NCBI GenBank assembly: GCA_035063785.1
Contig: JAPSFS010000008.1
Span: 76,212-140,211, forward strand
Length of the DNA: 64,000 bases
From: Comamonadaceae bacterium
Lineage (GTDB): Bacteria > Pseudomonadota > Gammaproteobacteria > Burkholderiales > Burkholderiaceae_C
Direction of reading: 5' to 3'
The notes below the pieces were generated by a model. It had not been told where the DNA came from. It worked only from the letters and a program-made list of their open reading frames with translations, and made no database searches. Shown one piece after another: positions 1 to 64,000 of this stretch. Within the stretch, counting starts at the first letter, position 1. Each line of letters begins with the position of its first letter. Made by a program: the position numbers and the translations under genes.

Positions 1-179
1 TCACCGATGTAAAACTTGAGCTTGGCGCTCCCATAGCGCTTGCGCATGTCGTCCTGTTTCTTCTCGTCGCGACTGAACACACGAATCTCCGTAATCTCCG
101 ATCCCAGAAACCGCCGAAGTACCGCATTCCCAAACGAACCCGTCCCCCCAGTGATCAATAATTTCTTGCCTTCGAACAT
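1..179 (-). CDS. Polysaccharide biosynthesis SDR, UDP-GlcNAc 4,6-dehydratase (CapE/FnlA/WbjB-like), N-terminal fragment; the gene runs off the window edge
   Basis: Reverse translation from the ATG (complement of 177-179) gives MFEGKKLLITGGTGSFGNAVLRRFLGSEITEIRVFSRDEKKQDDMRKRYGSAKLKFYIG. It has the Rossmann motif TGGTGSFG and the SRDEKKQ motif typical of this subfamily. The DNA is low-GC. Confidence 0.75.
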   Translation of the reverse strand, partial: MFEGKKLLITGGTGSFGNAVLRRFLGSEITEIRVFSRDEKKQDDMRKRYGSAKLKFYIG

Positions 180-180
180 C

Positions 181-1437
181 TCAACTCCTCTGTCCCAAAC
201 CCAGATTATCCGCAAACATCCTCATTTTCCGTCCGAGCGCTTCCTGAGAAAACTCATTCCTGACATAGTCCCTCCCCCTGGCTGCTCTCTCATGCAAGCT
301 GGCGCGATCCGATTTCATAGCACAAATAATAGCGTTCCCGATACCTTTAGCGGTTTCATCTTCAATAAAATTAAAATACGCCTGCATTTCCGCTGGAATC
401 GTTGGAATGCGTGTGGTAAGTACGGGGCACCCCGTGGACAGATATTCAATCAATTTTGAGGGGAACGACAGAGAAACAAACGAAGCATCCGTAGGTCTTG
501 GATTGACCAATAGATCTGCAGACAAAAATTCCGGTATCAATACCGCAGTATCCACGAAGCCGCCATAAACAATCCTCTTGTCATGCTTCGCCGCATCAAC
601 AATCGACCGCTCCTGATCGCCACGACCGAACAGTTTCAACCGCACAGCAATTTTTGGATCTAGTCCCCGTATCGCCTCCAACAAACGATCAACGCCATAA
701 CGAGCATTTAGCCCCCCTGCATAAACTATAGTAAACTCGTCATTGCCTTCGGTTTTGTGATCTATATCTTGAACCGCCAGCCGGCTGAATTCACCCTCCA
801 GGATTCCCGGAAATACCAAATTTGGAGAATCTGCCGCCAATTTTTCCACCAAGCCCGGTGCCAACGCCACAACTCCCGCACAACGGCGCAATAACCTCCG
901 TACAAGATATGTATCCACCATCTTAAGACTGCGGGATAAAAATCCGTCCGTTGGCAAAATTACTCCCGGTGGATCAGTCAATACCGCTATCGTACGGACT
1001 CCAAGGCATCGGACGAGCGTCGCAAAAAAAAGATACGGCGAGTGAACACCATGCAAATAAATCAATTTCACGCGCCGAACATGAATATATGGAGCCAACG
1101 TGATCACACAAGAAACAAACCGCGTTACATGCTTAATGCCAAGAATATTCACGAAGGCCAACATTAGTCCCGGCATGCCATCAATTTCAAATTTTTTTCC
1201 AGCAAAAAAAATTTTTCTTCCCAGAGGATAATTTTGTATCGGACAGGTCGACGCAAGTAGCAAAGTAGAATACGCAATTCGCAGGGCTCCAATACAGCTC
1301 AATCCAAATTTTTGCGTCTGTATCGCTGGTTGAGTGTCCAATTTGAATACACGATCGGCCATCGATCGCGGCATCACATAACCTAGCCACAGAACTGCGG
1401 GCTCATCCACCTCACAACCGACGCCATCAACAGTCAT
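181..1437 (-). CDS. Group 1 (GT4-like) glycosyltransferase
   Basis: ORF 181..1464. The C-terminal half has a GT-B signature (VYAGGLNARYGVDRLLEA..., FPSKLIEYLSTGCPVL E-x7-E-like). Start is uncertain: ATG at 1437 (MTVDG) or 1374 (MPRSM); the track start at 1464 is TTG. Low-GC. Confidence 0.75.
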   Translation of the reverse strand: MTVDGVGCEVDEPAVLWLGYVMPRSMADRVFKLDTQPAIQTQKFGLSCIGALRIAYSTLLLASTCPIQNYPLGRKIFFAGKKFEIDGMPGLMLAFVNILGIKHVTRFVSCVITLAPYIHVRRVKLIYLHGVHSPYLFFATLVRCLGVRTIAVLTDPPGVILPTDGFLSRSLKMVDTYLVRRLLRRCAGVVALAPGLVEKLAADSPNLVFPGILEGEFSRLAVQDIDHKTEGNDEFTIVYAGGLNARYGVDRLLEAIRGLDPKIAVRLKLFGRGDQERSIVDAAKHDKRIVYGGFVDTAVLIPEFLSADLLVNPRPTDASFVSLSFPSKLIEYLSTGCPVLTTRIPTIPAEMQAYFNFIEDETAKGIGNAIICAMKSDRASLHERAARGRDYVRNEFSQEALGRKMRMFADNLGLGQRS

Positions 1438-2599
1438 CTCGATCCCGGAAATAGAATGCGGCAACCGCCGGCATCAGCCAGACGGATTGGCTAGCAAACG
1501 TAATAATTACGATCATCGCGACACCGAGGCGGCGCAAGTTATTAACCAACAATAACAACCACAGTATCGCCACCGTTAGAAACCCATATCTTTGCCCAAT
1601 CTGCAACACCGAATCCCACCCCCCGAGATCATTGAGGGCCAATACCTCATCATAGAGTCCATTTCCTAGGCCAAAGAGCACATCGAACCAGTTGCGATCG
1701 AAAAAATCAAAATATCTCGCATAGCGCAAATCAAACGATGCGCTCCCCACCAACTTGTTATCGATCTGATATTCTATCTGCCCCCAAGCATAATATACGA
1801 TCAAAGGCGCGACCATGACCAGACCCAGCAACAGAATTCTTGGTCGTACATACACGAGCATGAACAATCCAAGCAAAAATATTCCAGCGGTACTTTGCGT
1901 CAGAGCCATCGCAACGATGTACAAGACAGATTGCCAGTCCAAGCGCCCTTCCCGCCTTGACATCCGGAACCACAGCGCCCACAAATAAAACATTGACACA
2001 AGACCGGGTTCACTTGCGAACCCGGTAAACCTGCGGATCAACAACCCGTCCACATACAAAAAATTCACAAATCCCATCGTACGGTGCACATACGGACCGT
2101 ACGTATATTCAGGCAGGATTTCAATGATATTCGGATATGCCATCGCAACCACATATATCGGAAGACCAATCATGGTGGCATAGAATATCATCCTCTCATT
2201 GACATACAGGATATCGGCTTTGGAAATCAGAGTAACCACAACAAACGAAATCGACATCGTCGCCCAAAATCCGAAACTTTTCCACCCATACACGTGACCA
2301 TGAATCGCATCCACCACTGCCACGTGAACCACAAAAACCCACGTGACAATCAGCAGCGACAATACTGCTCCAACCGACGTTTCTATACCGTTACGATTGA
2401 TCAGGATCAGCGCGAGCACGATGGCAGCTGCTGCTGCGGTCTTCATGGCGCCCTCGAAAAGGGGGCTCGCACTCGCGAATATGATCCCACCAATCAAAAT
2501 CGCCCTTACCAGAGCCACTGCAGCCTCTGGCCGCGCCCCGCGACGCGCGGAAAATTCAGAACCAATGGGAGTCACAACTTCAACTCGCGCCACATTCAA
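1427..2599 (-). CDS. Polytopic membrane protein, O-antigen polymerase (Wzy)/O-antigen ligase-like
   Basis: 390-aa very hydrophobic ORF with many predicted TM segments, lying between the flippase and the GT in a polysaccharide locus. The track start is TTG, so the true start is uncertain. The call rests on context and topology only. Confidence 0.5.
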   Translation of the reverse strand: MNVARVEVVTPIGSEFSARRGARPEAAVALVRAILIGGIIFASASPLFEGAMKTAAAAAIVLALILINRNGIETSVGAVLSLLIVTWVFVVHVAVVDAIHGHVYGWKSFGFWATMSISFVVVTLISKADILYVNERMIFYATMIGLPIYVVAMAYPNIIEILPEYTYGPYVHRTMGFVNFLYVDGLLIRRFTGFASEPGLVSMFYLWALWFRMSRREGRLDWQSVLYIVAMALTQSTAGIFLLGLFMLVYVRPRILLLGLVMVAPLIVYYAWGQIEYQIDNKLVGSASFDLRYARYFDFFDRNWFDVLFGLGNGLYDEVLALNDLGGWDSVLQIGQRYGFLTVAILWLLLLVNNLRRLGVAMIVIITFASQSVWLMPAVAAFYFRDRDDC

Positions 2600-3909
2600 G
2601 CAGCGTTTATAGTCATTTGAAGATCAATAATTTTTTTCAGAATTACAATATACACAACGGAACTGATTACCCCTCCCACCGTCATCAAACCCATAAACTC
2701 CAAAAAACCGCACTTTGTCGCTCGACCCACAATGAACGCCACCACCATCATGACCAGTGATACGCCATCCGCAATCAACTTATATTCCTGCTTTTGAAGC
2801 ACGGAAAGTGCCCTGCTTAATGAGATAACCACCAGCGTCGCATAGAACCAGGGTGCGATCACTGCAGCCACGTTTCCAGATTGTTTCCAATTTTCACCGA
2901 AAATTGGTTGCATGGCCCACGGCGCAATCAGCACAATCGCGATCAATGGCAACAAACCGAAAACCGCCATTTTCTTGATCACGGAATAAAACAGATGGCG
3001 CGCACGTTGCCGGTCTCCACTCTGCACTGCACCTGCCAATTCCATCTGAAACACGTCCGCGGCAGCTGCACCGATCTGCGCATTTGGTGCCCCGACGATC
3101 ATTCTCGCGAGTCCGAACCACCCGGCTTCGACCGGCCCATACAGCGCAACGATCATCGGAACTGGTAGCACAAGTGTCAGGGCATCCAGCCAAGTCGCCG
3201 GCACTTCAAAAACGGGGAATTTATGATATTTAAAAATGATTCTCTTTACGTGAATCCAACTAGTACGCCGTGGCTTACTCGACGAAAAATACTGACTCGT
3301 AGCACGTTTCAATCTAAAAAGTGACGCATAAGATCCAACCAACTCCGCCACGAACAACCCCAATACACCCCAACTCGCCGCACCCAACGCGATCTTGACG
3401 CCAGAATTGACCCCCGCTCGCACAATCGTGGCCCTTGTCAATTCAGATATCAATCCAGCACGCAGTGCCCACGCTCGGGTTGCCATAAATGCCCCATAAC
3501 CGAATAGCATGGGAACCATCAAGATCGGAGACCAATCCGGTACCATGTCGAATCCGAACACATGATAGGTCTTGAAAGCCCATAGCAAAGGCAGGCCAAT
3601 AGCGGAGGTTATTGCGACAAGAACCAATATGAATTCATATAGATAATGGGACTCCTCATCATCTTCGGCTATCAGCAACGCATTTTCATATCGCAAGGAA
3701 AGCGTTGATGCCCACCAAAAAAAAAATGATAGGAATAATGCGATAATTCCCATCTGTTCAGGCGTATACAGCCTGGTTACTACAGGCATCGCACAAACGG
3801 TGATGATCTGCCCGGCTGCCGTTCCACCAGCCAACACGCCCACCTTACGCAGGAGGGAATGCTGAGGCGCAAACCGACCCACCAATCTTTCAAACCAACG
3901 TGCAGGCAT
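2596..3909 (-). CDS. Oligosaccharide/O-antigen flippase (Wzx, MOP superfamily-like)
   Basis: 437-aa multi-TM ORF. Its N-terminus (LLRKVGVLAGGTAAGQIITVCAMPVVTRLYTPEQMGI) is typical of Wzx-type flippases. It overlaps the next gene by 4 nt. Low-GC. Confidence 0.65.
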   Translation of the reverse strand: MPARWFERLVGRFAPQHSLLRKVGVLAGGTAAGQIITVCAMPVVTRLYTPEQMGIIALFLSFFFWWASTLSLRYENALLIAEDDEESHYLYEFILVLVAITSAIGLPLLWAFKTYHVFGFDMVPDWSPILMVPMLFGYGAFMATRAWALRAGLISELTRATIVRAGVNSGVKIALGAASWGVLGLFVAELVGSYASLFRLKRATSQYFSSSKPRRTSWIHVKRIIFKYHKFPVFEVPATWLDALTLVLPVPMIVALYGPVEAGWFGLARMIVGAPNAQIGAAAADVFQMELAGAVQSGDRQRARHLFYSVIKKMAVFGLLPLIAIVLIAPWAMQPIFGENWKQSGNVAAVIAPWFYATLVVISLSRALSVLQKQEYKLIADGVSLVMMVVAFIVGRATKCGFLEFMGLMTVGGVISSVVYIVILKKIIDLQMTINAA

Positions 3910-4062
3910 TCGGGGTGCGAGTGGTTGTGGAAATCACACAATTTTCTCATTCACGGCATTATTGTGCGATCCGTGCAGTCGATGATCAAGTTCAGTTCAC
4001 AGACCACGAAGCCAGGTAAATGTTGGCCACCAGACCGATCTATTCCACTGGATCCACATCCA

Positions 4063-4608
4063 TCAAGGGAGTTCGGCCAAGCGAAACACCGGCAATCTTT
4101 GATCCTTTTCCGAAACGACCAAATCCTTCTTCACCGGCCAATCAATTGACAGTTGCATGTCGTTCCAAATAACTCCACGTTCTGCCCCTGGCACGTAATA
4201 ACCAGTAGTTTTGTAAAGAAAATCGGCCATGTCGCTGAGCACGACAAAGCCATGCGCGAAGCCGGGCGGGATCCAGAGCTGGCGCCGGTTGTCCTCGGAA
4301 AGTTCCTCGCCCACCCACTTGCCGAACGTGGGCGAGCCCTTGCGGATGTCCACGGCCACGTCCCAGACGGCGCCGCGCACCACCCGCACCAGCTTGCCCT
4401 GGGCGTGGGGCGGTAGCTGGTAGTGCAGGCCGCGCAGCACACCGCGTCTGGAGCGGCTGTGGTTGTCCTGCACGAACTGGTGGCTGGTGCCGGTGGCCTC
4501 GTTGAAGGCCTGCTGGTTGAAGCTCTCAAAAAAGAAGCCGCGCGCGTCGCCAAGGACTTTCGGCTCGATCAACAAAACGTCAGGGATGGCGGTGGGCGTC
4601 ACCTTCAT
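4063..4608 (-). CDS. rfbC: dTDP-4-dehydrorhamnose 3,5-epimerase
   Basis: [31 protein letters not shown]...LRGLHYQ...[10 protein letters not shown] is a classic RmlC cupin. The ATG is the complement of 4606-4608. The longer 413-aa track ORF is an upstream read-through artefact. Confidence 0.92.
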
Positions 4609-5525
4609 CGCGCCGCCCCCCCTTTCGCCCCCCGGGACGCGAGCGAGGCGCCCGCGTACAGGCCGCGCAGGTACTGGCCATAGGCGTTCTTGAGCAGCGG
4701 CTGGGCGAGTTTTTCGAGCTGGGCCGAATCGATCCAGCGCTGGCGCCAGGCGATTTCCTCGGGGCAGGAGACCTTCAGACCCTGGCGCTGTTCGATGGTG
4801 GAGATGAACTGGCTCGCGTCGAGCAGGCTCTCGTGCGTGCCGGTGTCGAGCCACGCATAGCCGCGGCCCATGAGCTGCACGCTCAACTGGCGCTGCTGCA
4901 GGTACAGGCGGTTGAGGTCGGTGATCTCCAGCTCGCCGCGCGCCGAGGGCGTGAGGGTCTTGGCGAGGTCGACCACCTGCCCGTCGTAGAAATACAGCCC
5001 GGTGACGGCGTAGTTGGATTTGGGCGCCTTGGGCTTTTCCTCGATCGAGAGCACACGGCCCACGCCGTCGAACTCGGCGACGCCGTAGCGCTCGGGGTCG
5101 GTCACGTGGTAGGCGAACACGGTGGCGCCCTGTTCCTGCGCATCGGCGCGGGCAAGCAGTTGCTGCAGGTCGTGGCCGTAGAAGATGTTGTCGCCCAGCA
5201 CCAGCGCACTGGGCGCGCCCGCGAGGAACTGCTCGCCGATCAGGAAGGCCTGCGCGAGCCCGTCGGGACTGGGCTGCACCGCGTACTGCAGGTTCAGCCC
5301 CCACTGCCGGCCGTCGCCGAGCAACTGCGTGAAGCGCGGCGTGTCCTGCGGCGTGCTGATGACGAGGATGTCGCGGATGCCCGCGAGCATCAGCGTGCTC
5401 AGCGGGTAGTAGATCATGGGCTTGTCGTACACCGGCAGCAATTGCTTGCTGATGGCGAGCGTCGCCGGGTGCAACCGTGTGCCGGAGCCGCCGGCGAGGA
5501 TGATGCCTCTGCGTGCCTGGTTCAT
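4605..5525 (-). CDS. rfbA: Glucose-1-phosphate thymidylyltransferase
   Basis: [56 protein letters not shown] is the RmlA signature. It overlaps rfbC by ATGA. Confidence 0.93.
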
Positions 5526-5551
5526 GGCGCTATTCGTAGGGTGGTTGTCCG

Positions 5552-6418
5552 TCACGATTTCAGGCCGAGTGCCGCACGCAGGCGGCGCAGCGCATCGGCC
5601 TGCTGCGCGTCGTCGCGCGCGCCGCGCAGGCCCTGGCGCACGAAGACGAAGAACAGCAGCAGCATCCCCACGGCCAGCGCCGCGATGATGGCGACCAGGG
5701 CCTTCCTGGGTTTCACAGGCTTGTCGGGCAGCGTGGGTTGCTGGATGAGGTTGTCCTTGGTCAGGCCGACCAACTGGCTTTGCAGATCGGCGATCTGCAA
5801 TGCGCGAAGGCCATTGGCGTTCTGCAGCTCCGCGTACAGCCGCGCCGCGCCGTCGCTGATCTGCCCCGCCTGCAGTTGCTGGGCTGCGGATCGCTCCAGC
5901 ACCGCGCTGGCGGCCAGCGCCTCCTGCAGGGCCTTGAGCTGGGTCTGGATACGTGCGGCGTCCACACCCGTCGGCACGGTGAGCGGATACGTCCGAACGA
6001 GCACTGCCTCGTTCAGGCGCTGCGCCTCCTCGGCGGTCGGTGCTCGGGTGGTGAGCGTCACCAGGTCGTCCTGCCTGCCAACCACCGCATGGACGCGCTG
6101 CTGCATGCGTTCCAGGCGTTGCGATCCACCCACCTGCTGTTCCAGACCGAGGTCCTTGGCGACGGCCTCCAGGACGTCGGCTGAGCGCACTGCACCACTG
6201 ACCACCTGCGGCTTGATCTTGCCCGTCTGCAGCACGGACACACTCTCATAGGTCGGCGGCCAGACATAGGCCACCCCGAGGGCCACGAGGCCCGCGACCA
6301 GGGGGCCGAGGATCAGGAGCTTGAGGTTTTCGGCAACGACGGCCAGCAGTTCGAGCAGGCTGATGTCGTCCGCGTCGTCGTGCGCGGTGGGTGGGAGCAG
6401 TTCAGCGGAATCCGGCAT
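5552..6418 (-). CDS. Wzz-like polysaccharide chain-length determinant (PCP family)
   Basis: The N-terminus is Wzz-like ([25 protein letters not shown]...YESVSVLQ). It has a coiled-coil-like middle and a C-terminal TM segment ([22 protein letters not shown]). Confidence 0.6.
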
Positions 6419-6448
6419 GGATGAATCGACAGAAAAGGGGCAGGCGGG

Positions 6449-7339
6449 TCACAGAATCTCCGCCAGCATGCGCGCCACGCCCTGCTGCCATGGCGGCAGC
6501 GCAAGGCCGAAGGTGGATTGCAGCCTGGCGCAGTTCAGGCGCGAGTTGTGCGGGCGGGTGGCGGGGGTGGGGAAGGCGCTCGTGGGCACGGGCGCCACCT
6601 CAATTGCTTTGATTTCGAGAGCTGGCCGCGCTTGTCTGGCCTGCTCCAGCACGTAATTTGCATACGCATGCCAGTTCGTCTCGCCTGCGGCCACGCAGTG
6701 GTACAGGCCGACGTCTTCGGGGCGCTGGCGCAGATGGCGGATGGCGTGCGCGGTGACGTCGGCGAGCAGGTCGGCGCCGGTGGGCGCGCCCCACTGGTCG
6801 TCGATCACCGTCAGGCGCTCACGTTCCTGCGCAAGGCGCAGCATGGTCTTGGCGAAGTTGCCGCCGCGCGCGGCGTAAACCCAGCTCGTGCGCAGGATGA
6901 GGTACGGGCAGCCCGATTGCGCGATGACTTGCTCGCTCTCCCACTTGGTGCGGCCATAGACCGAGAGCGGCGCGGGGGTGTCGGTCTCGACCCAGGCGCG
7001 CGTGCCGCTGCCGTCGAAGACGTAGTCGGTGCTGTAGTGCACGAGCAGCGCGCCCAGGCGCGCGGCCTCTTCGGCCAGGCGCCCGGGGGTGGTGGCGTTG
7101 AGCAGGCGCGCGCGCTCGGGCTCGCTTTCGGCCTGGTCCACCGCCGTGTGGGCGGCGGCGTTGACGATGACGTCGGGGCGCAGCGCGCGCACGGTCTGGG
7201 CAACGCCGTCGGGGTTGGAGAAGTCGCCGCAGTGTTCAGCGCTGTCAAAGTCGAGCGCGTTGACGCTGCCCAGGATGGACAGGCTGCGCTGCAGCTCCCA
7301 GCCGACCTGGCCGCCCTTGCCGAAAAGCAGGATGTTCAT
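6449..7339 (-). CDS. rfbD: dTDP-4-dehydrorhamnose reductase
   Basis: [20 protein letters not shown]...YSTDYVFDG...YGRTKWESE has RmlD motifs. The ATG is the complement of 7337-7339, overlapping the rfbB stop. Confidence 0.9.
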
Positions 7340-8397
7340 GCGTTCTCGTACTGCCTGGCGAGCCACTCGCGGTAGGCGCCGCTTTGCACCTGCGCGACCC
7401 ATTCGGGGTGCTCCAGATACCACTGCACCGTCTTGCGGATGCCGGTCTCGAACGTTTCCGCCGGGCGCCAGCCGAGCTCGCGCTCGATCTTGCCGGCGTC
7501 GATGGCGTAGCGCCGGTCATGTCCGGGGCGATCCTTCACATGGGTGATCTGCACCGCGTAGGGCTGGCCGTCGGCGCGCGGGCGCAGTTCGTCGAGCAGC
7601 GCGCAGATGGTCTGCACGATGGCGAGGTTGGTCTTTTCGTTATGGCCGCCGATGTTGTAGGTCTCGCCGGGCGTGCCGCTTTCCAGCACGCGACGGATGG
7701 CGCTGCAGTGGTCTTTCACGTAGAGCCAGTCGCGCACCTGCAGGCCGTCGCCGTAGATGGGCAGCGCCTTGCCCGCAAGCGCGTTGAGGATCACGAGCGG
7801 GATGAGTTTTTCGGGGAAGTGCAGCGGGCCGTAGTTGTTGCTGCAGTTGGTGGTGAGCGCCGGCAGGCCGTAAGTGTGGTGCCAGGCGCGCACGAGGTGG
7901 TCGCTCGCGGCCTTGCTGGCCGAGTACGGGCTGTTGGGCTCGTAGGGGTTGGTCTCGGCGAACGCCGGGTCGGTGGGCGCGAGCGTGCCGTAGACCTCGT
8001 CGGTGGACACGTGCAGGAAGCGAAACGCTGCGTTTTCGGTAGCTGGCAGCGCTTGCCAGTAGTGCCTTGCGGCCTCCAGCAGCCTGAAGGTGCCGAGGAC
8101 ATTGGTCTGGATGAAATCCTCGGGGCCGTGGATCGAGCGATCGACGTGGCTCTCGGCCGCGAAATGCACGATGGCGCTCGGACGATACCGCGCGAGCAGC
8201 GCGTCCACCAACGCACGGTCGCCGATGTCGCCCCGCACGAAGGTGTGGCGCGCGTCGCCGCGCAGGCCGTCCAGGTTGTGCAGGTTGCCCGCGTAGGTGA
8301 GCTTGTCGAGCGTAAGGACGGGTTCATCGCCGTGCGCGAGCCAGTCGAGAACGAAGTTGGCGCCGATGAAACCGGCGCCGCCGGTAACGAGGATCAT
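7336..8397 (-). CDS. rfbB: dTDP-glucose 4,6-dehydratase
   Basis: [20 protein letters not shown]...[12 protein letters not shown]...[15 protein letters not shown] has RmlB motifs. Confidence 0.93.
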
Positions 8398-8453
8398 GCG
8401 AGGGAAGGGGTTTGCTGGGGAACCACGGGGTGGATTATCCCATCGCACCCTTT

Positions 8454-9224
8454 TCAGCCCGTAACAAAACGCCGCACGGCGATTTCCAGCAGACCGTCGA
8501 AGATCAGGTTTTCCACGAGTTCGAACGGGCGCGTCATGCTCGGCATCATCTTCCAGCCCGCGCCGCCGGTCATGATGCACGCGGGCTCCTGCCCGGTATG
8601 CTGCAGCAGGTGCTGGTAGATGCGCTCCACCGCGCCGGCGATCGCGTAGGTGCCGCCGCTCGTGAGCGCGTCGCTCGTGTTCGTCGGAAAGGGTCGCACC
8701 TCGCCCGTGGGCACGTGCAGGCCCGCGGTGCCCATTTCAAGCGCGCGCAGCATGATGCCGTGGCCCGGCAGGATCAGGCCGCCGAGAAAGCGCCCGTCGG
8801 CGTCCAGCGCCTCCACCGTCACCGCCGTGCCCACCATCACGAGCACCAGCGGGCGCGGCGGGCCCTGCGCCAGCACGTGGTGGCGCGCGCCGATCATCGC
8901 CACCCAGCGGTCCGCGCCCAGGCGCGTGGGGTGGTCATAGCCGTTGATGACGCCGGCCTCCTCCTGGCTCGAAACCACCCACTGCGCCGAGACGTCCCAG
9001 GCGTCCATCTGCTCTTCCACGAGGTGCTTGACCGCGTCGCTCGCGACGACGCAGCCGAACACCTGGCTGGGCGCCGCGATCTGCGCCCACGCGCCGTCAG
9101 CCAGGCGACCGATGTGGTCGAGGAATTCGGCGCCCTGGGCCAGCGGCGCGACGCCGGACTGCATCGCATCGAACAGCGCCCACTTCAGGCGCGTGTTGCC
9201 CACGTCGATCGCGAGGAAGCTCAT
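8454..9224 (-). CDS. coaX: Type III pantothenate kinase
   Basis: [19 protein letters not shown]...GADRW...GTA..V has CoaX/Baf family motifs. Confidence 0.88.
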
Positions 9225-9359
9225 GCGGCGGATTATCTTGAATTTCCGCCGCCGGGAAACCCGCCTCGCGCAGGCCTGCCATCGCGTGCTGATCGGCGGG
9301 CCGCGGCGGGGTTGCCGCTATAGTCCCCAGGTTTCAACGCAACCCAAGGAGCGGAAATC

Positions 9360-9848
9360 ATGGGCCTGTTCAGTTTCATCAAGGAAGCCGGGGAAAAGCT
9401 GTTCGGCGGCAGCAGCGCGCAGGCGGCGGGCAGCGGCGCGGCGACGCAGGAAGACCTCAACGCCAAGGCAGGCAAGGCGATCGAGGCCTACATCGCCGCG
9501 CAGAACCTGGGCGTAAGCGGCGTGCAGGTGGCGTTCGACGGCGCCTCGGGCCACGTGACGGTGACCGGCACCGCGCCGACGCAGGCGGCCAAGGAGAAGG
9601 TGACGCTGTGCTGCGGCAACGTCTCCAGCGTGACCGGCGTGGACAACCAGATGAGCGTGACCAACCCCGAGCCCGAGGCGCAGTACCACGACGTGGTGCG
9701 CGGCGACACGCTCAGCGCGATCGCCAAGAAGTTCTACGGCGACGCCAGCAAATACCCGGTGATCTTCGAGGCCAACAAGCCCATGCTCACGCACCCGGAC
9801 AAGATCTACCCCGGCCAGAAGCTGCGCATTCCGCCGCTGGCCAAGTAA
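9360..9848 (+). CDS. BON + LysM domain protein (Kbp/YgaU-like)
   Basis: The N-terminus is MGLFSFIKEAGEKLFG. A BON-like segment (VQVAFDGASGHVTVTGTAPTQAAKEKV) is followed by a C-terminal LysM (YHDVVRGDTLSAIAKKFYGD...IYPGQKLRIP). Confidence 0.85.
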   Translation: MGLFSFIKEAGEKLFGGSSAQAAGSGAATQEDLNAKAGKAIEAYIAAQNLGVSGVQVAFDGASGHVTVTGTAPTQAAKEKVTLCCGNVSSVTGVDNQMSVTNPEPEAQYHDVVRGDTLSAIAKKFYGDASKYPVIFEANKPMLTHPDKIYPGQKLRIPPLAK

Positions 9849-9865
9849 TCCAAACCAAGCATCAA

Positions 9866-9912
9866 AAGGGCTGCCCGCGCTTGCCCAACAAGCGCTGGCA
9901 GCTCTTTTTTTG
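9866..9912. repeat. Palindromic repeat family, copy A (intergenic; acts as a bidirectional rho-independent terminator)
   Basis: GGGCTGCCCGCGCTTG-cccaa-CAAGCGCTGGCAGCTC forms a 14-bp stem with 1 mismatch. It is followed by T7 (9905-9911) on the + strand and by CCCTTTTGA on the - strand. It lies between convergent kbp-like and DUF45 genes. Confidence 0.8.
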
Positions 9913-9916
9913 TGAT

Positions 9917-10639
9917 TCATTCCCACCCCGGCGCCACCTGCTCGCGCAGTTCGCGGCGCAGGCGCAGATGGTCGGGCACCACGCCCTGCACGACGTGCCA
10001 GAAGCGCGGGCTGTGGTTCATCTCGCGCAGGTGCGCGAGTTCGTGCACCACGACGTAGTCGATGACCTCGGCCCGGTAGTGCATGAGGCGCCAGTTCAGG
10101 CGTATCGTGCCGCTGGCCGACGCGCTGCCCCAGCGCGTTGCGGCGCTGGAGAGCACGAGACGCTGGTAGCGCACGCCCAGCCGCGGCGCGTAGGCGTCCA
10201 GCCGGGCGGTGAAATGCGTGCGCGCCACGCCGCGCAGCCAGGCCTGCACGCGCGCGCGAACCTCTGGCACATCCGCCGTGGGCGCAAGCCCGAGCAGCAG
10301 CGCCCCGCCCTCGCAGCGCACCGGATGGCGCGCGCCGTCGAGCCGCAGCGTGAGCGGCGCGCCCAGAAACGCCAGCGTGCCGCCATCGCGCCAGGCGATG
10401 CGGGCGGCGTCCTGGCGCCTCTCACGCTCGCGCGCCTCGGCGAGCTTGCGCACGATCCACGCCGACTTCTCCTGCAGCGCCGCGTCCACCGCGCCCAGCG
10501 TGGCCGACCACGGCGCGCGCACCGCCAGGCCCTGCGCGCCCACGGTGAAACCGATGCTGCGCCGGCGCGCGCGTTCGAGCCGGTAGGGCACGGCCTGGCC
10601 CGCCAGCAGCGCCACGCGCTGCGCCACGGCGGTGCTCAC
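9917..10639 (-). CDS. YgjP-like (DUF45/M48-related) metal-dependent hydrolase
   Basis: HELAHLREMNHSPRFW is an HExxH..N.S..FW motif characteristic of the DUF45/YgjP family. Confidence 0.8.
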   Translation of the reverse strand: MSTAVAQRVALLAGQAVPYRLERARRRSIGFTVGAQGLAVRAPWSATLGAVDAALQEKSAWIVRKLAEARERERRQDAARIAWRDGGTLAFLGAPLTLRLDGARHPVRCEGGALLLGLAPTADVPEVRARVQAWLRGVARTHFTARLDAYAPRLGVRYQRLVLSSAATRWGSASASGTIRLNWRLMHYRAEVIDYVVVHELAHLREMNHSPRFWHVVQGVVPDHLRLRRELREQVAPGWE

Positions 10640-11400
10640 GGCGCAGGGTCCGCCGCGCAGGCTTCAGGGTAGGCGTCGGGGTCCAGGCGGCGCATCTCGG
10701 CCTCGATCCACGCCTGCACCTCCCGCGTGAGCTCGTCGGCCTTGCGGCCGGTGCTGGCAATCGGCGGGCCGATCGAGACGTCGACGATGCCGGGGCGCTT
10801 GACGAAGCCGGTCTTGGGCCAGACCCGGCCCGACGTGACGGCCACGGGCACCACCGGCACGCCCGCCTCGATGGCCAGGCGCGCGCCGCTCACCATGTAC
10901 GTGCCCACGCTGCCGCGCGCCTCGCGCGTGCCCTCGGGGAACATCACCACCCAGATGCCTTCGGAGAGCAGCCGCTTGCCCTGCTTGAGCACCTTCACGA
11001 ACGCGCGCGTCGGGTGGCCGCGGTCGATGTGGATCATGTCCAGGCTGCCGATCGACCAGCCGAAGAACGGAATCTTGAGCAGCTCGCGCTTGAACACGTA
11101 GGCCACGCGCCGCGGCATCAGCGCGGGCATGAGGAACGTCTCGTACGCCGACTGGTGCTTGACGAGCAGCACGATGCCGTGCGCCGGGTCGGTCGGCAGG
11201 TGCTCCATGCCGATCACGCGCTTCTTGATGCCAAGCACCCAGTGGGCCGCGTCCACCGCCAGTGCAAGCCACGCGCGCGCGGGCACATAGCGCGCCTGCG
11301 CGCCGCCGCCCAGCAGCCGCACGAGCAGTACCGCGGCGGTGTAGGGAATCACGGTGACGACGAGCACCAGCAGGTAGACGATGGAGCGCAGCAGCGACAT
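10636..11400 (-). CDS. plsC: 1-acyl-sn-glycerol-3-phosphate acyltransferase
   Basis: It has an N-terminal TM segment, the HQSAYETF (HxxxxD-like) block and the FPEGTR block. The ATG is the complement of 11398-11400. Confidence 0.85.
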   Translation of the reverse strand: MSLLRSIVYLLVLVVTVIPYTAAVLLVRLLGGGAQARYVPARAWLALAVDAAHWVLGIKKRVIGMEHLPTDPAHGIVLLVKHQSAYETFLMPALMPRRVAYVFKRELLKIPFFGWSIGSLDMIHIDRGHPTRAFVKVLKQGKRLLSEGIWVVMFPEGTREARGSVGTYMVSGARLAIEAGVPVVPVAVTSGRVWPKTGFVKRPGIVDVSIGPPIASTGRKADELTREVQAWIEAEMRRLDPDAYPEACAADPAP

Positions 11401-11416
11401 GGCAGGGGTTCCCGGT

Positions 11417-11971
11417 TCAGGCCGCCGGGCGCAGCAGCGCATCGACGCAGGCGGCGAGGCTCGCATGCGCGCGCGTGCCCGGCGGCCACGCGCTGGCAAG
11501 CGGCGCGCGCGCATCCACCGCCTGCGCCTCGCCGGTGCACACCAGGTGCAGCGCCGCGCCCACGGCCGCGCCCGCGCGCAGATGCGCCAGGCAACTGCCG
11601 ATGACGGTGAGCTCGCTGCCCGCGACGCCGTAACGCTCCTCGATCTGGCGCATCAGCCCCGGCGCGGGCTTGTGGCAGTCGCAGCCGTCGGCCACGTCGT
11701 GCGGACAGAGGAAGAACGCATCGATGCGCCCGCCGAGCGCCGCCAGTTCGCGCTGCATGCGCACGTGGATGCGCACCAGCGCGGGCATGGTCAGCCGCCC
11801 GCGCGCGAGCAGCGGCTGATTGGTCGACAGCACCACGCGCCAGCCCGCCTGCGTGAGCCGCGCCAGCGCCTGCAGCGCGCCGGGCAGCGGCTGCCACTGC
11901 TCGGGTGTGGTGATCGGCGGGTCGGCGAGCGCGTTGAGCGTGCCGTCGCGGTCGAGGATGGCGAGCTTCAT
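11417..11971 (-). CDS. gmhB: D-glycero-beta-D-manno-heptose-1,7-bisphosphate 7-phosphatase (HAD-IIIA)
   Basis: MKLAILDRDGTLN (DxDGT) and the Zn motif CPHDVADGCDCHKPAPG. Confidence 0.85.
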   Translation of the reverse strand: MKLAILDRDGTLNALADPPITTPEQWQPLPGALQALARLTQAGWRVVLSTNQPLLARGRLTMPALVRIHVRMQRELAALGGRIDAFFLCPHDVADGCDCHKPAPGLMRQIEERYGVAGSELTVIGSCLAHLRAGAAVGAALHLVCTGEAQAVDARAPLASAWPPGTRAHASLAACVDALLRPAA

Positions 11972-12001
11972 GGCGCCATTATCGGGAGCGGCCCCGTGAC
12001 A

Positions 12002-14104
12002 TCAGGCGAGCCGCGCCAGATCGGCCACGCGGTTCATCGCGCCGTGCAGCGTCTTGAGCAGGCCCAGGCGGTTGGCGCGCAGCTCGGGCTCCTCGGCGTT
12101 GACCATCACGTGCTCGAAGAAGGCATCGACGGGCGCGCGCAGCGCCGCGAGCGTTTGCAGGCTGGCGGTGTAGTCCCCGCGCTCGAACTGCGCATCGGCC
12201 TCGGGCGCAAGGCGCAGCAACGCCGCATGCAGGTCTCGTTCGGCGGCTTCGCGCAGCAGAGCGGGGTTCACACGGGCATCGACCTCGCCCGCCTTCTTGA
12301 GGATGTTGGTCACGCGCTTGTTCGCGGCGGCCAGCGCCGGGGCTTCGGGCAGGCCAGCAAAGGCGCGCACCGCGTCCAGGCGCGGGGCCACCTGCGCGAG
12401 CCGCTCGGGCCGCAGGGCGAGCACCGCATCGATCTCCTGACTGCCATAGCCCTGTTCGCGCAGGCTGCCCGCGAGGCGCTCGTAGATGAAGCCGGCGAGT
12501 TCCGCCGTGGGGTCGGTGATCTTGTCGCCAAACGCAGGCAGGGTATGTGCGAGCAGCTCTTGCAATGAGAGCGGTAGCGTTTTTTCGACCAGCATGCGGA
12601 TCACGCCCAGCGCGTGGCGGCGCAGCGCGAACGGGTCACGGTCGCCCGTGGGCGGGTTGCCGGTGCCGAACATGCCGACCAGCGTTTCGAGCTTGTCGGC
12701 CAGCGCCACCACCACGCCGACGGGTCCGCGCGGCAGGCTGTCACCCGCGAAGCGCGGCTTGTAGTGGTCTTCGATGGCGTACGCCACGTCCTGCGGCAGG
12801 CCATCGTTGAGCGCGTAGTACGCGCCCATGGTGCCCTGCAGTTCGGGGAACTCGCCCACCATGTCGGTCAGCAGGTCGGCCTTGGCCAGCATCGCGGCGG
12901 TGTCGGCGGCCTGCGCCAGCGCGGCGCCGCCAAGTTGCCCGCCGATCACCTTGGCGATGGCCCGCACGCGCTCGACGCGCTCGCCCTGCGTGCCGAGCTG
13001 GTTGTGGTAGACCACCTTGGCCAGTTGCGGCACGCGGCTTGCCAGCGTCTGCTTGCGGTCCTGATCGAAGAAGAACCTGGCATCCGCCAGGCGCGGGCGC
13101 ACCACGCGCTCGTTGCCCGCGATCACCGCGCTCGCGTCCTCGGGGCGGATGTTGCTCACGACGAGGAAGCGGTTGGTGAGCCTGCCGGCGCCGTCCAGCA
13201 GCGGGAAGTACTTCTGGTTGGCCTTCATCGTGAGGATGAGGCACTCCTGCGGCACCGCGAGGTATGCGGCGTCGAACTGGCAGGTGAGCACGTTGGGGCG
13301 CTCGACCAGCGCCGTGACTTCGTCCAGCAGCGCTTCGTCTTCAATAGCTGTCAGCGCTTTCCCCGCCTGCGCTGCAGCCGTTTTTATCTGAGAAACCACG
13401 GCGGCGCGGCGTTCGTCGAACGCGGCGATGACCGCGCCCTGATCGCGCAGCACGTTGGCGTAGTCGTCGGCGTGCGCGATCTCGATCGGGTCGCGCGCGG
13501 CCTCGAAGCGGTGGCCGTGCGTGGCGCGCCCCGCCGTGAGGCCCAGCGCCGCAATCGGCAGCACCTGGCTGCCATGCAGCGCCACGAGCCCGTGCGCCGG
13601 GCGCACGAAGTGCACGCTGCTCCAGCCGTCGGCGAGCTGGTAGCGCATCACCTTGGGGATGGGCAGCTTGGCAATGGCCTCATCGAGCGCCTTCTGCACG
13701 CCCGCCGCCAGCGCCACGCCGCGCACCGTGCTGTGCAGGTGCAGCACCTGAGCCTTGCCATCCTCGACACGTTCGAGCTGCGGCACGACGGACGCATCCG
13801 CGCCCAGCGCCGCGAGCTTCTTGAGCAGCGCGGGCGTGGGCTGGCCGTCGGGCGTGAGGCCGACCGACGCCGGCATGAGCTTGTGCGAGACGGTGTGGTC
13901 CTCGGCCTGCACGCGCACCGCGGTGACGTGCACCGCCAGCCGCCGGGGCGTGGCGTAGGCCGTGGGCCGCGAGCCCTCGCTCGTGAGCCCCTGCGCCACC
14001 AGCTGCTGGAACAGCACCTGGGCAAAGGCCTCGCCCAACTGGCGCAGTGCCCTGGGAGGAAGTTCCTCGACGAAAAGCTCGACGAGCAGGTTGGCGGTAG
14101 TCAT
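12002..14104 (-). CDS. glyS: Glycine--tRNA ligase beta subunit
   Basis: 700 aa. MTTANLLVELFVEELPPRAL... is a conserved GlyS N-terminus, and AANKRVTNILKK is also present. It lies downstream of glyQ. Confidence 0.95.
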   Translation of the reverse strand: MTTANLLVELFVEELPPRALRQLGEAFAQVLFQQLVAQGLTSEGSRPTAYATPRRLAVHVTAVRVQAEDHTVSHKLMPASVGLTPDGQPTPALLKKLAALGADASVVPQLERVEDGKAQVLHLHSTVRGVALAAGVQKALDEAIAKLPIPKVMRYQLADGWSSVHFVRPAHGLVALHGSQVLPIAALGLTAGRATHGHRFEAARDPIEIAHADDYANVLRDQGAVIAAFDERRAAVVSQIKTAAAQAGKALTAIEDEALLDEVTALVERPNVLTCQFDAAYLAVPQECLILTMKANQKYFPLLDGAGRLTNRFLVVSNIRPEDASAVIAGNERVVRPRLADARFFFDQDRKQTLASRVPQLAKVVYHNQLGTQGERVERVRAIAKVIGGQLGGAALAQAADTAAMLAKADLLTDMVGEFPELQGTMGAYYALNDGLPQDVAYAIEDHYKPRFAGDSLPRGPVGVVVALADKLETLVGMFGTGNPPTGDRDPFALRRHALGVIRMLVEKTLPLSLQELLAHTLPAFGDKITDPTAELAGFIYERLAGSLREQGYGSQEIDAVLALRPERLAQVAPRLDAVRAFAGLPEAPALAAANKRVTNILKKAGEVDARVNPALLREAAERDLHAALLRLAPEADAQFERGDYTASLQTLAALRAPVDAFFEHVMVNAEEPELRANRLGLLKTLHGAMNRVADLARLA
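13340..13395 (+). repeat. Palindromic repeat family, copy H (degenerate; in frame inside glyS)
   Basis: TCAATAGCTGTCAGCGCTTtccccgCctGCGCTGCAGCCGTTTTTATCTGAGAAA matches the arms and core of copy B. It is a local low-GC pocket. glyS reads it as SQIKTAAAQAGKALTAIED. Confidence 0.5.
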
Positions 14105-14169
14105 ATTGTTTTTGATAGCTGCTCGCGCTTGCTGTACAAGCGCTGGAGCCTTGTCTTACTTGAAATTTC
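14105..14169 (+). repeat. Palindromic repeat family, copy B (fills the whole glyQ-glyS spacer)
   Basis: TTTTTGATAGCTGCTCGCGCTTGctgtaCAAGCGCTGGAGCCTTGTCTTACTTGAAATTTC. This copy is used as the reference orientation (+). Confidence 0.85.
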
Positions 14170-15108
<939 letters not shown>

Positions 15109-15294
15109 GCGGGAGGCGGTTCGGAACGGAGCGAGCGCTGGGCGCGCGGCGGCGCGTGCGTGAACCGAAGATTTTAGGCGGTCGGGTGGTGAGGGCGGCG
15201 GGGCTTGGGCACGACCCGCTCCGTGCGGGGCGGCGGAGGCCGGGTCATGCCATGTACGGAACGACGCACGAGCCCCCAGCGTGGGAGCCATCCC

Positions 15295-16698
<1,404 letters not shown>

Positions 16699-16714
16699 GG
16701 CATGCGCTCCACGT

Positions 16715-18010
16715 TCATTCGATGAAAAGCAGCGCCGGGGCTTCGAGCAGACCGCGCACGGCCTGGATGAAGCGCGCCGCATCCATGCCGTCGACCACGC
16801 GGTGGTCGAACGACGAAGACAGGTTCATCAACTGCCGCGCGACCACCTGGCCACCGCGCAGCATGGGCCGCTCGACGATGCGGTTCACGCCCACGATCGC
16901 TACCTCGGGGCGGTTGATTACCGGCGTGCTTACGATGCCGCCCAGCGGCCCCAGACTCGTGAGCGTGATGGTCGAGCCCGAGAGTTCCTCGCGCGGCGCC
17001 TTGCCGGTGCGCGCGCCCTCGGCCACGCGCGCCACGCCCGCGGCGCACTGCCACAGGTCCAGCGCCTCGGCGTGGCGCAGCACCGGCACCATCAGGCCGC
17101 CATCGGTCTGCGTGGCGATGCCCAGGTGCACCGCCTCGTAGCGCGTGACCACGCCCGCCTCGTCGTCGTAGCGCGCGTTGATCTGCGGAAAGTCACGCAG
17201 CGCCACCACCATCGCGCGGATCAGCAGCGGCAGCAGCGTGAGCTTGCCGCGCGTGCCGCCGTGCACCTGGTTCAGGCGCGCGCGCAAGGCTTCAAGCTCG
17301 GTGACGTCCACCTCCTCGACGTAGCTGAAGTGCGGGATGTGGCGCTTGGCCTCCTGCATCTTCTGCGCGATCTTGCGGCGCAGGCCGATGACCGGCACCG
17401 CCTGCTCGCCGTGGCGCTCGACGTAGCCCGACGCGGCCGCGACCGGCGCGCCACCGCGCGCGGCCCAGGCATCCAGGTCTTCGTGCAGGATGCGCCCGGC
17501 CGGGCCGCTGCCCGCGACGAAGCGCAGCTCGATGCCCATCTCCAGCGCGCGTCGGCGCACCGAAGGCGCCGCCAGTGGCCGCTCGCCCTCCTTGCGCACC
17601 GTGGCGGGCGCCACGGGCGCAGGCCTGCGGGCCGGTGCGGGCGCCGGCGTCGGAGCCGGAGCGGGCGCAGGGACGGGCGCCACCGGTGCGACCTGCGGTT
17701 TTGCTTCAGAAACAGGAGCCGTTGGCGCTTGTGCAGCAAGCGCTTCCTTGAGGTTTCCCTTGCCTTCCACCTCAAGGCGCACCAGCTCGGCGCCCACTGA
17801 AAGCACGTCGCCCACCTTGCCGCCGAACGCGGCCACCGTGCCGTGCACGTGGCACGGAATTTCCACCGTGGCCTTGTCGGTCATCACGTCGGCGATCACC
17901 TGGTCTTCGGCCACCGCGTCGCCCACCTGTACGTGCCACGCGGCGATTTCCACCTCGGCTATGCCCTCGCCGATGTCGGGCACCCGGATCACATAGAACC
18001 CCATCGTCAT
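16715..18010 (-). CDS. bkdB: Branched-chain alpha-keto acid dehydrogenase E2 (dihydrolipoamide acyltransferase)
   Basis: It has a lipoyl domain ([11 protein letters not shown]), an Ala/Pro linker, an E3-binding domain and a catalytic [11 protein letters not shown] motif. Its start overlaps the E1-beta stop (ATGA at 18007-18010). Confidence 0.92.
17698..17758 (-). repeat. Palindromic repeat family, copy D (in frame in the bkdB lipoyl-domain linker)
   Basis: The plus strand reads CAGGAGCCGTTGGCGCTTGtgcagCAAGCGCTTCCTTGAGG with low-GC flanks (TTTTGCTTCAGAAA, GGTTTCCC). The gene reads it as [21 protein letters not shown]. Confidence 0.7.
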
Positions 18011-19050
18011 GCCTCCGTTGCGCGCTTGAGGGCTGCGCCGACACGCTGCGGCCCAGGGAAGTAGGCCCATTCCTGCGCATGCGGGTAGGGGGTGTCCCAA
18101 CCGGCGACGCGCTCGATCGGCGCCTCCAGGTGGTAGAAGCAATGCTCCTGCACCAGTGCGGTCAGCTCGGCGCCGAAGCCGCCGGTGCGCGTGGCCTCGT
18201 GCACCACGACGCAGCGCCCGGTCTTCTTCACCGAGGCGACGATGGTCTCCAGGTCGAGCGGCCAGATCGAGCGCAGGTCAATGATCTCGGCGTCGATGCC
18301 GGTGTCGATCGCCGCGCGCTCGCTCACCCAGACCATGGTGCCGTAGGTGAGTACCGTCACTGCCTTGCCGGGGCGAAACACCGCGGCGCTGTTCAGCGGC
18401 ACCTTGTAGTAGCCCTCGGGCACCTTGCCCATGTCGTGCCTGGACCACGGCACCACCGGCTGGTCGTGCCGACCGTCGAATGGCCCGTTGTACAGGCGCT
18501 TGGGTTCGAGGAAGACCACCGGGTCCTCGCACTCGATGGAGGCGATGAGCAGGCCCTTGGCGTCATACGGGTTGCTCGGCATCACGGTGCGGATGCCGCA
18601 GATGTGGGCGAACACCGCCTCGGGGCTCTGGCTATGCGTCTGCCCGCCATAGATGCCACCGCCGCAGGGCATGCGGATCACCATGGGCGCGGAAAAGTCG
18701 CCTGCCGAGCGAAAGCGCAGGCGCGCCACCTCGGAGACGATCTGGTCCATCGCCGGGTAAAAATAGTCCGCGAACTGGATTTCCACCACGGGTTCGAGCC
18801 CGTAGGCCGCCATGCCGAGCGCGGTGGCGACGATGCCCGATTCGGAGATCGGCGCGTCAAAGCACCGCGTCTTGCCGTACTTCTTCTGCAGGCCCTCGGT
18901 GACGCGGAACACGCCGCCGAAATAGCCCACGTCCTCGCCGTAGACGATGACGTTCTCATCGCGCCCCATCATCACGTCCAGGCCCGAGCGCAGCGCCTGC
19001 ACCATGGTCATCGAGCTCACGGCGCCTTCAGGATTTGCTTGCGTCGTCAT
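18007..19050 (-). CDS. bkdA2: BCKDH E1 beta subunit
   Basis: 347 aa with transketolase-like pyrimidine-binding and C-terminal domains (VIVYGEDVGYFGGVFRVTEGL..., EIQFADYFYPAMDQI). Confidence 0.93.
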   Translation of the reverse strand: MTTQANPEGAVSSMTMVQALRSGLDVMMGRDENVIVYGEDVGYFGGVFRVTEGLQKKYGKTRCFDAPISESGIVATALGMAAYGLEPVVEIQFADYFYPAMDQIVSEVARLRFRSAGDFSAPMVIRMPCGGGIYGGQTHSQSPEAVFAHICGIRTVMPSNPYDAKGLLIASIECEDPVVFLEPKRLYNGPFDGRHDQPVVPWSRHDMGKVPEGYYKVPLNSAAVFRPGKAVTVLTYGTMVWVSERAAIDTGIDAEIIDLRSIWPLDLETIVASVKKTGRCVVVHEATRTGGFGAELTALVQEHCFYHLEAPIERVAGWDTPYPHAQEWAYFPGPQRVGAALKRATEA

Positions 19051-19053
19051 GGC

Positions 19054-20397
<1,344 letters not shown>

Positions 20398-20543
20398 CTA
20401 GGGCAACGCTGAACCAGTCCCTCGCGCGCATCGCACCCGCTCTTTGCGCATCCGGGCGGCTTCGCTAAGATGCCACGCGTGCGCCAACGCGTTGCCGCGT
20501 GCCACGCACCACCACCGTTTCTCTACTCTGGAAAGTCCACCCC

Positions 20544-20852
20544 ATGTCCAAAGCATCCGATGCCGCCGCCACCACCCAAAGCGAACTGGAGCGCCTGGTC
20601 AGCGACCTGCGCAAGCTCATGGCCAGCAAGGACCTCGACGGCGTTCCCGAAATCAAGCAACTGCGCCAGCGGCTGGACGAAGGCGTGCAAAGCGTGCGCG
20701 ATGCCACCGTGCGCGCCGCGCAGGACGCCGCCGACCGCGCCATGGACGCCGCCCGCACGGCAGACCGCTACGCCCATGACGAACCGTGGCGCGTTGCGAG
20801 CGCCGCGCTGGCCGTCGGGGCGCTCGTCGGGTTTCTGCTGGCGCGTCGCTGA
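20544..20852 (+). CDS. DUF883 (ElaB/YqjD-like) C-tail-anchored membrane protein
   Basis: MSKASDAAATTQSELERLVSDLRKLMAS... has a C-terminal TM segment after a conserved PW (EPWRVASAALAVGALVGFLLARR). Confidence 0.8.
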   Translation: MSKASDAAATTQSELERLVSDLRKLMASKDLDGVPEIKQLRQRLDEGVQSVRDATVRAAQDAADRAMDAARTADRYAHDEPWRVASAALAVGALVGFLLARR

Positions 20853-20876
20853 ACCCCGCCCACGCGCACACGACGG

Positions 20877-21287
20877 GTGCCACGCGTGAACTGGGCTGCG
20901 CTGCTCGGAATCAGCGGCTGGACGGCGCGCTGGCGCACGCTCGTGAGCGAAGGCGCGCAGGCCGCCGAAGACCGCCTTGCACTGGCGCGGCTCGAATGGG
21001 AGGGGCACCGCCACCATCTGGTGTGGCTGGTGCTGCTGCTCGTGCTCTTTGGCGCGCTGCTGCTCGTGGCGCTGCTGCTGCTGTCCGCGGCGGTGCTCGT
21101 GCAGTTCTGGGACACGCCGCAGCGCGTGACGGTCGCCTGGAGCCTCGCGGGGGTCTGGGTCATCGCCTGCGCGCTCGTGCTCGCGCGCCTCGTGGCGCTG
21201 GCCCGTCAGGCGCGCAACGTGTTCGCGCTCACGCGCCGTGAACTGGCCCAGGACTGGCAGGCCCTAAAGGGCCAGTTGCGCGACTGA
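20877..21287 (+). CDS. YqjE-like (DUF1469) membrane protein
   Basis: Two TM segments and a position immediately after the DUF883 gene. The family assignment rests on context and topology. Confidence 0.55.
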   Translation: MPRVNWAALLGISGWTARWRTLVSEGAQAAEDRLALARLEWEGHRHHLVWLVLLLVLFGALLLVALLLLSAAVLVQFWDTPQRVTVAWSLAGVWVIACALVLARLVALARQARNVFALTRRELAQDWQALKGQLRD

Positions 21288-21301
21288 ACGCCCGAGGCTC
21301 C

Positions 21302-21559
21302 ATGCAACCCACCCCCGCACAACAAGCACTGCTCGAACGCATCGCGGCGCAGCGCGAACGCCTGCGCGCCACACGCAGCGCCGCGTCCGACAGCATCGAC
21401 CCGCAGGACCCGCTACCCGCGCGGCTCCTCGCGTTCACGCGCCTGCACCCGCTGGCCACCGCGGCCGCCCTGGGCGCGGTCGCGCTCGCCGGGCCGCGGC
21501 GCCTGGCCCAATGGGCCGGCGTGGTGCTGCCCTTCCTCTTGCGCGCGTACCGGCGCTGA
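21302..21559 (+). CDS. YqjK-like small protein
   Basis: 85 aa. It begins with a coiled segment (QQALLERIAAQRERLRA), ends hydrophobic, and is third in the yqjD/E/K-type trio. Confidence 0.5.
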   Translation: MQPTPAQQALLERIAAQRERLRATRSAASDSIDPQDPLPARLLAFTRLHPLATAAALGAVALAGPRRLAQWAGVVLPFLLRAYRR

Positions 21560-21564
21560 TCGCG

Positions 21565-22143
21565 CTACAGGCCGAAGGCCGATCCTGCCCCCGACAGCGT
21601 CGCCACCCCCAGCAACGCGAACACCGCGGCCGCCGCCGCGTGCACCCATCGCATCGGAATACGCCCCGCCAGTGTGCCCCCCACGAGGACCGCAGGAACA
21701 TCGGCGATCAGCATCCCGAGCGTGGTGCCGGCAACGACCATGAGCGGCGTGCCGTAGTGCGCGGCCATGGCCACCGTGGCCACCTGCGTCTTGTCGCCCA
21801 TCTCGGCCAGAAAGAAGGTGAGCAGCGTCGCGCCGAAAACGCCCAGGTGCCCCGTGACACGCGCGTCTTCCTCGTCCAGCGTGTCGGGTACCAGCGTCCA
21901 GATGGCCATGCCGATGAACGACAGCCCGAGCACCCAGCGCAGCACGGCGGGGCTCAAAACCTGCATGATCCACGCGCCCAGCGCGCCCGCCAGACCGTGG
22001 TTGACGAGCGTCGCCAGCAGGATGCCGGCAATGATGGGCAGCGGCTTCTTGAACCGCGCGGCGAGAACGAACGCCAGCAATTGCGTCTTGTCCCCGATCT
22101 CGGCGAGCGCGACGACGCCGGTGGAGACGATGAGGGCTTCCAT
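21565..22143 (-). CDS. UPF0016/GDT1/TMEM165-family cation (Mn2+/Ca2+) transporter
   Basis: Two E-x-G-D-K-T/S repeats (LAEIGDKTQLL and LAEMGDKTQV). The ATG is the complement of 22141-22143. Confidence 0.85.
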   Translation of the reverse strand: MEALIVSTGVVALAEIGDKTQLLAFVLAARFKKPLPIIAGILLATLVNHGLAGALGAWIMQVLSPAVLRWVLGLSFIGMAIWTLVPDTLDEEDARVTGHLGVFGATLLTFFLAEMGDKTQVATVAMAAHYGTPLMVVAGTTLGMLIADVPAVLVGGTLAGRIPMRWVHAAAAAVFALLGVATLSGAGSAFGL

Positions 22144-22204
22144 GGAGTGCTCCGGGCCGGATTGCAACACTTGACCGCCACGCATCCCCGGCCATCTCGG
22201 AGGC

Positions 22205-22315
22205 ATCGCGGTCAAAGGTCTGGCCAGGCACACAGGCTGCTGGCGCCATGGCCGTGCGGCCAAGTGTGTTGACGTCAGCCTCTCGCAAAGCGAAGAGCGG
22301 CTACTCCCCGATGAC
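22205..22315 (-). promoter_or_regulatory. yybP-ykoY (Mn2+) riboswitch-like leader of the UPF0016 gene
   Basis: The minus strand reads GUCAUCGGGGAGUAGCCGCUCUUCGCUUUGCGAGAGGCUGACGUCAACACAC...CUGUGUGCCUGGCCAGACCUUUGAC. It contains the conserved GGGGAGUAG, GUCAAC/ACA and CCAGACCUUUG blocks and pairing P1 (GUCA/UGAC) and P3 (CACAC/GUGUG) stems, about 60 nt upstream of the start. Confidence 0.75.
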
Positions 22316-22420
22316 GCGCGGATTCTAGCAGTGCCGGTGGGGCTTCATTGACCTGTATCATGGACTGCGCTGGCGCCATCTGTCACGCTGAAATCCGTCT
22401 TCAACCCTGAGGAAATCGCC

Positions 22421-23011
22421 ATGGAATCCACCGCCCTGCATGTCATACGCGAAGAGCACTTCTCGATCGCGGCGGTGTTGAGGTCGCTGCGGCTCATGCT
22501 CCAGCGCGGTCCCGGCGAAAACCCGCAGGAATACTTCGACGCGATGCGCGCGATGCTGTTTTACATCGACGAGGTGCCCGAGCGCCAGCACCACCCCAAG
22601 GAGTCGCTGTACTTCTTCCCCCCCGTCGCGCGGCGCGCGCCCGAACTGGCCGAAACGCTGCAACGACTCGAGCAGGACCACGCCGGCAGCGAGCAGGAAG
22701 TGCGCCATCTGCAGCACCTGCTGCTTGCTTGGGAACTCATGGGCGAGAGCCGGCGCGAAACCTTCGCGAACGCGCTCAGCAAGTACATCACGTTCTACCT
22801 GGAGCACATGCGGCTGGAAGAAACGATGATCATTCCGGCCGCCCACAAATACTGCACGCCCGAAGACTGGGCCGCAATGGACGCGGCCTTCGCGGAAAAC
22901 CGCGACCCGTTCGCGCAGGCCGAGCCCGACCCGGAGTACGAACGGCTCTTCAGCCGCATCGTGCGCAGCGCCCCGAGCCCGATCGGCCTGGGCAGCGGCC
23001 GCGCCCGGTAG
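22421..23011 (+). CDS. Hemerythrin-like domain protein
   Basis: HVIREEHFSIAAVLRSL...HHPKESLYFFP...YITFYLEHMRLEE shows His/Glu-rich four-helix hemerythrin-type spacing. Confidence 0.65.
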   Translation: MESTALHVIREEHFSIAAVLRSLRLMLQRGPGENPQEYFDAMRAMLFYIDEVPERQHHPKESLYFFPPVARRAPELAETLQRLEQDHAGSEQEVRHLQHLLLAWELMGESRRETFANALSKYITFYLEHMRLEETMIIPAAHKYCTPEDWAAMDAAFAENRDPFAQAEPDPEYERLFSRIVRSAPSPIGLGSGRAR

Positions 23012-23033
23012 CGGGTAACGCGCCCGCGGGCGC

Positions 23034-23750
23034 TCACACTCCGAGGAACTCCGGTAGCCGCGGGTCCACGAGCAGGTCCTGCGCGTCGCCCTGCAGCACC
23101 ACCTGGCCTTTTTGCAGCACGCAGGCGCGGTTGCTGCGCGAGAGCACCCGGTGCCAGTCACGGTCGACGATCAGCACCGCCATGCCGCCGTGCTTGATCT
23201 CGTCGATCACGCGCCAGATCTCGCGCACGATGAGCGGCGCGAGCCCCTCGGTCGCCTCGTCGAGGATCACGAGCTCGGGGTGCGTCATGAGCGCGCGGCC
23301 GATCGAGAGCATCTGCTGCTCGCCGCCGGACAGGCGCGCGCCCAATTGATCGATGCGCTCGGCCAGCCGAGGGAAGGTTTCAAGCACGCGTGCCAGGTTC
23401 CAGTCCGCGCGGCCATCCCGGCCCGGACGCTCGGCCATGATGAGGTTCTCGCGCACCGTGAGGTTGCCGAACACGCCGCGCCCCTCGGGCACGTAGGCCA
23501 CGCCCAGGCGCGCCACCTCGTGGGGCTTGGCCGTGGAGACGTCCCGGCCCAGCAGGCGGATGCTGCCCTCACGCTGCGCCACGTGGCCGAGCAACGACCG
23601 GATCAGCGTGCTCTTGCCCATGCCGTTGCGGCCCAGCAGGCCGACGGTTTCGCCCTGGCGTATCTCCAGATCGACCCCGTGAAGCACGTGGCTGCTGCCG
23701 TACCAGGCATGCAGCCCCTGGGCCTGCAACATCGCTTGCGGCTGCGTCAT
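23034..23750 (-). CDS. ABC transporter ATP-binding protein (LivF-like)
   Basis: Walker A GRNGMGKST, signature LSGGEQQML, Walker B LVILDEAT. Confidence 0.88.
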   Translation of the reverse strand: MTQPQAMLQAQGLHAWYGSSHVLHGVDLEIRQGETVGLLGRNGMGKSTLIRSLLGHVAQREGSIRLLGRDVSTAKPHEVARLGVAYVPEGRGVFGNLTVRENLIMAERPGRDGRADWNLARVLETFPRLAERIDQLGARLSGGEQQMLSIGRALMTHPELVILDEATEGLAPLIVREIWRVIDEIKHGGMAVLIVDRDWHRVLSRSNRACVLQKGQVVLQGDAQDLLVDPRLPEFLGV

Positions 23751-24499
23751 GCCTCATGCCCCAGATAAGCGTCGCGCACATCGGCGTTGACACGGATTTC
23801 GTCCGGCGTGCCGGTGGCGATGACCGAACCATTGACCATGACCGTGATGTGATCGGCGATGCGAAACACCGCGTCCATGTCGTGCTCCACCAGCAGGATC
23901 GCGTGATCCGCGCGCAGTTCGTCCAGCAGCGTCAGCATGCGTTCGGTCTCCTCGGCGCCCATGCCCGCGAGTGGCTCGTCGAGCAGCAGCACCTTGGGCG
24001 CCGTCGCCAGGCACATCGCGATCTCGAGCTGGCGCTTCTGGCCGTGACTGAGCAGGCCGGCATCGCGGTCGAGCACGTCTGCGAGTCCAACGCGCTCGGC
24101 CACTTCACGCGCAATGCGCTGCGTGGGACCGCGCGATTGCGCGTCGTGCCACCAGGCCCAGGGCGTCTGGTAGCGCGCCTGCGCCGAAAGCCGGCAGTTC
24201 TCCCGCACGGTGAAGCTCGGGTAGATGGTGTTGCGCTGGTAGCTGCGGCCCAGCCCCGCGCGCGCGCGCCGCTGCTGCGACCAGCCGGTCACGTCCTGCC
24301 CCAGCAGCTCCACCTGGCCGCTGCTCGGCGGGAATTCACCCGAAAGCAGATTGATCAGCGTCGATTTGCCCGCGCCGTTGGTGCCGATCACCGCATGCAC
24401 GTGGCCGCGGGCCAGCTCGATCGAAACGCCGTTGACCGCGATCAGGCCGCCCCAGCGGCGCGTGAGCGCGCGGGCGCGCAGCAGGACGTCGCCGCTCAT
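23747..24499 (-). CDS. ABC transporter ATP-binding protein (LivG-like)
   Basis: Walker A GTNGAGKST, signature LSHGQKRQLEI, Walker B LLLDEPLAG. The ATG is the complement of 24497-24499. Confidence 0.88.
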   Translation of the reverse strand: MSGDVLLRARALTRRWGGLIAVNGVSIELARGHVHAVIGTNGAGKSTLINLLSGEFPPSSGQVELLGQDVTGWSQQRRARAGLGRSYQRNTIYPSFTVRENCRLSAQARYQTPWAWWHDAQSRGPTQRIAREVAERVGLADVLDRDAGLLSHGQKRQLEIAMCLATAPKVLLLDEPLAGMGAEETERMLTLLDELRADHAILLVEHDMDAVFRIADHITVMVNGSVIATGTPDEIRVNADVRDAYLGHEA

Positions 24500-25515
24500 G
24501 GCGCATCCTCCGCCACGTCGGGCGCATGCCGGTCGCGCTGGCGCGCGGCGCGCAGCCGCCACTGGTGCGGGATACCGACGAGGCCGCGCGGCATGAACGC
24601 CACGCAGGCGATCACTACCAGCCCCAGCCCGAGATGCCAATGCTTGGCCGCCGCGCCCATCAGCGCCTCGGAGCTGAAGAATTCCTGCAGCAGCGTGAAG
24701 GCGAACGCGCCGATCAACGCCCCGCGCAGATGCCCGAGCCCGCCCAGGATGATCATCACCAGCACGCCCGCGCTCAGGTGCCAGCTCAGCAGCTCGGGGC
24801 TCACGAAGCCATCCTTGATGGCGAACAAAAAGCCCGCCCAGCCCGAGATCGCGCCCGAAATGGTGAATGCGGCAAGCTTGTATGGATAGACCGAGAACCC
24901 GGTGGCGCGCATGCGCTGCTCGTTCACGCGGATGCCCGCCAGCGCCCGACCGAACGGCGAGCGCAGCAGCAGCGCCAGAAACGCGAACACCAGCAGCAGG
25001 CTCGCCCAGATGAAGCCGTACAGATGCGCGTTGTTGCCCAGGTCCAGCGGGCCCAGCACCGGCTTGACGTAAAGGTAGATGCCGTCGGTGCCGCCGCCAA
25101 GTTCGGTATCGTGGATCACGTAGTACGCCATCTGCGCGAACGCAAGCGTCACCATGATGAAGTACACGCCCCGCGTGCGCAGCGACAGCGCCCCCACCAC
25201 CAGCGCGTACAGCGCGGCAAGCACCATCGACAGGGGCAGCGCCATGAGCAGCGAAGGCACGGCGTTGTCCTCGGGCGCGAGCAGCACCGCGGCATAGGCG
25301 CCTATGCCGAAGAACGCCGCCTGGCCAAAGCAGATCAGCCCCGTGCTGCCCACGAGCAGTTCCAGCGCCACCGCGAGGATGGCGTAGATCATGATCTTGG
25401 CGACGAAGTCCGCGCCGTAGTCGCCCGCCACCAGTGGCCAGAGCGCCAGCAGCGCGAACGCCACGGCCACGAACACATGCTTGCCGCCGATCGCGGTCGA
25501 ACGCTGGCCACTCAT
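24496..25515 (-). CDS. ABC transporter permease (LivM-like)
   Basis: 339-aa polytopic protein with 4-nt overlaps to both neighbours. Confidence 0.85.
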   Translation of the reverse strand: MSGQRSTAIGGKHVFVAVAFALLALWPLVAGDYGADFVAKIMIYAILAVALELLVGSTGLICFGQAAFFGIGAYAAVLLAPEDNAVPSLLMALPLSMVLAALYALVVGALSLRTRGVYFIMVTLAFAQMAYYVIHDTELGGGTDGIYLYVKPVLGPLDLGNNAHLYGFIWASLLLVFAFLALLLRSPFGRALAGIRVNEQRMRATGFSVYPYKLAAFTISGAISGWAGFLFAIKDGFVSPELLSWHLSAGVLVMIILGGLGHLRGALIGAFAFTLLQEFFSSEALMGAAAKHWHLGLGLVVIACVAFMPRGLVGIPHQWRLRAARQRDRHAPDVAEDAP

Positions 25516-26378
25516 GGCTTGAACAGTCCGTCAGGACGCCACAACAGCACGGCGGCCATCAACACGTAGACCAGCACGCCGGCGGCCTGCGGCAGCAGCA
25601 CCTTGCCGAAGGTATCGACGAAGCCGATCAGCAACGCCGCCACCAGCGCGCCGCGGATCGAACCGATGCCACCGATCACCACCACGACGAAGCAGATGAT
25701 GAGCACCGACTCGCCCATGCCCGGATAGACGCTCGATACCGGCGCCGCGATCATCCCGGCGAAGGCCGCCAGCGCCACGCCCACCGCAAAGACGATGCGG
25801 TACAGCAGCGAAATGTCTATGCCCAGGCTCTGCACCATCTCGCGGTTGGCCGTGCCCGCGCGAATGCGCATTCCCAGGCGCGTGCGGCTGAACACCCACC
25901 ACATCCCGAGCGCGAGCAACACGCAGCACGCGCTGATGAACAGGCGGTAGACCGGGTAGGTCATGACCTCGCCCAGCGCTATCGAGCCGTCGAGCCCGGG
26001 CGGCGCCTGCACGCCATGCACGTCGTTGTCCACGAACAGGCTGCGCAGCTCCTCGAACACAAGGATCAGGCCGTAGGTCATCAAGACCTGCTGCAGGTGG
26101 TCACGCTGGTACAGGAAGCTGAAAAACGCCCATTCGAGCACGTAGCCCAGCAAGACCGAGAGCACCACGCCCACCGCCAGGGTGACGAAGAAGCCTCCGC
26201 CGACGAGCGGCGCGATGGCGTACGCCATGTACGCGCCGATCATGTAGAAGCTGCCGTGCGCGAGGTTGATCACCCCCATGATGCCGAAGATCAGCGTCAG
26301 GCCCGAGGCGACGAGAAACAGCAGCAGCCCGTACTGCAGGGAGTTCAGGCACTGGATGAGGAAGGTCGAGAGATCCAT
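25512..26378 (-). CDS. ABC transporter permease (LivH-like)
   Basis: MDLSTFLIQCLNSLQYGLLLFLVASGLTLIFGIMGVINLAHGSFYM is a typical LivH N-terminus. Confidence 0.85.
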   Translation of the reverse strand: MDLSTFLIQCLNSLQYGLLLFLVASGLTLIFGIMGVINLAHGSFYMIGAYMAYAIAPLVGGGFFVTLAVGVVLSVLLGYVLEWAFFSFLYQRDHLQQVLMTYGLILVFEELRSLFVDNDVHGVQAPPGLDGSIALGEVMTYPVYRLFISACCVLLALGMWWVFSRTRLGMRIRAGTANREMVQSLGIDISLLYRIVFAVGVALAAFAGMIAAPVSSVYPGMGESVLIICFVVVVIGGIGSIRGALVAALLIGFVDTFGKVLLPQAAGVLVYVLMAAVLLWRPDGLFKP

Positions 26379-26440
26379 GCGGGTGCTGGGGTGGCAGAAA
26401 ACGCCGGGCAACGCTCAGGCCGCCCGGTGTGAAGGCGCAA

Positions 26441-27610
26441 CTACATGCGGCAGCCGGTGGCGGGATCGGCCAGCGCCTTGGAGGCAACGCTCTGGTAGAC
26501 GTTCTCCTTGCCGACGACCTTGCGCAGGTAGATGTCCTGCACCGGGTTGTGCGCCTTGGAGAGCGTGAACGCGCCACGCGGGCTGTCGATCTTCGCCTTG
26601 GTCACCGCATCGGAAAACGCCTTGGCGTTCTTCGCGTCGCCCTTGGTGGCGTTCAGGCCGGTCGCCAGGATCTGCGCGGCGTCGTAGCCCTGCACCGCGT
26701 ACACGTCGGGCTGCAGCTTGTAGGCCTTGGCATACGCCAGACGGAACTCCTTGTCGCGCGCGATCGGCAACTCGTCGGCGTAGTGCAGCGCCGTGAGCAT
26801 GCCCTCGGCCGCCGCGCCCTGCGCTTCCAGCGTGCCGTCGGTGATGAAACCCGCGCCCACGAGCGGAATCGCGTCCTTCAGGCCTGCGGCGGCGTAATCC
26901 TTCACGAACTTCACCGCCCCACCGCCAGCAAAGAAGGTGTAGACCACATCGGGCTTGAGCGCCGCGATCTCGGTAAGCAGGGCTTGGAATTCCACGTTGG
27001 GGAAGGGCACCGTGAGGTCCTTGAGGACCTTGCCGCCGCCCTTGCTGAAGCCGTCCTTGAAGCCCTTGACCGACTCGGCGCCGGCCGCGTACTTCCAGGT
27101 GATCGTGACTGCGTTCTTGTGGCCCTGCCTGGCCGCCACTTCGCCCATGGCGTAACCCGGCTGCCAGTTGGAAAAGCTTGAGCGGAAGATATTGGGCGCG
27201 CACATCGGGCCGGTGACCGCGTCGGCACCGGCGTTCGGGATGATGAGCAGCGTGCCCGATTCCTTCGCCGCCTTGGCCATGGCCATGGCGACGCCGCTGT
27301 GCACCGTGCCAATGATCACATCGACGTTGTCGCGCTTGATGAGTTTGTTGACGTTGTCCGTGGCCTTGGACGGATCACTCTCGTCGTCGACGCGCACGTA
27401 TTCCACCGAGCGGCCGCCTACTTTGCCGCCGAGCTGATCGACGTAAAGGCGAAAGCCGTTGTCGATCGCGGTGCCCAGCGCTGCGTACGTGCCCGTGGCC
27501 GGCAGCATGAAACCCACCTTGAGGGCGCCGGACTGCGCACGCGCCAGCGGCGCAACGCCCGTGAGGGCGAGCGCACCGGCGCTCAGCAGGAAATCCTTGC
27601 GGTTCATCAT
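26441..27610 (-). CDS. Periplasmic substrate-binding protein (LivK/type I PBP family), probable aromatic-acid binding
   Basis: It has a signal peptide (MMNRKDFLLSAGALALTGVAPLARAQS) and a GFMLPATGTYAALG motif. The substrate is inferred only from linkage to box genes. Confidence 0.8.
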   Translation of the reverse strand: MMNRKDFLLSAGALALTGVAPLARAQSGALKVGFMLPATGTYAALGTAIDNGFRLYVDQLGGKVGGRSVEYVRVDDESDPSKATDNVNKLIKRDNVDVIIGTVHSGVAMAMAKAAKESGTLLIIPNAGADAVTGPMCAPNIFRSSFSNWQPGYAMGEVAARQGHKNAVTITWKYAAGAESVKGFKDGFSKGGGKVLKDLTVPFPNVEFQALLTEIAALKPDVVYTFFAGGGAVKFVKDYAAAGLKDAIPLVGAGFITDGTLEAQGAAAEGMLTALHYADELPIARDKEFRLAYAKAYKLQPDVYAVQGYDAAQILATGLNATKGDAKNAKAFSDAVTKAKIDSPRGAFTLSKAHNPVQDIYLRKVVGKENVYQSVASKALADPATGCRM

Positions 27611-27638
27611 CGTTGTCTCCTTTTCTTTCTGTTGAGAG

Positions 27639-28447
27639 TCAGGGGTTGCGGGAAAGGGAATGTTCGCCCAGAAAGGCGCAGCAGGCGTCGATCACCGCCC
27701 GCGGCTGATCACGGTGCGGCGAATGCCCGCAATCGGCGATCTCCACGACGCGCGCTTGCGGCAGCCGCTGCGCAATACCGTGCACATGGGCCAATGTACC
27801 GTACTCATCCTGCAAACCCTGCAGGGCCAGTACCGGGCAAGTGATGGCTCGTATTTCGTCCTCGATGTTCCAGCGGCGAAAGTCCTGGGAGAGCCAGACG
27901 TCGTTCCAGCCCCAGAAGGCCGAATCGACGTCGTCGTGGTAGCGCGCCAGGCGCTCGCGTAGGCCGCCGTGCAGGTAGGCCTCCCGCGCCTTGGCGATGC
28001 TGTCCACCGAGAGCTGTTCGACCATGGTGTGCGGTGCGAGCACGACCGCGCCCGCCACCGGGTGTCGGCAGGCGTAGAGCAGCGCAATCGACGCGCCGTC
28101 GCTGTGGCCGAACAGCCAGGGGGTTGCCTCGTGCACGCTCAGCGCCGCCAGCAACGCGGGCAGCACCTCGTCGGCCTGGCGGTGCATGAAATCGTTGCCC
28201 CAGTGCTCATCGGCCGCGCGAGGTGTCGAGCGCCCGTAGCCGGGGCGCGAATACACGAGCCCGCGCACGCCCAGCGCCTCGCACAGTTGCGCCGGGAAGT
28301 CTTTCCACATCGCGATCGAGCCCAGGCCCTCGTGCAGGAAGACCATGAGCGGCGCACCGCGGCGCTCGGCGGCAATCCAAGCGTACTCGATCGCGACACG
28401 CTTGCCGCGCCAGTCGATCTGGAGGATCTGCGTCTCGCGGGGTGCGT

Positions 28448-28451
<4 letters not shown>
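27639..28451 (-). CDS. Alpha/beta-fold hydrolase
   Basis: It has a GHSDGASI nucleophile elbow (G-x-S-x-G variant) and a C-terminal CGHSPH. Its start overlaps the ligase stop (ATGA). Confidence 0.75.
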
Positions 28452-30046
<1,595 letters not shown>

Positions 30047-30073
30047 GTCTTACTCCTGGATGGTTGCCGTGGG

Positions 30074-31627
30074 TCAAAGTGCGGACAGCACTTCGGGCGC
30101 GCCCTGGATGGCCACGCGGCGATGGTAAAAATCGAGCGCCCGCACGCCGCCGAGCTCGGCGCCGCCACCGGCGCGCCCCGGACCGCCATGCAGCGACTGC
30201 GGCATCACGTTGCCGTGGCCGGTCTGCGTCGCGGCGCACGCGGGGCTCACTACGTGCACGCGCCCGTGCAGCGGCGCAAGTTGCAGCGCCGCGCTCGCGA
30301 GTTGCGCCGCGTCGTCGCCATAGAGGGAGGCCACGAGCGAGCCCTGACCACGCGCCACCTGCGTCACGGCCTGGTCCACGCTGGCGTAAGGCAGCAGCGT
30401 CGCAACCGGGCCGAACACCTCGACCTCATGCACCACGTGGTTCGCCAGCACGGCATCGGGCGTGGCCAGGCCCAGCAGCGTGGGCGCGACACAGCAGCTC
30501 GCCGCGGGGTCGGCATCGATCAGCGTGGTCTGGCTGCCGTCGTGCAGCACGTCGGCGGCGGCGCGCAGCGCCTGCAGGCCTTCACGCACGCTCGCCAGTT
30601 GCGCACGGCTCACGAGCGAGCCCATGCGCACCGCTTCGTTGCGCGGGTTGCCCACCGTGGTGCACGCCAGGCGAGCACCCACGGCCTGCGCGGCGGCCTC
30701 GTAGTGCGCGGCCGGAACGAAGGCGCGGCGGATCGCGGTGCACTTCTGCCCGGCCTTCTGCGTCATCTCGCGGGCGAGTTCCTTGACGAACAGATCGAAC
30801 GCCGGCGTACCGGGAGCGGCGTCGGGCATGAGCACCGCGCTGTTGATGCTGTCGGCCTCGATGTTCACGCGCACCGAATGGCGCGTGGCCGCCGGATGCG
30901 CGCGCAGGATGGCCGCCGTATCGGCCGACCCGGTGAACGAGAGCACGTCGAGCGGTTCGAGCGCATCGAGCAGCCCGGCCGAGCCGCCACAGACGACCGA
31001 CAGCGCGCCCGCCGGCAGCACGCCGGCATCGACCACGTCCTTGACCATGCGCTGCGTGAGCCACGCCGTGGCCGTGGCGGGCTTGACGACCACCGGCACG
31101 CCCGAGAGCAGCGCGGGCGCCGCCTTTTCCCACAGCCCCCACGACGGGAAGTTGAAGGCATTGATGAACAGCGCCAGCCCCTGCACCGGCACCTGGATGT
31201 GGCGCGTGGCGAACGTCCCGTCCTTGGCGAGCGACTGCGCGTCACCGTCGGGCAGGAAGTGGTCGTCGGGCAGGCTTGCGGCGAGCCTGGCGTAGCTGCT
31301 TACGGTGTAGATCGCGCCGTCCACGTCGATGCCGGTATCGGCCTTGGTCGTGCCGGAGTTGGCGGTGGAGATCTCGTAATAGGCGTCGCGGTGGGACTGC
31401 AGCACCTTCACCACGCTCGCGAGCAACTCGCCGCGCTGACGGTAGGTGAGCGCGCGCAGCGCGCGTCCGCCCTGCTCGCGCGCAAAGGCGAAACCCGCGC
31501 GCAGGTCGAGGCCGGTCGCGTCCACGCGCACGAGGTCGGTGCCAAGCACCGGATCGCGCAGCACCGTGCCGCTGCCGGTGCCCGCCTGCCAGCGGCCACC
31601 GAGGTAATTCGACAAAAGCTCAGTCAT
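30074..31627 (-). CDS. boxD: 3,4-dehydroadipyl-CoA semialdehyde dehydrogenase (NADP+)
   Basis: 517-aa aldehyde dehydrogenase related to the PaaZ N-domain (MTELLSNYLGGRWQAG..., GQKCTAIRR catalytic Cys). It lies in a box cluster. Confidence 0.82.
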   Translation of the reverse strand: MTELLSNYLGGRWQAGTGSGTVLRDPVLGTDLVRVDATGLDLRAGFAFAREQGGRALRALTYRQRGELLASVVKVLQSHRDAYYEISTANSGTTKADTGIDVDGAIYTVSSYARLAASLPDDHFLPDGDAQSLAKDGTFATRHIQVPVQGLALFINAFNFPSWGLWEKAAPALLSGVPVVVKPATATAWLTQRMVKDVVDAGVLPAGALSVVCGGSAGLLDALEPLDVLSFTGSADTAAILRAHPAATRHSVRVNIEADSINSAVLMPDAAPGTPAFDLFVKELAREMTQKAGQKCTAIRRAFVPAAHYEAAAQAVGARLACTTVGNPRNEAVRMGSLVSRAQLASVREGLQALRAAADVLHDGSQTTLIDADPAASCCVAPTLLGLATPDAVLANHVVHEVEVFGPVATLLPYASVDQAVTQVARGQGSLVASLYGDDAAQLASAALQLAPLHGRVHVVSPACAATQTGHGNVMPQSLHGGPGRAGGGAELGGVRALDFYHRRVAIQGAPEVLSAL

Positions 31628-31642
31628 CGGTCGGTACGTCCG

Positions 31643-32104
31643 TCAAAGAAACTTGATTTCGCCGGCGGGCAGCAGGTAGAGCACGAGTGCGCGCCCGCCC
31701 TTGACCGTCGGCGCATGCTGGCTGCCCGGGCCATAGACCACCCAGCCGGCGCCGTGGCCGTCGAACTTCGCGTCGCCCGTCAGCGGCATCACCATGTCGA
31801 TCTCGCCGTTGGGGTGCACGTGCTGCGGGCCCACGATGGAGTCCATGTCCACCACGTCCACGGAGTAGCCCTGCAGGTCGTCGGCCGGCTTGAAGATGCG
31901 GCCGTAACGGATGCCGCCGCCTTCGCGGTTGCACAGCCAGCCGTCACGCACGCCAGCCTCGCACGTTGCCTGCAACTGGCGAAACGTGTCGGATGCGGGC
32001 CCGTGCTCGGTATTGAGCCAGTCGGCGAGCGAGCGGTCGAGCGGCCTGCCGGCCATCTGGCTCGTGAGCGCCGCCACCTGGCTGCGAAGTTGTTCTGCGG
32101 TCAT
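31643..32104 (-). CDS. DUF4863-like protein of unknown function
   Basis: 153 aa with a cupin-like His cluster (GPQHVHPNGEIDMVMP). It lies between boxD and boxR. Confidence 0.55.
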   Translation of the reverse strand: MTAEQLRSQVAALTSQMAGRPLDRSLADWLNTEHGPASDTFRQLQATCEAGVRDGWLCNREGGGIRYGRIFKPADDLQGYSVDVVDMDSIVGPQHVHPNGEIDMVMPLTGDAKFDGHGAGWVVYGPGSQHAPTVKGGRALVLYLLPAGEIKFL

Positions 32105-32232
32105 ACGCTGAGTCCCACGAAGGAGTGTTCTTTTCGGAAAGTGGCCTTGTGCAAAAACTTGCAGTCCAAGGGCCGATGCATTATTGTGCGTACGTCATCT
32201 TAACCGCCTACCGCGACGTGTCAAGCAATATA

Positions 32233-33210
32233 ATGCCTATTTCCGGGTTATCCCTAAGCCCTACAGGTGAAAACCCGGCCCCGTCGAACGGCAAACGAGC
32301 GTCCGCCGCGACCCGCTTCGCCAAGGAGGGCGACGTCTTCCTTGCGCAGCTGGGCGAGCGCGTGCGCACGCTGCGCTCGCGCCGCGGGCTCACGCGCAAG
32401 GCCGTGGCGCAGCTTGCGGGCGTGAGCGAGCGGCACCTGGCCAACCTGGAATACGGACAGGGGAACGCCTCCATCCTCATCCTGCTGCTGATATCCCGTG
32501 CCTTGCAGTGCACGATGGCCGAACTGCTGGGCGACGTGACCACCACGAGCCCCGAATGGCTGCTGATCCGTGAAATGCTCACCGGGCGCGATGAAAAGAC
32601 GCTGCGGCGCGCGCGCGTTGCCGTCGGCGAGCTGCTGGGCACCGGCGGCGCGCAGGGCGAGGGGTCGCACCCGCGCAGCCAGTTGGTGGCGCTGATCGGC
32701 CTGCGCGGCGCGGGCAAGAGCACGCTGGGAGCGCTGCTGGCGCACGATCTCGGGTTCCCGATGATCGAGCTCAGCCGCGAGATCGAGAAATTTGCCGGCT
32801 GCAGCGTCGGCGAAATCCAGGGGCTGTACGGCCAGGCGGCGTACCGGCGCTACGAGCGGCGCGCACTTGAAGAAGCAATACAGATCTACCCCGAGGCGGT
32901 GATCGCCACGCCCGGGGGCATCGTCTCCGACCCGGCCACATTCAATTTGCTGCTTGCGCACTGCACCACGGTGTGGCTCAAGGCGCAGCCGGAAGACCAC
33001 ATGCGCCGTGTCGCCGCGCAGGGCGATCTGCGGCCCATGGACGCGAGCCACGAGGCCATGAACGACCTGCGCTCCATCCTCGCCGGACGCGCGGCGTTCT
33101 ACGCCAAGGCGGAATGGCAACTCGACACCAGCGCGCAATCCGAGGAGGCCACCTTCGTGCTGCTGCGCGACAAGGTTCGCGACCTGCTCGGCCTCACGCA
33201 GGCGCAATGA
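32233..33210 (+). CDS. boxR: BoxR/BzdR-type regulator (XRE HTH + shikimate-kinase-like domain)
   Basis: HTH: RSRRGLTRKAVAQLAGVSERHLANLEYGQGN. The kinase-like P-loop is IGLRGAGKSTLG. Start is uncertain: the ATG at 32233 lacks a clear RBS and the track ORF begins at GTG 32125. Confidence 0.78.
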   Translation: MPISGLSLSPTGENPAPSNGKRASAATRFAKEGDVFLAQLGERVRTLRSRRGLTRKAVAQLAGVSERHLANLEYGQGNASILILLLISRALQCTMAELLGDVTTTSPEWLLIREMLTGRDEKTLRRARVAVGELLGTGGAQGEGSHPRSQLVALIGLRGAGKSTLGALLAHDLGFPMIELSREIEKFAGCSVGEIQGLYGQAAYRRYERRALEEAIQIYPEAVIATPGGIVSDPATFNLLLAHCTTVWLKAQPEDHMRRVAAQGDLRPMDASHEAMNDLRSILAGRAAFYAKAEWQLDTSAQSEEATFVLLRDKVRDLLGLTQAQ

Positions 33211-33225
33211 TGCATTCGAATGCAT
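33210..33225. promoter_or_regulatory. Perfect 16-bp palindrome ATGCATTCGAATGCAT, candidate BoxR operator
   Basis: Seen directly; it overlaps the boxR stop codon. Further TGCA motifs occur at 33251 and 33291 around a putative promoter. BzdR/BoxR-type regulators are known to bind TGCA-containing repeats. Confidence 0.5.
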
Positions 33226-33258
33226 CTTTACATCCGAACACGCATTAGATTGCATATT

Positions 33259-33288
33259 TTGCTTGACAACCGGCGAATCACGCATAAT
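33259..33288 (+). promoter_or_regulatory. Putative sigma70 promoter of boxCBA
   Basis: TTGCTT/TTGACA (33259-33268) is a -35 candidate and CATAAT (33283-33288) a -10 candidate. The spacing is ambiguous (14-18 nt). Confidence 0.35.
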
Positions 33289-33335
33289 AATGCACGTCAT
33301 CGCCTTCGTTGAACCTTCATTTCCTGGAGCACGCC

Positions 33336-35000
33336 GTGACGCAAAACCCCACCAGCCGAGTCGAATACCAGACCCACCCCACCCAATACAAGCACTGGAA
33401 GCTGTCGTTCGACGGCGCCATCGCCACGCTGTCGGCGGATTTCGCCGAGGACGGCGGCCTGCGTCCCGGCTACAAGCTCAAGCTCAACAGCTACGACCTG
33501 GGCGTGGACATCGAGCTGAACGACGCGCTCAACCGCATCCGCTTCGAGCACCCCGAGGTGCGCACGGTGGTGGTCACCAGCCTCAAGGACAAGGTGTTCT
33601 GCTCGGGCGCCAACATCTTCATGCTGGGGCTGTCCAGCCACGCCTGGAAGGTGAACTTCTGCAAGTTCACCAATGAAACGCGCAACGGCATGGAGGACTC
33701 CAGCCGCTACAGCGGCCTGAAGTTCCTCGCGGCCGTGAACGGCGCGTGCGCCGGTGGTGGCTACGAACTGGCGCTCTCGTGCGACGAAATCCTGCTGGTG
33801 GACGACCGCTCCAGCAGCGTGAGCCTGCCCGAGGTGCCGCTGCTGGGCGTGCTGCCCGGCACCGGCGGCCTCACCCGCGTGACCGACAAGCGCCACGTGC
33901 GCCACGACCTGGCCGACATCTTCTGCACCACGAGCGAAGGCGTGCGCGGCCAGAAGGCGGTGGATTGGCGCCTCGTGGACGCCATCGCCAAGCCGGCGCA
34001 ATTCGCCGCCGCGGTGCACGAGCGCGCCACCACGCTCGCCGCCGGCAGCGACCGTCCGGCCAACGCCCAGGGCGTGCAGCTCACGCCGCTGACCCGTACG
34101 ATCGAAGCCGACGCGCTGCGCTACAGCCAGGTGACGGTGGAAATCGACCGCGCACGCCGCGTGGCGACGCTCACCGTGAAGGCGCCCCAGGGCGCGCAGC
34201 CGCAGGACGTGGCGGGCATCGAAGCCGCGGGCAACGCCTGGTACCCGCTGGTGCTGGCGCGTGAACTCGACGACGCCATCCTGCAGATGCGCACCAACGA
34301 ACCGACCATCGGTACCTGGCTCATCAAGACCCAGGGCGATCTGGCCGCCGTGCAGGCGATGGACGCGACGCTCCTCGCCCACAGGAACCACTGGTTCGTG
34401 CGCGAAACGCTCGGCCTGCTGCGCCGCGTGTTCAGCCGGCTTGACGTGTCCTCGCGCAGCCTGTTCGCGCTCGTGGAGGAAGGCTCGTGCTTCGGCGGCA
34501 GCTTCCTGGAGCTGGCGCTCGCCTGCGACCGCATCTACCACCTCGCGCTGCCCGATGCGCCCGAAAAGGCGCCCAAGATCAGCGTGGGTGAACTCAACTT
34601 CGGCCAGTACCCCATGGCCACCGAACAGAGCCGTCTCGCGCGCCGTTTCTACGACGATGCCGCGGCACTGCAGGCCGTGCGCGCCCGCCTGGGCCAGCCG
34701 CTGGACGCCGACACGGCGCTGGCACTGGGCCTCGTGACCAGCGCGCCGGACGACATCGACTGGCATGACGAAACCCGCATCGCCATCGAAGAGCGCGTGG
34801 CCATGAGCCCCGACGCCCTGACCGGCATGGAAGCCAACCTGCGCTTCAACGGCCCGGAGACCATGATCACCCGCATCTTCGGACGCCTCACGGCCTGGCA
34901 AAACTGGATCTTCCAGCGCCCCAATGCCGTCGGCGAGAAGGGCGCGCTCAAGGTCTACGGCAAGGGCGAAAAATCCGCCTTCGACTGGAACCGCGTCTGA
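33336..35000 (+). CDS. boxC: 2,3-epoxybenzoyl-CoA dihydrolase (benzoyl-CoA-dihydrodiol lyase)
   Basis: Crotonase-superfamily protein of about 555 aa (YQTHPTQYKHWKLSFDG...). The preferred start is GTG 33336, 6 nt after GGAG; the track start is TTG 33309. Confidence 0.88.
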   Translation: MTQNPTSRVEYQTHPTQYKHWKLSFDGAIATLSADFAEDGGLRPGYKLKLNSYDLGVDIELNDALNRIRFEHPEVRTVVVTSLKDKVFCSGANIFMLGLSSHAWKVNFCKFTNETRNGMEDSSRYSGLKFLAAVNGACAGGGYELALSCDEILLVDDRSSSVSLPEVPLLGVLPGTGGLTRVTDKRHVRHDLADIFCTTSEGVRGQKAVDWRLVDAIAKPAQFAAAVHERATTLAAGSDRPANAQGVQLTPLTRTIEADALRYSQVTVEIDRARRVATLTVKAPQGAQPQDVAGIEAAGNAWYPLVLARELDDAILQMRTNEPTIGTWLIKTQGDLAAVQAMDATLLAHRNHWFVRETLGLLRRVFSRLDVSSRSLFALVEEGSCFGGSFLELALACDRIYHLALPDAPEKAPKISVGELNFGQYPMATEQSRLARRFYDDAAALQAVRARLGQPLDADTALALGLVTSAPDDIDWHDETRIAIEERVAMSPDALTGMEANLRFNGPETMITRIFGRLTAWQNWIFQRPNAVGEKGALKVYGKGEKSAFDWNRV

Positions 35001-35105
35001 CACTGCAGCAGCGGCGCGCGCGGCAGATGCCCGGCGCGCCACAGTCCTGAACCCGCCATACGCTCGACTCTCCACCCCCCACTTTCGACACACCAGGAGC
35101 ACCCC

Positions 35106-36530
<1,425 letters not shown>

Positions 36531-36533
<3 letters not shown>

Positions 36534-36594
36534 AATTGGTATGAAATAGGGCTCTGGCACTTGCTGGACAAGCGCCAGCAGCTACTGTTTGAAT
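36531..36594 (-). repeat. Palindromic repeat family, copy C (boxB-boxA spacer)
   Basis: TGAAATTGGTATGAAATAGGGCTCTGGCACTTGctggaCAAGCGCCAGCAGCTACTGTTTGAATA. The arms match the reverse complement of copy B. Confidence 0.8.
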
Positions 36595-36605
36595 AGGAGG
36601 CCCCC

Positions 36606-37916
36606 ATGGACATGGCTGATACCGCGCTCATCAAGCAGCACTTGATCGATCCGGAAATCTGCATACGCTGCGGCGCGTGCGAGGCCGCCTGCCCGATCGA
36701 CGCGATCACGCACGACGACCGCAACTACGTGGTGGACGTGAGCATCTGCGAAAGCTGCCGCGCCTGCATACCGGTGTGCCCGACGGGCGCGATCGACAAC
36801 TGGCTCACCGTGCCGCGCGCGGCCGCCTACAGCCTGGAGCAGCAGTTCAGCTGGGACCAGCTCCCGGCCGAACTCACGCCCGCGCAACTGGCCGAATTCG
36901 GCGTGAGCGACGTGGCGGAAGAAGCGCCGCTCACGCAAAAGGAAGTGGCGCAGGCACAGGCCCAGCAGGCACCCGCCGCCGAACCCGACCCCACGGGCGA
37001 GACGCCGTTCGACCCCGCGCAATTCAACGCGCCGCAGCCGCCGTGGTCGGCCGCGCACGCGTACAGCAACCTCTACGGCCCGCGCGCCGAACAAAAGACC
37101 ATCACCGCCACGGTGGCCGGCACGCTGCGCGTGACGCAGGTGGGCACCGAATACGACACGCACCACATCGTGCTCGACTTCGGCGCCATGCCGTTTCCCG
37201 TGCTCGAAGGCCAGTCCATCGCGGTGCTGCCGCCGGGCCTGGACGCGCGCGGCAAGCCGCACGTGCCGCGCCAGTACAGCATCGCGAGCCCGCGCAACGG
37301 CGAGCGCCCGGGCTACAACAACATCAGCCTCACGATCAAGCGCGTGCTGCAGGACTACGACGGCAACCCGGTGCGCGGCGTCGCGAGCAACTACATGTGC
37401 GACCTCAAGGTGGGTGACCAGGTGCAGGTGATCGGGCCGTTCGGCACGAGCTTCCTCATGCCCAACCACCCCAAGAGCCACATCGTGATGATCTGCACCG
37501 GCACCGGCAGCGCGCCGATGCGCGCGATGACCGAGTGGCGTCGGCGGCTGCGCAAGAGCGGCAAGTTCGAGGGCGGCAAGCTGATGCTGTTCTTCGGCGC
37601 GCGCACCAAGGAAGAGTTGCCCTACTTCGGCCCGCTGCAAGGCCTGCCCAAGGATTTCATCGACATCAACTTCGCGTTCAGCCGCACGCCCGGCGCGCCC
37701 AAGAAATACGTGCAAGACGCGATGCGCGAGCGCGCGGCCGACCTGGTGCCGCTGCTCACCGACCCCAACGCGTACTTCTACGTCTGCGGCCTGAAGGCGA
37801 TGGAGGAAGGCGTGATGCTGACGCTGCGCGACATCGCCACCGACGCGGGACTCGATTGGAACGAAGTCGGGGGCGCGCTCAAGCGCCAGGGCCGGCTGCA
37901 CCTGGAAACCTATTGA
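36606..37916 (+). CDS. boxA: Benzoyl-CoA 2,3-epoxidase subunit A (2x[4Fe-4S] ferredoxin + FNR-like reductase)
   Basis: [12 protein letters not shown] and [12 protein letters not shown] clusters, an RQYSIAS FAD motif and a [14 protein letters not shown] motif. Confidence 0.9.
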
Positions 37917-38701
37917 TGGACACGCTGCAGATCTCGCGCCCCGCTGCCGGCGTGGCGCAGGTGCTGATGAACCGCCCCGCGGTCTTCAACGCCTTTGACG
38001 AAGCCATGATCGCGCAGCTCGACGCCGCGTTCGTGCAGCTCGCCGACGACCCCACCGTGCGCGTGATCGTGCTCGCGGGCAGTGGCAAGCACTTCAGCGC
38101 CGGGGCCGACCTGCAATGGATGCAGCGCGCCGCGCAGGCCGACCGCGCCTGGAATCTGGCCGACGCCGAACGCTTCGCCGCGATGCTCGCGCGCATCGAA
38201 CAAAGCCCCAAGCCGACGGTGGCGCGCATCCAGGGCGCGGCGCTGGGCGGCGGCGTGGGCCTGGCGTGCGTCTGCGACATCGCCATTGCCGCCGACAACG
38301 CGAGCTTTGCCGTGAGCGAGGCCAAGTTCGGCATCATCCCCTCGGTGATCGGGCCCTACCTGCTCAACGCGGTGGGGCGCCGCCAGGCGCGGCGACTGGC
38401 ACTCAGCACCACGCGCATTGGGGCCGATGAGGCGCTGCGCATCGGCCTCGTGCAGGAGGTGGTGGCACAGGGCGCGCTCGACGACGCGGTGCAGCGCACC
38501 GTGGCCGACCTGCTCGTGGGCGGGCCGATGGCGCAGATGGAAATCAAGCAGCTCTACGACCAGTTGCCCGGCGGGCCGGTGACGGCCGAGGCGCGCGCGC
38601 TCACCGCGCATACCATTGCACGCATCCGCGGCACGGACGAGGCGCGCGAGGGTTTCGCCGCATTCCTCGGCAAGCGCAAGGCCTCGTGGAATCCCCAATG
38701 A
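37916..38701 (+). CDS. Enoyl-CoA hydratase/isomerase family protein
   Basis: The crotonase fold is GSGKHFSAGADLQWM...GAALGGGVGLACVCDIAIA. The ATG overlaps the boxA stop. Confidence 0.85.
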   Translation: MDTLQISRPAAGVAQVLMNRPAVFNAFDEAMIAQLDAAFVQLADDPTVRVIVLAGSGKHFSAGADLQWMQRAAQADRAWNLADAERFAAMLARIEQSPKPTVARIQGAALGGGVGLACVCDIAIAADNASFAVSEAKFGIIPSVIGPYLLNAVGRRQARRLALSTTRIGADEALRIGLVQEVVAQGALDDAVQRTVADLLVGGPMAQMEIKQLYDQLPGGPVTAEARALTAHTIARIRGTDEAREGFAAFLGKRKASWNPQ

Positions 38702-40173
38702 GCACACCCCAAGACATTCTCCTCATCGGCGTTGGCGTGATGGGCCAGGGCATCGCACAGGTAGCGGCGCAGGCCGGCCACCGCGTGTTCCTCTTCGACC
38801 AGCTCGACGGCGCGGCCGTGAAGGCGCGCGGCAAGATCGCCGCCACCTTCGACAAGCTCGTCGCCAAGGACAAGCTGACCCGGGCCGACGCTGACGCCAC
38901 GCTCACGCGCCTCGTGCCCATCGCCACGCTGGCCGACGGCAAGAGCGCACTGCTCGCGATCGAGGCCGTCATCGAGCGCCTGGACGTCAAGCACAGCCTG
39001 TTCCAGCAGCTTGAAGACCTGCTGCCCGAGGGCGCGATCCTCGCGACCAACACCTCGTCGATCAGCGTCACCGCGATCGGCGCGGGCCTCAAGCGCCCCG
39101 AGCGGCTCGTGGGCATGCACTTCTTCAACCCCGCACCGCTGATGAAGCTCGTCGAGGTGGTGCACGGTCTGCGCACTGACGCGGCCATCGCTACCCAGGT
39201 GGAACAGCTCGCCCGCGCCTGGGGCAAGACGCCGGTGCACACGCGCAGCACACCCGGCTTCATCGTCAACCGCATCGCCCGCCCCTACTACGCCGAGGCG
39301 TTGATGCTGCTGCAGGAGCGCGCGCTCGCGCCCGAGCAACTCGACGCGCTGCTGCGCGGCGCGGGCTTTCGCATGGGCCCGTGCGAGCTCATGGACCTGA
39401 TCGGGCTCGATACCAACTACGCCGTCACGCAGACGGTGTTCGCCGCCAACTTTTATGACCGGCGCTTCACCCCCAGCCTGGTGCAGCGCGAGCTGGTCGA
39501 AGGCGGCCTGTACGGGCGCAAAAGCGGTCAGGGCTTCTACCGCTACCCGGAGGGCGCGCCCGCGCTCACACCCTGCGCGAGCACCGCGCTTGCGCCGGGC
39601 CGCGGCATCGAGGTACACGGCAGCGGCGCGGTGGCCTCCCTGCTCGCCGAGGCCGCGCGCGAGCACGGCGTGACGCACGCACGCGCCAGCGCGTGGACGG
39701 GCGTGCAGGTCGGCGCGCTGCAACTGCGCCAGACCGACGGCCGCCCCGCGTGGCAGATTGCCCAGAGCGAAGGCGTGGCGCACGTGGCGGTGTTCGACGA
39801 ACTGCCCACGACGGCGGGCGGCGCGATCGCGTTCGCCGCCGCGCACCCGCAGGATGCGGCGCAGGCCGCGGGCGTGCTCGCCGCGCTTGGCTGGCAGCCG
39901 GTGCAGATGGCCGACGCGCCCGGCCTCGCCGTCGCCCGCACGCTGGCGATGCTCGTCAACGAAGCCGCCGACGCGGTGCTGCAGGGCGTGTGCACGCCCG
40001 ACGGCGCGGACGCGGCGATGAAGCTGGGCGTCAACTACCCGGCGGGGCCGTTCGAGTGGCTCCAGCGCCTGGGTCGCGCGCGCGTGGTGCACCTCATTGA
40101 GGCGCTCGACGCCTGCTACCGCGGCGAACGCTACCGCGTGAGCCCCTGGCTGCGGCGGGGAGAGACCACGTGA
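38698..40173 (+). CDS. 3-hydroxyacyl-CoA dehydrogenase (PaaH-like, extended C-terminus)
   Basis: NAD motif LLIGVGVMGQGIAQ, then NTSSISVT and HFFNPAPLMKLVEV. Confidence 0.88.
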   Translation: MSTPQDILLIGVGVMGQGIAQVAAQAGHRVFLFDQLDGAAVKARGKIAATFDKLVAKDKLTRADADATLTRLVPIATLADGKSALLAIEAVIERLDVKHSLFQQLEDLLPEGAILATNTSSISVTAIGAGLKRPERLVGMHFFNPAPLMKLVEVVHGLRTDAAIATQVEQLARAWGKTPVHTRSTPGFIVNRIARPYYAEALMLLQERALAPEQLDALLRGAGFRMGPCELMDLIGLDTNYAVTQTVFAANFYDRRFTPSLVQRELVEGGLYGRKSGQGFYRYPEGAPALTPCASTALAPGRGIEVHGSGAVASLLAEAAREHGVTHARASAWTGVQVGALQLRQTDGRPAWQIAQSEGVAHVAVFDELPTTAGGAIAFAAAHPQDAAQAAGVLAALGWQPVQMADAPGLAVARTLAMLVNEAADAVLQGVCTPDGADAAMKLGVNYPAGPFEWLQRLGRARVVHLIEALDACYRGERYRVSPWLRRGETT

Positions 40174-40940
40174 GCATCCGCATCGAGCCGCAAGAAAACG
40201 GCGTGGTCGAAGTCGTCTTCGGCCCGGCGGGCGAGCTGCCCGTGTGCACCGCTGCAGACCACTCGCGCCTGGCCACGATCTGGGGCGAGCTGGCGCAAGA
40301 GCCGGCGCACCGCGTGATCCTCGTGCGCAGCGAGGGCAAGGGCTTTTCCGCCGGTGGCGACATGGACCTGCTGCAGGACATGCTCGCCCAGGAAGCGGTG
40401 CGTCAGCGCGTGATGCGCGAGGCACGCGCCATCGTGCAGGGCATGATGGATTGCGACCTGCCCGTCATCAGCGCGATCAACGGCGCCGCCGCGGGCGCGG
40501 GCGCCGCCGTCGCGCTCATGGCCGACATCTCGATCGCGGCGGAAAACGCCAAGCTGCTGGACGCGCACACCAGGCTGGGCGTGGCCGCTGGCGACCACGC
40601 CGCCGTCATCTGGCCGCTGCTGTGCGGCATGGCCAAGGCCAAATACCTGCTGCTCACCTGCGCGCCAGTGAGTGGCGCGGAAGCCGAGCGCATTGGCCTC
40701 GTGAGCCTGAGCGTGCCGCCCGAGCAGTTGCTGGCCCGCGCCCGCGAAATCGCCGCGCGGCTCGCCGCGGGCAGCCGCACCGCGCTCGGCCACACCAAGC
40801 GCAGCCTGAACCACTGGCTGCGCGCGGCCTGGCCCGCGTTCGAGCACTCGCTGGCGCTCGAATTCCTCGACTTCGCGGGCGGCGACGCGCGCGAGGGCGT
40901 CGCCTCGTTCACCGAAAAGCGCCCGCCACGCTTTGCCTGA
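40170..40940 (+). CDS. Enoyl-CoA hydratase/isomerase family protein
   Basis: [10 protein letters not shown]...[21 protein letters not shown]. The GTG start overlaps the upstream stop. Confidence 0.85.
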
Positions 40941-40973
40941 ACGCGCCCGCGCCCGCGCGTTAGCATCGACGCC

Positions 40974-41399
40974 ATGAAATACGCCGAACTCCAGGTAGAC
41001 CAGGCGCTGCACGCCGGCCCCTACACCGTGAGCGAGGAAGAAATCCTCGCCTTCGCCCGCCAGTGGGACCCACAGTGGTTCCACACCCAGCCCGAGCGGG
41101 CCGCCACCGGCCCATGGAAGGGCCTGATCGCAAGCGGCTGGCATACCTGCTGCATCGCGATGCGGCTGGCGGTCAACGAATTCCTGGGCGACTCCGAGTC
41201 CTACGTCTCTCCGGGGCTGGACGCCATCCGCTGGATGCACCCCGTACGCCCCGGCGACACGCTCACGCTCGACATCACCGTCACCGGCAAGCGCACCACC
41301 AAGGCGGGGCTGGGCCTCATCCAGTGGCACTGGGTGATGACGAACCAGGACGGCACCATGGTGCTGTCCATCGACGCATCGAACCTGTTCAAGATTTGA
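40974..41399 (+). CDS. MaoC-like (R)-hydratase hot-dog protein
   Basis: 141 aa: [12 protein letters not shown]...GLIASGWHT...RPGDTL. Confidence 0.78.
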
Positions 41400-41520
41400 G
41401 CGCGCCGCGCGCCGTCGCGCGATCGGCGTCCGCCGCGTTTCGTTGCCAGCGCACCGTGGCCATTGCGGCGGCCCGTGCACGTCGGCACGCTGCGGAGTAT
41501 CCTGATTTGGTCATGGGAAT

Positions 41521-41925
41521 GTGTGGAGGCACAGCACTGTGAGCACGAAAATCCCCAGCGCCAATGTACGCATCAAACGCGCCTACGAGGCGCCCTCGCC
41601 CGAGGACGGCGAGCGCATCCTGATCGACCGCCTGTGGCCGCGCGGCATCAAGAAAGAGGCGCTGCACCTCACCGAATGGAACCGCGACCTCTCGCCCAGC
41701 ACCGACCTGCGCCACTGGTTCAACCACGAACACGAGCGCTGGCCCGAGTTTCGCCGCCGCTACGCCGCCGAGCTGGCCGAACACCCCGAGCACTTCGAGG
41801 CGCTGCGCCAGCGCGCGCGCAAGGGCGTGGTCACGCTGGTGTATGGCGCGCACGACGCAGCCGTGAACAACGCGGTGGCGATGCGCGAGTACCTGCTGAG
41901 CCCCGACGGCCTGAACGTGCAATGA
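41521..41925 (+). CDS. DUF488 family protein
   Basis: RIKRAYEAPSPEDGERILIDRLWPRGIKKEALHLTEWNRDLSPSTDLRHWFNH is the DUF488 signature. The start may be GTG 41539. Confidence 0.75.
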   Translation: MWRHSTVSTKIPSANVRIKRAYEAPSPEDGERILIDRLWPRGIKKEALHLTEWNRDLSPSTDLRHWFNHEHERWPEFRRRYAAELAEHPEHFEALRQRARKGVVTLVYGAHDAAVNNAVAMREYLLSPDGLNVQ

Positions 41926-41938
41926 AACGGGAGATGAA

Positions 41939-42298
41939 ATGATGGAACACCCGATGTACCCGGCCAGCAGCGCCGACATCGCGCGCAAGCGCCGCGAACT
42001 GGCACCCAGGCAGCTCGAAGCCTTTCGCGCCTTCAGCGCGGCGGCCTTCGCCGAGGGCGAGCTGGACGCCAAAACCAAGCAGCTCATCGCCGTGGCGGTG
42101 GCGCACGTGACGCAGTGCCCCTATTGCATTCGTGGTCACACCGACGGCGCGCTCAAGGCGGGCGCAACCGAGGGGCAGATCATGGAAGCGATCTGGGTGG
42201 CCGCCGAGATGCGCGCGGGCGGCTCGTACGCGCATTCGTCGCTGGCGATCGACCAGATGGCCGTGCACGCCGAGGCGGCGCGCACGCGCAGGGCCTGA
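41939..42298 (+). CDS. Carboxymuconolactone decarboxylase/AhpD-like protein
   Basis: AVAHVTQCPYCIRGHT is the CxxC AhpD-core motif. Confidence 0.8.
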   Translation: MMEHPMYPASSADIARKRRELAPRQLEAFRAFSAAAFAEGELDAKTKQLIAVAVAHVTQCPYCIRGHTDGALKAGATEGQIMEAIWVAAEMRAGGSYAHSSLAIDQMAVHAEAARTRRA

Positions 42299-42320
42299 GG
42301 CGCCGGCGCAAGCCGGCGCC
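42299..42320. terminator. GC hairpin between convergent genes
   Basis: GGCGCCGGC-gcaa-GCCGGCGCC is a perfect 9-bp stem with no T-tract. Confidence 0.4.
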
Positions 42321-42340
42321 ACCGTGCGCAGCGCGCCGGG

Positions 42341-43915
42341 TCAGAGCGCTTTGAGCCTGGCCTCGATCTGCGCCCGCAGCGCTGAATCGGTGGCCTCCCG
42401 CGCCGCGCTTTGCAGCACTTTCTTGGCATCTTCAGCCCGGTTTTCGCTCAAGTACAGTTCGCCCAGCTTGAGGCGCGCGCGCGCCGCACTGTTGGCGTTG
42501 CCACTGGCTTCATGGACGCGGGCCAGGGTGTCCAGGACCGTCGGGTTCTCGGGCGCCGACTCGCTGGCACGGCGCGCCAGCGAAAGCGCCTCTTCCTTCT
42601 TGCCTTCCCCCAGACGCAGCAGCGCCAGATTGTTCAAGCTGGCCCAGTGCGCGGGGGAGGCCTTGAGCCCGCGCTCGTAGTACGCAGCCGCGGCGCGCTT
42701 GTCGCCCGAACCTTCTTCCAGCATGCCGACCATGAAGGCGGCATCAGCGTCGTCGGGGGTCAATTCCAGCCGCTTGCGCGACTGCTCCAGCGCCGCTTTC
42801 GTGTCGCCCTGGCGCAGCAGCACCATGGCCATGTCGGCGCGCAGCAAGGGGTTTTTCGGCTGCCCGGCGATGGCCCGTGCATACGTATCGCGCGCCTTGT
42901 CGTATGCGCCCATGCCGGCGTACAGCCTGGCGGCGGCGGCCAGCGTGTCGGCGCTGGGCTTGCGCTTGGCATCCACCAGCTGGCCGAGGCGCTGCTGCGC
43001 GGCCTCGCCGGCACCCGAGGCCGCTTCGCTGACGGCCAGTTCCAGTACGGGTGCGGGGTCCTTGGGCGCAAGCCTGCCTGCCTGGGCCAGGGTCGCAATG
43101 GAATCGTCCCACTGCTGCTGGGCGCGCTGGGCACGGCCAAGGCCGAGCAACGCCGGCACGTCCTTCGCATGCTCCGGCCGGGCCAGCACAGTGCGGTAGC
43201 GCGCCACCGCCTTCGCCGGCTCACCGGACGCCAGCCAGGCATCGCCCAGCACCACGAGCGCCTGCGCCGGAACGGCCTTTCCGCTGCTGTTGGCGTCATC
43301 CCACGGCTTGAGCAATTCCAGCGCGCGTTCGGGCCGTCCGTCGCGCAGGTACAGGCGCGCCAGGTCCAGGCGCAAACCCGGGACGGACTGCGCGGGCCCC
43401 GCCACGCCCTTTTCCAGATGCGCAATCGCAGGCTTCACGGCACCGTGGCTGGCCAGATACAGGCCGACGCGCTGGTTGGCAAATCGATCGTCGGGGGCGA
43501 TCTCGACCGCCTTCCGGTAGAACGAGATGGCTTTGTCTTCCTCGCCCATCGCCTTCGCGATGTCGCCGAGCTTCGTCCACGCGGTGTACTGCCGGGGGTT
43601 GAACTTGACCGAACGCTGCAGGGCTTCGACGGCCTGGGGCACCTTGTTCTGCAGCGCCAGCGCGATGCCCAGCACCTCGTGCGCAGCGGCCGACTGCGGC
43701 GACTCCTGGATCACGCGGCGGGCCAGTTTTTCAGCGTCCGCGGCCTTCCCCTGCTGGATAAGCTCCACCGCCTCATCCAGTGGACCGCGCTGGGCGGCCA
43801 TTGCCCCCGCACCCATCACGCCCTGGGACAAGTCCACCGTCAAGGCGCTCGATTCGGCGACGGTCAACAACAGCGACAAGGACAGCAGGACGGCTCGCAG
43901 CGGGAAGGCTCGCAT
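42341..43915 (-). CDS. Secreted tetratricopeptide-repeat (TPR) protein
   Basis: It has a signal peptide (MRAFPLRAVLLSLSLLLTVAESSA) followed by many A..Y/F..A..L.P TPR units. Confidence 0.8.
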   Translation of the reverse strand: MRAFPLRAVLLSLSLLLTVAESSALTVDLSQGVMGAGAMAAQRGPLDEAVELIQQGKAADAEKLARRVIQESPQSAAAHEVLGIALALQNKVPQAVEALQRSVKFNPRQYTAWTKLGDIAKAMGEEDKAISFYRKAVEIAPDDRFANQRVGLYLASHGAVKPAIAHLEKGVAGPAQSVPGLRLDLARLYLRDGRPERALELLKPWDDANSSGKAVPAQALVVLGDAWLASGEPAKAVARYRTVLARPEHAKDVPALLGLGRAQRAQQQWDDSIATLAQAGRLAPKDPAPVLELAVSEAASGAGEAAQQRLGQLVDAKRKPSADTLAAAARLYAGMGAYDKARDTYARAIAGQPKNPLLRADMAMVLLRQGDTKAALEQSRKRLELTPDDADAAFMVGMLEEGSGDKRAAAAYYERGLKASPAHWASLNNLALLRLGEGKKEEALSLARRASESAPENPTVLDTLARVHEASGNANSAARARLKLGELYLSENRAEDAKKVLQSAAREATDSALRAQIEARLKAL

Positions 43916-43954
43916 GGTCGGCTTTCAGGTCGAATACAAAATTGCGCAGCCCAT

Positions 43955-43990
43955 CAACAAAATGGGGCGGCACGATGTGCCGCCCCATTG
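43955..43990 (-). terminator. Rho-independent terminator after the vWA gene
   Basis: The minus strand reads AATGGGGCGGCAC-auc-GUGCCGCCCCAUU followed by UUGUUGAU. The stem is perfect 13 bp (43961-43973 / 43977-43989). Confidence 0.75.
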
Positions 43991-44012
43991 TGCCCTAGCA
44001 GGCTGGCGTCGA

Positions 44013-45107
44013 TCAGGCGCGATTGCGGCGGCGACGGCGCAGGGCGCCCTGCAGGCCGAAAGCGCCCAGCAGCAGGGGCAGGGCCCCCGGCAGCGGCACT
44101 TCGGACACCGGGCCGACGACCGTGATGTGATCGCTCTCCAGCGCCACCCGTCCGCCGTCCACGAACGCGCCCACGCCGAAGTCGTAGGTGCCGGCCGCCA
44201 GGCCCGTCAGCGTCATGTTGAACGTGAAGGTGCGGTCTTCCGAACGATCCCAGGAGCCCGTGTAGGACACCGGGTCGAAGCTCACGCCGACGCCGCTGGG
44301 CGCCGCGCCGACCAGGCCGAGCGCAACGTTGGTGTAGGTATCGAAAGCGGCCTTGATCGCATCCTCGATCAGCTTCGCGATGCCTGTGCCGTCGCTGGAT
44401 ATCGTACTGAAGGAGCCGCCGGTCGCGGTCGCGATGGCCGTGGCTGCGCCGGCAGCGCAGTCACTGCCGCCGCAGGAGCTGTTCATGCCGTTGTTAACGC
44501 CGTTACCGGTACCGACGACCAGCACCTTGACGTTGTTGTCCTTCAGCGCGGCGATCGTTTCCGCCTGCGTCGGGTAGGCGCCGCCTTCGTGTCCGGGAGC
44601 ATCGCCGAACTGGACGATGAACCGGTTCGAACCGTCACGCCAGTCAGTGGCTTCGGCCTGCTGCTTGAGCGCAATCAGGTTGGCCTCGGGTGTATCACCG
44701 CCCCCCAAGGCACCCCACTGGTTGATCCCGGCCTGTACGGCAGCCGTATTGGAGGTCAGCACCTGGTTGACCTTGGTGGTGTACGAATCCGTTCGATCCT
44801 TGTACTCACTGGCACCGAACTGGGTGTCGCCATAGGTAGCCAAGCTCCCCATGATGGAAGTGGCGTTACTCTTTGCCGAGTTGATGATGCCCGACATAGA
44901 GCCCGTGGTATCGGCGACGAATTTCACGTCCACCAGCGCCGACGTGGGTGCCCCCTTGGAAATGACGACCGTCTTGGTGATGGTGACGGATTCACCGATG
45001 TCCAACGTCGCGGAAAAGGTCTCTGGCGAAATGGAGTCGGCCAACGCCATCTGGCTGGCCAGGGCAATACCTGCGGCAATGCCCAGCAGTCGTAACGTTC
45101 GTCTCAT
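44013..45107 (-). CDS. Secreted von Willebrand factor A domain protein with PEP-CTERM-like (VPLP...RRRRR) C-terminal sorting tail
   Basis: It has a signal peptide (MRRTLRLLGIAAGIALASQMALA), a MIDAS-like VADTTGSMS motif, and the C-terminus VPLPGALPLLLGAFGLQGALRRRRRNRA. A GGAGA RBS is present. GC looks lower than in the neighbours. Confidence 0.75.
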   Translation of the reverse strand: MRRTLRLLGIAAGIALASQMALADSISPETFSATLDIGESVTITKTVVISKGAPTSALVDVKFVADTTGSMSGIINSAKSNATSIMGSLATYGDTQFGASEYKDRTDSYTTKVNQVLTSNTAAVQAGINQWGALGGGDTPEANLIALKQQAEATDWRDGSNRFIVQFGDAPGHEGGAYPTQAETIAALKDNNVKVLVVGTGNGVNNGMNSSCGGSDCAAGAATAIATATGGSFSTISSDGTGIAKLIEDAIKAAFDTYTNVALGLVGAAPSGVGVSFDPVSYTGSWDRSEDRTFTFNMTLTGLAAGTYDFGVGAFVDGGRVALESDHITVVGPVSEVPLPGALPLLLGAFGLQGALRRRRRNRA

Positions 45108-45276
45108 AGCGATGTCTCCTCGTTGATAGACGACACGGAAGGTACGGGAGCACACATTTTTCGGTCAATAGCACCAATGGACTAGAGGTTATTTATATAA
45201 CTCCTCAAACCACCTGCTGCCCACCGGCGACGGGCCGCAACCCCGGGTAAACCCTCGGCGGGGCCGCGGCGCATGC

Positions 45277-51063
<5,787 letters not shown>

Positions 51064-51130
51064 GTGGCGGCCTTCACCAAAGTGGGGCCAAAATTCTAGG
51101 CGGCTTGGTGCAGGCCACCCCCGCGCAGGG

Positions 51131-51787
51131 TTATGGCGATCCGCCCGACGCCAGCCCCGACGGCACCTGCGCCGCATCCTCCCACGCGGGGCCGTCGAAC
51201 CACGCGTCGCCATCCAGGAACGCACGCAGCAGGGTCAGGCCGTCCAGCCCCCAGAACAACCGGCCCCGCACCTCAAACATCGGCACGCCAAACACCCCCT
51301 GCGCCGCCGCCGCGTCGGTGTTGGCGCGCAGCAGCGCCTTGGCGTGCGCGCTGGCGTCGCCTTCGGGTTGCCACTGCTCGGCCAGCGCCAGCGTGAGCGC
51401 CTCCAGCCGCGCGGGATCGAGCGGGTCGTGCCCACCCAGCCACACGTGGCGCAGCACGGTGCCTGCGGTGTAGCGGTTGATGCAGCCGTCCTCGCTGTGC
51501 CGCAGCGCCAGGCGCAAGAGCGGCAGGCTGTTGAAGGGGAACTGCGGCGGCACGTCCAGGCCGCAGCCCAGCGACCGACCCAGCCAGCGCACGTGCCGCA
51601 GCGTCCACGCCCGCTTGGGCGCGATGCCCGCCGGGCCCGGGTTGCCGTGCTGCGCCAGCAGCGCGCCGAGCAGCACCGGGCGGTAGCGCACGCACACGCT
51701 CAGCCCTTCGAGCGCCTTGGGCAGTTGCTCGAAAGCCAGCCACGAATACGGCGAGACGAAATCCAGGTAGAACGTGATTTCCTTCAT
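51131..51787 (-). CDS. 2-hydroxychromene-2-carboxylate isomerase family (DsbA-like) protein
   Basis: MKEITFYLDFVSPYSWLAFEQL... and FGVPMFEV are HCCA isomerase family motifs. Confidence 0.82.
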   Translation of the reverse strand: MKEITFYLDFVSPYSWLAFEQLPKALEGLSVCVRYRPVLLGALLAQHGNPGPAGIAPKRAWTLRHVRWLGRSLGCGLDVPPQFPFNSLPLLRLALRHSEDGCINRYTAGTVLRHVWLGGHDPLDPARLEALTLALAEQWQPEGDASAHAKALLRANTDAAAAQGVFGVPMFEVRGRLFWGLDGLTLLRAFLDGDAWFDGPAWEDAAQVPSGLASGGSP

Positions 51788-51963
51788 TCCAGCTCCTTCG
51801 GCAGTACCACGCCCGCGCGGCGCAGCAGGGCGGCCCAGATGGCACGCCGCTCGGCGCCGCTCGCGCGCGGCCAGGCGCGAATCTCATGAAGCGTGCGCAA
51901 GCACCCTTCGCAGCGGCTGCGGTCGGGCGTCATGCGGCACACGGAGACGCAGGGCGAGGGCAC
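51784..51963 (-). CDS. DUF1289 family protein
   Basis: VPSPCVSVCRMTPDRSRCEGCLRTLHEIRAW is the DUF1289 Cys motif. The preferred start is GTG (complement of 51961-51963), because the 25 codons upstream (to ATG 52038) are encoded by repeat copy I. Confidence 0.65.
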   Translation of the reverse strand: MPSPCVSVCRMTPDRSRCEGCLRTLHEIRAWPRASGAERRAIWAALLRRAGVVLPKELE

Positions 51964-51974
51964 CTCGGATTCAG

Positions 51975-52028
51975 AGTCAAATTGGCCTTTGGCGCTTATC
52001 TGAAAAGCGCGAATAGCTACCAAAGGCG
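51975..52028 (-). repeat. Palindromic repeat family, copy I (ybaK-DUF1289 spacer or DUF1289 5' extension)
   Basis: TCAAATTGGCCTTTGGCGCTTatctgaAAAGCGCGAATAGCTACCAAAGG. Confidence 0.6.
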
Positions 52029-52034
52029 GAGCAT

Positions 52035-52538
52035 TCATGCGGCCGGCGCCTGCACCACGTCTTCCACCGGCGCGCCCGTCAGGCGCGCAAGGTCTTGCGG
52101 CCGCAGGCGAAACACCGCGTGCGGGTGCCCCGCCGCAGCCCAGATCTCGTCGAAGCGCAGCAGCTCGCGGTCGATCAGCGTGACCGGCGCGCTGGTGTGC
52201 CCCACGGGCGCGACGCCGCCGATGGTGAAGCCCGTCGCGCTCTTGACGAAATCGGCGTCGGCGCGGCCGATCGCGCCCACGAGCGCGCTCACCTTCTTCT
52301 CATCGACGCGCCGGTCGCCCGAGGTGATGACGAGCACCGCCGCACCGTCGCTCTTGCGCTTGAAGATGATGCTCTTGGCAATCTGGCCGACGACGATGCC
52401 CAGCGCATCCGCCGCCTCCTGCGCGGTGCGTGCGGAGCTGTCGAGCATCTGCGGCGCATGCGGGTGGCCCGCGGCGGCGAGGGCCGCCGTCACGCGCTGT
52501 ACGGAGGCATGCGGGGGCAGGGATGCGGTAACGGACAT
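52035..52538 (-). CDS. YbaK/EbsC-type aminoacyl-tRNA deacylase domain protein
   Basis: AKSIIFKRK...VLVITSGDRRVD.KKV...GFTIGGVAPVGH. The ATG is the complement of 52536-52538. Confidence 0.78.
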   Translation of the reverse strand: MSVTASLPPHASVQRVTAALAAAGHPHAPQMLDSSARTAQEAADALGIVVGQIAKSIIFKRKSDGAAVLVITSGDRRVDEKKVSALVGAIGRADADFVKSATGFTIGGVAPVGHTSAPVTLIDRELLRFDEIWAAAGHPHAVFRLRPQDLARLTGAPVEDVVQAPAA

Positions 52539-52600
52539 GGCATGGGTAGGCTTCAGTGTGGGGTCGACACGATACCCCACCGAGGCGCCCCGCGCCGCGC

Positions 52601-53686
52601 TCAGCCGGGCACGCCGGTGACCCACGCCTTGCGGATCAGCCGCCCGCATTGCACCGAGCGGTAGCCTTCGCCCAGCGAGTCGTCCAGGTCTTCATCATCG
52701 GACGACATCTGCTTGCGCGCGACGATGCCGTACCACTGCCGGCTCGCGTCGATCCACGGGTAGAAGCCGAACGCACCGGCGCTGCTGAACGCGCCATCGC
52801 CCACCACCGGGTCATCCTCGACCCAGTGACCCAGGGCGTAGTGCCAGCTCTCGCTCGCGGGCACTGGCGTGTTGCGCGCCTGCGCGCAGGTGGCGGGATT
52901 GGTGCAGACCGCGTGCGTGCCGAGCAGCGCGCCCATCTGCAGGCTGCCGTCCAGGAGCTTGCGCAGGAAGCGCGCGTAGTCGTCCGCCGTGGTGTAGACG
53001 CCGCCAGCCAGTTGCGGCTGCGAGTAGCCCAGCACCACGTCGCTGCCCAGCCTGGCGCGGATTTCGTCAGCCAGGCCGGCATTGCGCAGCGCGCCCAGGC
53101 CGACCAGGCTGGCGTGCTTTTCCATATGGCCGCCGCCGTAGGAAAACAGGCCGTCACGCGATGGCGTGTGAACGCCGTTGGTACGGAAGGCCACGCACTC
53201 GTCCACGCTCTGCGACGGCAGGCAGGCGCTGAAGCTGGTGTAGCCGCTGCGGAACGTGAGGAACTGAACGTCGCTGTCGGTCAGCGCGCCCCCGCGCAGT
53301 TCGGCCACGTAGGCGCCGTAGAGCCATTTGGATGCCGACGCGATCGCCATCACGGTGTCGTGCGCGTAGGTCGTGGCGCTGCCGGCGGACGTGAGCGACC
53401 CGGAGGCCAGCGTGCCCGTGCGGTCGCCGATCTCCCAATAAAACGGGCGGATCGGCGCGCAGGCGTTGCTGCTGCTTTGCGCCGTGCTCGTGGCCGCGGC
53501 CTGGCGCTGGGCGAGCGTCGGCACCTGCGGGGGGCCGCCATCGTCCCCCCCACCGCCGTCACCACCACCGCCGCAGGCGACCAGGCAGGCGCCCGCCATC
53601 GCGGCAATCGCCCAACGGAGGGCGCGGGTTTCGGGCGTGCGGCGCACCCCAGGTGGGTTGGAACGAGGCAAGCGGGTCTGTCTCAT
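52601..53686 (-). CDS. Serine hydrolase (beta-lactamase/transpeptidase-like) lipoprotein
   Basis: It has a lipobox (ACLVAC), a Gly/Asp-rich linker and an S-x-x-K motif (ASASKWLYG). Confidence 0.7.
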   Translation of the reverse strand: MRQTRLPRSNPPGVRRTPETRALRWAIAAMAGACLVACGGGGDGGGGDDGGPPQVPTLAQRQAAATSTAQSSSNACAPIRPFYWEIGDRTGTLASGSLTSAGSATTYAHDTVMAIASASKWLYGAYVAELRGGALTDSDVQFLTFRSGYTSFSACLPSQSVDECVAFRTNGVHTPSRDGLFSYGGGHMEKHASLVGLGALRNAGLADEIRARLGSDVVLGYSQPQLAGGVYTTADDYARFLRKLLDGSLQMGALLGTHAVCTNPATCAQARNTPVPASESWHYALGHWVEDDPVVGDGAFSSAGAFGFYPWIDASRQWYGIVARKQMSSDDEDLDDSLGEGYRSVQCGRLIRKAWVTGVPG

Positions 53687-53834
53687 CGCAGCTCCTTCAG
53701 GGCATGGTGGGAACCACGCGGACCGCGCCGTGAGCGGGCACCGCGTGCTCCCAGCATCGCCGCGCACTGTAAGGCCCGCGTGAAGAAACGTAGCGCCCGG
53801 CAAAACCGTGGTAACCGGTCGCGAGCGCACCGGA

Positions 53835-54740
53835 TCAGCCGCGCTTGTTCAGGATGGCCACCGCCACGCGCGATTGCGGCTTCTTGCCCAGCACGCTGCT
53901 GATGTACGCGCCCGCATCAACGAGCTTGTCCAGATCGACGCCCGTCTCTATGCCCAGGCCGTTCAACAGGTAGACCACATCCTCGGTCGCCACGTTGCCC
54001 GTCGCGCCCTTGGCGTAGGGGCAGCCGCCCAGGCCCGCCACGGACGACTGGAAGTTCCACACGCCCACTTCCAGCGCCGCCAGCGTGTTGGAGACCGCCT
54101 GCCCGTAGGTGTCGTGGAAATGCCCCGAGACGTGGTCCAGGTCGTAGTGCCTGAGCGCCGCCTCGATCGCGCGCTGCACCTTGCGCGGCGTGCCCACGCC
54201 GATGGTGTCGGCCACGTCCACGCGCTCAACGCCTATGCCCTTCATCAGCCCCGCGAGGTACTCCACGCGCTCGGGCGCGATCTCGCCCTCGTAGGGACAG
54301 CCCACGGTGCAGCTCATCGCGCCGCGCACCGCGATGCCCGCCGCGCGCGCCGCCTCGGCGACCGGCGCAAAGCGCTCGATGCTCTCGGCGATGCTGCAGT
54401 TGATGTTGCGCTGGCTGAAGGCCTCGCTCGCCGCGCCGAAGACCACGACCTCGTCAGGCTGGTCGAGCAGCGCCGCCTCGAAACCCTTCATGTTGGGCGT
54501 GAGCACCGAATAGCGCACGCCCGGCGCGCGCCGCATGCCGCTCATCACCGCATGGTTGTCGGCCATCTGCGGCACCCACTTGGGGCTGACGTAGCTGGTG
54601 ACCTCGATCTCCTTGAGGCCCGCCGCCTGCAGGCGCGCGACGAGTTCGATCTTGTCGCTGCTGGCCACGGGCTGCTTTTCGTTCTGCAGGCCGTCACGCG
54701 GGCCGACGTCGATGATCCGCACTCTGGAAGGGTATTGCAT
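53835..54740 (-). CDS. liuE: Hydroxymethylglutaryl-CoA lyase
   Basis: VRIIDVGPRDGLQNEK...GHFHDTYGQAVSN...GLGGCPYAKGATGNVATEDVVY. Confidence 0.92.
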   Translation of the reverse strand: MQYPSRVRIIDVGPRDGLQNEKQPVASSDKIELVARLQAAGLKEIEVTSYVSPKWVPQMADNHAVMSGMRRAPGVRYSVLTPNMKGFEAALLDQPDEVVVFGAASEAFSQRNINCSIAESIERFAPVAEAARAAGIAVRGAMSCTVGCPYEGEIAPERVEYLAGLMKGIGVERVDVADTIGVGTPRKVQRAIEAALRHYDLDHVSGHFHDTYGQAVSNTLAALEVGVWNFQSSVAGLGGCPYAKGATGNVATEDVVYLLNGLGIETGVDLDKLVDAGAYISSVLGKKPQSRVAVAILNKRG

Positions 54741-54759
54741 CGCGGTTCTCCAAATCGTT

Positions 54760-56802
54760 TCAGGCGGTCGCAAGTTTGAGCAGTTCCTCACCCTCGGCCA
54801 CCTGATCGCCGGGCGCGTAGAGCAGCTCGGCCACGGTACCGTCGCGCGGGGCAGCGATGGTGTGCTCCATCTTCATCGCCTCCATCACCGCCAGCGCCTG
54901 GCCCTTGCTGACCTTGTCGCCCGCCTTCACGGCGAACGACACCACCTTGCCCGGCATGGGTGCCGTGAGGCGCCCGCCCTCTTCCTGCGCGGCGCTGGCC
55001 TGCGCCAGCTCGTCGATCACCTCGATGCGCGTGGCGCCCTGCGGCGCGAACACGTCGAGCAGCCCGCCGCGCGCATAGACCGCCACCGTCTCGCGCCGGT
55101 CGGCGAAGCGCAGGTCGATGCGCCCATCGGCCACGCGCTCGAACACCAGCGCGTCGCTCACGGCCCGATCGCCCTCGCCCACGGTGAGTTGCAGCGTGCC
55201 GTCGTGCGCGTAGCGCAGCGCCGCCGTTTGCGCCACGCCGCCGAACATCAGCGCAAAGCGGCGCGTGACCTCGCCATGCGAATGCCAGCCGTCGCGGCGG
55301 CTGAAGGGGTCGGCGGTTTCGCTCGCGCGCTCAGCCAGCAGGGTGTGCGCCACCGCCGCGGCGGCAGCCAGCGGCAGGCCCACGGGCTCCTGACGGAACA
55401 GCGCCGCGCGCTCGCGCTCGATCAGAGCGGTATCGAGCTCGGCCTTCGCGAACGCGGCGCTCGCGACCGCACGGCGCAGGAACTGCACGTTGGTGGCCAG
55501 GCCCACGATGTGCGTCTCGGCCAGCGCCCCGGCCAGACGCGCCAGCGCCTCTTCGCGCGTGGCGCCGTGCACGATGAGCTTGGCGATCATGCTGTCGTAG
55601 AACGGGCTGATCGCATCGCCTTCGCGCACGCCGTCGTCAAAGCGCACGTGGATGCCCGTTCCAGCAAGCGCCGCGCGCTCGAAGCTCACATGCGGCGGCT
55701 TGCGGTAGACCACGAGCTGACCGGTGGCAGGCAGGAAATCGTTGTCGGGGTTTTCGGCGCAGATGCGCGCCTCGATCGCGTGGCCGGTGATGCGCAGGTC
55801 TTCCTGTCTGCACGGCAGCGGCTCGCCCGCCGCTACGCGCAACTGCCACTCCACCAGGTCCTGCCCGCTGATCGCCTCGGTCACCGGGTGCTCGACCTGC
55901 AGCCGCGTGTTCATCTCCATGAAGAAGAACTGCATCTGCTCCGGGTGCGCGTAGCCGCCGGGCTGCTCGACGATGAATTCCACCGTGCCCGCGCCGACGT
56001 AGTCCACCGCCTTGGCCGCGGCCACCGCCGCCTCGCCCATCCTGCGGCGCATCTCGGGCGTGAGGCCGGGCGCGGGCGATTCTTCCAGCACCTTCTGGTG
56101 GCGCCGCTGCGTGGAGCAGTCGCGCTCGAACAGGTACACGCAGTTGCCATGCGTGTCGCCGAAGATCTGGATCTCGATGTGGCGCGGGCGCTGCACGAGC
56201 TTTTCGATCAGCACCGCATCGTTGGCAAAGCTGTTGATCGCCTCGCGCTTGCACGAGGCCAGTGCCTCGGCGAAGTCCTCGCTCTTGTAGACCTCGCGCA
56301 TGCCCTTGCCGCCGCCGCCCGCGCTCGCCTTGATGAGCACCGGGTAGCCGATCGCGTCGGCCTCGCGCTGCAGCAGTGCCGGGTCCTGGTCTTCGCCCTG
56401 GTAGCCCGGTACCAGCGGCACGCCCGCCCGGGCCATGAGGCGCTTGGATTCGGCCTTCAGCCCCATGGCCTGGATGCTCGACGGCAGCGGGCCGATGAAG
56501 ACCAGCCCCGCATCCGCGCAGGCCTGCGCGAAGTGCGTGTTCTCGCTCAGAAAACCGTAGCCGGGGTGGATCGCCTGCGCGCCCGTGGCCTTGGCCGCAT
56601 CGATGATGGCCTGCCAGCGCAGGTAACTGTCCTTGGGCGCGCTGGCGCCGATGTGGATGGCCTCGTCACATGCGGCCACGTGCTTGGCATGTGCGTCGGC
56701 GTCGGAATACACCGCCACCGTCTTCACGCCCATGCGGCGGGCCGTCGCAGCCACGCGGCAGGCGATCTCTCCACGATTCGCGATCAGTATTTTTTTGAAC
56801 AT
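54760..56802 (-). CDS. liuD: 3-methylcrotonyl-CoA carboxylase alpha (biotin carboxylase + BCCP)
   Basis: MFKKILIANRGEIACRV..., an ATP-grasp domain and a C-terminal biotinyl motif EAMKMEH. Confidence 0.93.
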   Translation of the reverse strand: MFKKILIANRGEIACRVAATARRMGVKTVAVYSDADAHAKHVAACDEAIHIGASAPKDSYLRWQAIIDAAKATGAQAIHPGYGFLSENTHFAQACADAGLVFIGPLPSSIQAMGLKAESKRLMARAGVPLVPGYQGEDQDPALLQREADAIGYPVLIKASAGGGGKGMREVYKSEDFAEALASCKREAINSFANDAVLIEKLVQRPRHIEIQIFGDTHGNCVYLFERDCSTQRRHQKVLEESPAPGLTPEMRRRMGEAAVAAAKAVDYVGAGTVEFIVEQPGGYAHPEQMQFFFMEMNTRLQVEHPVTEAISGQDLVEWQLRVAAGEPLPCRQEDLRITGHAIEARICAENPDNDFLPATGQLVVYRKPPHVSFERAALAGTGIHVRFDDGVREGDAISPFYDSMIAKLIVHGATREEALARLAGALAETHIVGLATNVQFLRRAVASAAFAKAELDTALIERERAALFRQEPVGLPLAAAAAVAHTLLAERASETADPFSRRDGWHSHGEVTRRFALMFGGVAQTAALRYAHDGTLQLTVGEGDRAVSDALVFERVADGRIDLRFADRRETVAVYARGGLLDVFAPQGATRIEVIDELAQASAAQEEGGRLTAPMPGKVVSFAVKAGDKVSKGQALAVMEAMKMEHTIAAPRDGTVAELLYAPGDQVAEGEELLKLATA

Positions 56803-57537
56803 TCAAGCCACCTTCACAGAACCCGAAAACACCGACGACACGCGCCGCAGCACGGCGCGCAAAAACTTGAACAGCACCACGAGCAGCACCGCGGAAAGGA
56901 CGAGCGCCACCACCAGCGCGACGGCAAACCACACCGGGTGCTGCACCGCCAGCCAGAGCGCGGCCACCACGATGCCGTCCTCGAAGAACGACAGCCCCCA
57001 GTTGGAAAACGGCTCGGGCGAGACGTTGGCCGCCGCGCGCGTGGTCATCTTGGTGGCGAGCGCCGTGGCAGAGAGCGAGCCGCCCAGCAGCCCCGCGACC
57101 ACCGCCATCGTGGCGTCGTTCATGCCGAACACGCTCGCCGCCAGCAGCGCCCCGGCAGGCACGCGGATGAAGGCGTGCACACCGTCCCACAGGCTGTCGA
57201 GCCAGGGCACCTTGTCGGCGAAGAATTCGATGAACAGCATCGCGCCGCTCGCCATCAGCACCGCCGGATGCTGCAGCACCACGAGCCCCGGCGGCAGCGC
57301 CACCCAGTCCGCCGCGCCCGCCAACCCGACGAGGAACACGACGGCGTACAGCCGCAGACCGCTGGCCCAGCCCAGTGCGGCGGCCAGCGCGAGCAGGCCC
57401 GGCATGTCCAGCCGCGCCACGCCCTGCTGCACCTGCGCCGCGCCACCCGCGACCACCTGCGCGGTACCGGCATCGACATGCAGACCCATGCCATGGAGCC
57501 ACTGCACGATCTGGAGCCAGAGCGCGTCCATCGCCAT
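56803..57537 (-). CDS. DUF4126-like integral membrane protein
   Basis: Hydrophobic protein of about 244 aa. Its stop abuts the liuD start codon with 0 nt spacing. The family assignment is tentative. Confidence 0.55.
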   Translation of the reverse strand: MAMDALWLQIVQWLHGMGLHVDAGTAQVVAGGAAQVQQGVARLDMPGLLALAAALGWASGLRLYAVVFLVGLAGAADWVALPPGLVVLQHPAVLMASGAMLFIEFFADKVPWLDSLWDGVHAFIRVPAGALLAASVFGMNDATMAVVAGLLGGSLSATALATKMTTRAAANVSPEPFSNWGLSFFEDGIVVAALWLAVQHPVWFAVALVVALVLSAVLLVVLFKFLRAVLRRVSSVFSGSVKVA

Positions 57538-57544
57538 TGGCCTT

Positions 57545-58330
57545 TCAGCGCGCCAGCCAGTTCGGCTTGCGCTTTTGCAGGAAGGACTGCACGCCTTCCT
57601 TGCCGTCACTGCTCGCGCGGATGTCGGCGATGCCGCGCACCGTCTCGGCGATCAGTGCGGCGTTGATCTCACGCTCGGCCACATCCTGCACCAGGCGCTT
57701 GGCGACCCTCAAGGCGTTGGGACTGGCGTTGCACAGCGCATGCACCCAGCCGTCCACGGTTGCATCGAGCTGGTCGGCCGCCACCACCTCGTGCACGAAG
57801 CCGATGCGCAGCGCCTCGGCGGCGGAAAAGCGCTCGGCCGTCAGAAAGTAGCGGTGCGCCGCGCGCGGCCCCATCGCGCGGATCACGTAGGGGCTGATGG
57901 TGGCGGGCACGAGCCCGAGCTTGACCTCGCTCAGGCAGTAGTGCGCCGTATCGACGCTCACGGCCAGGTCGCACGCGGCCACCAGCCCCATGCCGCCCGC
58001 GTACACGTCGCCCTGCACGCGCGCGATGGTGGGTTTGGGGCATTCGTACATCACGCGCAGCATCTCGGCGAGCTTGCCCGCATCCTCGACGTTTTCCGCG
58101 TGCGAATAGTCCGCCATGCGGCGCATCCAGTTGAGGTTGGCACCCGCGCAGAAGGCCGGCCCTTCGGCGGCGAGCACCACGGCGCGCACGTCGCCCCGCG
58201 CGCCCACGTCGGTGAACGCGGCGGTGAGCTCGGCGATCACCTCGTCGCTGAAGGCGTTGCGCACCTCGGGCTGGGTGAGGGTGATGCGGGCGACGGAGCC
58301 GTCGAACGTGGTCGTCAGCGCGGTACTCAT
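57545..58330 (-). CDS. liuC: Methylglutaconyl-CoA hydratase (crotonase family)
   Basis: GPAFCAGANLNWM...VYAGGMGLVAACDLAVS, within the liu operon. Confidence 0.85.
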   Translation of the reverse strand: MSTALTTTFDGSVARITLTQPEVRNAFSDEVIAELTAAFTDVGARGDVRAVVLAAEGPAFCAGANLNWMRRMADYSHAENVEDAGKLAEMLRVMYECPKPTIARVQGDVYAGGMGLVAACDLAVSVDTAHYCLSEVKLGLVPATISPYVIRAMGPRAAHRYFLTAERFSAAEALRIGFVHEVVAADQLDATVDGWVHALCNASPNALRVAKRLVQDVAEREINAALIAETVRGIADIRASSDGKEGVQSFLQKRKPNWLAR

Positions 58331-58348
58331 GGGCAAACTCTCCAAAAT

Positions 58349-58771
58349 TCAGTTGATGGCGCGGCGCGGTGGCTCGAAGGTCTGCAGGCCATGATGGCGC
58401 ACCATGCCGTCGAAATCGCGGTCGGCGTGCAGCAGTGGGACATCGTTATCGATGCACCAGGCGCCTACCAGCAGGTCGATCGCGCTGCGCACCGTGGTGC
58501 CACGCGCGCGCAGGCTGCGATAGACGGACGCGGCCAGATACGCCACCTGCTCGCCCCCGGCCACGTGGACGGGGAAATCACCCAAGGCTGCCTGCGCCGT
58601 GCGCAGCTCGCCCAGATGGCGAAAACCCCGCAATACCTCCATCAGCACCACGTCGAGCAGGACGAGATCGCACTCGTCGCTGTCGAGCGCGGCATCGAGC
58701 GCCTGCGCCTGCGGCGTGTCGACGCCGTTGAAGTAGTCGATCCAGACGCTGCTGTCCACCGTGTACATCAT
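58349..58771 (-). CDS. vapC: Type II toxin VapC (PIN-domain RNase)
   Basis: The PIN acidic residues are VDSSVWIDY (D), MEVL (E), IDLLV (D) and HADRDFD. It overlaps vapB by 4 nt. Confidence 0.88.
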   Translation of the reverse strand: MMYTVDSSVWIDYFNGVDTPQAQALDAALDSDECDLVLLDVVLMEVLRGFRHLGELRTAQAALGDFPVHVAGGEQVAYLAASVYRSLRARGTTVRSAIDLLVGAWCIDNDVPLLHADRDFDGMVRHHGLQTFEPPRRAIN

Positions 58772-59055
58772 GGTCGGGCCTTGGCCGGGCGGCGGCGCGC
58801 GCCACCCGCATAGGGAGCGGCTGCAGGCTCATTGACCGCAGCCGTCGCCAACACATCGCCTGCTTCCCAGGCAGGGGCGAGCTTGGCCGAATCGTCCCAG
58901 TGCAACTTGCCACGCAGCGCGCGCAAGCCCTGATAGGCCTTGCGGCGGCGCAGCAGGCGCAAGCCCTCTTCCACGGCCTCCTTCTTGGTCTTGAACTCGC
59001 CCGAGCCCATGACCGCAGCCATCAGCTCGTCGTCGATGTCGATGTTGGTCCGCAT
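58768..59055 (-). CDS. vapB: Type II antitoxin VapB (DUF2191/RHH-like)
   Basis: MRTNIDIDDELMAAVMGSGEFKTKKEAVEEGLRLLRRR is a typical VapB N-terminus. Confidence 0.8.
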   Translation of the reverse strand: MRTNIDIDDELMAAVMGSGEFKTKKEAVEEGLRLLRRRKAYQGLRALRGKLHWDDSAKLAPAWEAGDVLATAAVNEPAAAPYAGGARRRPAKARP

Positions 59056-59067
59056 GTCCCGCCTTGA

Positions 59068-59099
59068 AATGTGTATGAATTCAATGAATCATACACATT
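59068..59099. promoter_or_regulatory. 11-bp inverted repeat (AATGTGTATGA-N10-TCATACACATT), candidate vapBC operator and/or post-liuB hairpin
   Basis: Seen directly, 13 nt upstream of the vapB ATG. The right arm overlaps the liuB TAA stop. It is an AT-rich island in GC-rich DNA. Confidence 0.5.
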
Positions 59100-60705
59100 A
59101 CATGCGGAACACGCCAAACTTCGTCTCTGCTATCGGCGCGTTGCGCGCGGCCGAGAGCCCCAGCGCCAGCACGCGGCGCGTGTCGGCGGGGTCGATCACG
59201 CCGTCGTCCCACAGGCGCGCGCTGGCGTAGTAGGGGTGGCCCTGGGCCTCGTATTGCGCGCGGATCGGCGCCTTGAAGGCTTCTTCTTCCTCGGCGCTCC
59301 AGGTGCCGCCCTTGTGCTCGATGCCGTCGCGCTTGACGGTGGCCAGCACGCTCGCGGCCTGCTCGCCACCCATCACACTGATGCGCGCATTCGGCCACAT
59401 CCAAAGGAAGCGCGGCGAGTACGCACGGCCGCACATGCCGTAGTTGCCCGCGCCGAAGCTGCCGCCGATGATGATAGTGAACTTGGGCACGCTGGCCGTG
59501 GCCACGGCCGTGACGAGCTTGGCGCCGTGGCGCGCGATGCCCTCGTTCTCGTACTTGCGGCCCACCATGAAGCCGGTGATGTTCTGCAGGAAGACGAGCG
59601 GCACCTTGCGCTGGCAGCACAGCTCGATGAAGTGCGCGCCCTTTTGCGCACTCTCGCTGAACAGGATGCCGTTGTTGGCGATGATGCCCACGGCCATGCC
59701 CTCGATGCGCGCGAAGCCGCAGACCAGCGTGCTGCCAAAGCGCGCCTTGAACTCGTCGAAGGCGCTGGCATCGACGATGCGCGCGATGATCTCGCGCACG
59801 TCGAACGGCTTGCGCGTGTCGCTGGGAATCACGCCGTAGAGCTCTTGTGCTGCGTATTTGGGAGCTGCCGGCGCTTGGTCCGCAAGCGCTGGAGCCTTGT
59901 TTTGGTTCAAATTCGCGACGATCTGCCGCGCCAGCGCCAGCGCGTGCGTGTCGTTCTGCGCCAGATGGTCGGCCACGCCCGACAGGCGCGTGTGCACGTC
60001 GCCGCCGCCCAGGTCTTCGCTGCTGACCACCTCGCCGGTGGCCGCCTTCACCAGCGGCGGGCCACCAAGAAAAATCGTGCCCTGGTTCTTCACGATGATG
60101 GATTCATCGCTCATCGCCGGCACGTACGCGCCGCCCGCGGTGCACGAGCCCATCACCACCGCGATCTGCGCGATGCCCTGCGCGCTCATGTTCGCCTGGT
60201 TGTAGAAGATGCGGCCGAAGTGCTCCCGATCGGGGAACACCTCGTCCTGGTTGGGCAGGTTGGCGCCGCCCGAATCGACGAGGTAGATGCACGGCAGGCG
60301 GTTCTGCTGCGCGATCTCCTGCGCCCGCAGGTGCTTTTTCACCGTCACGGGGTAGTAGGTGCCGCCCTTCACCGTGGCGTCGTTGCACACGATCATGCAA
60401 TCGACGCCGCTGACGCGCCCTATGCCCGCAATCAGCCCGGCGCAGGGCGCGGCGTTGTCGTACATGTTCAGCGCCGCCAGCGGCGCGATCTCCAGGAATG
60501 GCGTGCCGGGGTCAAGCAGCGTCCGCACCCGCTCGCGCGGCAGCAGCTTGCCGCGCGATACGTGCCGCGCGCGCGAGGCCTCGCTGCCGCCCAGTGCGGT
60601 GCGCGCGAGTTGCGCGCGCAGATCGTCCACCACCGCCTGCATGGCCGCCGCGTTGGCCAGAAAATCCGCTGAGCGCGGATTGAGTCGCGTTGCAAGAATG
60701 CTCAT
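59098..60705 (-). CDS. liuB: 3-methylcrotonyl-CoA carboxylase beta (carboxyltransferase)
   Basis: 535 aa: [42 protein letters not shown]. Confidence 0.94.
59853..59914 (+). repeat. Palindromic repeat family, copy G (in frame inside liuB)
   Basis: GGGAGCTGCCGGCGCTTGgtccgCAAGCGCTGGAGCCTTGTTTTGGTTCAAATTC matches copy B at about 41 of 56 aligned positions, with mismatches mainly in the loop. The gene reads it as [20 protein letters not shown]. Confidence 0.8.
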
Positions 60706-60791
60706 CGCTTACCTCTCGAAAGCTCCACCCTACCGATATTGACCGTGCCCCGGCGCATTCGCACACGGACCCCAAGTGTAGAAAATACGCC

Positions 60792-62519
60792 ATGCACACC
60801 GTCGAAACCGTCCTGCTCGTCCTGATGCTCGGTGCCGTCACCGGCATCGCCGCGCGCTACATGCGGGCCATACCGCTGCCCCTGATCCAGATCGCGCTGG
60901 GCGCCGCCATCGCGTGGCCGCAAAAGGGCTTGCACATCAGCTTCGACCCCGAACTGTTTTTGCTGCTGTTCATTCCGCCGCTGCTGTTTGCCGACGGCTG
61001 GCGCATCCCCAAGCGCGAATTCTTCGCGCTGGCCCGGCCCATTCTGCTGCTCGCGTTCGGGCTGGTGTTCTTCACGGTGCTGGGCCTGGGCTACTTCATC
61101 CACTGGATGATTCCCTCGATACCACTGACCGTGGCCTTCGCCCTGGCCGCCGTGGTGTCGCCCACCGACGCGGTGGCCGTCTCGGCCATCACCCGCAACC
61201 TGGGCATGCCGCACAAGACCATGCACATGCTCGAAGGCGAGTCGCTGCTCAACGACGCGTCGGGCCTCGTGGCGGTGAAGTTCGCGGTGGCCGCAACCCT
61301 GACCGGCGTGTTCTCGTGGGGCGACGTGGCCAAGGACTTCACCTGGATGGCCGTTGGTGGCCTGGCCGTCGGTGCGCTGCTGGGCTGGGGCTTCAGCCGC
61401 GCCCGCGACACGGTCACACGTCGCGTGGGCGACGTGGCGGCGACGCAGATGGTGTTGCTGCTCATCCTGCTGCCGTTCGCCGCGTACATCGTGGGCGAAA
61501 AAATCGGCGTCTCGGGCATCCTCGCGGCCGTGGCCGCCGGCATCGCCACCAACTTCGCCGACCTTGATCGCAGCAACTTCATCTCGGAGCGACTGCAGAC
61601 CGAAGGCACCTGGAGCATGGTGGAAGCTGCGTTCAACGGCGCCATCTTCCTGATGCTGGGCCTGCAACTGCCCTCGATCATCGGCGTGACGCTGCTCGAC
61701 GCGGGCCACGGCGGCTGGAAGCTGGTCGGCTACGTGGCGGTCATCTCGTTCGCCCTGCTGCTGATGCGCTGGGGCTGGATCACGCTGGGCGTGCACCGGG
61801 CGTTGCGCAGCGCGCACCGCCAGGGCCGGATGACCGAAAAGCCCTCCGCGCTGCTGAACCTCGCGACCACCATGGCGGGCATCCGCGGCGCGGTGACGCT
61901 GGCCGCGGCACTGTCCATCCCCGTACATCTGCCCTCGGGCGCGCCGTTTCCCGAACGCAACCTGCTCATCTTTCTGGCCACGGGGGTGATCCTGTTCACG
62001 GTGATTCTGGGCGCGGTCACGCTGCCCTTCATCCTGCGCCGCATGCCCGCGCACGAAGACACCGAGGCCCAGCACGAAGAGCGGTTGGCCCGCGCCGCCG
62101 CGTGCCGTGCCGCGATCGCCAGCCTGACGCTCACCGACCAGGAAGCTTCGCACCATGATGAACAATGGATCGCGCAACATCAGGAAGTGGTGGGGCGCAT
62201 CACGCAGGAGTACCGCAACCGTCTCCACCTGCTGGACGACACGGGCATCGCCAATTCCACCGAGGCCCAGCGCGACACGCCCGAGCTGGTGCAGGACCGC
62301 CGCCTGCGCTACCTGCGCGAGATGGAACTGCGCCTGCGCTGCACCCAGGTGGAACGCGACACGCTCTACGCCGAGCGCCAGGCGCACCGCATCAACGACG
62401 AGGCGTTGCGCGCCATGGTCAGTGAACTCGACATGTCGGAAGTGGCGCTGCGCAAGCGTCTGGACGTGGCCCGCCGTGCGGCCGAACAGGCGGTGGCCGC
62501 CCCGGCGCCCGGCGTCTGA
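60792..62519 (+). CDS. Na+/H+ antiporter (CPA1 family) with cytoplasmic C-terminal domain
   Basis: The N-terminal transporter domain contains FLLLFIPPLLFADG, SPTDAVAV and ESLLNDASGLV. The ATG is at 60792. Confidence 0.88.
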   Translation: MHTVETVLLVLMLGAVTGIAARYMRAIPLPLIQIALGAAIAWPQKGLHISFDPELFLLLFIPPLLFADGWRIPKREFFALARPILLLAFGLVFFTVLGLGYFIHWMIPSIPLTVAFALAAVVSPTDAVAVSAITRNLGMPHKTMHMLEGESLLNDASGLVAVKFAVAATLTGVFSWGDVAKDFTWMAVGGLAVGALLGWGFSRARDTVTRRVGDVAATQMVLLLILLPFAAYIVGEKIGVSGILAAVAAGIATNFADLDRSNFISERLQTEGTWSMVEAAFNGAIFLMLGLQLPSIIGVTLLDAGHGGWKLVGYVAVISFALLLMRWGWITLGVHRALRSAHRQGRMTEKPSALLNLATTMAGIRGAVTLAAALSIPVHLPSGAPFPERNLLIFLATGVILFTVILGAVTLPFILRRMPAHEDTEAQHEERLARAAACRAAIASLTLTDQEASHHDEQWIAQHQEVVGRITQEYRNRLHLLDDTGIANSTEAQRDTPELVQDRRLRYLREMELRLRCTQVERDTLYAERQAHRINDEALRAMVSELDMSEVALRKRLDVARRAAEQAVAAPAPGV

Positions 62520-62539
62520 GGAGCCGCACCGACCGCCCG

Positions 62540-62650
62540 GTGAAACGGATGGCGATGGCCGCGGGTTTCGGCAACGACAAGAGTTTCGCCCGCGCGTTTC
62601 GCGCATGGACGGGCTGCTCACCCACGCAGTTTCGCGCGGCGCGCCAGACC
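62540..62650 (+). pseudogene. Remnant of an AraC-family regulator (last ~35 codons only)
   Basis: MAMAAGFGNDKSFARAFRAWTGCSPTQFRAARQ matches the second HTH and C-terminus of AraC/XylS proteins. No upstream remainder exists, because the antiporter gene occupies that DNA. Confidence 0.4.
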
Positions 62651-62668
62651 CGCCAGGGCGCGATGCCC

Positions 62669-63103
62669 TTACCGCGGCGCCTGCACCACCGCCTCGGGCT
62701 GCGCCGCGAAGCCGATGCGCGCCAGGCCCGCCGCCTGCGCCACGCCGATCACCTGCACCACGCGGCCGTAAGGCACGGCGGCATCGGCGCGCACCTGCAA
62801 TTCCGCGTCGGGCGCAAGCGCGCCCAGCGCGGCCAGCCGCTGCGCGAGCTGGTCTGACGCGAGCGGTTCGCCGTTCACGAACATCTCGCCAGCCTTGTCC
62901 AGCACCACGGTGATCGCCGACGCCGCCGGGCCCGGCTGCGCGGATGCGGCTTTCGGCAACTCCAGCCGCACGCTGCTCGCCAGCAGCGGCGCGGCAAGGA
63001 TGAAGATGACCACGAGCACGAGCATCACGTCCACGAGCGGCGTCACGTTGATCTCGCTCATCGGACGGGCCGACGGCGCCTGCGACATGCGCCCGAACGC
63101 CAC
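62669..63103 (-). CDS. exbD: Biopolymer transport protein ExbD/TolR
   Basis: EINVTPLVDVMLVLVVIFIL is the ExbD signature. Confidence 0.88.
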   Translation of the reverse strand: MAFGRMSQAPSARPMSEINVTPLVDVMLVLVVIFILAAPLLASSVRLELPKAASAQPGPAASAITVVLDKAGEMFVNGEPLASDQLAQRLAALGALAPDAELQVRADAAVPYGRVVQVIGVAQAAGLARIGFAAQPEAVVQAPR

Positions 63104-63109
63104 CGCGCG

Positions 63110-63772
63110 TCACTCCTGCGCCGGTGCACCGGGCACCAGCGCTCGCAGGTCGTGCGCAAGGCCTTCCAGATCGGCTTCGACATCGGCCACCGAGCGACCG
63201 AACCCGTTGTAGGCCAGCACCGCGGGGATCGCGGCGGCCAGCCCCGCGGCCGTCATCACGAGCGCCTCACCCACCGGACCGGCGAGCCGCTCAACGCTGA
63301 TCTGCCCCTGGCCCGCAAGCTGCGTCAATGCGTGCTGTATGCCCCAGACCGTGCCAAGCAAGCCGACGAACGGCGCGGTGGCGCCCACCGTGGCGAGCAC
63401 CACCTGGCCGTACCGCAGCCGCGCGAGCGACGCGTGCAGCGCCTGGCGCAGCAGGCGCGTTGCGCGCGGCGCGCCACCGCCCTGGTGGCCCAGGCCGCCC
63501 TCCGCGCCGCGCTCACCCGCCTGCCGCGCGGCCTGCACCAGCGGCAACACCAGCCGGTAGCGGTCCAGGGTGCCGATCTGCACCGACGCCACCTCCAGCG
63601 CCGGCGCGCGCCAAAGCGCCTCGGCGCAGCGCGCCACGTCAATGCGCGCGCACGCGACGAGGCGCCACTTCCAGAAGATGATCACCCAGCTCGCCACCGA
63701 CATAGCGAGCAACACCGCCGCGCAGGCCTGGATGACGAGATCGGCCTCGCGCAGCCACTGCAGGGCGTTCAT
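63110..63772 (-). CDS. exbB: MotA/TolQ/ExbB proton channel protein
   Basis: ATVGATAPFVGLLGTVWGI...ALVMTAAGLAAAIPAVLAYN. The ATG is the complement of 63770-63772. Confidence 0.88.
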   Translation of the reverse strand: MNALQWLREADLVIQACAAVLLAMSVASWVIIFWKWRLVACARIDVARCAEALWRAPALEVASVQIGTLDRYRLVLPLVQAARQAGERGAEGGLGHQGGGAPRATRLLRQALHASLARLRYGQVVLATVGATAPFVGLLGTVWGIQHALTQLAGQGQISVERLAGPVGEALVMTAAGLAAAIPAVLAYNGFGRSVADVEADLEGLAHDLRALVPGAPAQE

Positions 63773-63782
63773 GCACGGGGTC

Positions 63783-64000
<218 letters not shown>

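Follow-up and report, generated by a model that had tools for sequence, protein, structure and literature searches.

The window, as we call the whole 64-kb stretch of Comamonadaceae DNA analysed here, carries nine copies (A to I) of one palindromic repeat within and between genes such as glyQ and glyS, the gene for the BkdB E2 subunit, a tandem uvrA-like gene and mccB, at a density of about one copy per 7 kb (Table 1). All nine had been reported in an earlier note and are present where it placed them, with spans slightly shorter there than the full unit of about 66 nt. Relative to copy B on the plus strand, copies A, H, B, E and G are in forward and D, C, F and I in reverse orientation. The core GCGCTTG-N5-CAAGCGC, with up to two mismatches, occurs 13 times in the window versus 2.7 expected, and none of 100 shuffles reached 13. 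An nhmmer profile built from 19 intergenic copies of other genomes only, with the window sequence excluded, independently retrieves nine of nine copies at E values from 2e-12 to 4e-4, copy D being the weakest, and adds a degenerate tenth candidate in rfbD.

Table 1. Copies of the repeat in the window, with genomic context and score of the independent profile
Copy	Position	Strand	Context	Reading	nhmmer E
10th candidate, degenerate	6604..6664	+	rfbD (6449-7423 -)	frame as other coding copies	2.7e-4
A	9862..9921	+	intergenic		2.4e-11
H	13337..13402	+	glyS (12002-14104 -)	antisense, KTAAAQAGKALTAIED	2.1e-6
B	14105..14173	+	whole 65-nt glyQ-glyS spacer		2.8e-12
D	17697..17758	-	BkdB E2 subunit (16715-18010 -), start of Ala/Pro linker		4e-4
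C	36527..36594	-	intergenic		1.3e-9
E	46358..46422	+	tandem uvrA-like gene (45277-51225 -)	NTAQTLVQQAPAAM	1.9e-6
F	48024..48095	-	linker between two UvrA modules	sense, EELPALDGQALEAKNA	4.8e-11
I	51963..52028	-	between ybaK-like gene (52035-52649 -) and DUF1289 gene		1.9e-12
G	59849..59922	+	mccB (59098-60705 -), inter-domain loop	antisense	1.1e-11

A REP-like repeat family of part of the Comamonadaceae

Extent, head and arms of the element were taken from 139 unbiased non-coding copies, which define an imperfect palindrome with a near-invariant ATAGCTGC head and the GCGCTTG-N5-CAAGCGC hairpin (consensus tgCTat.aaattgATAGCTGCyaGCGCTTG-N5-CAAGCGCTgGAGGCCaATTtgacT..aAatt). The copies are 65-80% alike, and their arms are AT-rich, with 0-30% G+C against a background of about 65%, as the earlier note had remarked. 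Rfam, where that note had suggested looking, holds no entry matching the family. The related loci sampled (2.4 Mb) contain 310 copies. Hosts of the family are Acidovorax, Comamonas, Simplicispira, Paenacidovorax, Ottowia and Diaphorobacter; plasmids of Diaphorobacter, Acidovorax and Comamonas also bear copies, while in the loci of Delftia, Ramlibacter, Limnohabitans and Hydrogenophaga the family is absent or weak. This is one real repeat family, REP-like, about 66 nt long and found in part of the Comamonadaceae. Extrapolated from the window density rather than counted, the genome total would amount to several hundred copies.

About 90% of the sampled copies are intergenic and about 10% are read in frame, compared with five of nine coding copies in the window; neighbouring genes are co-directional for 127, convergent for 60 and divergent for 36 copies. 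The majority of the family thus acts like ordinary intergenic REPs, and the earlier assessment that its behaviour differs from theirs does not hold family-wide. Within the window, gene boundaries agree with the intergenic assignment of A, B and C. Copy A lies between the convergent genes for a BON-LysM protein (9360-9848, +) and a YgjP-like metalloprotease (9917-10639, -) and looks like a terminator, because its near-perfect 19-bp hairpin is followed by T7 (RNA fold -34.8 kcal/mol, z -6.55); at least some intergenic copies, such as this one, serve as hairpin or terminator-like 3' structures. Copy C separates two co-directional genes, with the boxB-like stop (36533) on one side and the boxA-like start (36606) on the other. 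Copy I, previously judged probably intergenic, has the ybaK-like stop on one side and on the other the probable GTG start of the DUF1289 gene, backed by the gene call in locus L001 and a 60-aa C. aquatica orthologue; it probably belongs to the 5'-untranslated region, and its translation would require the upstream ATG at 52038 to be the real start.

The glyQ-glyS spacer holds a copy in the orientation of B also in loci L002, L005, L009, L029 and L053. With the element the spacer measures 59-99 nt, or 37 nt in the case of L009, whose glyQ stop falls within the element; most element-free loci have a spacer of -4 to 34 nt. Intergenic copies are genuine additions of about 60 nt. A few element-free glyQ-glyS loci hold other inserts of 60-193 nt.

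One of the closest parallels is with GTAG-tagged REP/REPIN sequences (Di Nocera et al., 2013, PMC3733652; Bertels and Rainey, 2011, PMC3116915), with which the family shares a short imperfect palindrome with a conserved head beside the stem, several hundred copies per genome (here by extrapolation from density), a location mainly between co-directional and convergent genes near 3' ends, a stem with more G-T than A-C pairs, a presence limited to certain lineages and persisting vertically at orthologous sites, and now and then a copy inside a gene, with uvrA and tRNA synthetase genes as notable cases. It differs in its ATAG head (G at the first position in about 14% of copies) instead of GTAG, in a unit of about 66 nt with AT-rich arms instead of 20-40 nt, in copies that are nearly all singletons instead of inverted doublets, and in the length neutrality of its intragenic copies, the published ones having been taken for insertions. 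Intragenic REPs as such have been described already. A further relative is Pfam DUF1010 (PF06231) of the orfD-type cassette of class 1 integrons, the profile positions 1 to ~16 of which are the translation FLASSAYAASASSY of an element copy in the cassette. However, that unit of about 200 nt consists of element, spacer and attC site, while the window copies lack the remainder and lie outside cassettes; attC-type ends (RYYYAAC / GTTRRRY) are absent from the element consensus.

Element sequence within genes

Uninterrupted open reading frames with coding-type GC3 contain copies D, E, F, G and H, which are, as the earlier note had it, translated in frame within conserved genes in linker-like or poorly conserved segments; these segments are weakly constrained inter-domain linkers and surface loops. 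All five read GCG CTT Gnn nnn CAA GCG or a degenerate equivalent. The proposal that the frame is always the same therefore stands for the window but not for the family, as among about 21 independent intragenic sites about 13 use this ALxxQA frame, seven a second frame (LIAxSA[C/W/Y]xxSAG) and one, weakly, the third. The frame bias towards Ala/Leu/Gln/Pro peptides is real, not absolute, and two of three frames are in use; the count over related loci that the note had envisaged genome-wide confirms the ALxxQA bias, but finds the second frame common and the coding share at only about 10%.

Rickettsia palindromic elements (RPEs), as described by Ogata et al. in 2000, reportedly add 30-50 residues as clean lineage-specific insertions, and the earlier note had likened the present element to them. 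The family resembles RPEs (mentioned in PMC3733652) as a palindromic repeat translated in frame in surface-compatible segments of conserved housekeeping genes, but is unrelated in sequence, resides in another host clade, has a much shorter unit and leaves MccB, GlyS, BkdB, Lnt and RfbD at orthologous length (RfbD within two residues). MccB with copy G aligns gap-free to the P. aeruginosa enzyme (PDB 3u9r_B) and to 120 homologues. The GlyS patch of copy H, the hairpin of which is degenerate, is length-neutral, with no indel relative to 80 orthologues and a 2-residue gap relative to E. coli GlyS, and a copy in Lnt of relatives causes no net length change among 47 orthologues. Copy D shows no indel versus the L002 orthologue, in a BkdB linker that is the shortest among 121 homologues, and RfbD differs by two residues from Salmonella RmlD (1kbz). 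The segment with copy F spans 61 aa versus a median of 60, with similar peptides in the closest homologues P0122, P0125 and P0158, and its head has changed from ATAG to GGAG, which eliminates an in-frame TAG. The expected clean indel is accordingly missing in MccB, GlyS, BkdB and at UvrA copy F; only copy E, which may be a true insertion, sits in a length-variable segment, the hypervariable linker that joins both ABC halves of the second UvrA module (33-155 aa among the 41 sequences shown, with 61 aa in the window).

Element-free orthologues hold GC-rich native sequence at the corresponding place. Copy G was compared at the nucleotide level with nine mccB orthologues: in element-bearing genomes GC3 at the site is 0.24-0.52 versus 0.72-0.92 for the gene, while in L208 and L209, for which the model reports no copy in mccB or a few kb of flanking DNA, the site has 0.90 and 0.81 versus 0.87 and 0.81 for the gene. 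A/T-ending codons at the mccB site are kept in 79% of orthologue comparisons versus 34% elsewhere in the gene, across genera. In glyS, the sister locus L002 has native GC-rich sequence at the site of copy H, and over some 25 codons, as many as one element spans, sister genes are only 0.39-0.55 identical, versus gene means of 0.80-0.84. The same patch occurs in the window, L003 and L055, which are non-sister lineages (patch identity 0.80-0.92). Chimeric states with element-like arms and a native core are found in L083, L085 and L086 (mccB) and L009 (glyS).

Because orthologues have equal length with unrelated DNA, yet the DNA here is element sequence, the intragenic copies are largely overwrites of equal-length native coding DNA, neither native loops nor insertions. 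Of the pattern that the earlier note would have taken as a sign of native loops, the same segments encoded by unrelated nucleotides in distant orthologues, only half is seen: those orthologues have a segment of equal length with unrelated nucleotides, but the element DNA is truly present here.

Routes by which the repeat may have entered genes

Our leading explanation, held at slightly short of even confidence, is templated short-patch replacement from this abundant family followed by filtering for peptide tolerance. A native GC-rich coding stretch would be replaced by an equal length of element sequence, the donor being one of the several hundred genomic copies extrapolated from window density, by ectopic gene conversion, by template switching during replication or by single strands of the element annealing at microhomologies. 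The last route follows short-patch double illegitimate recombination, a process of the kind needed that is already on record (bioRxiv 10.1101/2023.11.22.568220). In it, ectopic single strands pair at microhomologies and are incorporated during replication, leaving a short cluster of templated, possibly length-neutral changes; it is known as a rare laboratory mutation mechanism of Acinetobacter and is not known as a way for repeat families to enter genes. Selection at the protein level would retain only length-neutral events in two of three frames that yield stop-free Ala/Leu/Gln/Pro/Ser peptides. An established patch would pass on by inheritance, its A/T-rich codons preserved by continued conversion or a nucleotide-level constraint, and could arise in non-sister lineages by patch exchange or recurrent conversion. 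Weighing against this, none of the copies in the sequences examined is identical to a patch, as a donor might be, and recombination breakpoints were not located. By position-weight score, native GlyS sites are not unusually element-like (median top fraction 0.09, equal to chance), so a requirement for prior homology lacks support. Copy D, statistically weak and in a naturally Ala/Pro-rich linker, and copy E, as a possible true insertion, count against replacement.

Piecemeal convergence accounts for the chimeric mccB and glyS states as well as, or better than, one replacement of 66 nt. The element would then be a nucleic-acid signal (a protein binding site, hairpin or uptake-type sequence) built by point substitutions at tolerated positions under selection or molecular drive, comparable to DNA uptake sequences in Haemophilus and Neisseria. 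We consider this reading rather unlikely. Length neutrality, A/T-ending synonymous sites kept across genera and one patch in non-sister lineages, as expected from biased uptake plus recombination, are in line with it. Uptake sequences of Pasteurellaceae and Neisseriaceae (Findlay and Redfield, 2009, PMC2817400) likewise build up in genes while leaving gene length unchanged, favour poorly conserved parts of the protein and certain frames, and have intergenic inverted pairs that double as terminators. Yet they are near-exact 9-12-nt cores at about one per kb, not a divergent 66-nt unit at about one per 7 kb, and sub-motifs of the present unit show no enrichment apart from complete elements. Where sister genes differ by 40-60% over a sharply bounded stretch of about 25 codons, an event also seems a better reading than drift. 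Uptake signals occur at densities well above one per 7 kb, a value that is REP-like, and we know of no case of sequence-specific DNA uptake in Comamonadaceae.

Insertion of a mobile element in the manner of RPEs, with in-frame, stop-free survivors in tolerant loops adding about 20 residues each, seems improbable to us. The intergenic copies are real insertions, the linker of copy E exceeds the shortest orthologues by about 27 residues, in other genomes these UvrA and BkdB linkers are clearly made longer by other repeat families, and REPs inside uvrA and tRNA synthetase genes were reported as insertions (PMC3733652). Against this stand the unchanged lengths described above, for MccB also relative to two PDB structures, and the fact that the terminal motif of the element itself encodes conserved MccB residues, e.g. 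NLN. Insertion is contradicted for copies G, H and D. That Ala/Leu/Gln-rich coding DNA of a GC-rich genome mimics the core and only intergenic copies are real is, in our judgement, very improbable. The modest scores of D, H and E, hairpins of D, E and H that fold no better than shuffles (z +0.4 to -1.2) and the motif NLKE..A.QAPAAP, widespread at the BkdB site among homologues, would fit such mimicry. However, G and F reach 1e-11 with a model that never saw them, the likeness extends to AT-rich arms with codons rare in these genomes, L208 and L209 use ordinary GC-rich codons at the site, and the Lnt copy of L065 matches 16 of 16 consensus bases. Chance resemblance is contradicted for G, F and H.

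A REP-like repeat family of Comamonadaceae

The nine copies of the palindromic repeat (A to I) reported in the earlier note are all present in the window, and a profile built from 19 intergenic copies, all taken from other genomes to avoid circularity, recovers 9/9 of them with E-values ranging from 1.9e-12 (copy I) to 4e-4 (copy D). With up to two mismatches allowed, the core GCGCTTG-N5-CAAGCGC occurs 13 times in the window (67% G+C) versus 2.7 occurrences expected. As had been proposed, copies A, B and C are intergenic and copies D to H are located in uninterrupted ORFs with coding-type codon usage, encoding the BkdB E2 subunit (D), a tandem UvrA-like protein (E and F), MccB (G) and GlyS (H); copy I occupies a 72-nt gap 5' of a DUF1289 gene that probably starts at GTG. 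The profile also detects a tenth, degenerate candidate copy inside rfbD, absent from the list in the earlier note, which is read in the same frame as the other translated copies.

Sampling of loci around glyS (80 genomes) and around mccB, together with a metagenome pattern scan, yielded 310 copies in 2.4 Mb. Based on 139 copies not chosen by pattern, the unit of approximately 66 nt reads tgCTat.aaattgATAGCTGCyaGCGCTTG-N5-CAAGCGCTgGAGGCCaATTtgacT..aAatt, with arms of 0-30% G+C versus a background of about 65%. Across 237 non-coding copies, the four bases of the head have frequencies of 0.82 (A), 0.81 (T), 1.0 (A) and 1.0 (G), and in 14% the first base is G; although about half of this sample was selected for AGCTG, an identical consensus, ATAGCTGC, comes from the unbiased set. 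Copies C and I bear a GTAG head. Per position of the 7-bp core stem, 47-92% of copies are paired, and the stem is extended by seven more outer pairs, one of which is a consensus T-G pair that partly accounts for the excess of G-T over A-C pairs in the stem. Folding of copies A, B, C, F and G (z -1.9 to -6.6) bears out the expected hairpin for these five.

The family is found in Acidovorax, Comamonas, Simplicispira, Paenacidovorax and Ottowia and on Diaphorobacter, Acidovorax and Comamonas plasmids, and is absent or marginal in the Delftia, Ramlibacter, Limnohabitans and Hydrogenophaga loci. The complete genomes of Acidovorax sp. SDU_ACID1 (CP152342) and Comamonas aquatica (CP079745) are among those with copies. 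Family-wide, about 90% of copies are non-coding and about 10% coding, compared with 5/9 coding in the window, so that most of the family is placed as ordinary intergenic REPs are; of the reading in the earlier note, the translation and frame bias of the coding copies are borne out. Of the non-coding copies, 127 lie between co-directional, 60 between convergent and 36 between divergent genes, and their orientation relative to transcription (53 forward, 74 reverse) displays no clear bias, which weakens a purely RNA-level role. Among approximately 275 copies there are just three doublets, two spaced by 41 nt and one by 159 nt, all others being singletons, and none of the ORFs between paired copies is transposase-like.

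High copy number and a mainly extragenic location between co-directional or convergent genes are shared with REP sequences, as is an imperfect palindrome able to form a stem-loop (20-40 bp in REPs), although the unit is longer than a classical REP and its ATAG head departs from the GTAG/GTGG of REPs. A phmmer search with an Escherichia coli YafM sequence for a REP-associated tyrosine transposase (RAYT), a single-copy gene flanked by the repeats in REP/REPIN systems, gave no match among the 14,971 ORFs of the sampled loci; this carries no weight, as about half a gene copy would be expected there. REPINs consist of two inverted REPs with a short spacer, whereas the copies here are nearly all singletons. 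With respect to MITEs, which have terminal inverted repeats, a target-site duplication and a related autonomous insertion sequence, the arms are partly self-complementary (AAATTG/CAATTT) and weakly paired (29-50%); the profile contains no conserved flanking duplication, and divergence between glyQ-glyS spacers with and without a copy is too great for one to be read. The element corresponds to no described RNA family, as the gathering search of the window against Rfam identified only a manganese riboswitch, and an E-value search of positions 9700-18000 and an integron locus identified nothing. No named Comamonadaceae repeat was found in the published literature, in agreement with the earlier note, which did not recognize a named family. 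The element is therefore an unnamed REP-like family, not a textbook member in view of its ATAG head, its length and its singleton copies. Translation of a palindromic repeat inside conserved genes is itself not new, as Di Nocera et al. (2013, PMC3733652) described REPs within genes, among them doubles in uvrA genes and copies in genes for tRNA synthetases, and the Rickettsia elements were known still earlier.

Coordinates of the tenth candidate copy and of features discussed in the text
Feature	Sequence	Position (strand)	Remark
Tenth candidate copy	window	6604-6664	inside rfbD
rfbD	window	6449-7423 (-)	
Manganese (yybP-ykoY) riboswitch	window	22152-22321 (-)	84.9 bits, gathering score 45
Fused tandem UvrA-like gene	window	45277-51225 (-)	>1,900 residues, two complete UvrA modules
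VapB/PIN (VapC) toxin-antitoxin pair	window	~58345-59098 (-)	between mccB and enoyl-CoA hydratase gene
VapB/PIN (VapC) toxin-antitoxin pair	L001 (sampled locus)	11651-12357	between mccB and enoyl-CoA hydratase gene
YgjP-like ORF	L032 (Acidovorax-like genome)	13685-14671	element copy at 5' end
DUF1010 cassette	L212 (E. coli plasmid NZ_KJ541071)	2334-2651	class 1 integron example
Exact match to strict element pattern	L210 (viral/proviral contig, IMG/VR)	2629-2656	
Exact match to strict element pattern	L211 (viral/proviral contig, IMG/VR)	5408-5435	

Insertion between genes, replacement within genes

Intergenic copies add length. The glyQ-glyS spacer, occupied by copy B in the window and by a copy in five other genomes, measures 59-99 nt with the element, or 37 nt in genome L009, in which glyQ ends within the element, compared with -4 to 34 nt in most loci that have none; a few of the latter possess other inserts of 60-193 nt. 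The longer spacers indicate that intergenic copies are real insertions. A different element, rich in CCCCCC/GGGGG and 170-193 nt long, fills the same spacer in L003, L018, L038 and L065. Orthologous intergenic sites tend to stay occupied: besides the glyQ-glyS spacer, the one that follows the next gene downstream of glyS contains a copy in at least five genomes. The 19-bp hairpin of copy A (-34.8 kcal/mol, z -6.55) precedes a run of seven T; the fold was used here because an internal mismatch caused a consensus terminator scan to miss this copy. Copy A is located at the 3' end of a YgjP-like metalloprotease gene, the counterpart of which in several Acidovorax-like genomes (L032, L018, L199) has a copy at its 5' end instead that would encode VADFKPKVPLALDGQALVAPK if an upstream start were used.

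Intragenic copies, on the other hand, replace an equal length of native coding sequence. Net in-frame lengthening is the defining feature of the Rickettsia palindromic elements, to which the earlier note had likened the repeat, and the expected clean indels are lacking in MccB, GlyS and BkdB. MccB, with copy G, aligns residue for residue over positions 1-535 with Pseudomonas aeruginosa MccB and with a second 535-residue structure, 0/120 homologues have an indel at the site, and the conserved residues N-L-N are encoded by the terminal motif of the element. GC3 at this site is 0.24-0.52 in seven element-bearing orthologues versus 0.72-0.92 for the gene, and two orthologues without a model-detected copy in the gene and its short flanks have a site of equal length with a GC3 of 0.90 and 0.81 and without similarity to the element. 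A VapB/PIN toxin-antitoxin pair next to mccB, which the window, L082 and L085 have and L083, L084 and L086 lack, represents a variable insertion in this leucine-catabolism cluster.

GlyS, with copy H, has no indel versus 80 orthologues and a 2-residue gap versus E. coli GlyS. Element-like DNA in glyS is restricted to the window, L003 (Acidovorax) and L055 (Ottowia), which are not sister lineages, and native GGGVRPI is found in L002 and L004, the sisters of the window and of L003, respectively. Identity between sisters drops to 0.39-0.55 over approximately 25 codons, equivalent to one element length, and the three patch-bearing genes are 0.80-0.92 identical in the patch, above their own gene-wide means. 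The patches are compositionally foreign and persistent, and at least one is common to non-sister lineages.

BkdB, with copy D, shows no indel versus its closest orthologue, and its linker is the shortest of 121 homologues; Lnt of relatives carries element-like DNA in four genomes with no indel versus 43 others; and RfbD differs from Salmonella RmlD by two residues. Copy F immediately precedes the second UvrA module; the segment that contains it has 61 aa (median 60), and related peptides occur in the closest UvrA homologues. Copy E alone lies in a truly free-length linker (33-155 aa among the 41 sequences listed) and is the only one compatible with insertion. Copy F coincides exactly with the junction of the two UvrA modules, and this junction may once have been an intergenic spacer. 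Translated copies of at least two other repeat families are found in the same UvrA and BkdB linkers of other Burkholderiales (e.g. homologues P0252-P0257, P0145, P0147, P0148 and P0158), one giving SPLPP.GEGR.GG...SPHPNPPP.GEG peptides (e.g. GEGRGEG...SPHPNP), the other WGQTPI...LESDPN or GSDPN. These families lengthen the protein, unlike the element studied here, the length neutrality of which does not, therefore, result from linkers unable to grow.

Maintenance, reading frames and a possible route of replacement

A/T-ending codons at the mccB site are matched between high-GC orthologues in 79% of comparisons versus 34% for the rest of the gene; although the pairs are interdependent, single distant pairs agree (e.g. 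8/9 versus 4/32). The element-like nucleotides are thus kept by something, be it constraint or recurrent conversion. An intact hairpin core is found in the window, where copy G has a private loop, GTCCG, and in L082 and L084, whereas in L083, L085 and L086 a native-like core, GGCGCAnnATCGnCGGGC, resembling element-free L209, is present despite element-like arms. Such chimeric states suggest that more than one step was involved.

The five coding copies of the window are indeed read in one frame, GCG CTT Gnn nnn CAA GCG, but the frame is not universal. About 13 of approximately 21 independent intragenic sites use this ALxxQA frame, in either orientation, about seven use a second frame, LIAxSA[C/W/Y]xxSAG, in sense orientation only, and one weak site uses a third, RLxxKR. 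In sense, the ALxxQA frame requires the ATAG head to change in order to lose TAG, and copy F has GGAG. One peptide predicted from the translated copies is ELPALDGQALEAK. The bias is real and can be explained by peptide tolerance.

The reading we favour, tentatively and with confidence clearly short of even, is templated, length-neutral replacement of weakly constrained segments rather than transposition, with patches kept at the nucleotide level and either exchanged among genera or arising anew at a given site. The native segment would be replaced using other element copies as template, by ectopic conversion, template switching or single-strand annealing at microhomologies, and selection would then keep length-neutral, stop-free events in tolerant segments. 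Microhomology annealing of single strands is documented, in a bioRxiv preprint (10.1101/2023.11.22.568220), as short-patch double illegitimate recombination. Seeding by homology was dropped as a demonstrated step, as the native glyS sites reach element-likeness only at chance level in a position-weight test; this result and the chimeric states speak against a simple form of the route.

The main rival is convergence in place under selection or drive, for which DNA uptake sequences in coding regions provide a precedent (PMC2817400). Uptake sequences have a short core that is over-represented on its own, whereas the unit here is long, its copies are divergent, and GCGCTTG, AGCGCTT, ATAGCTG, TAGCTGC and other sub-motifs occur outside full elements at third-order Markov expectation; a short uptake signal was rejected on this last result.

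Palindromic repeats within genes are commonly interpreted as insertions that decorate proteins. In the present family, some 20 codons of essential enzymes (GlyS, MccB, Lnt) are rewritten with the protein length unchanged; this length-neutral overwriting of housekeeping genes is well supported and constitutes the unusual part, its mechanism being what we infer. Repeat families may accordingly have been overlooked as a cause of clustered multi-residue substitutions in conserved proteins. The patches give rise to local anomalies of codon usage and to spurious signals of recombination or positive selection, and alignment-based indel screens will miss length-neutral copies. If replacement is the correct reading, it would represent a form of sequence drive inside housekeeping genes of free-living bacteria, and the family offers a natural system in which to ask if genomes are shaped by short-patch templated replacement, to date known only as a rare event in the laboratory.

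A copy in class 1 integron cassettes

A search of plasmids located an element copy inside the DUF1010 (orfD-type) gene cassette of class 1 integrons from Enterobacteriaceae and other hosts. The first ~16 positions of Pfam PF06231 equal the element translation, and the end of the domain covers the attC site of the cassette. The ALxxQA-frame peptides gave no match in a Pfam scan; only the other frame matches DUF1010. Tandem DUF1010 units are found in metagenome loci L156 and L172, and L207 has copies at the same 261-nt tandem spacing. DUF1010 thus probably includes a translated repeat and may be a translated non-coding cassette, and the presence of a Comamonadaceae-specific repeat in a common class 1 integron cassette hints at the origin of the cassette.

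Identity of the element with attC, weighed after the integron match, was rejected, as the consensus is missing the terminal boxes: attC ends are RYYYAAC and GTTRRRY, whereas the family has AGC/GCT in place of AAC/GTT. In the DUF1010 cassette the element lies approximately 100 nt upstream of the real attC, GTCTAAC...GTTGGGC. Exact matches to the strict element pattern are also found on two viral or proviral contigs.
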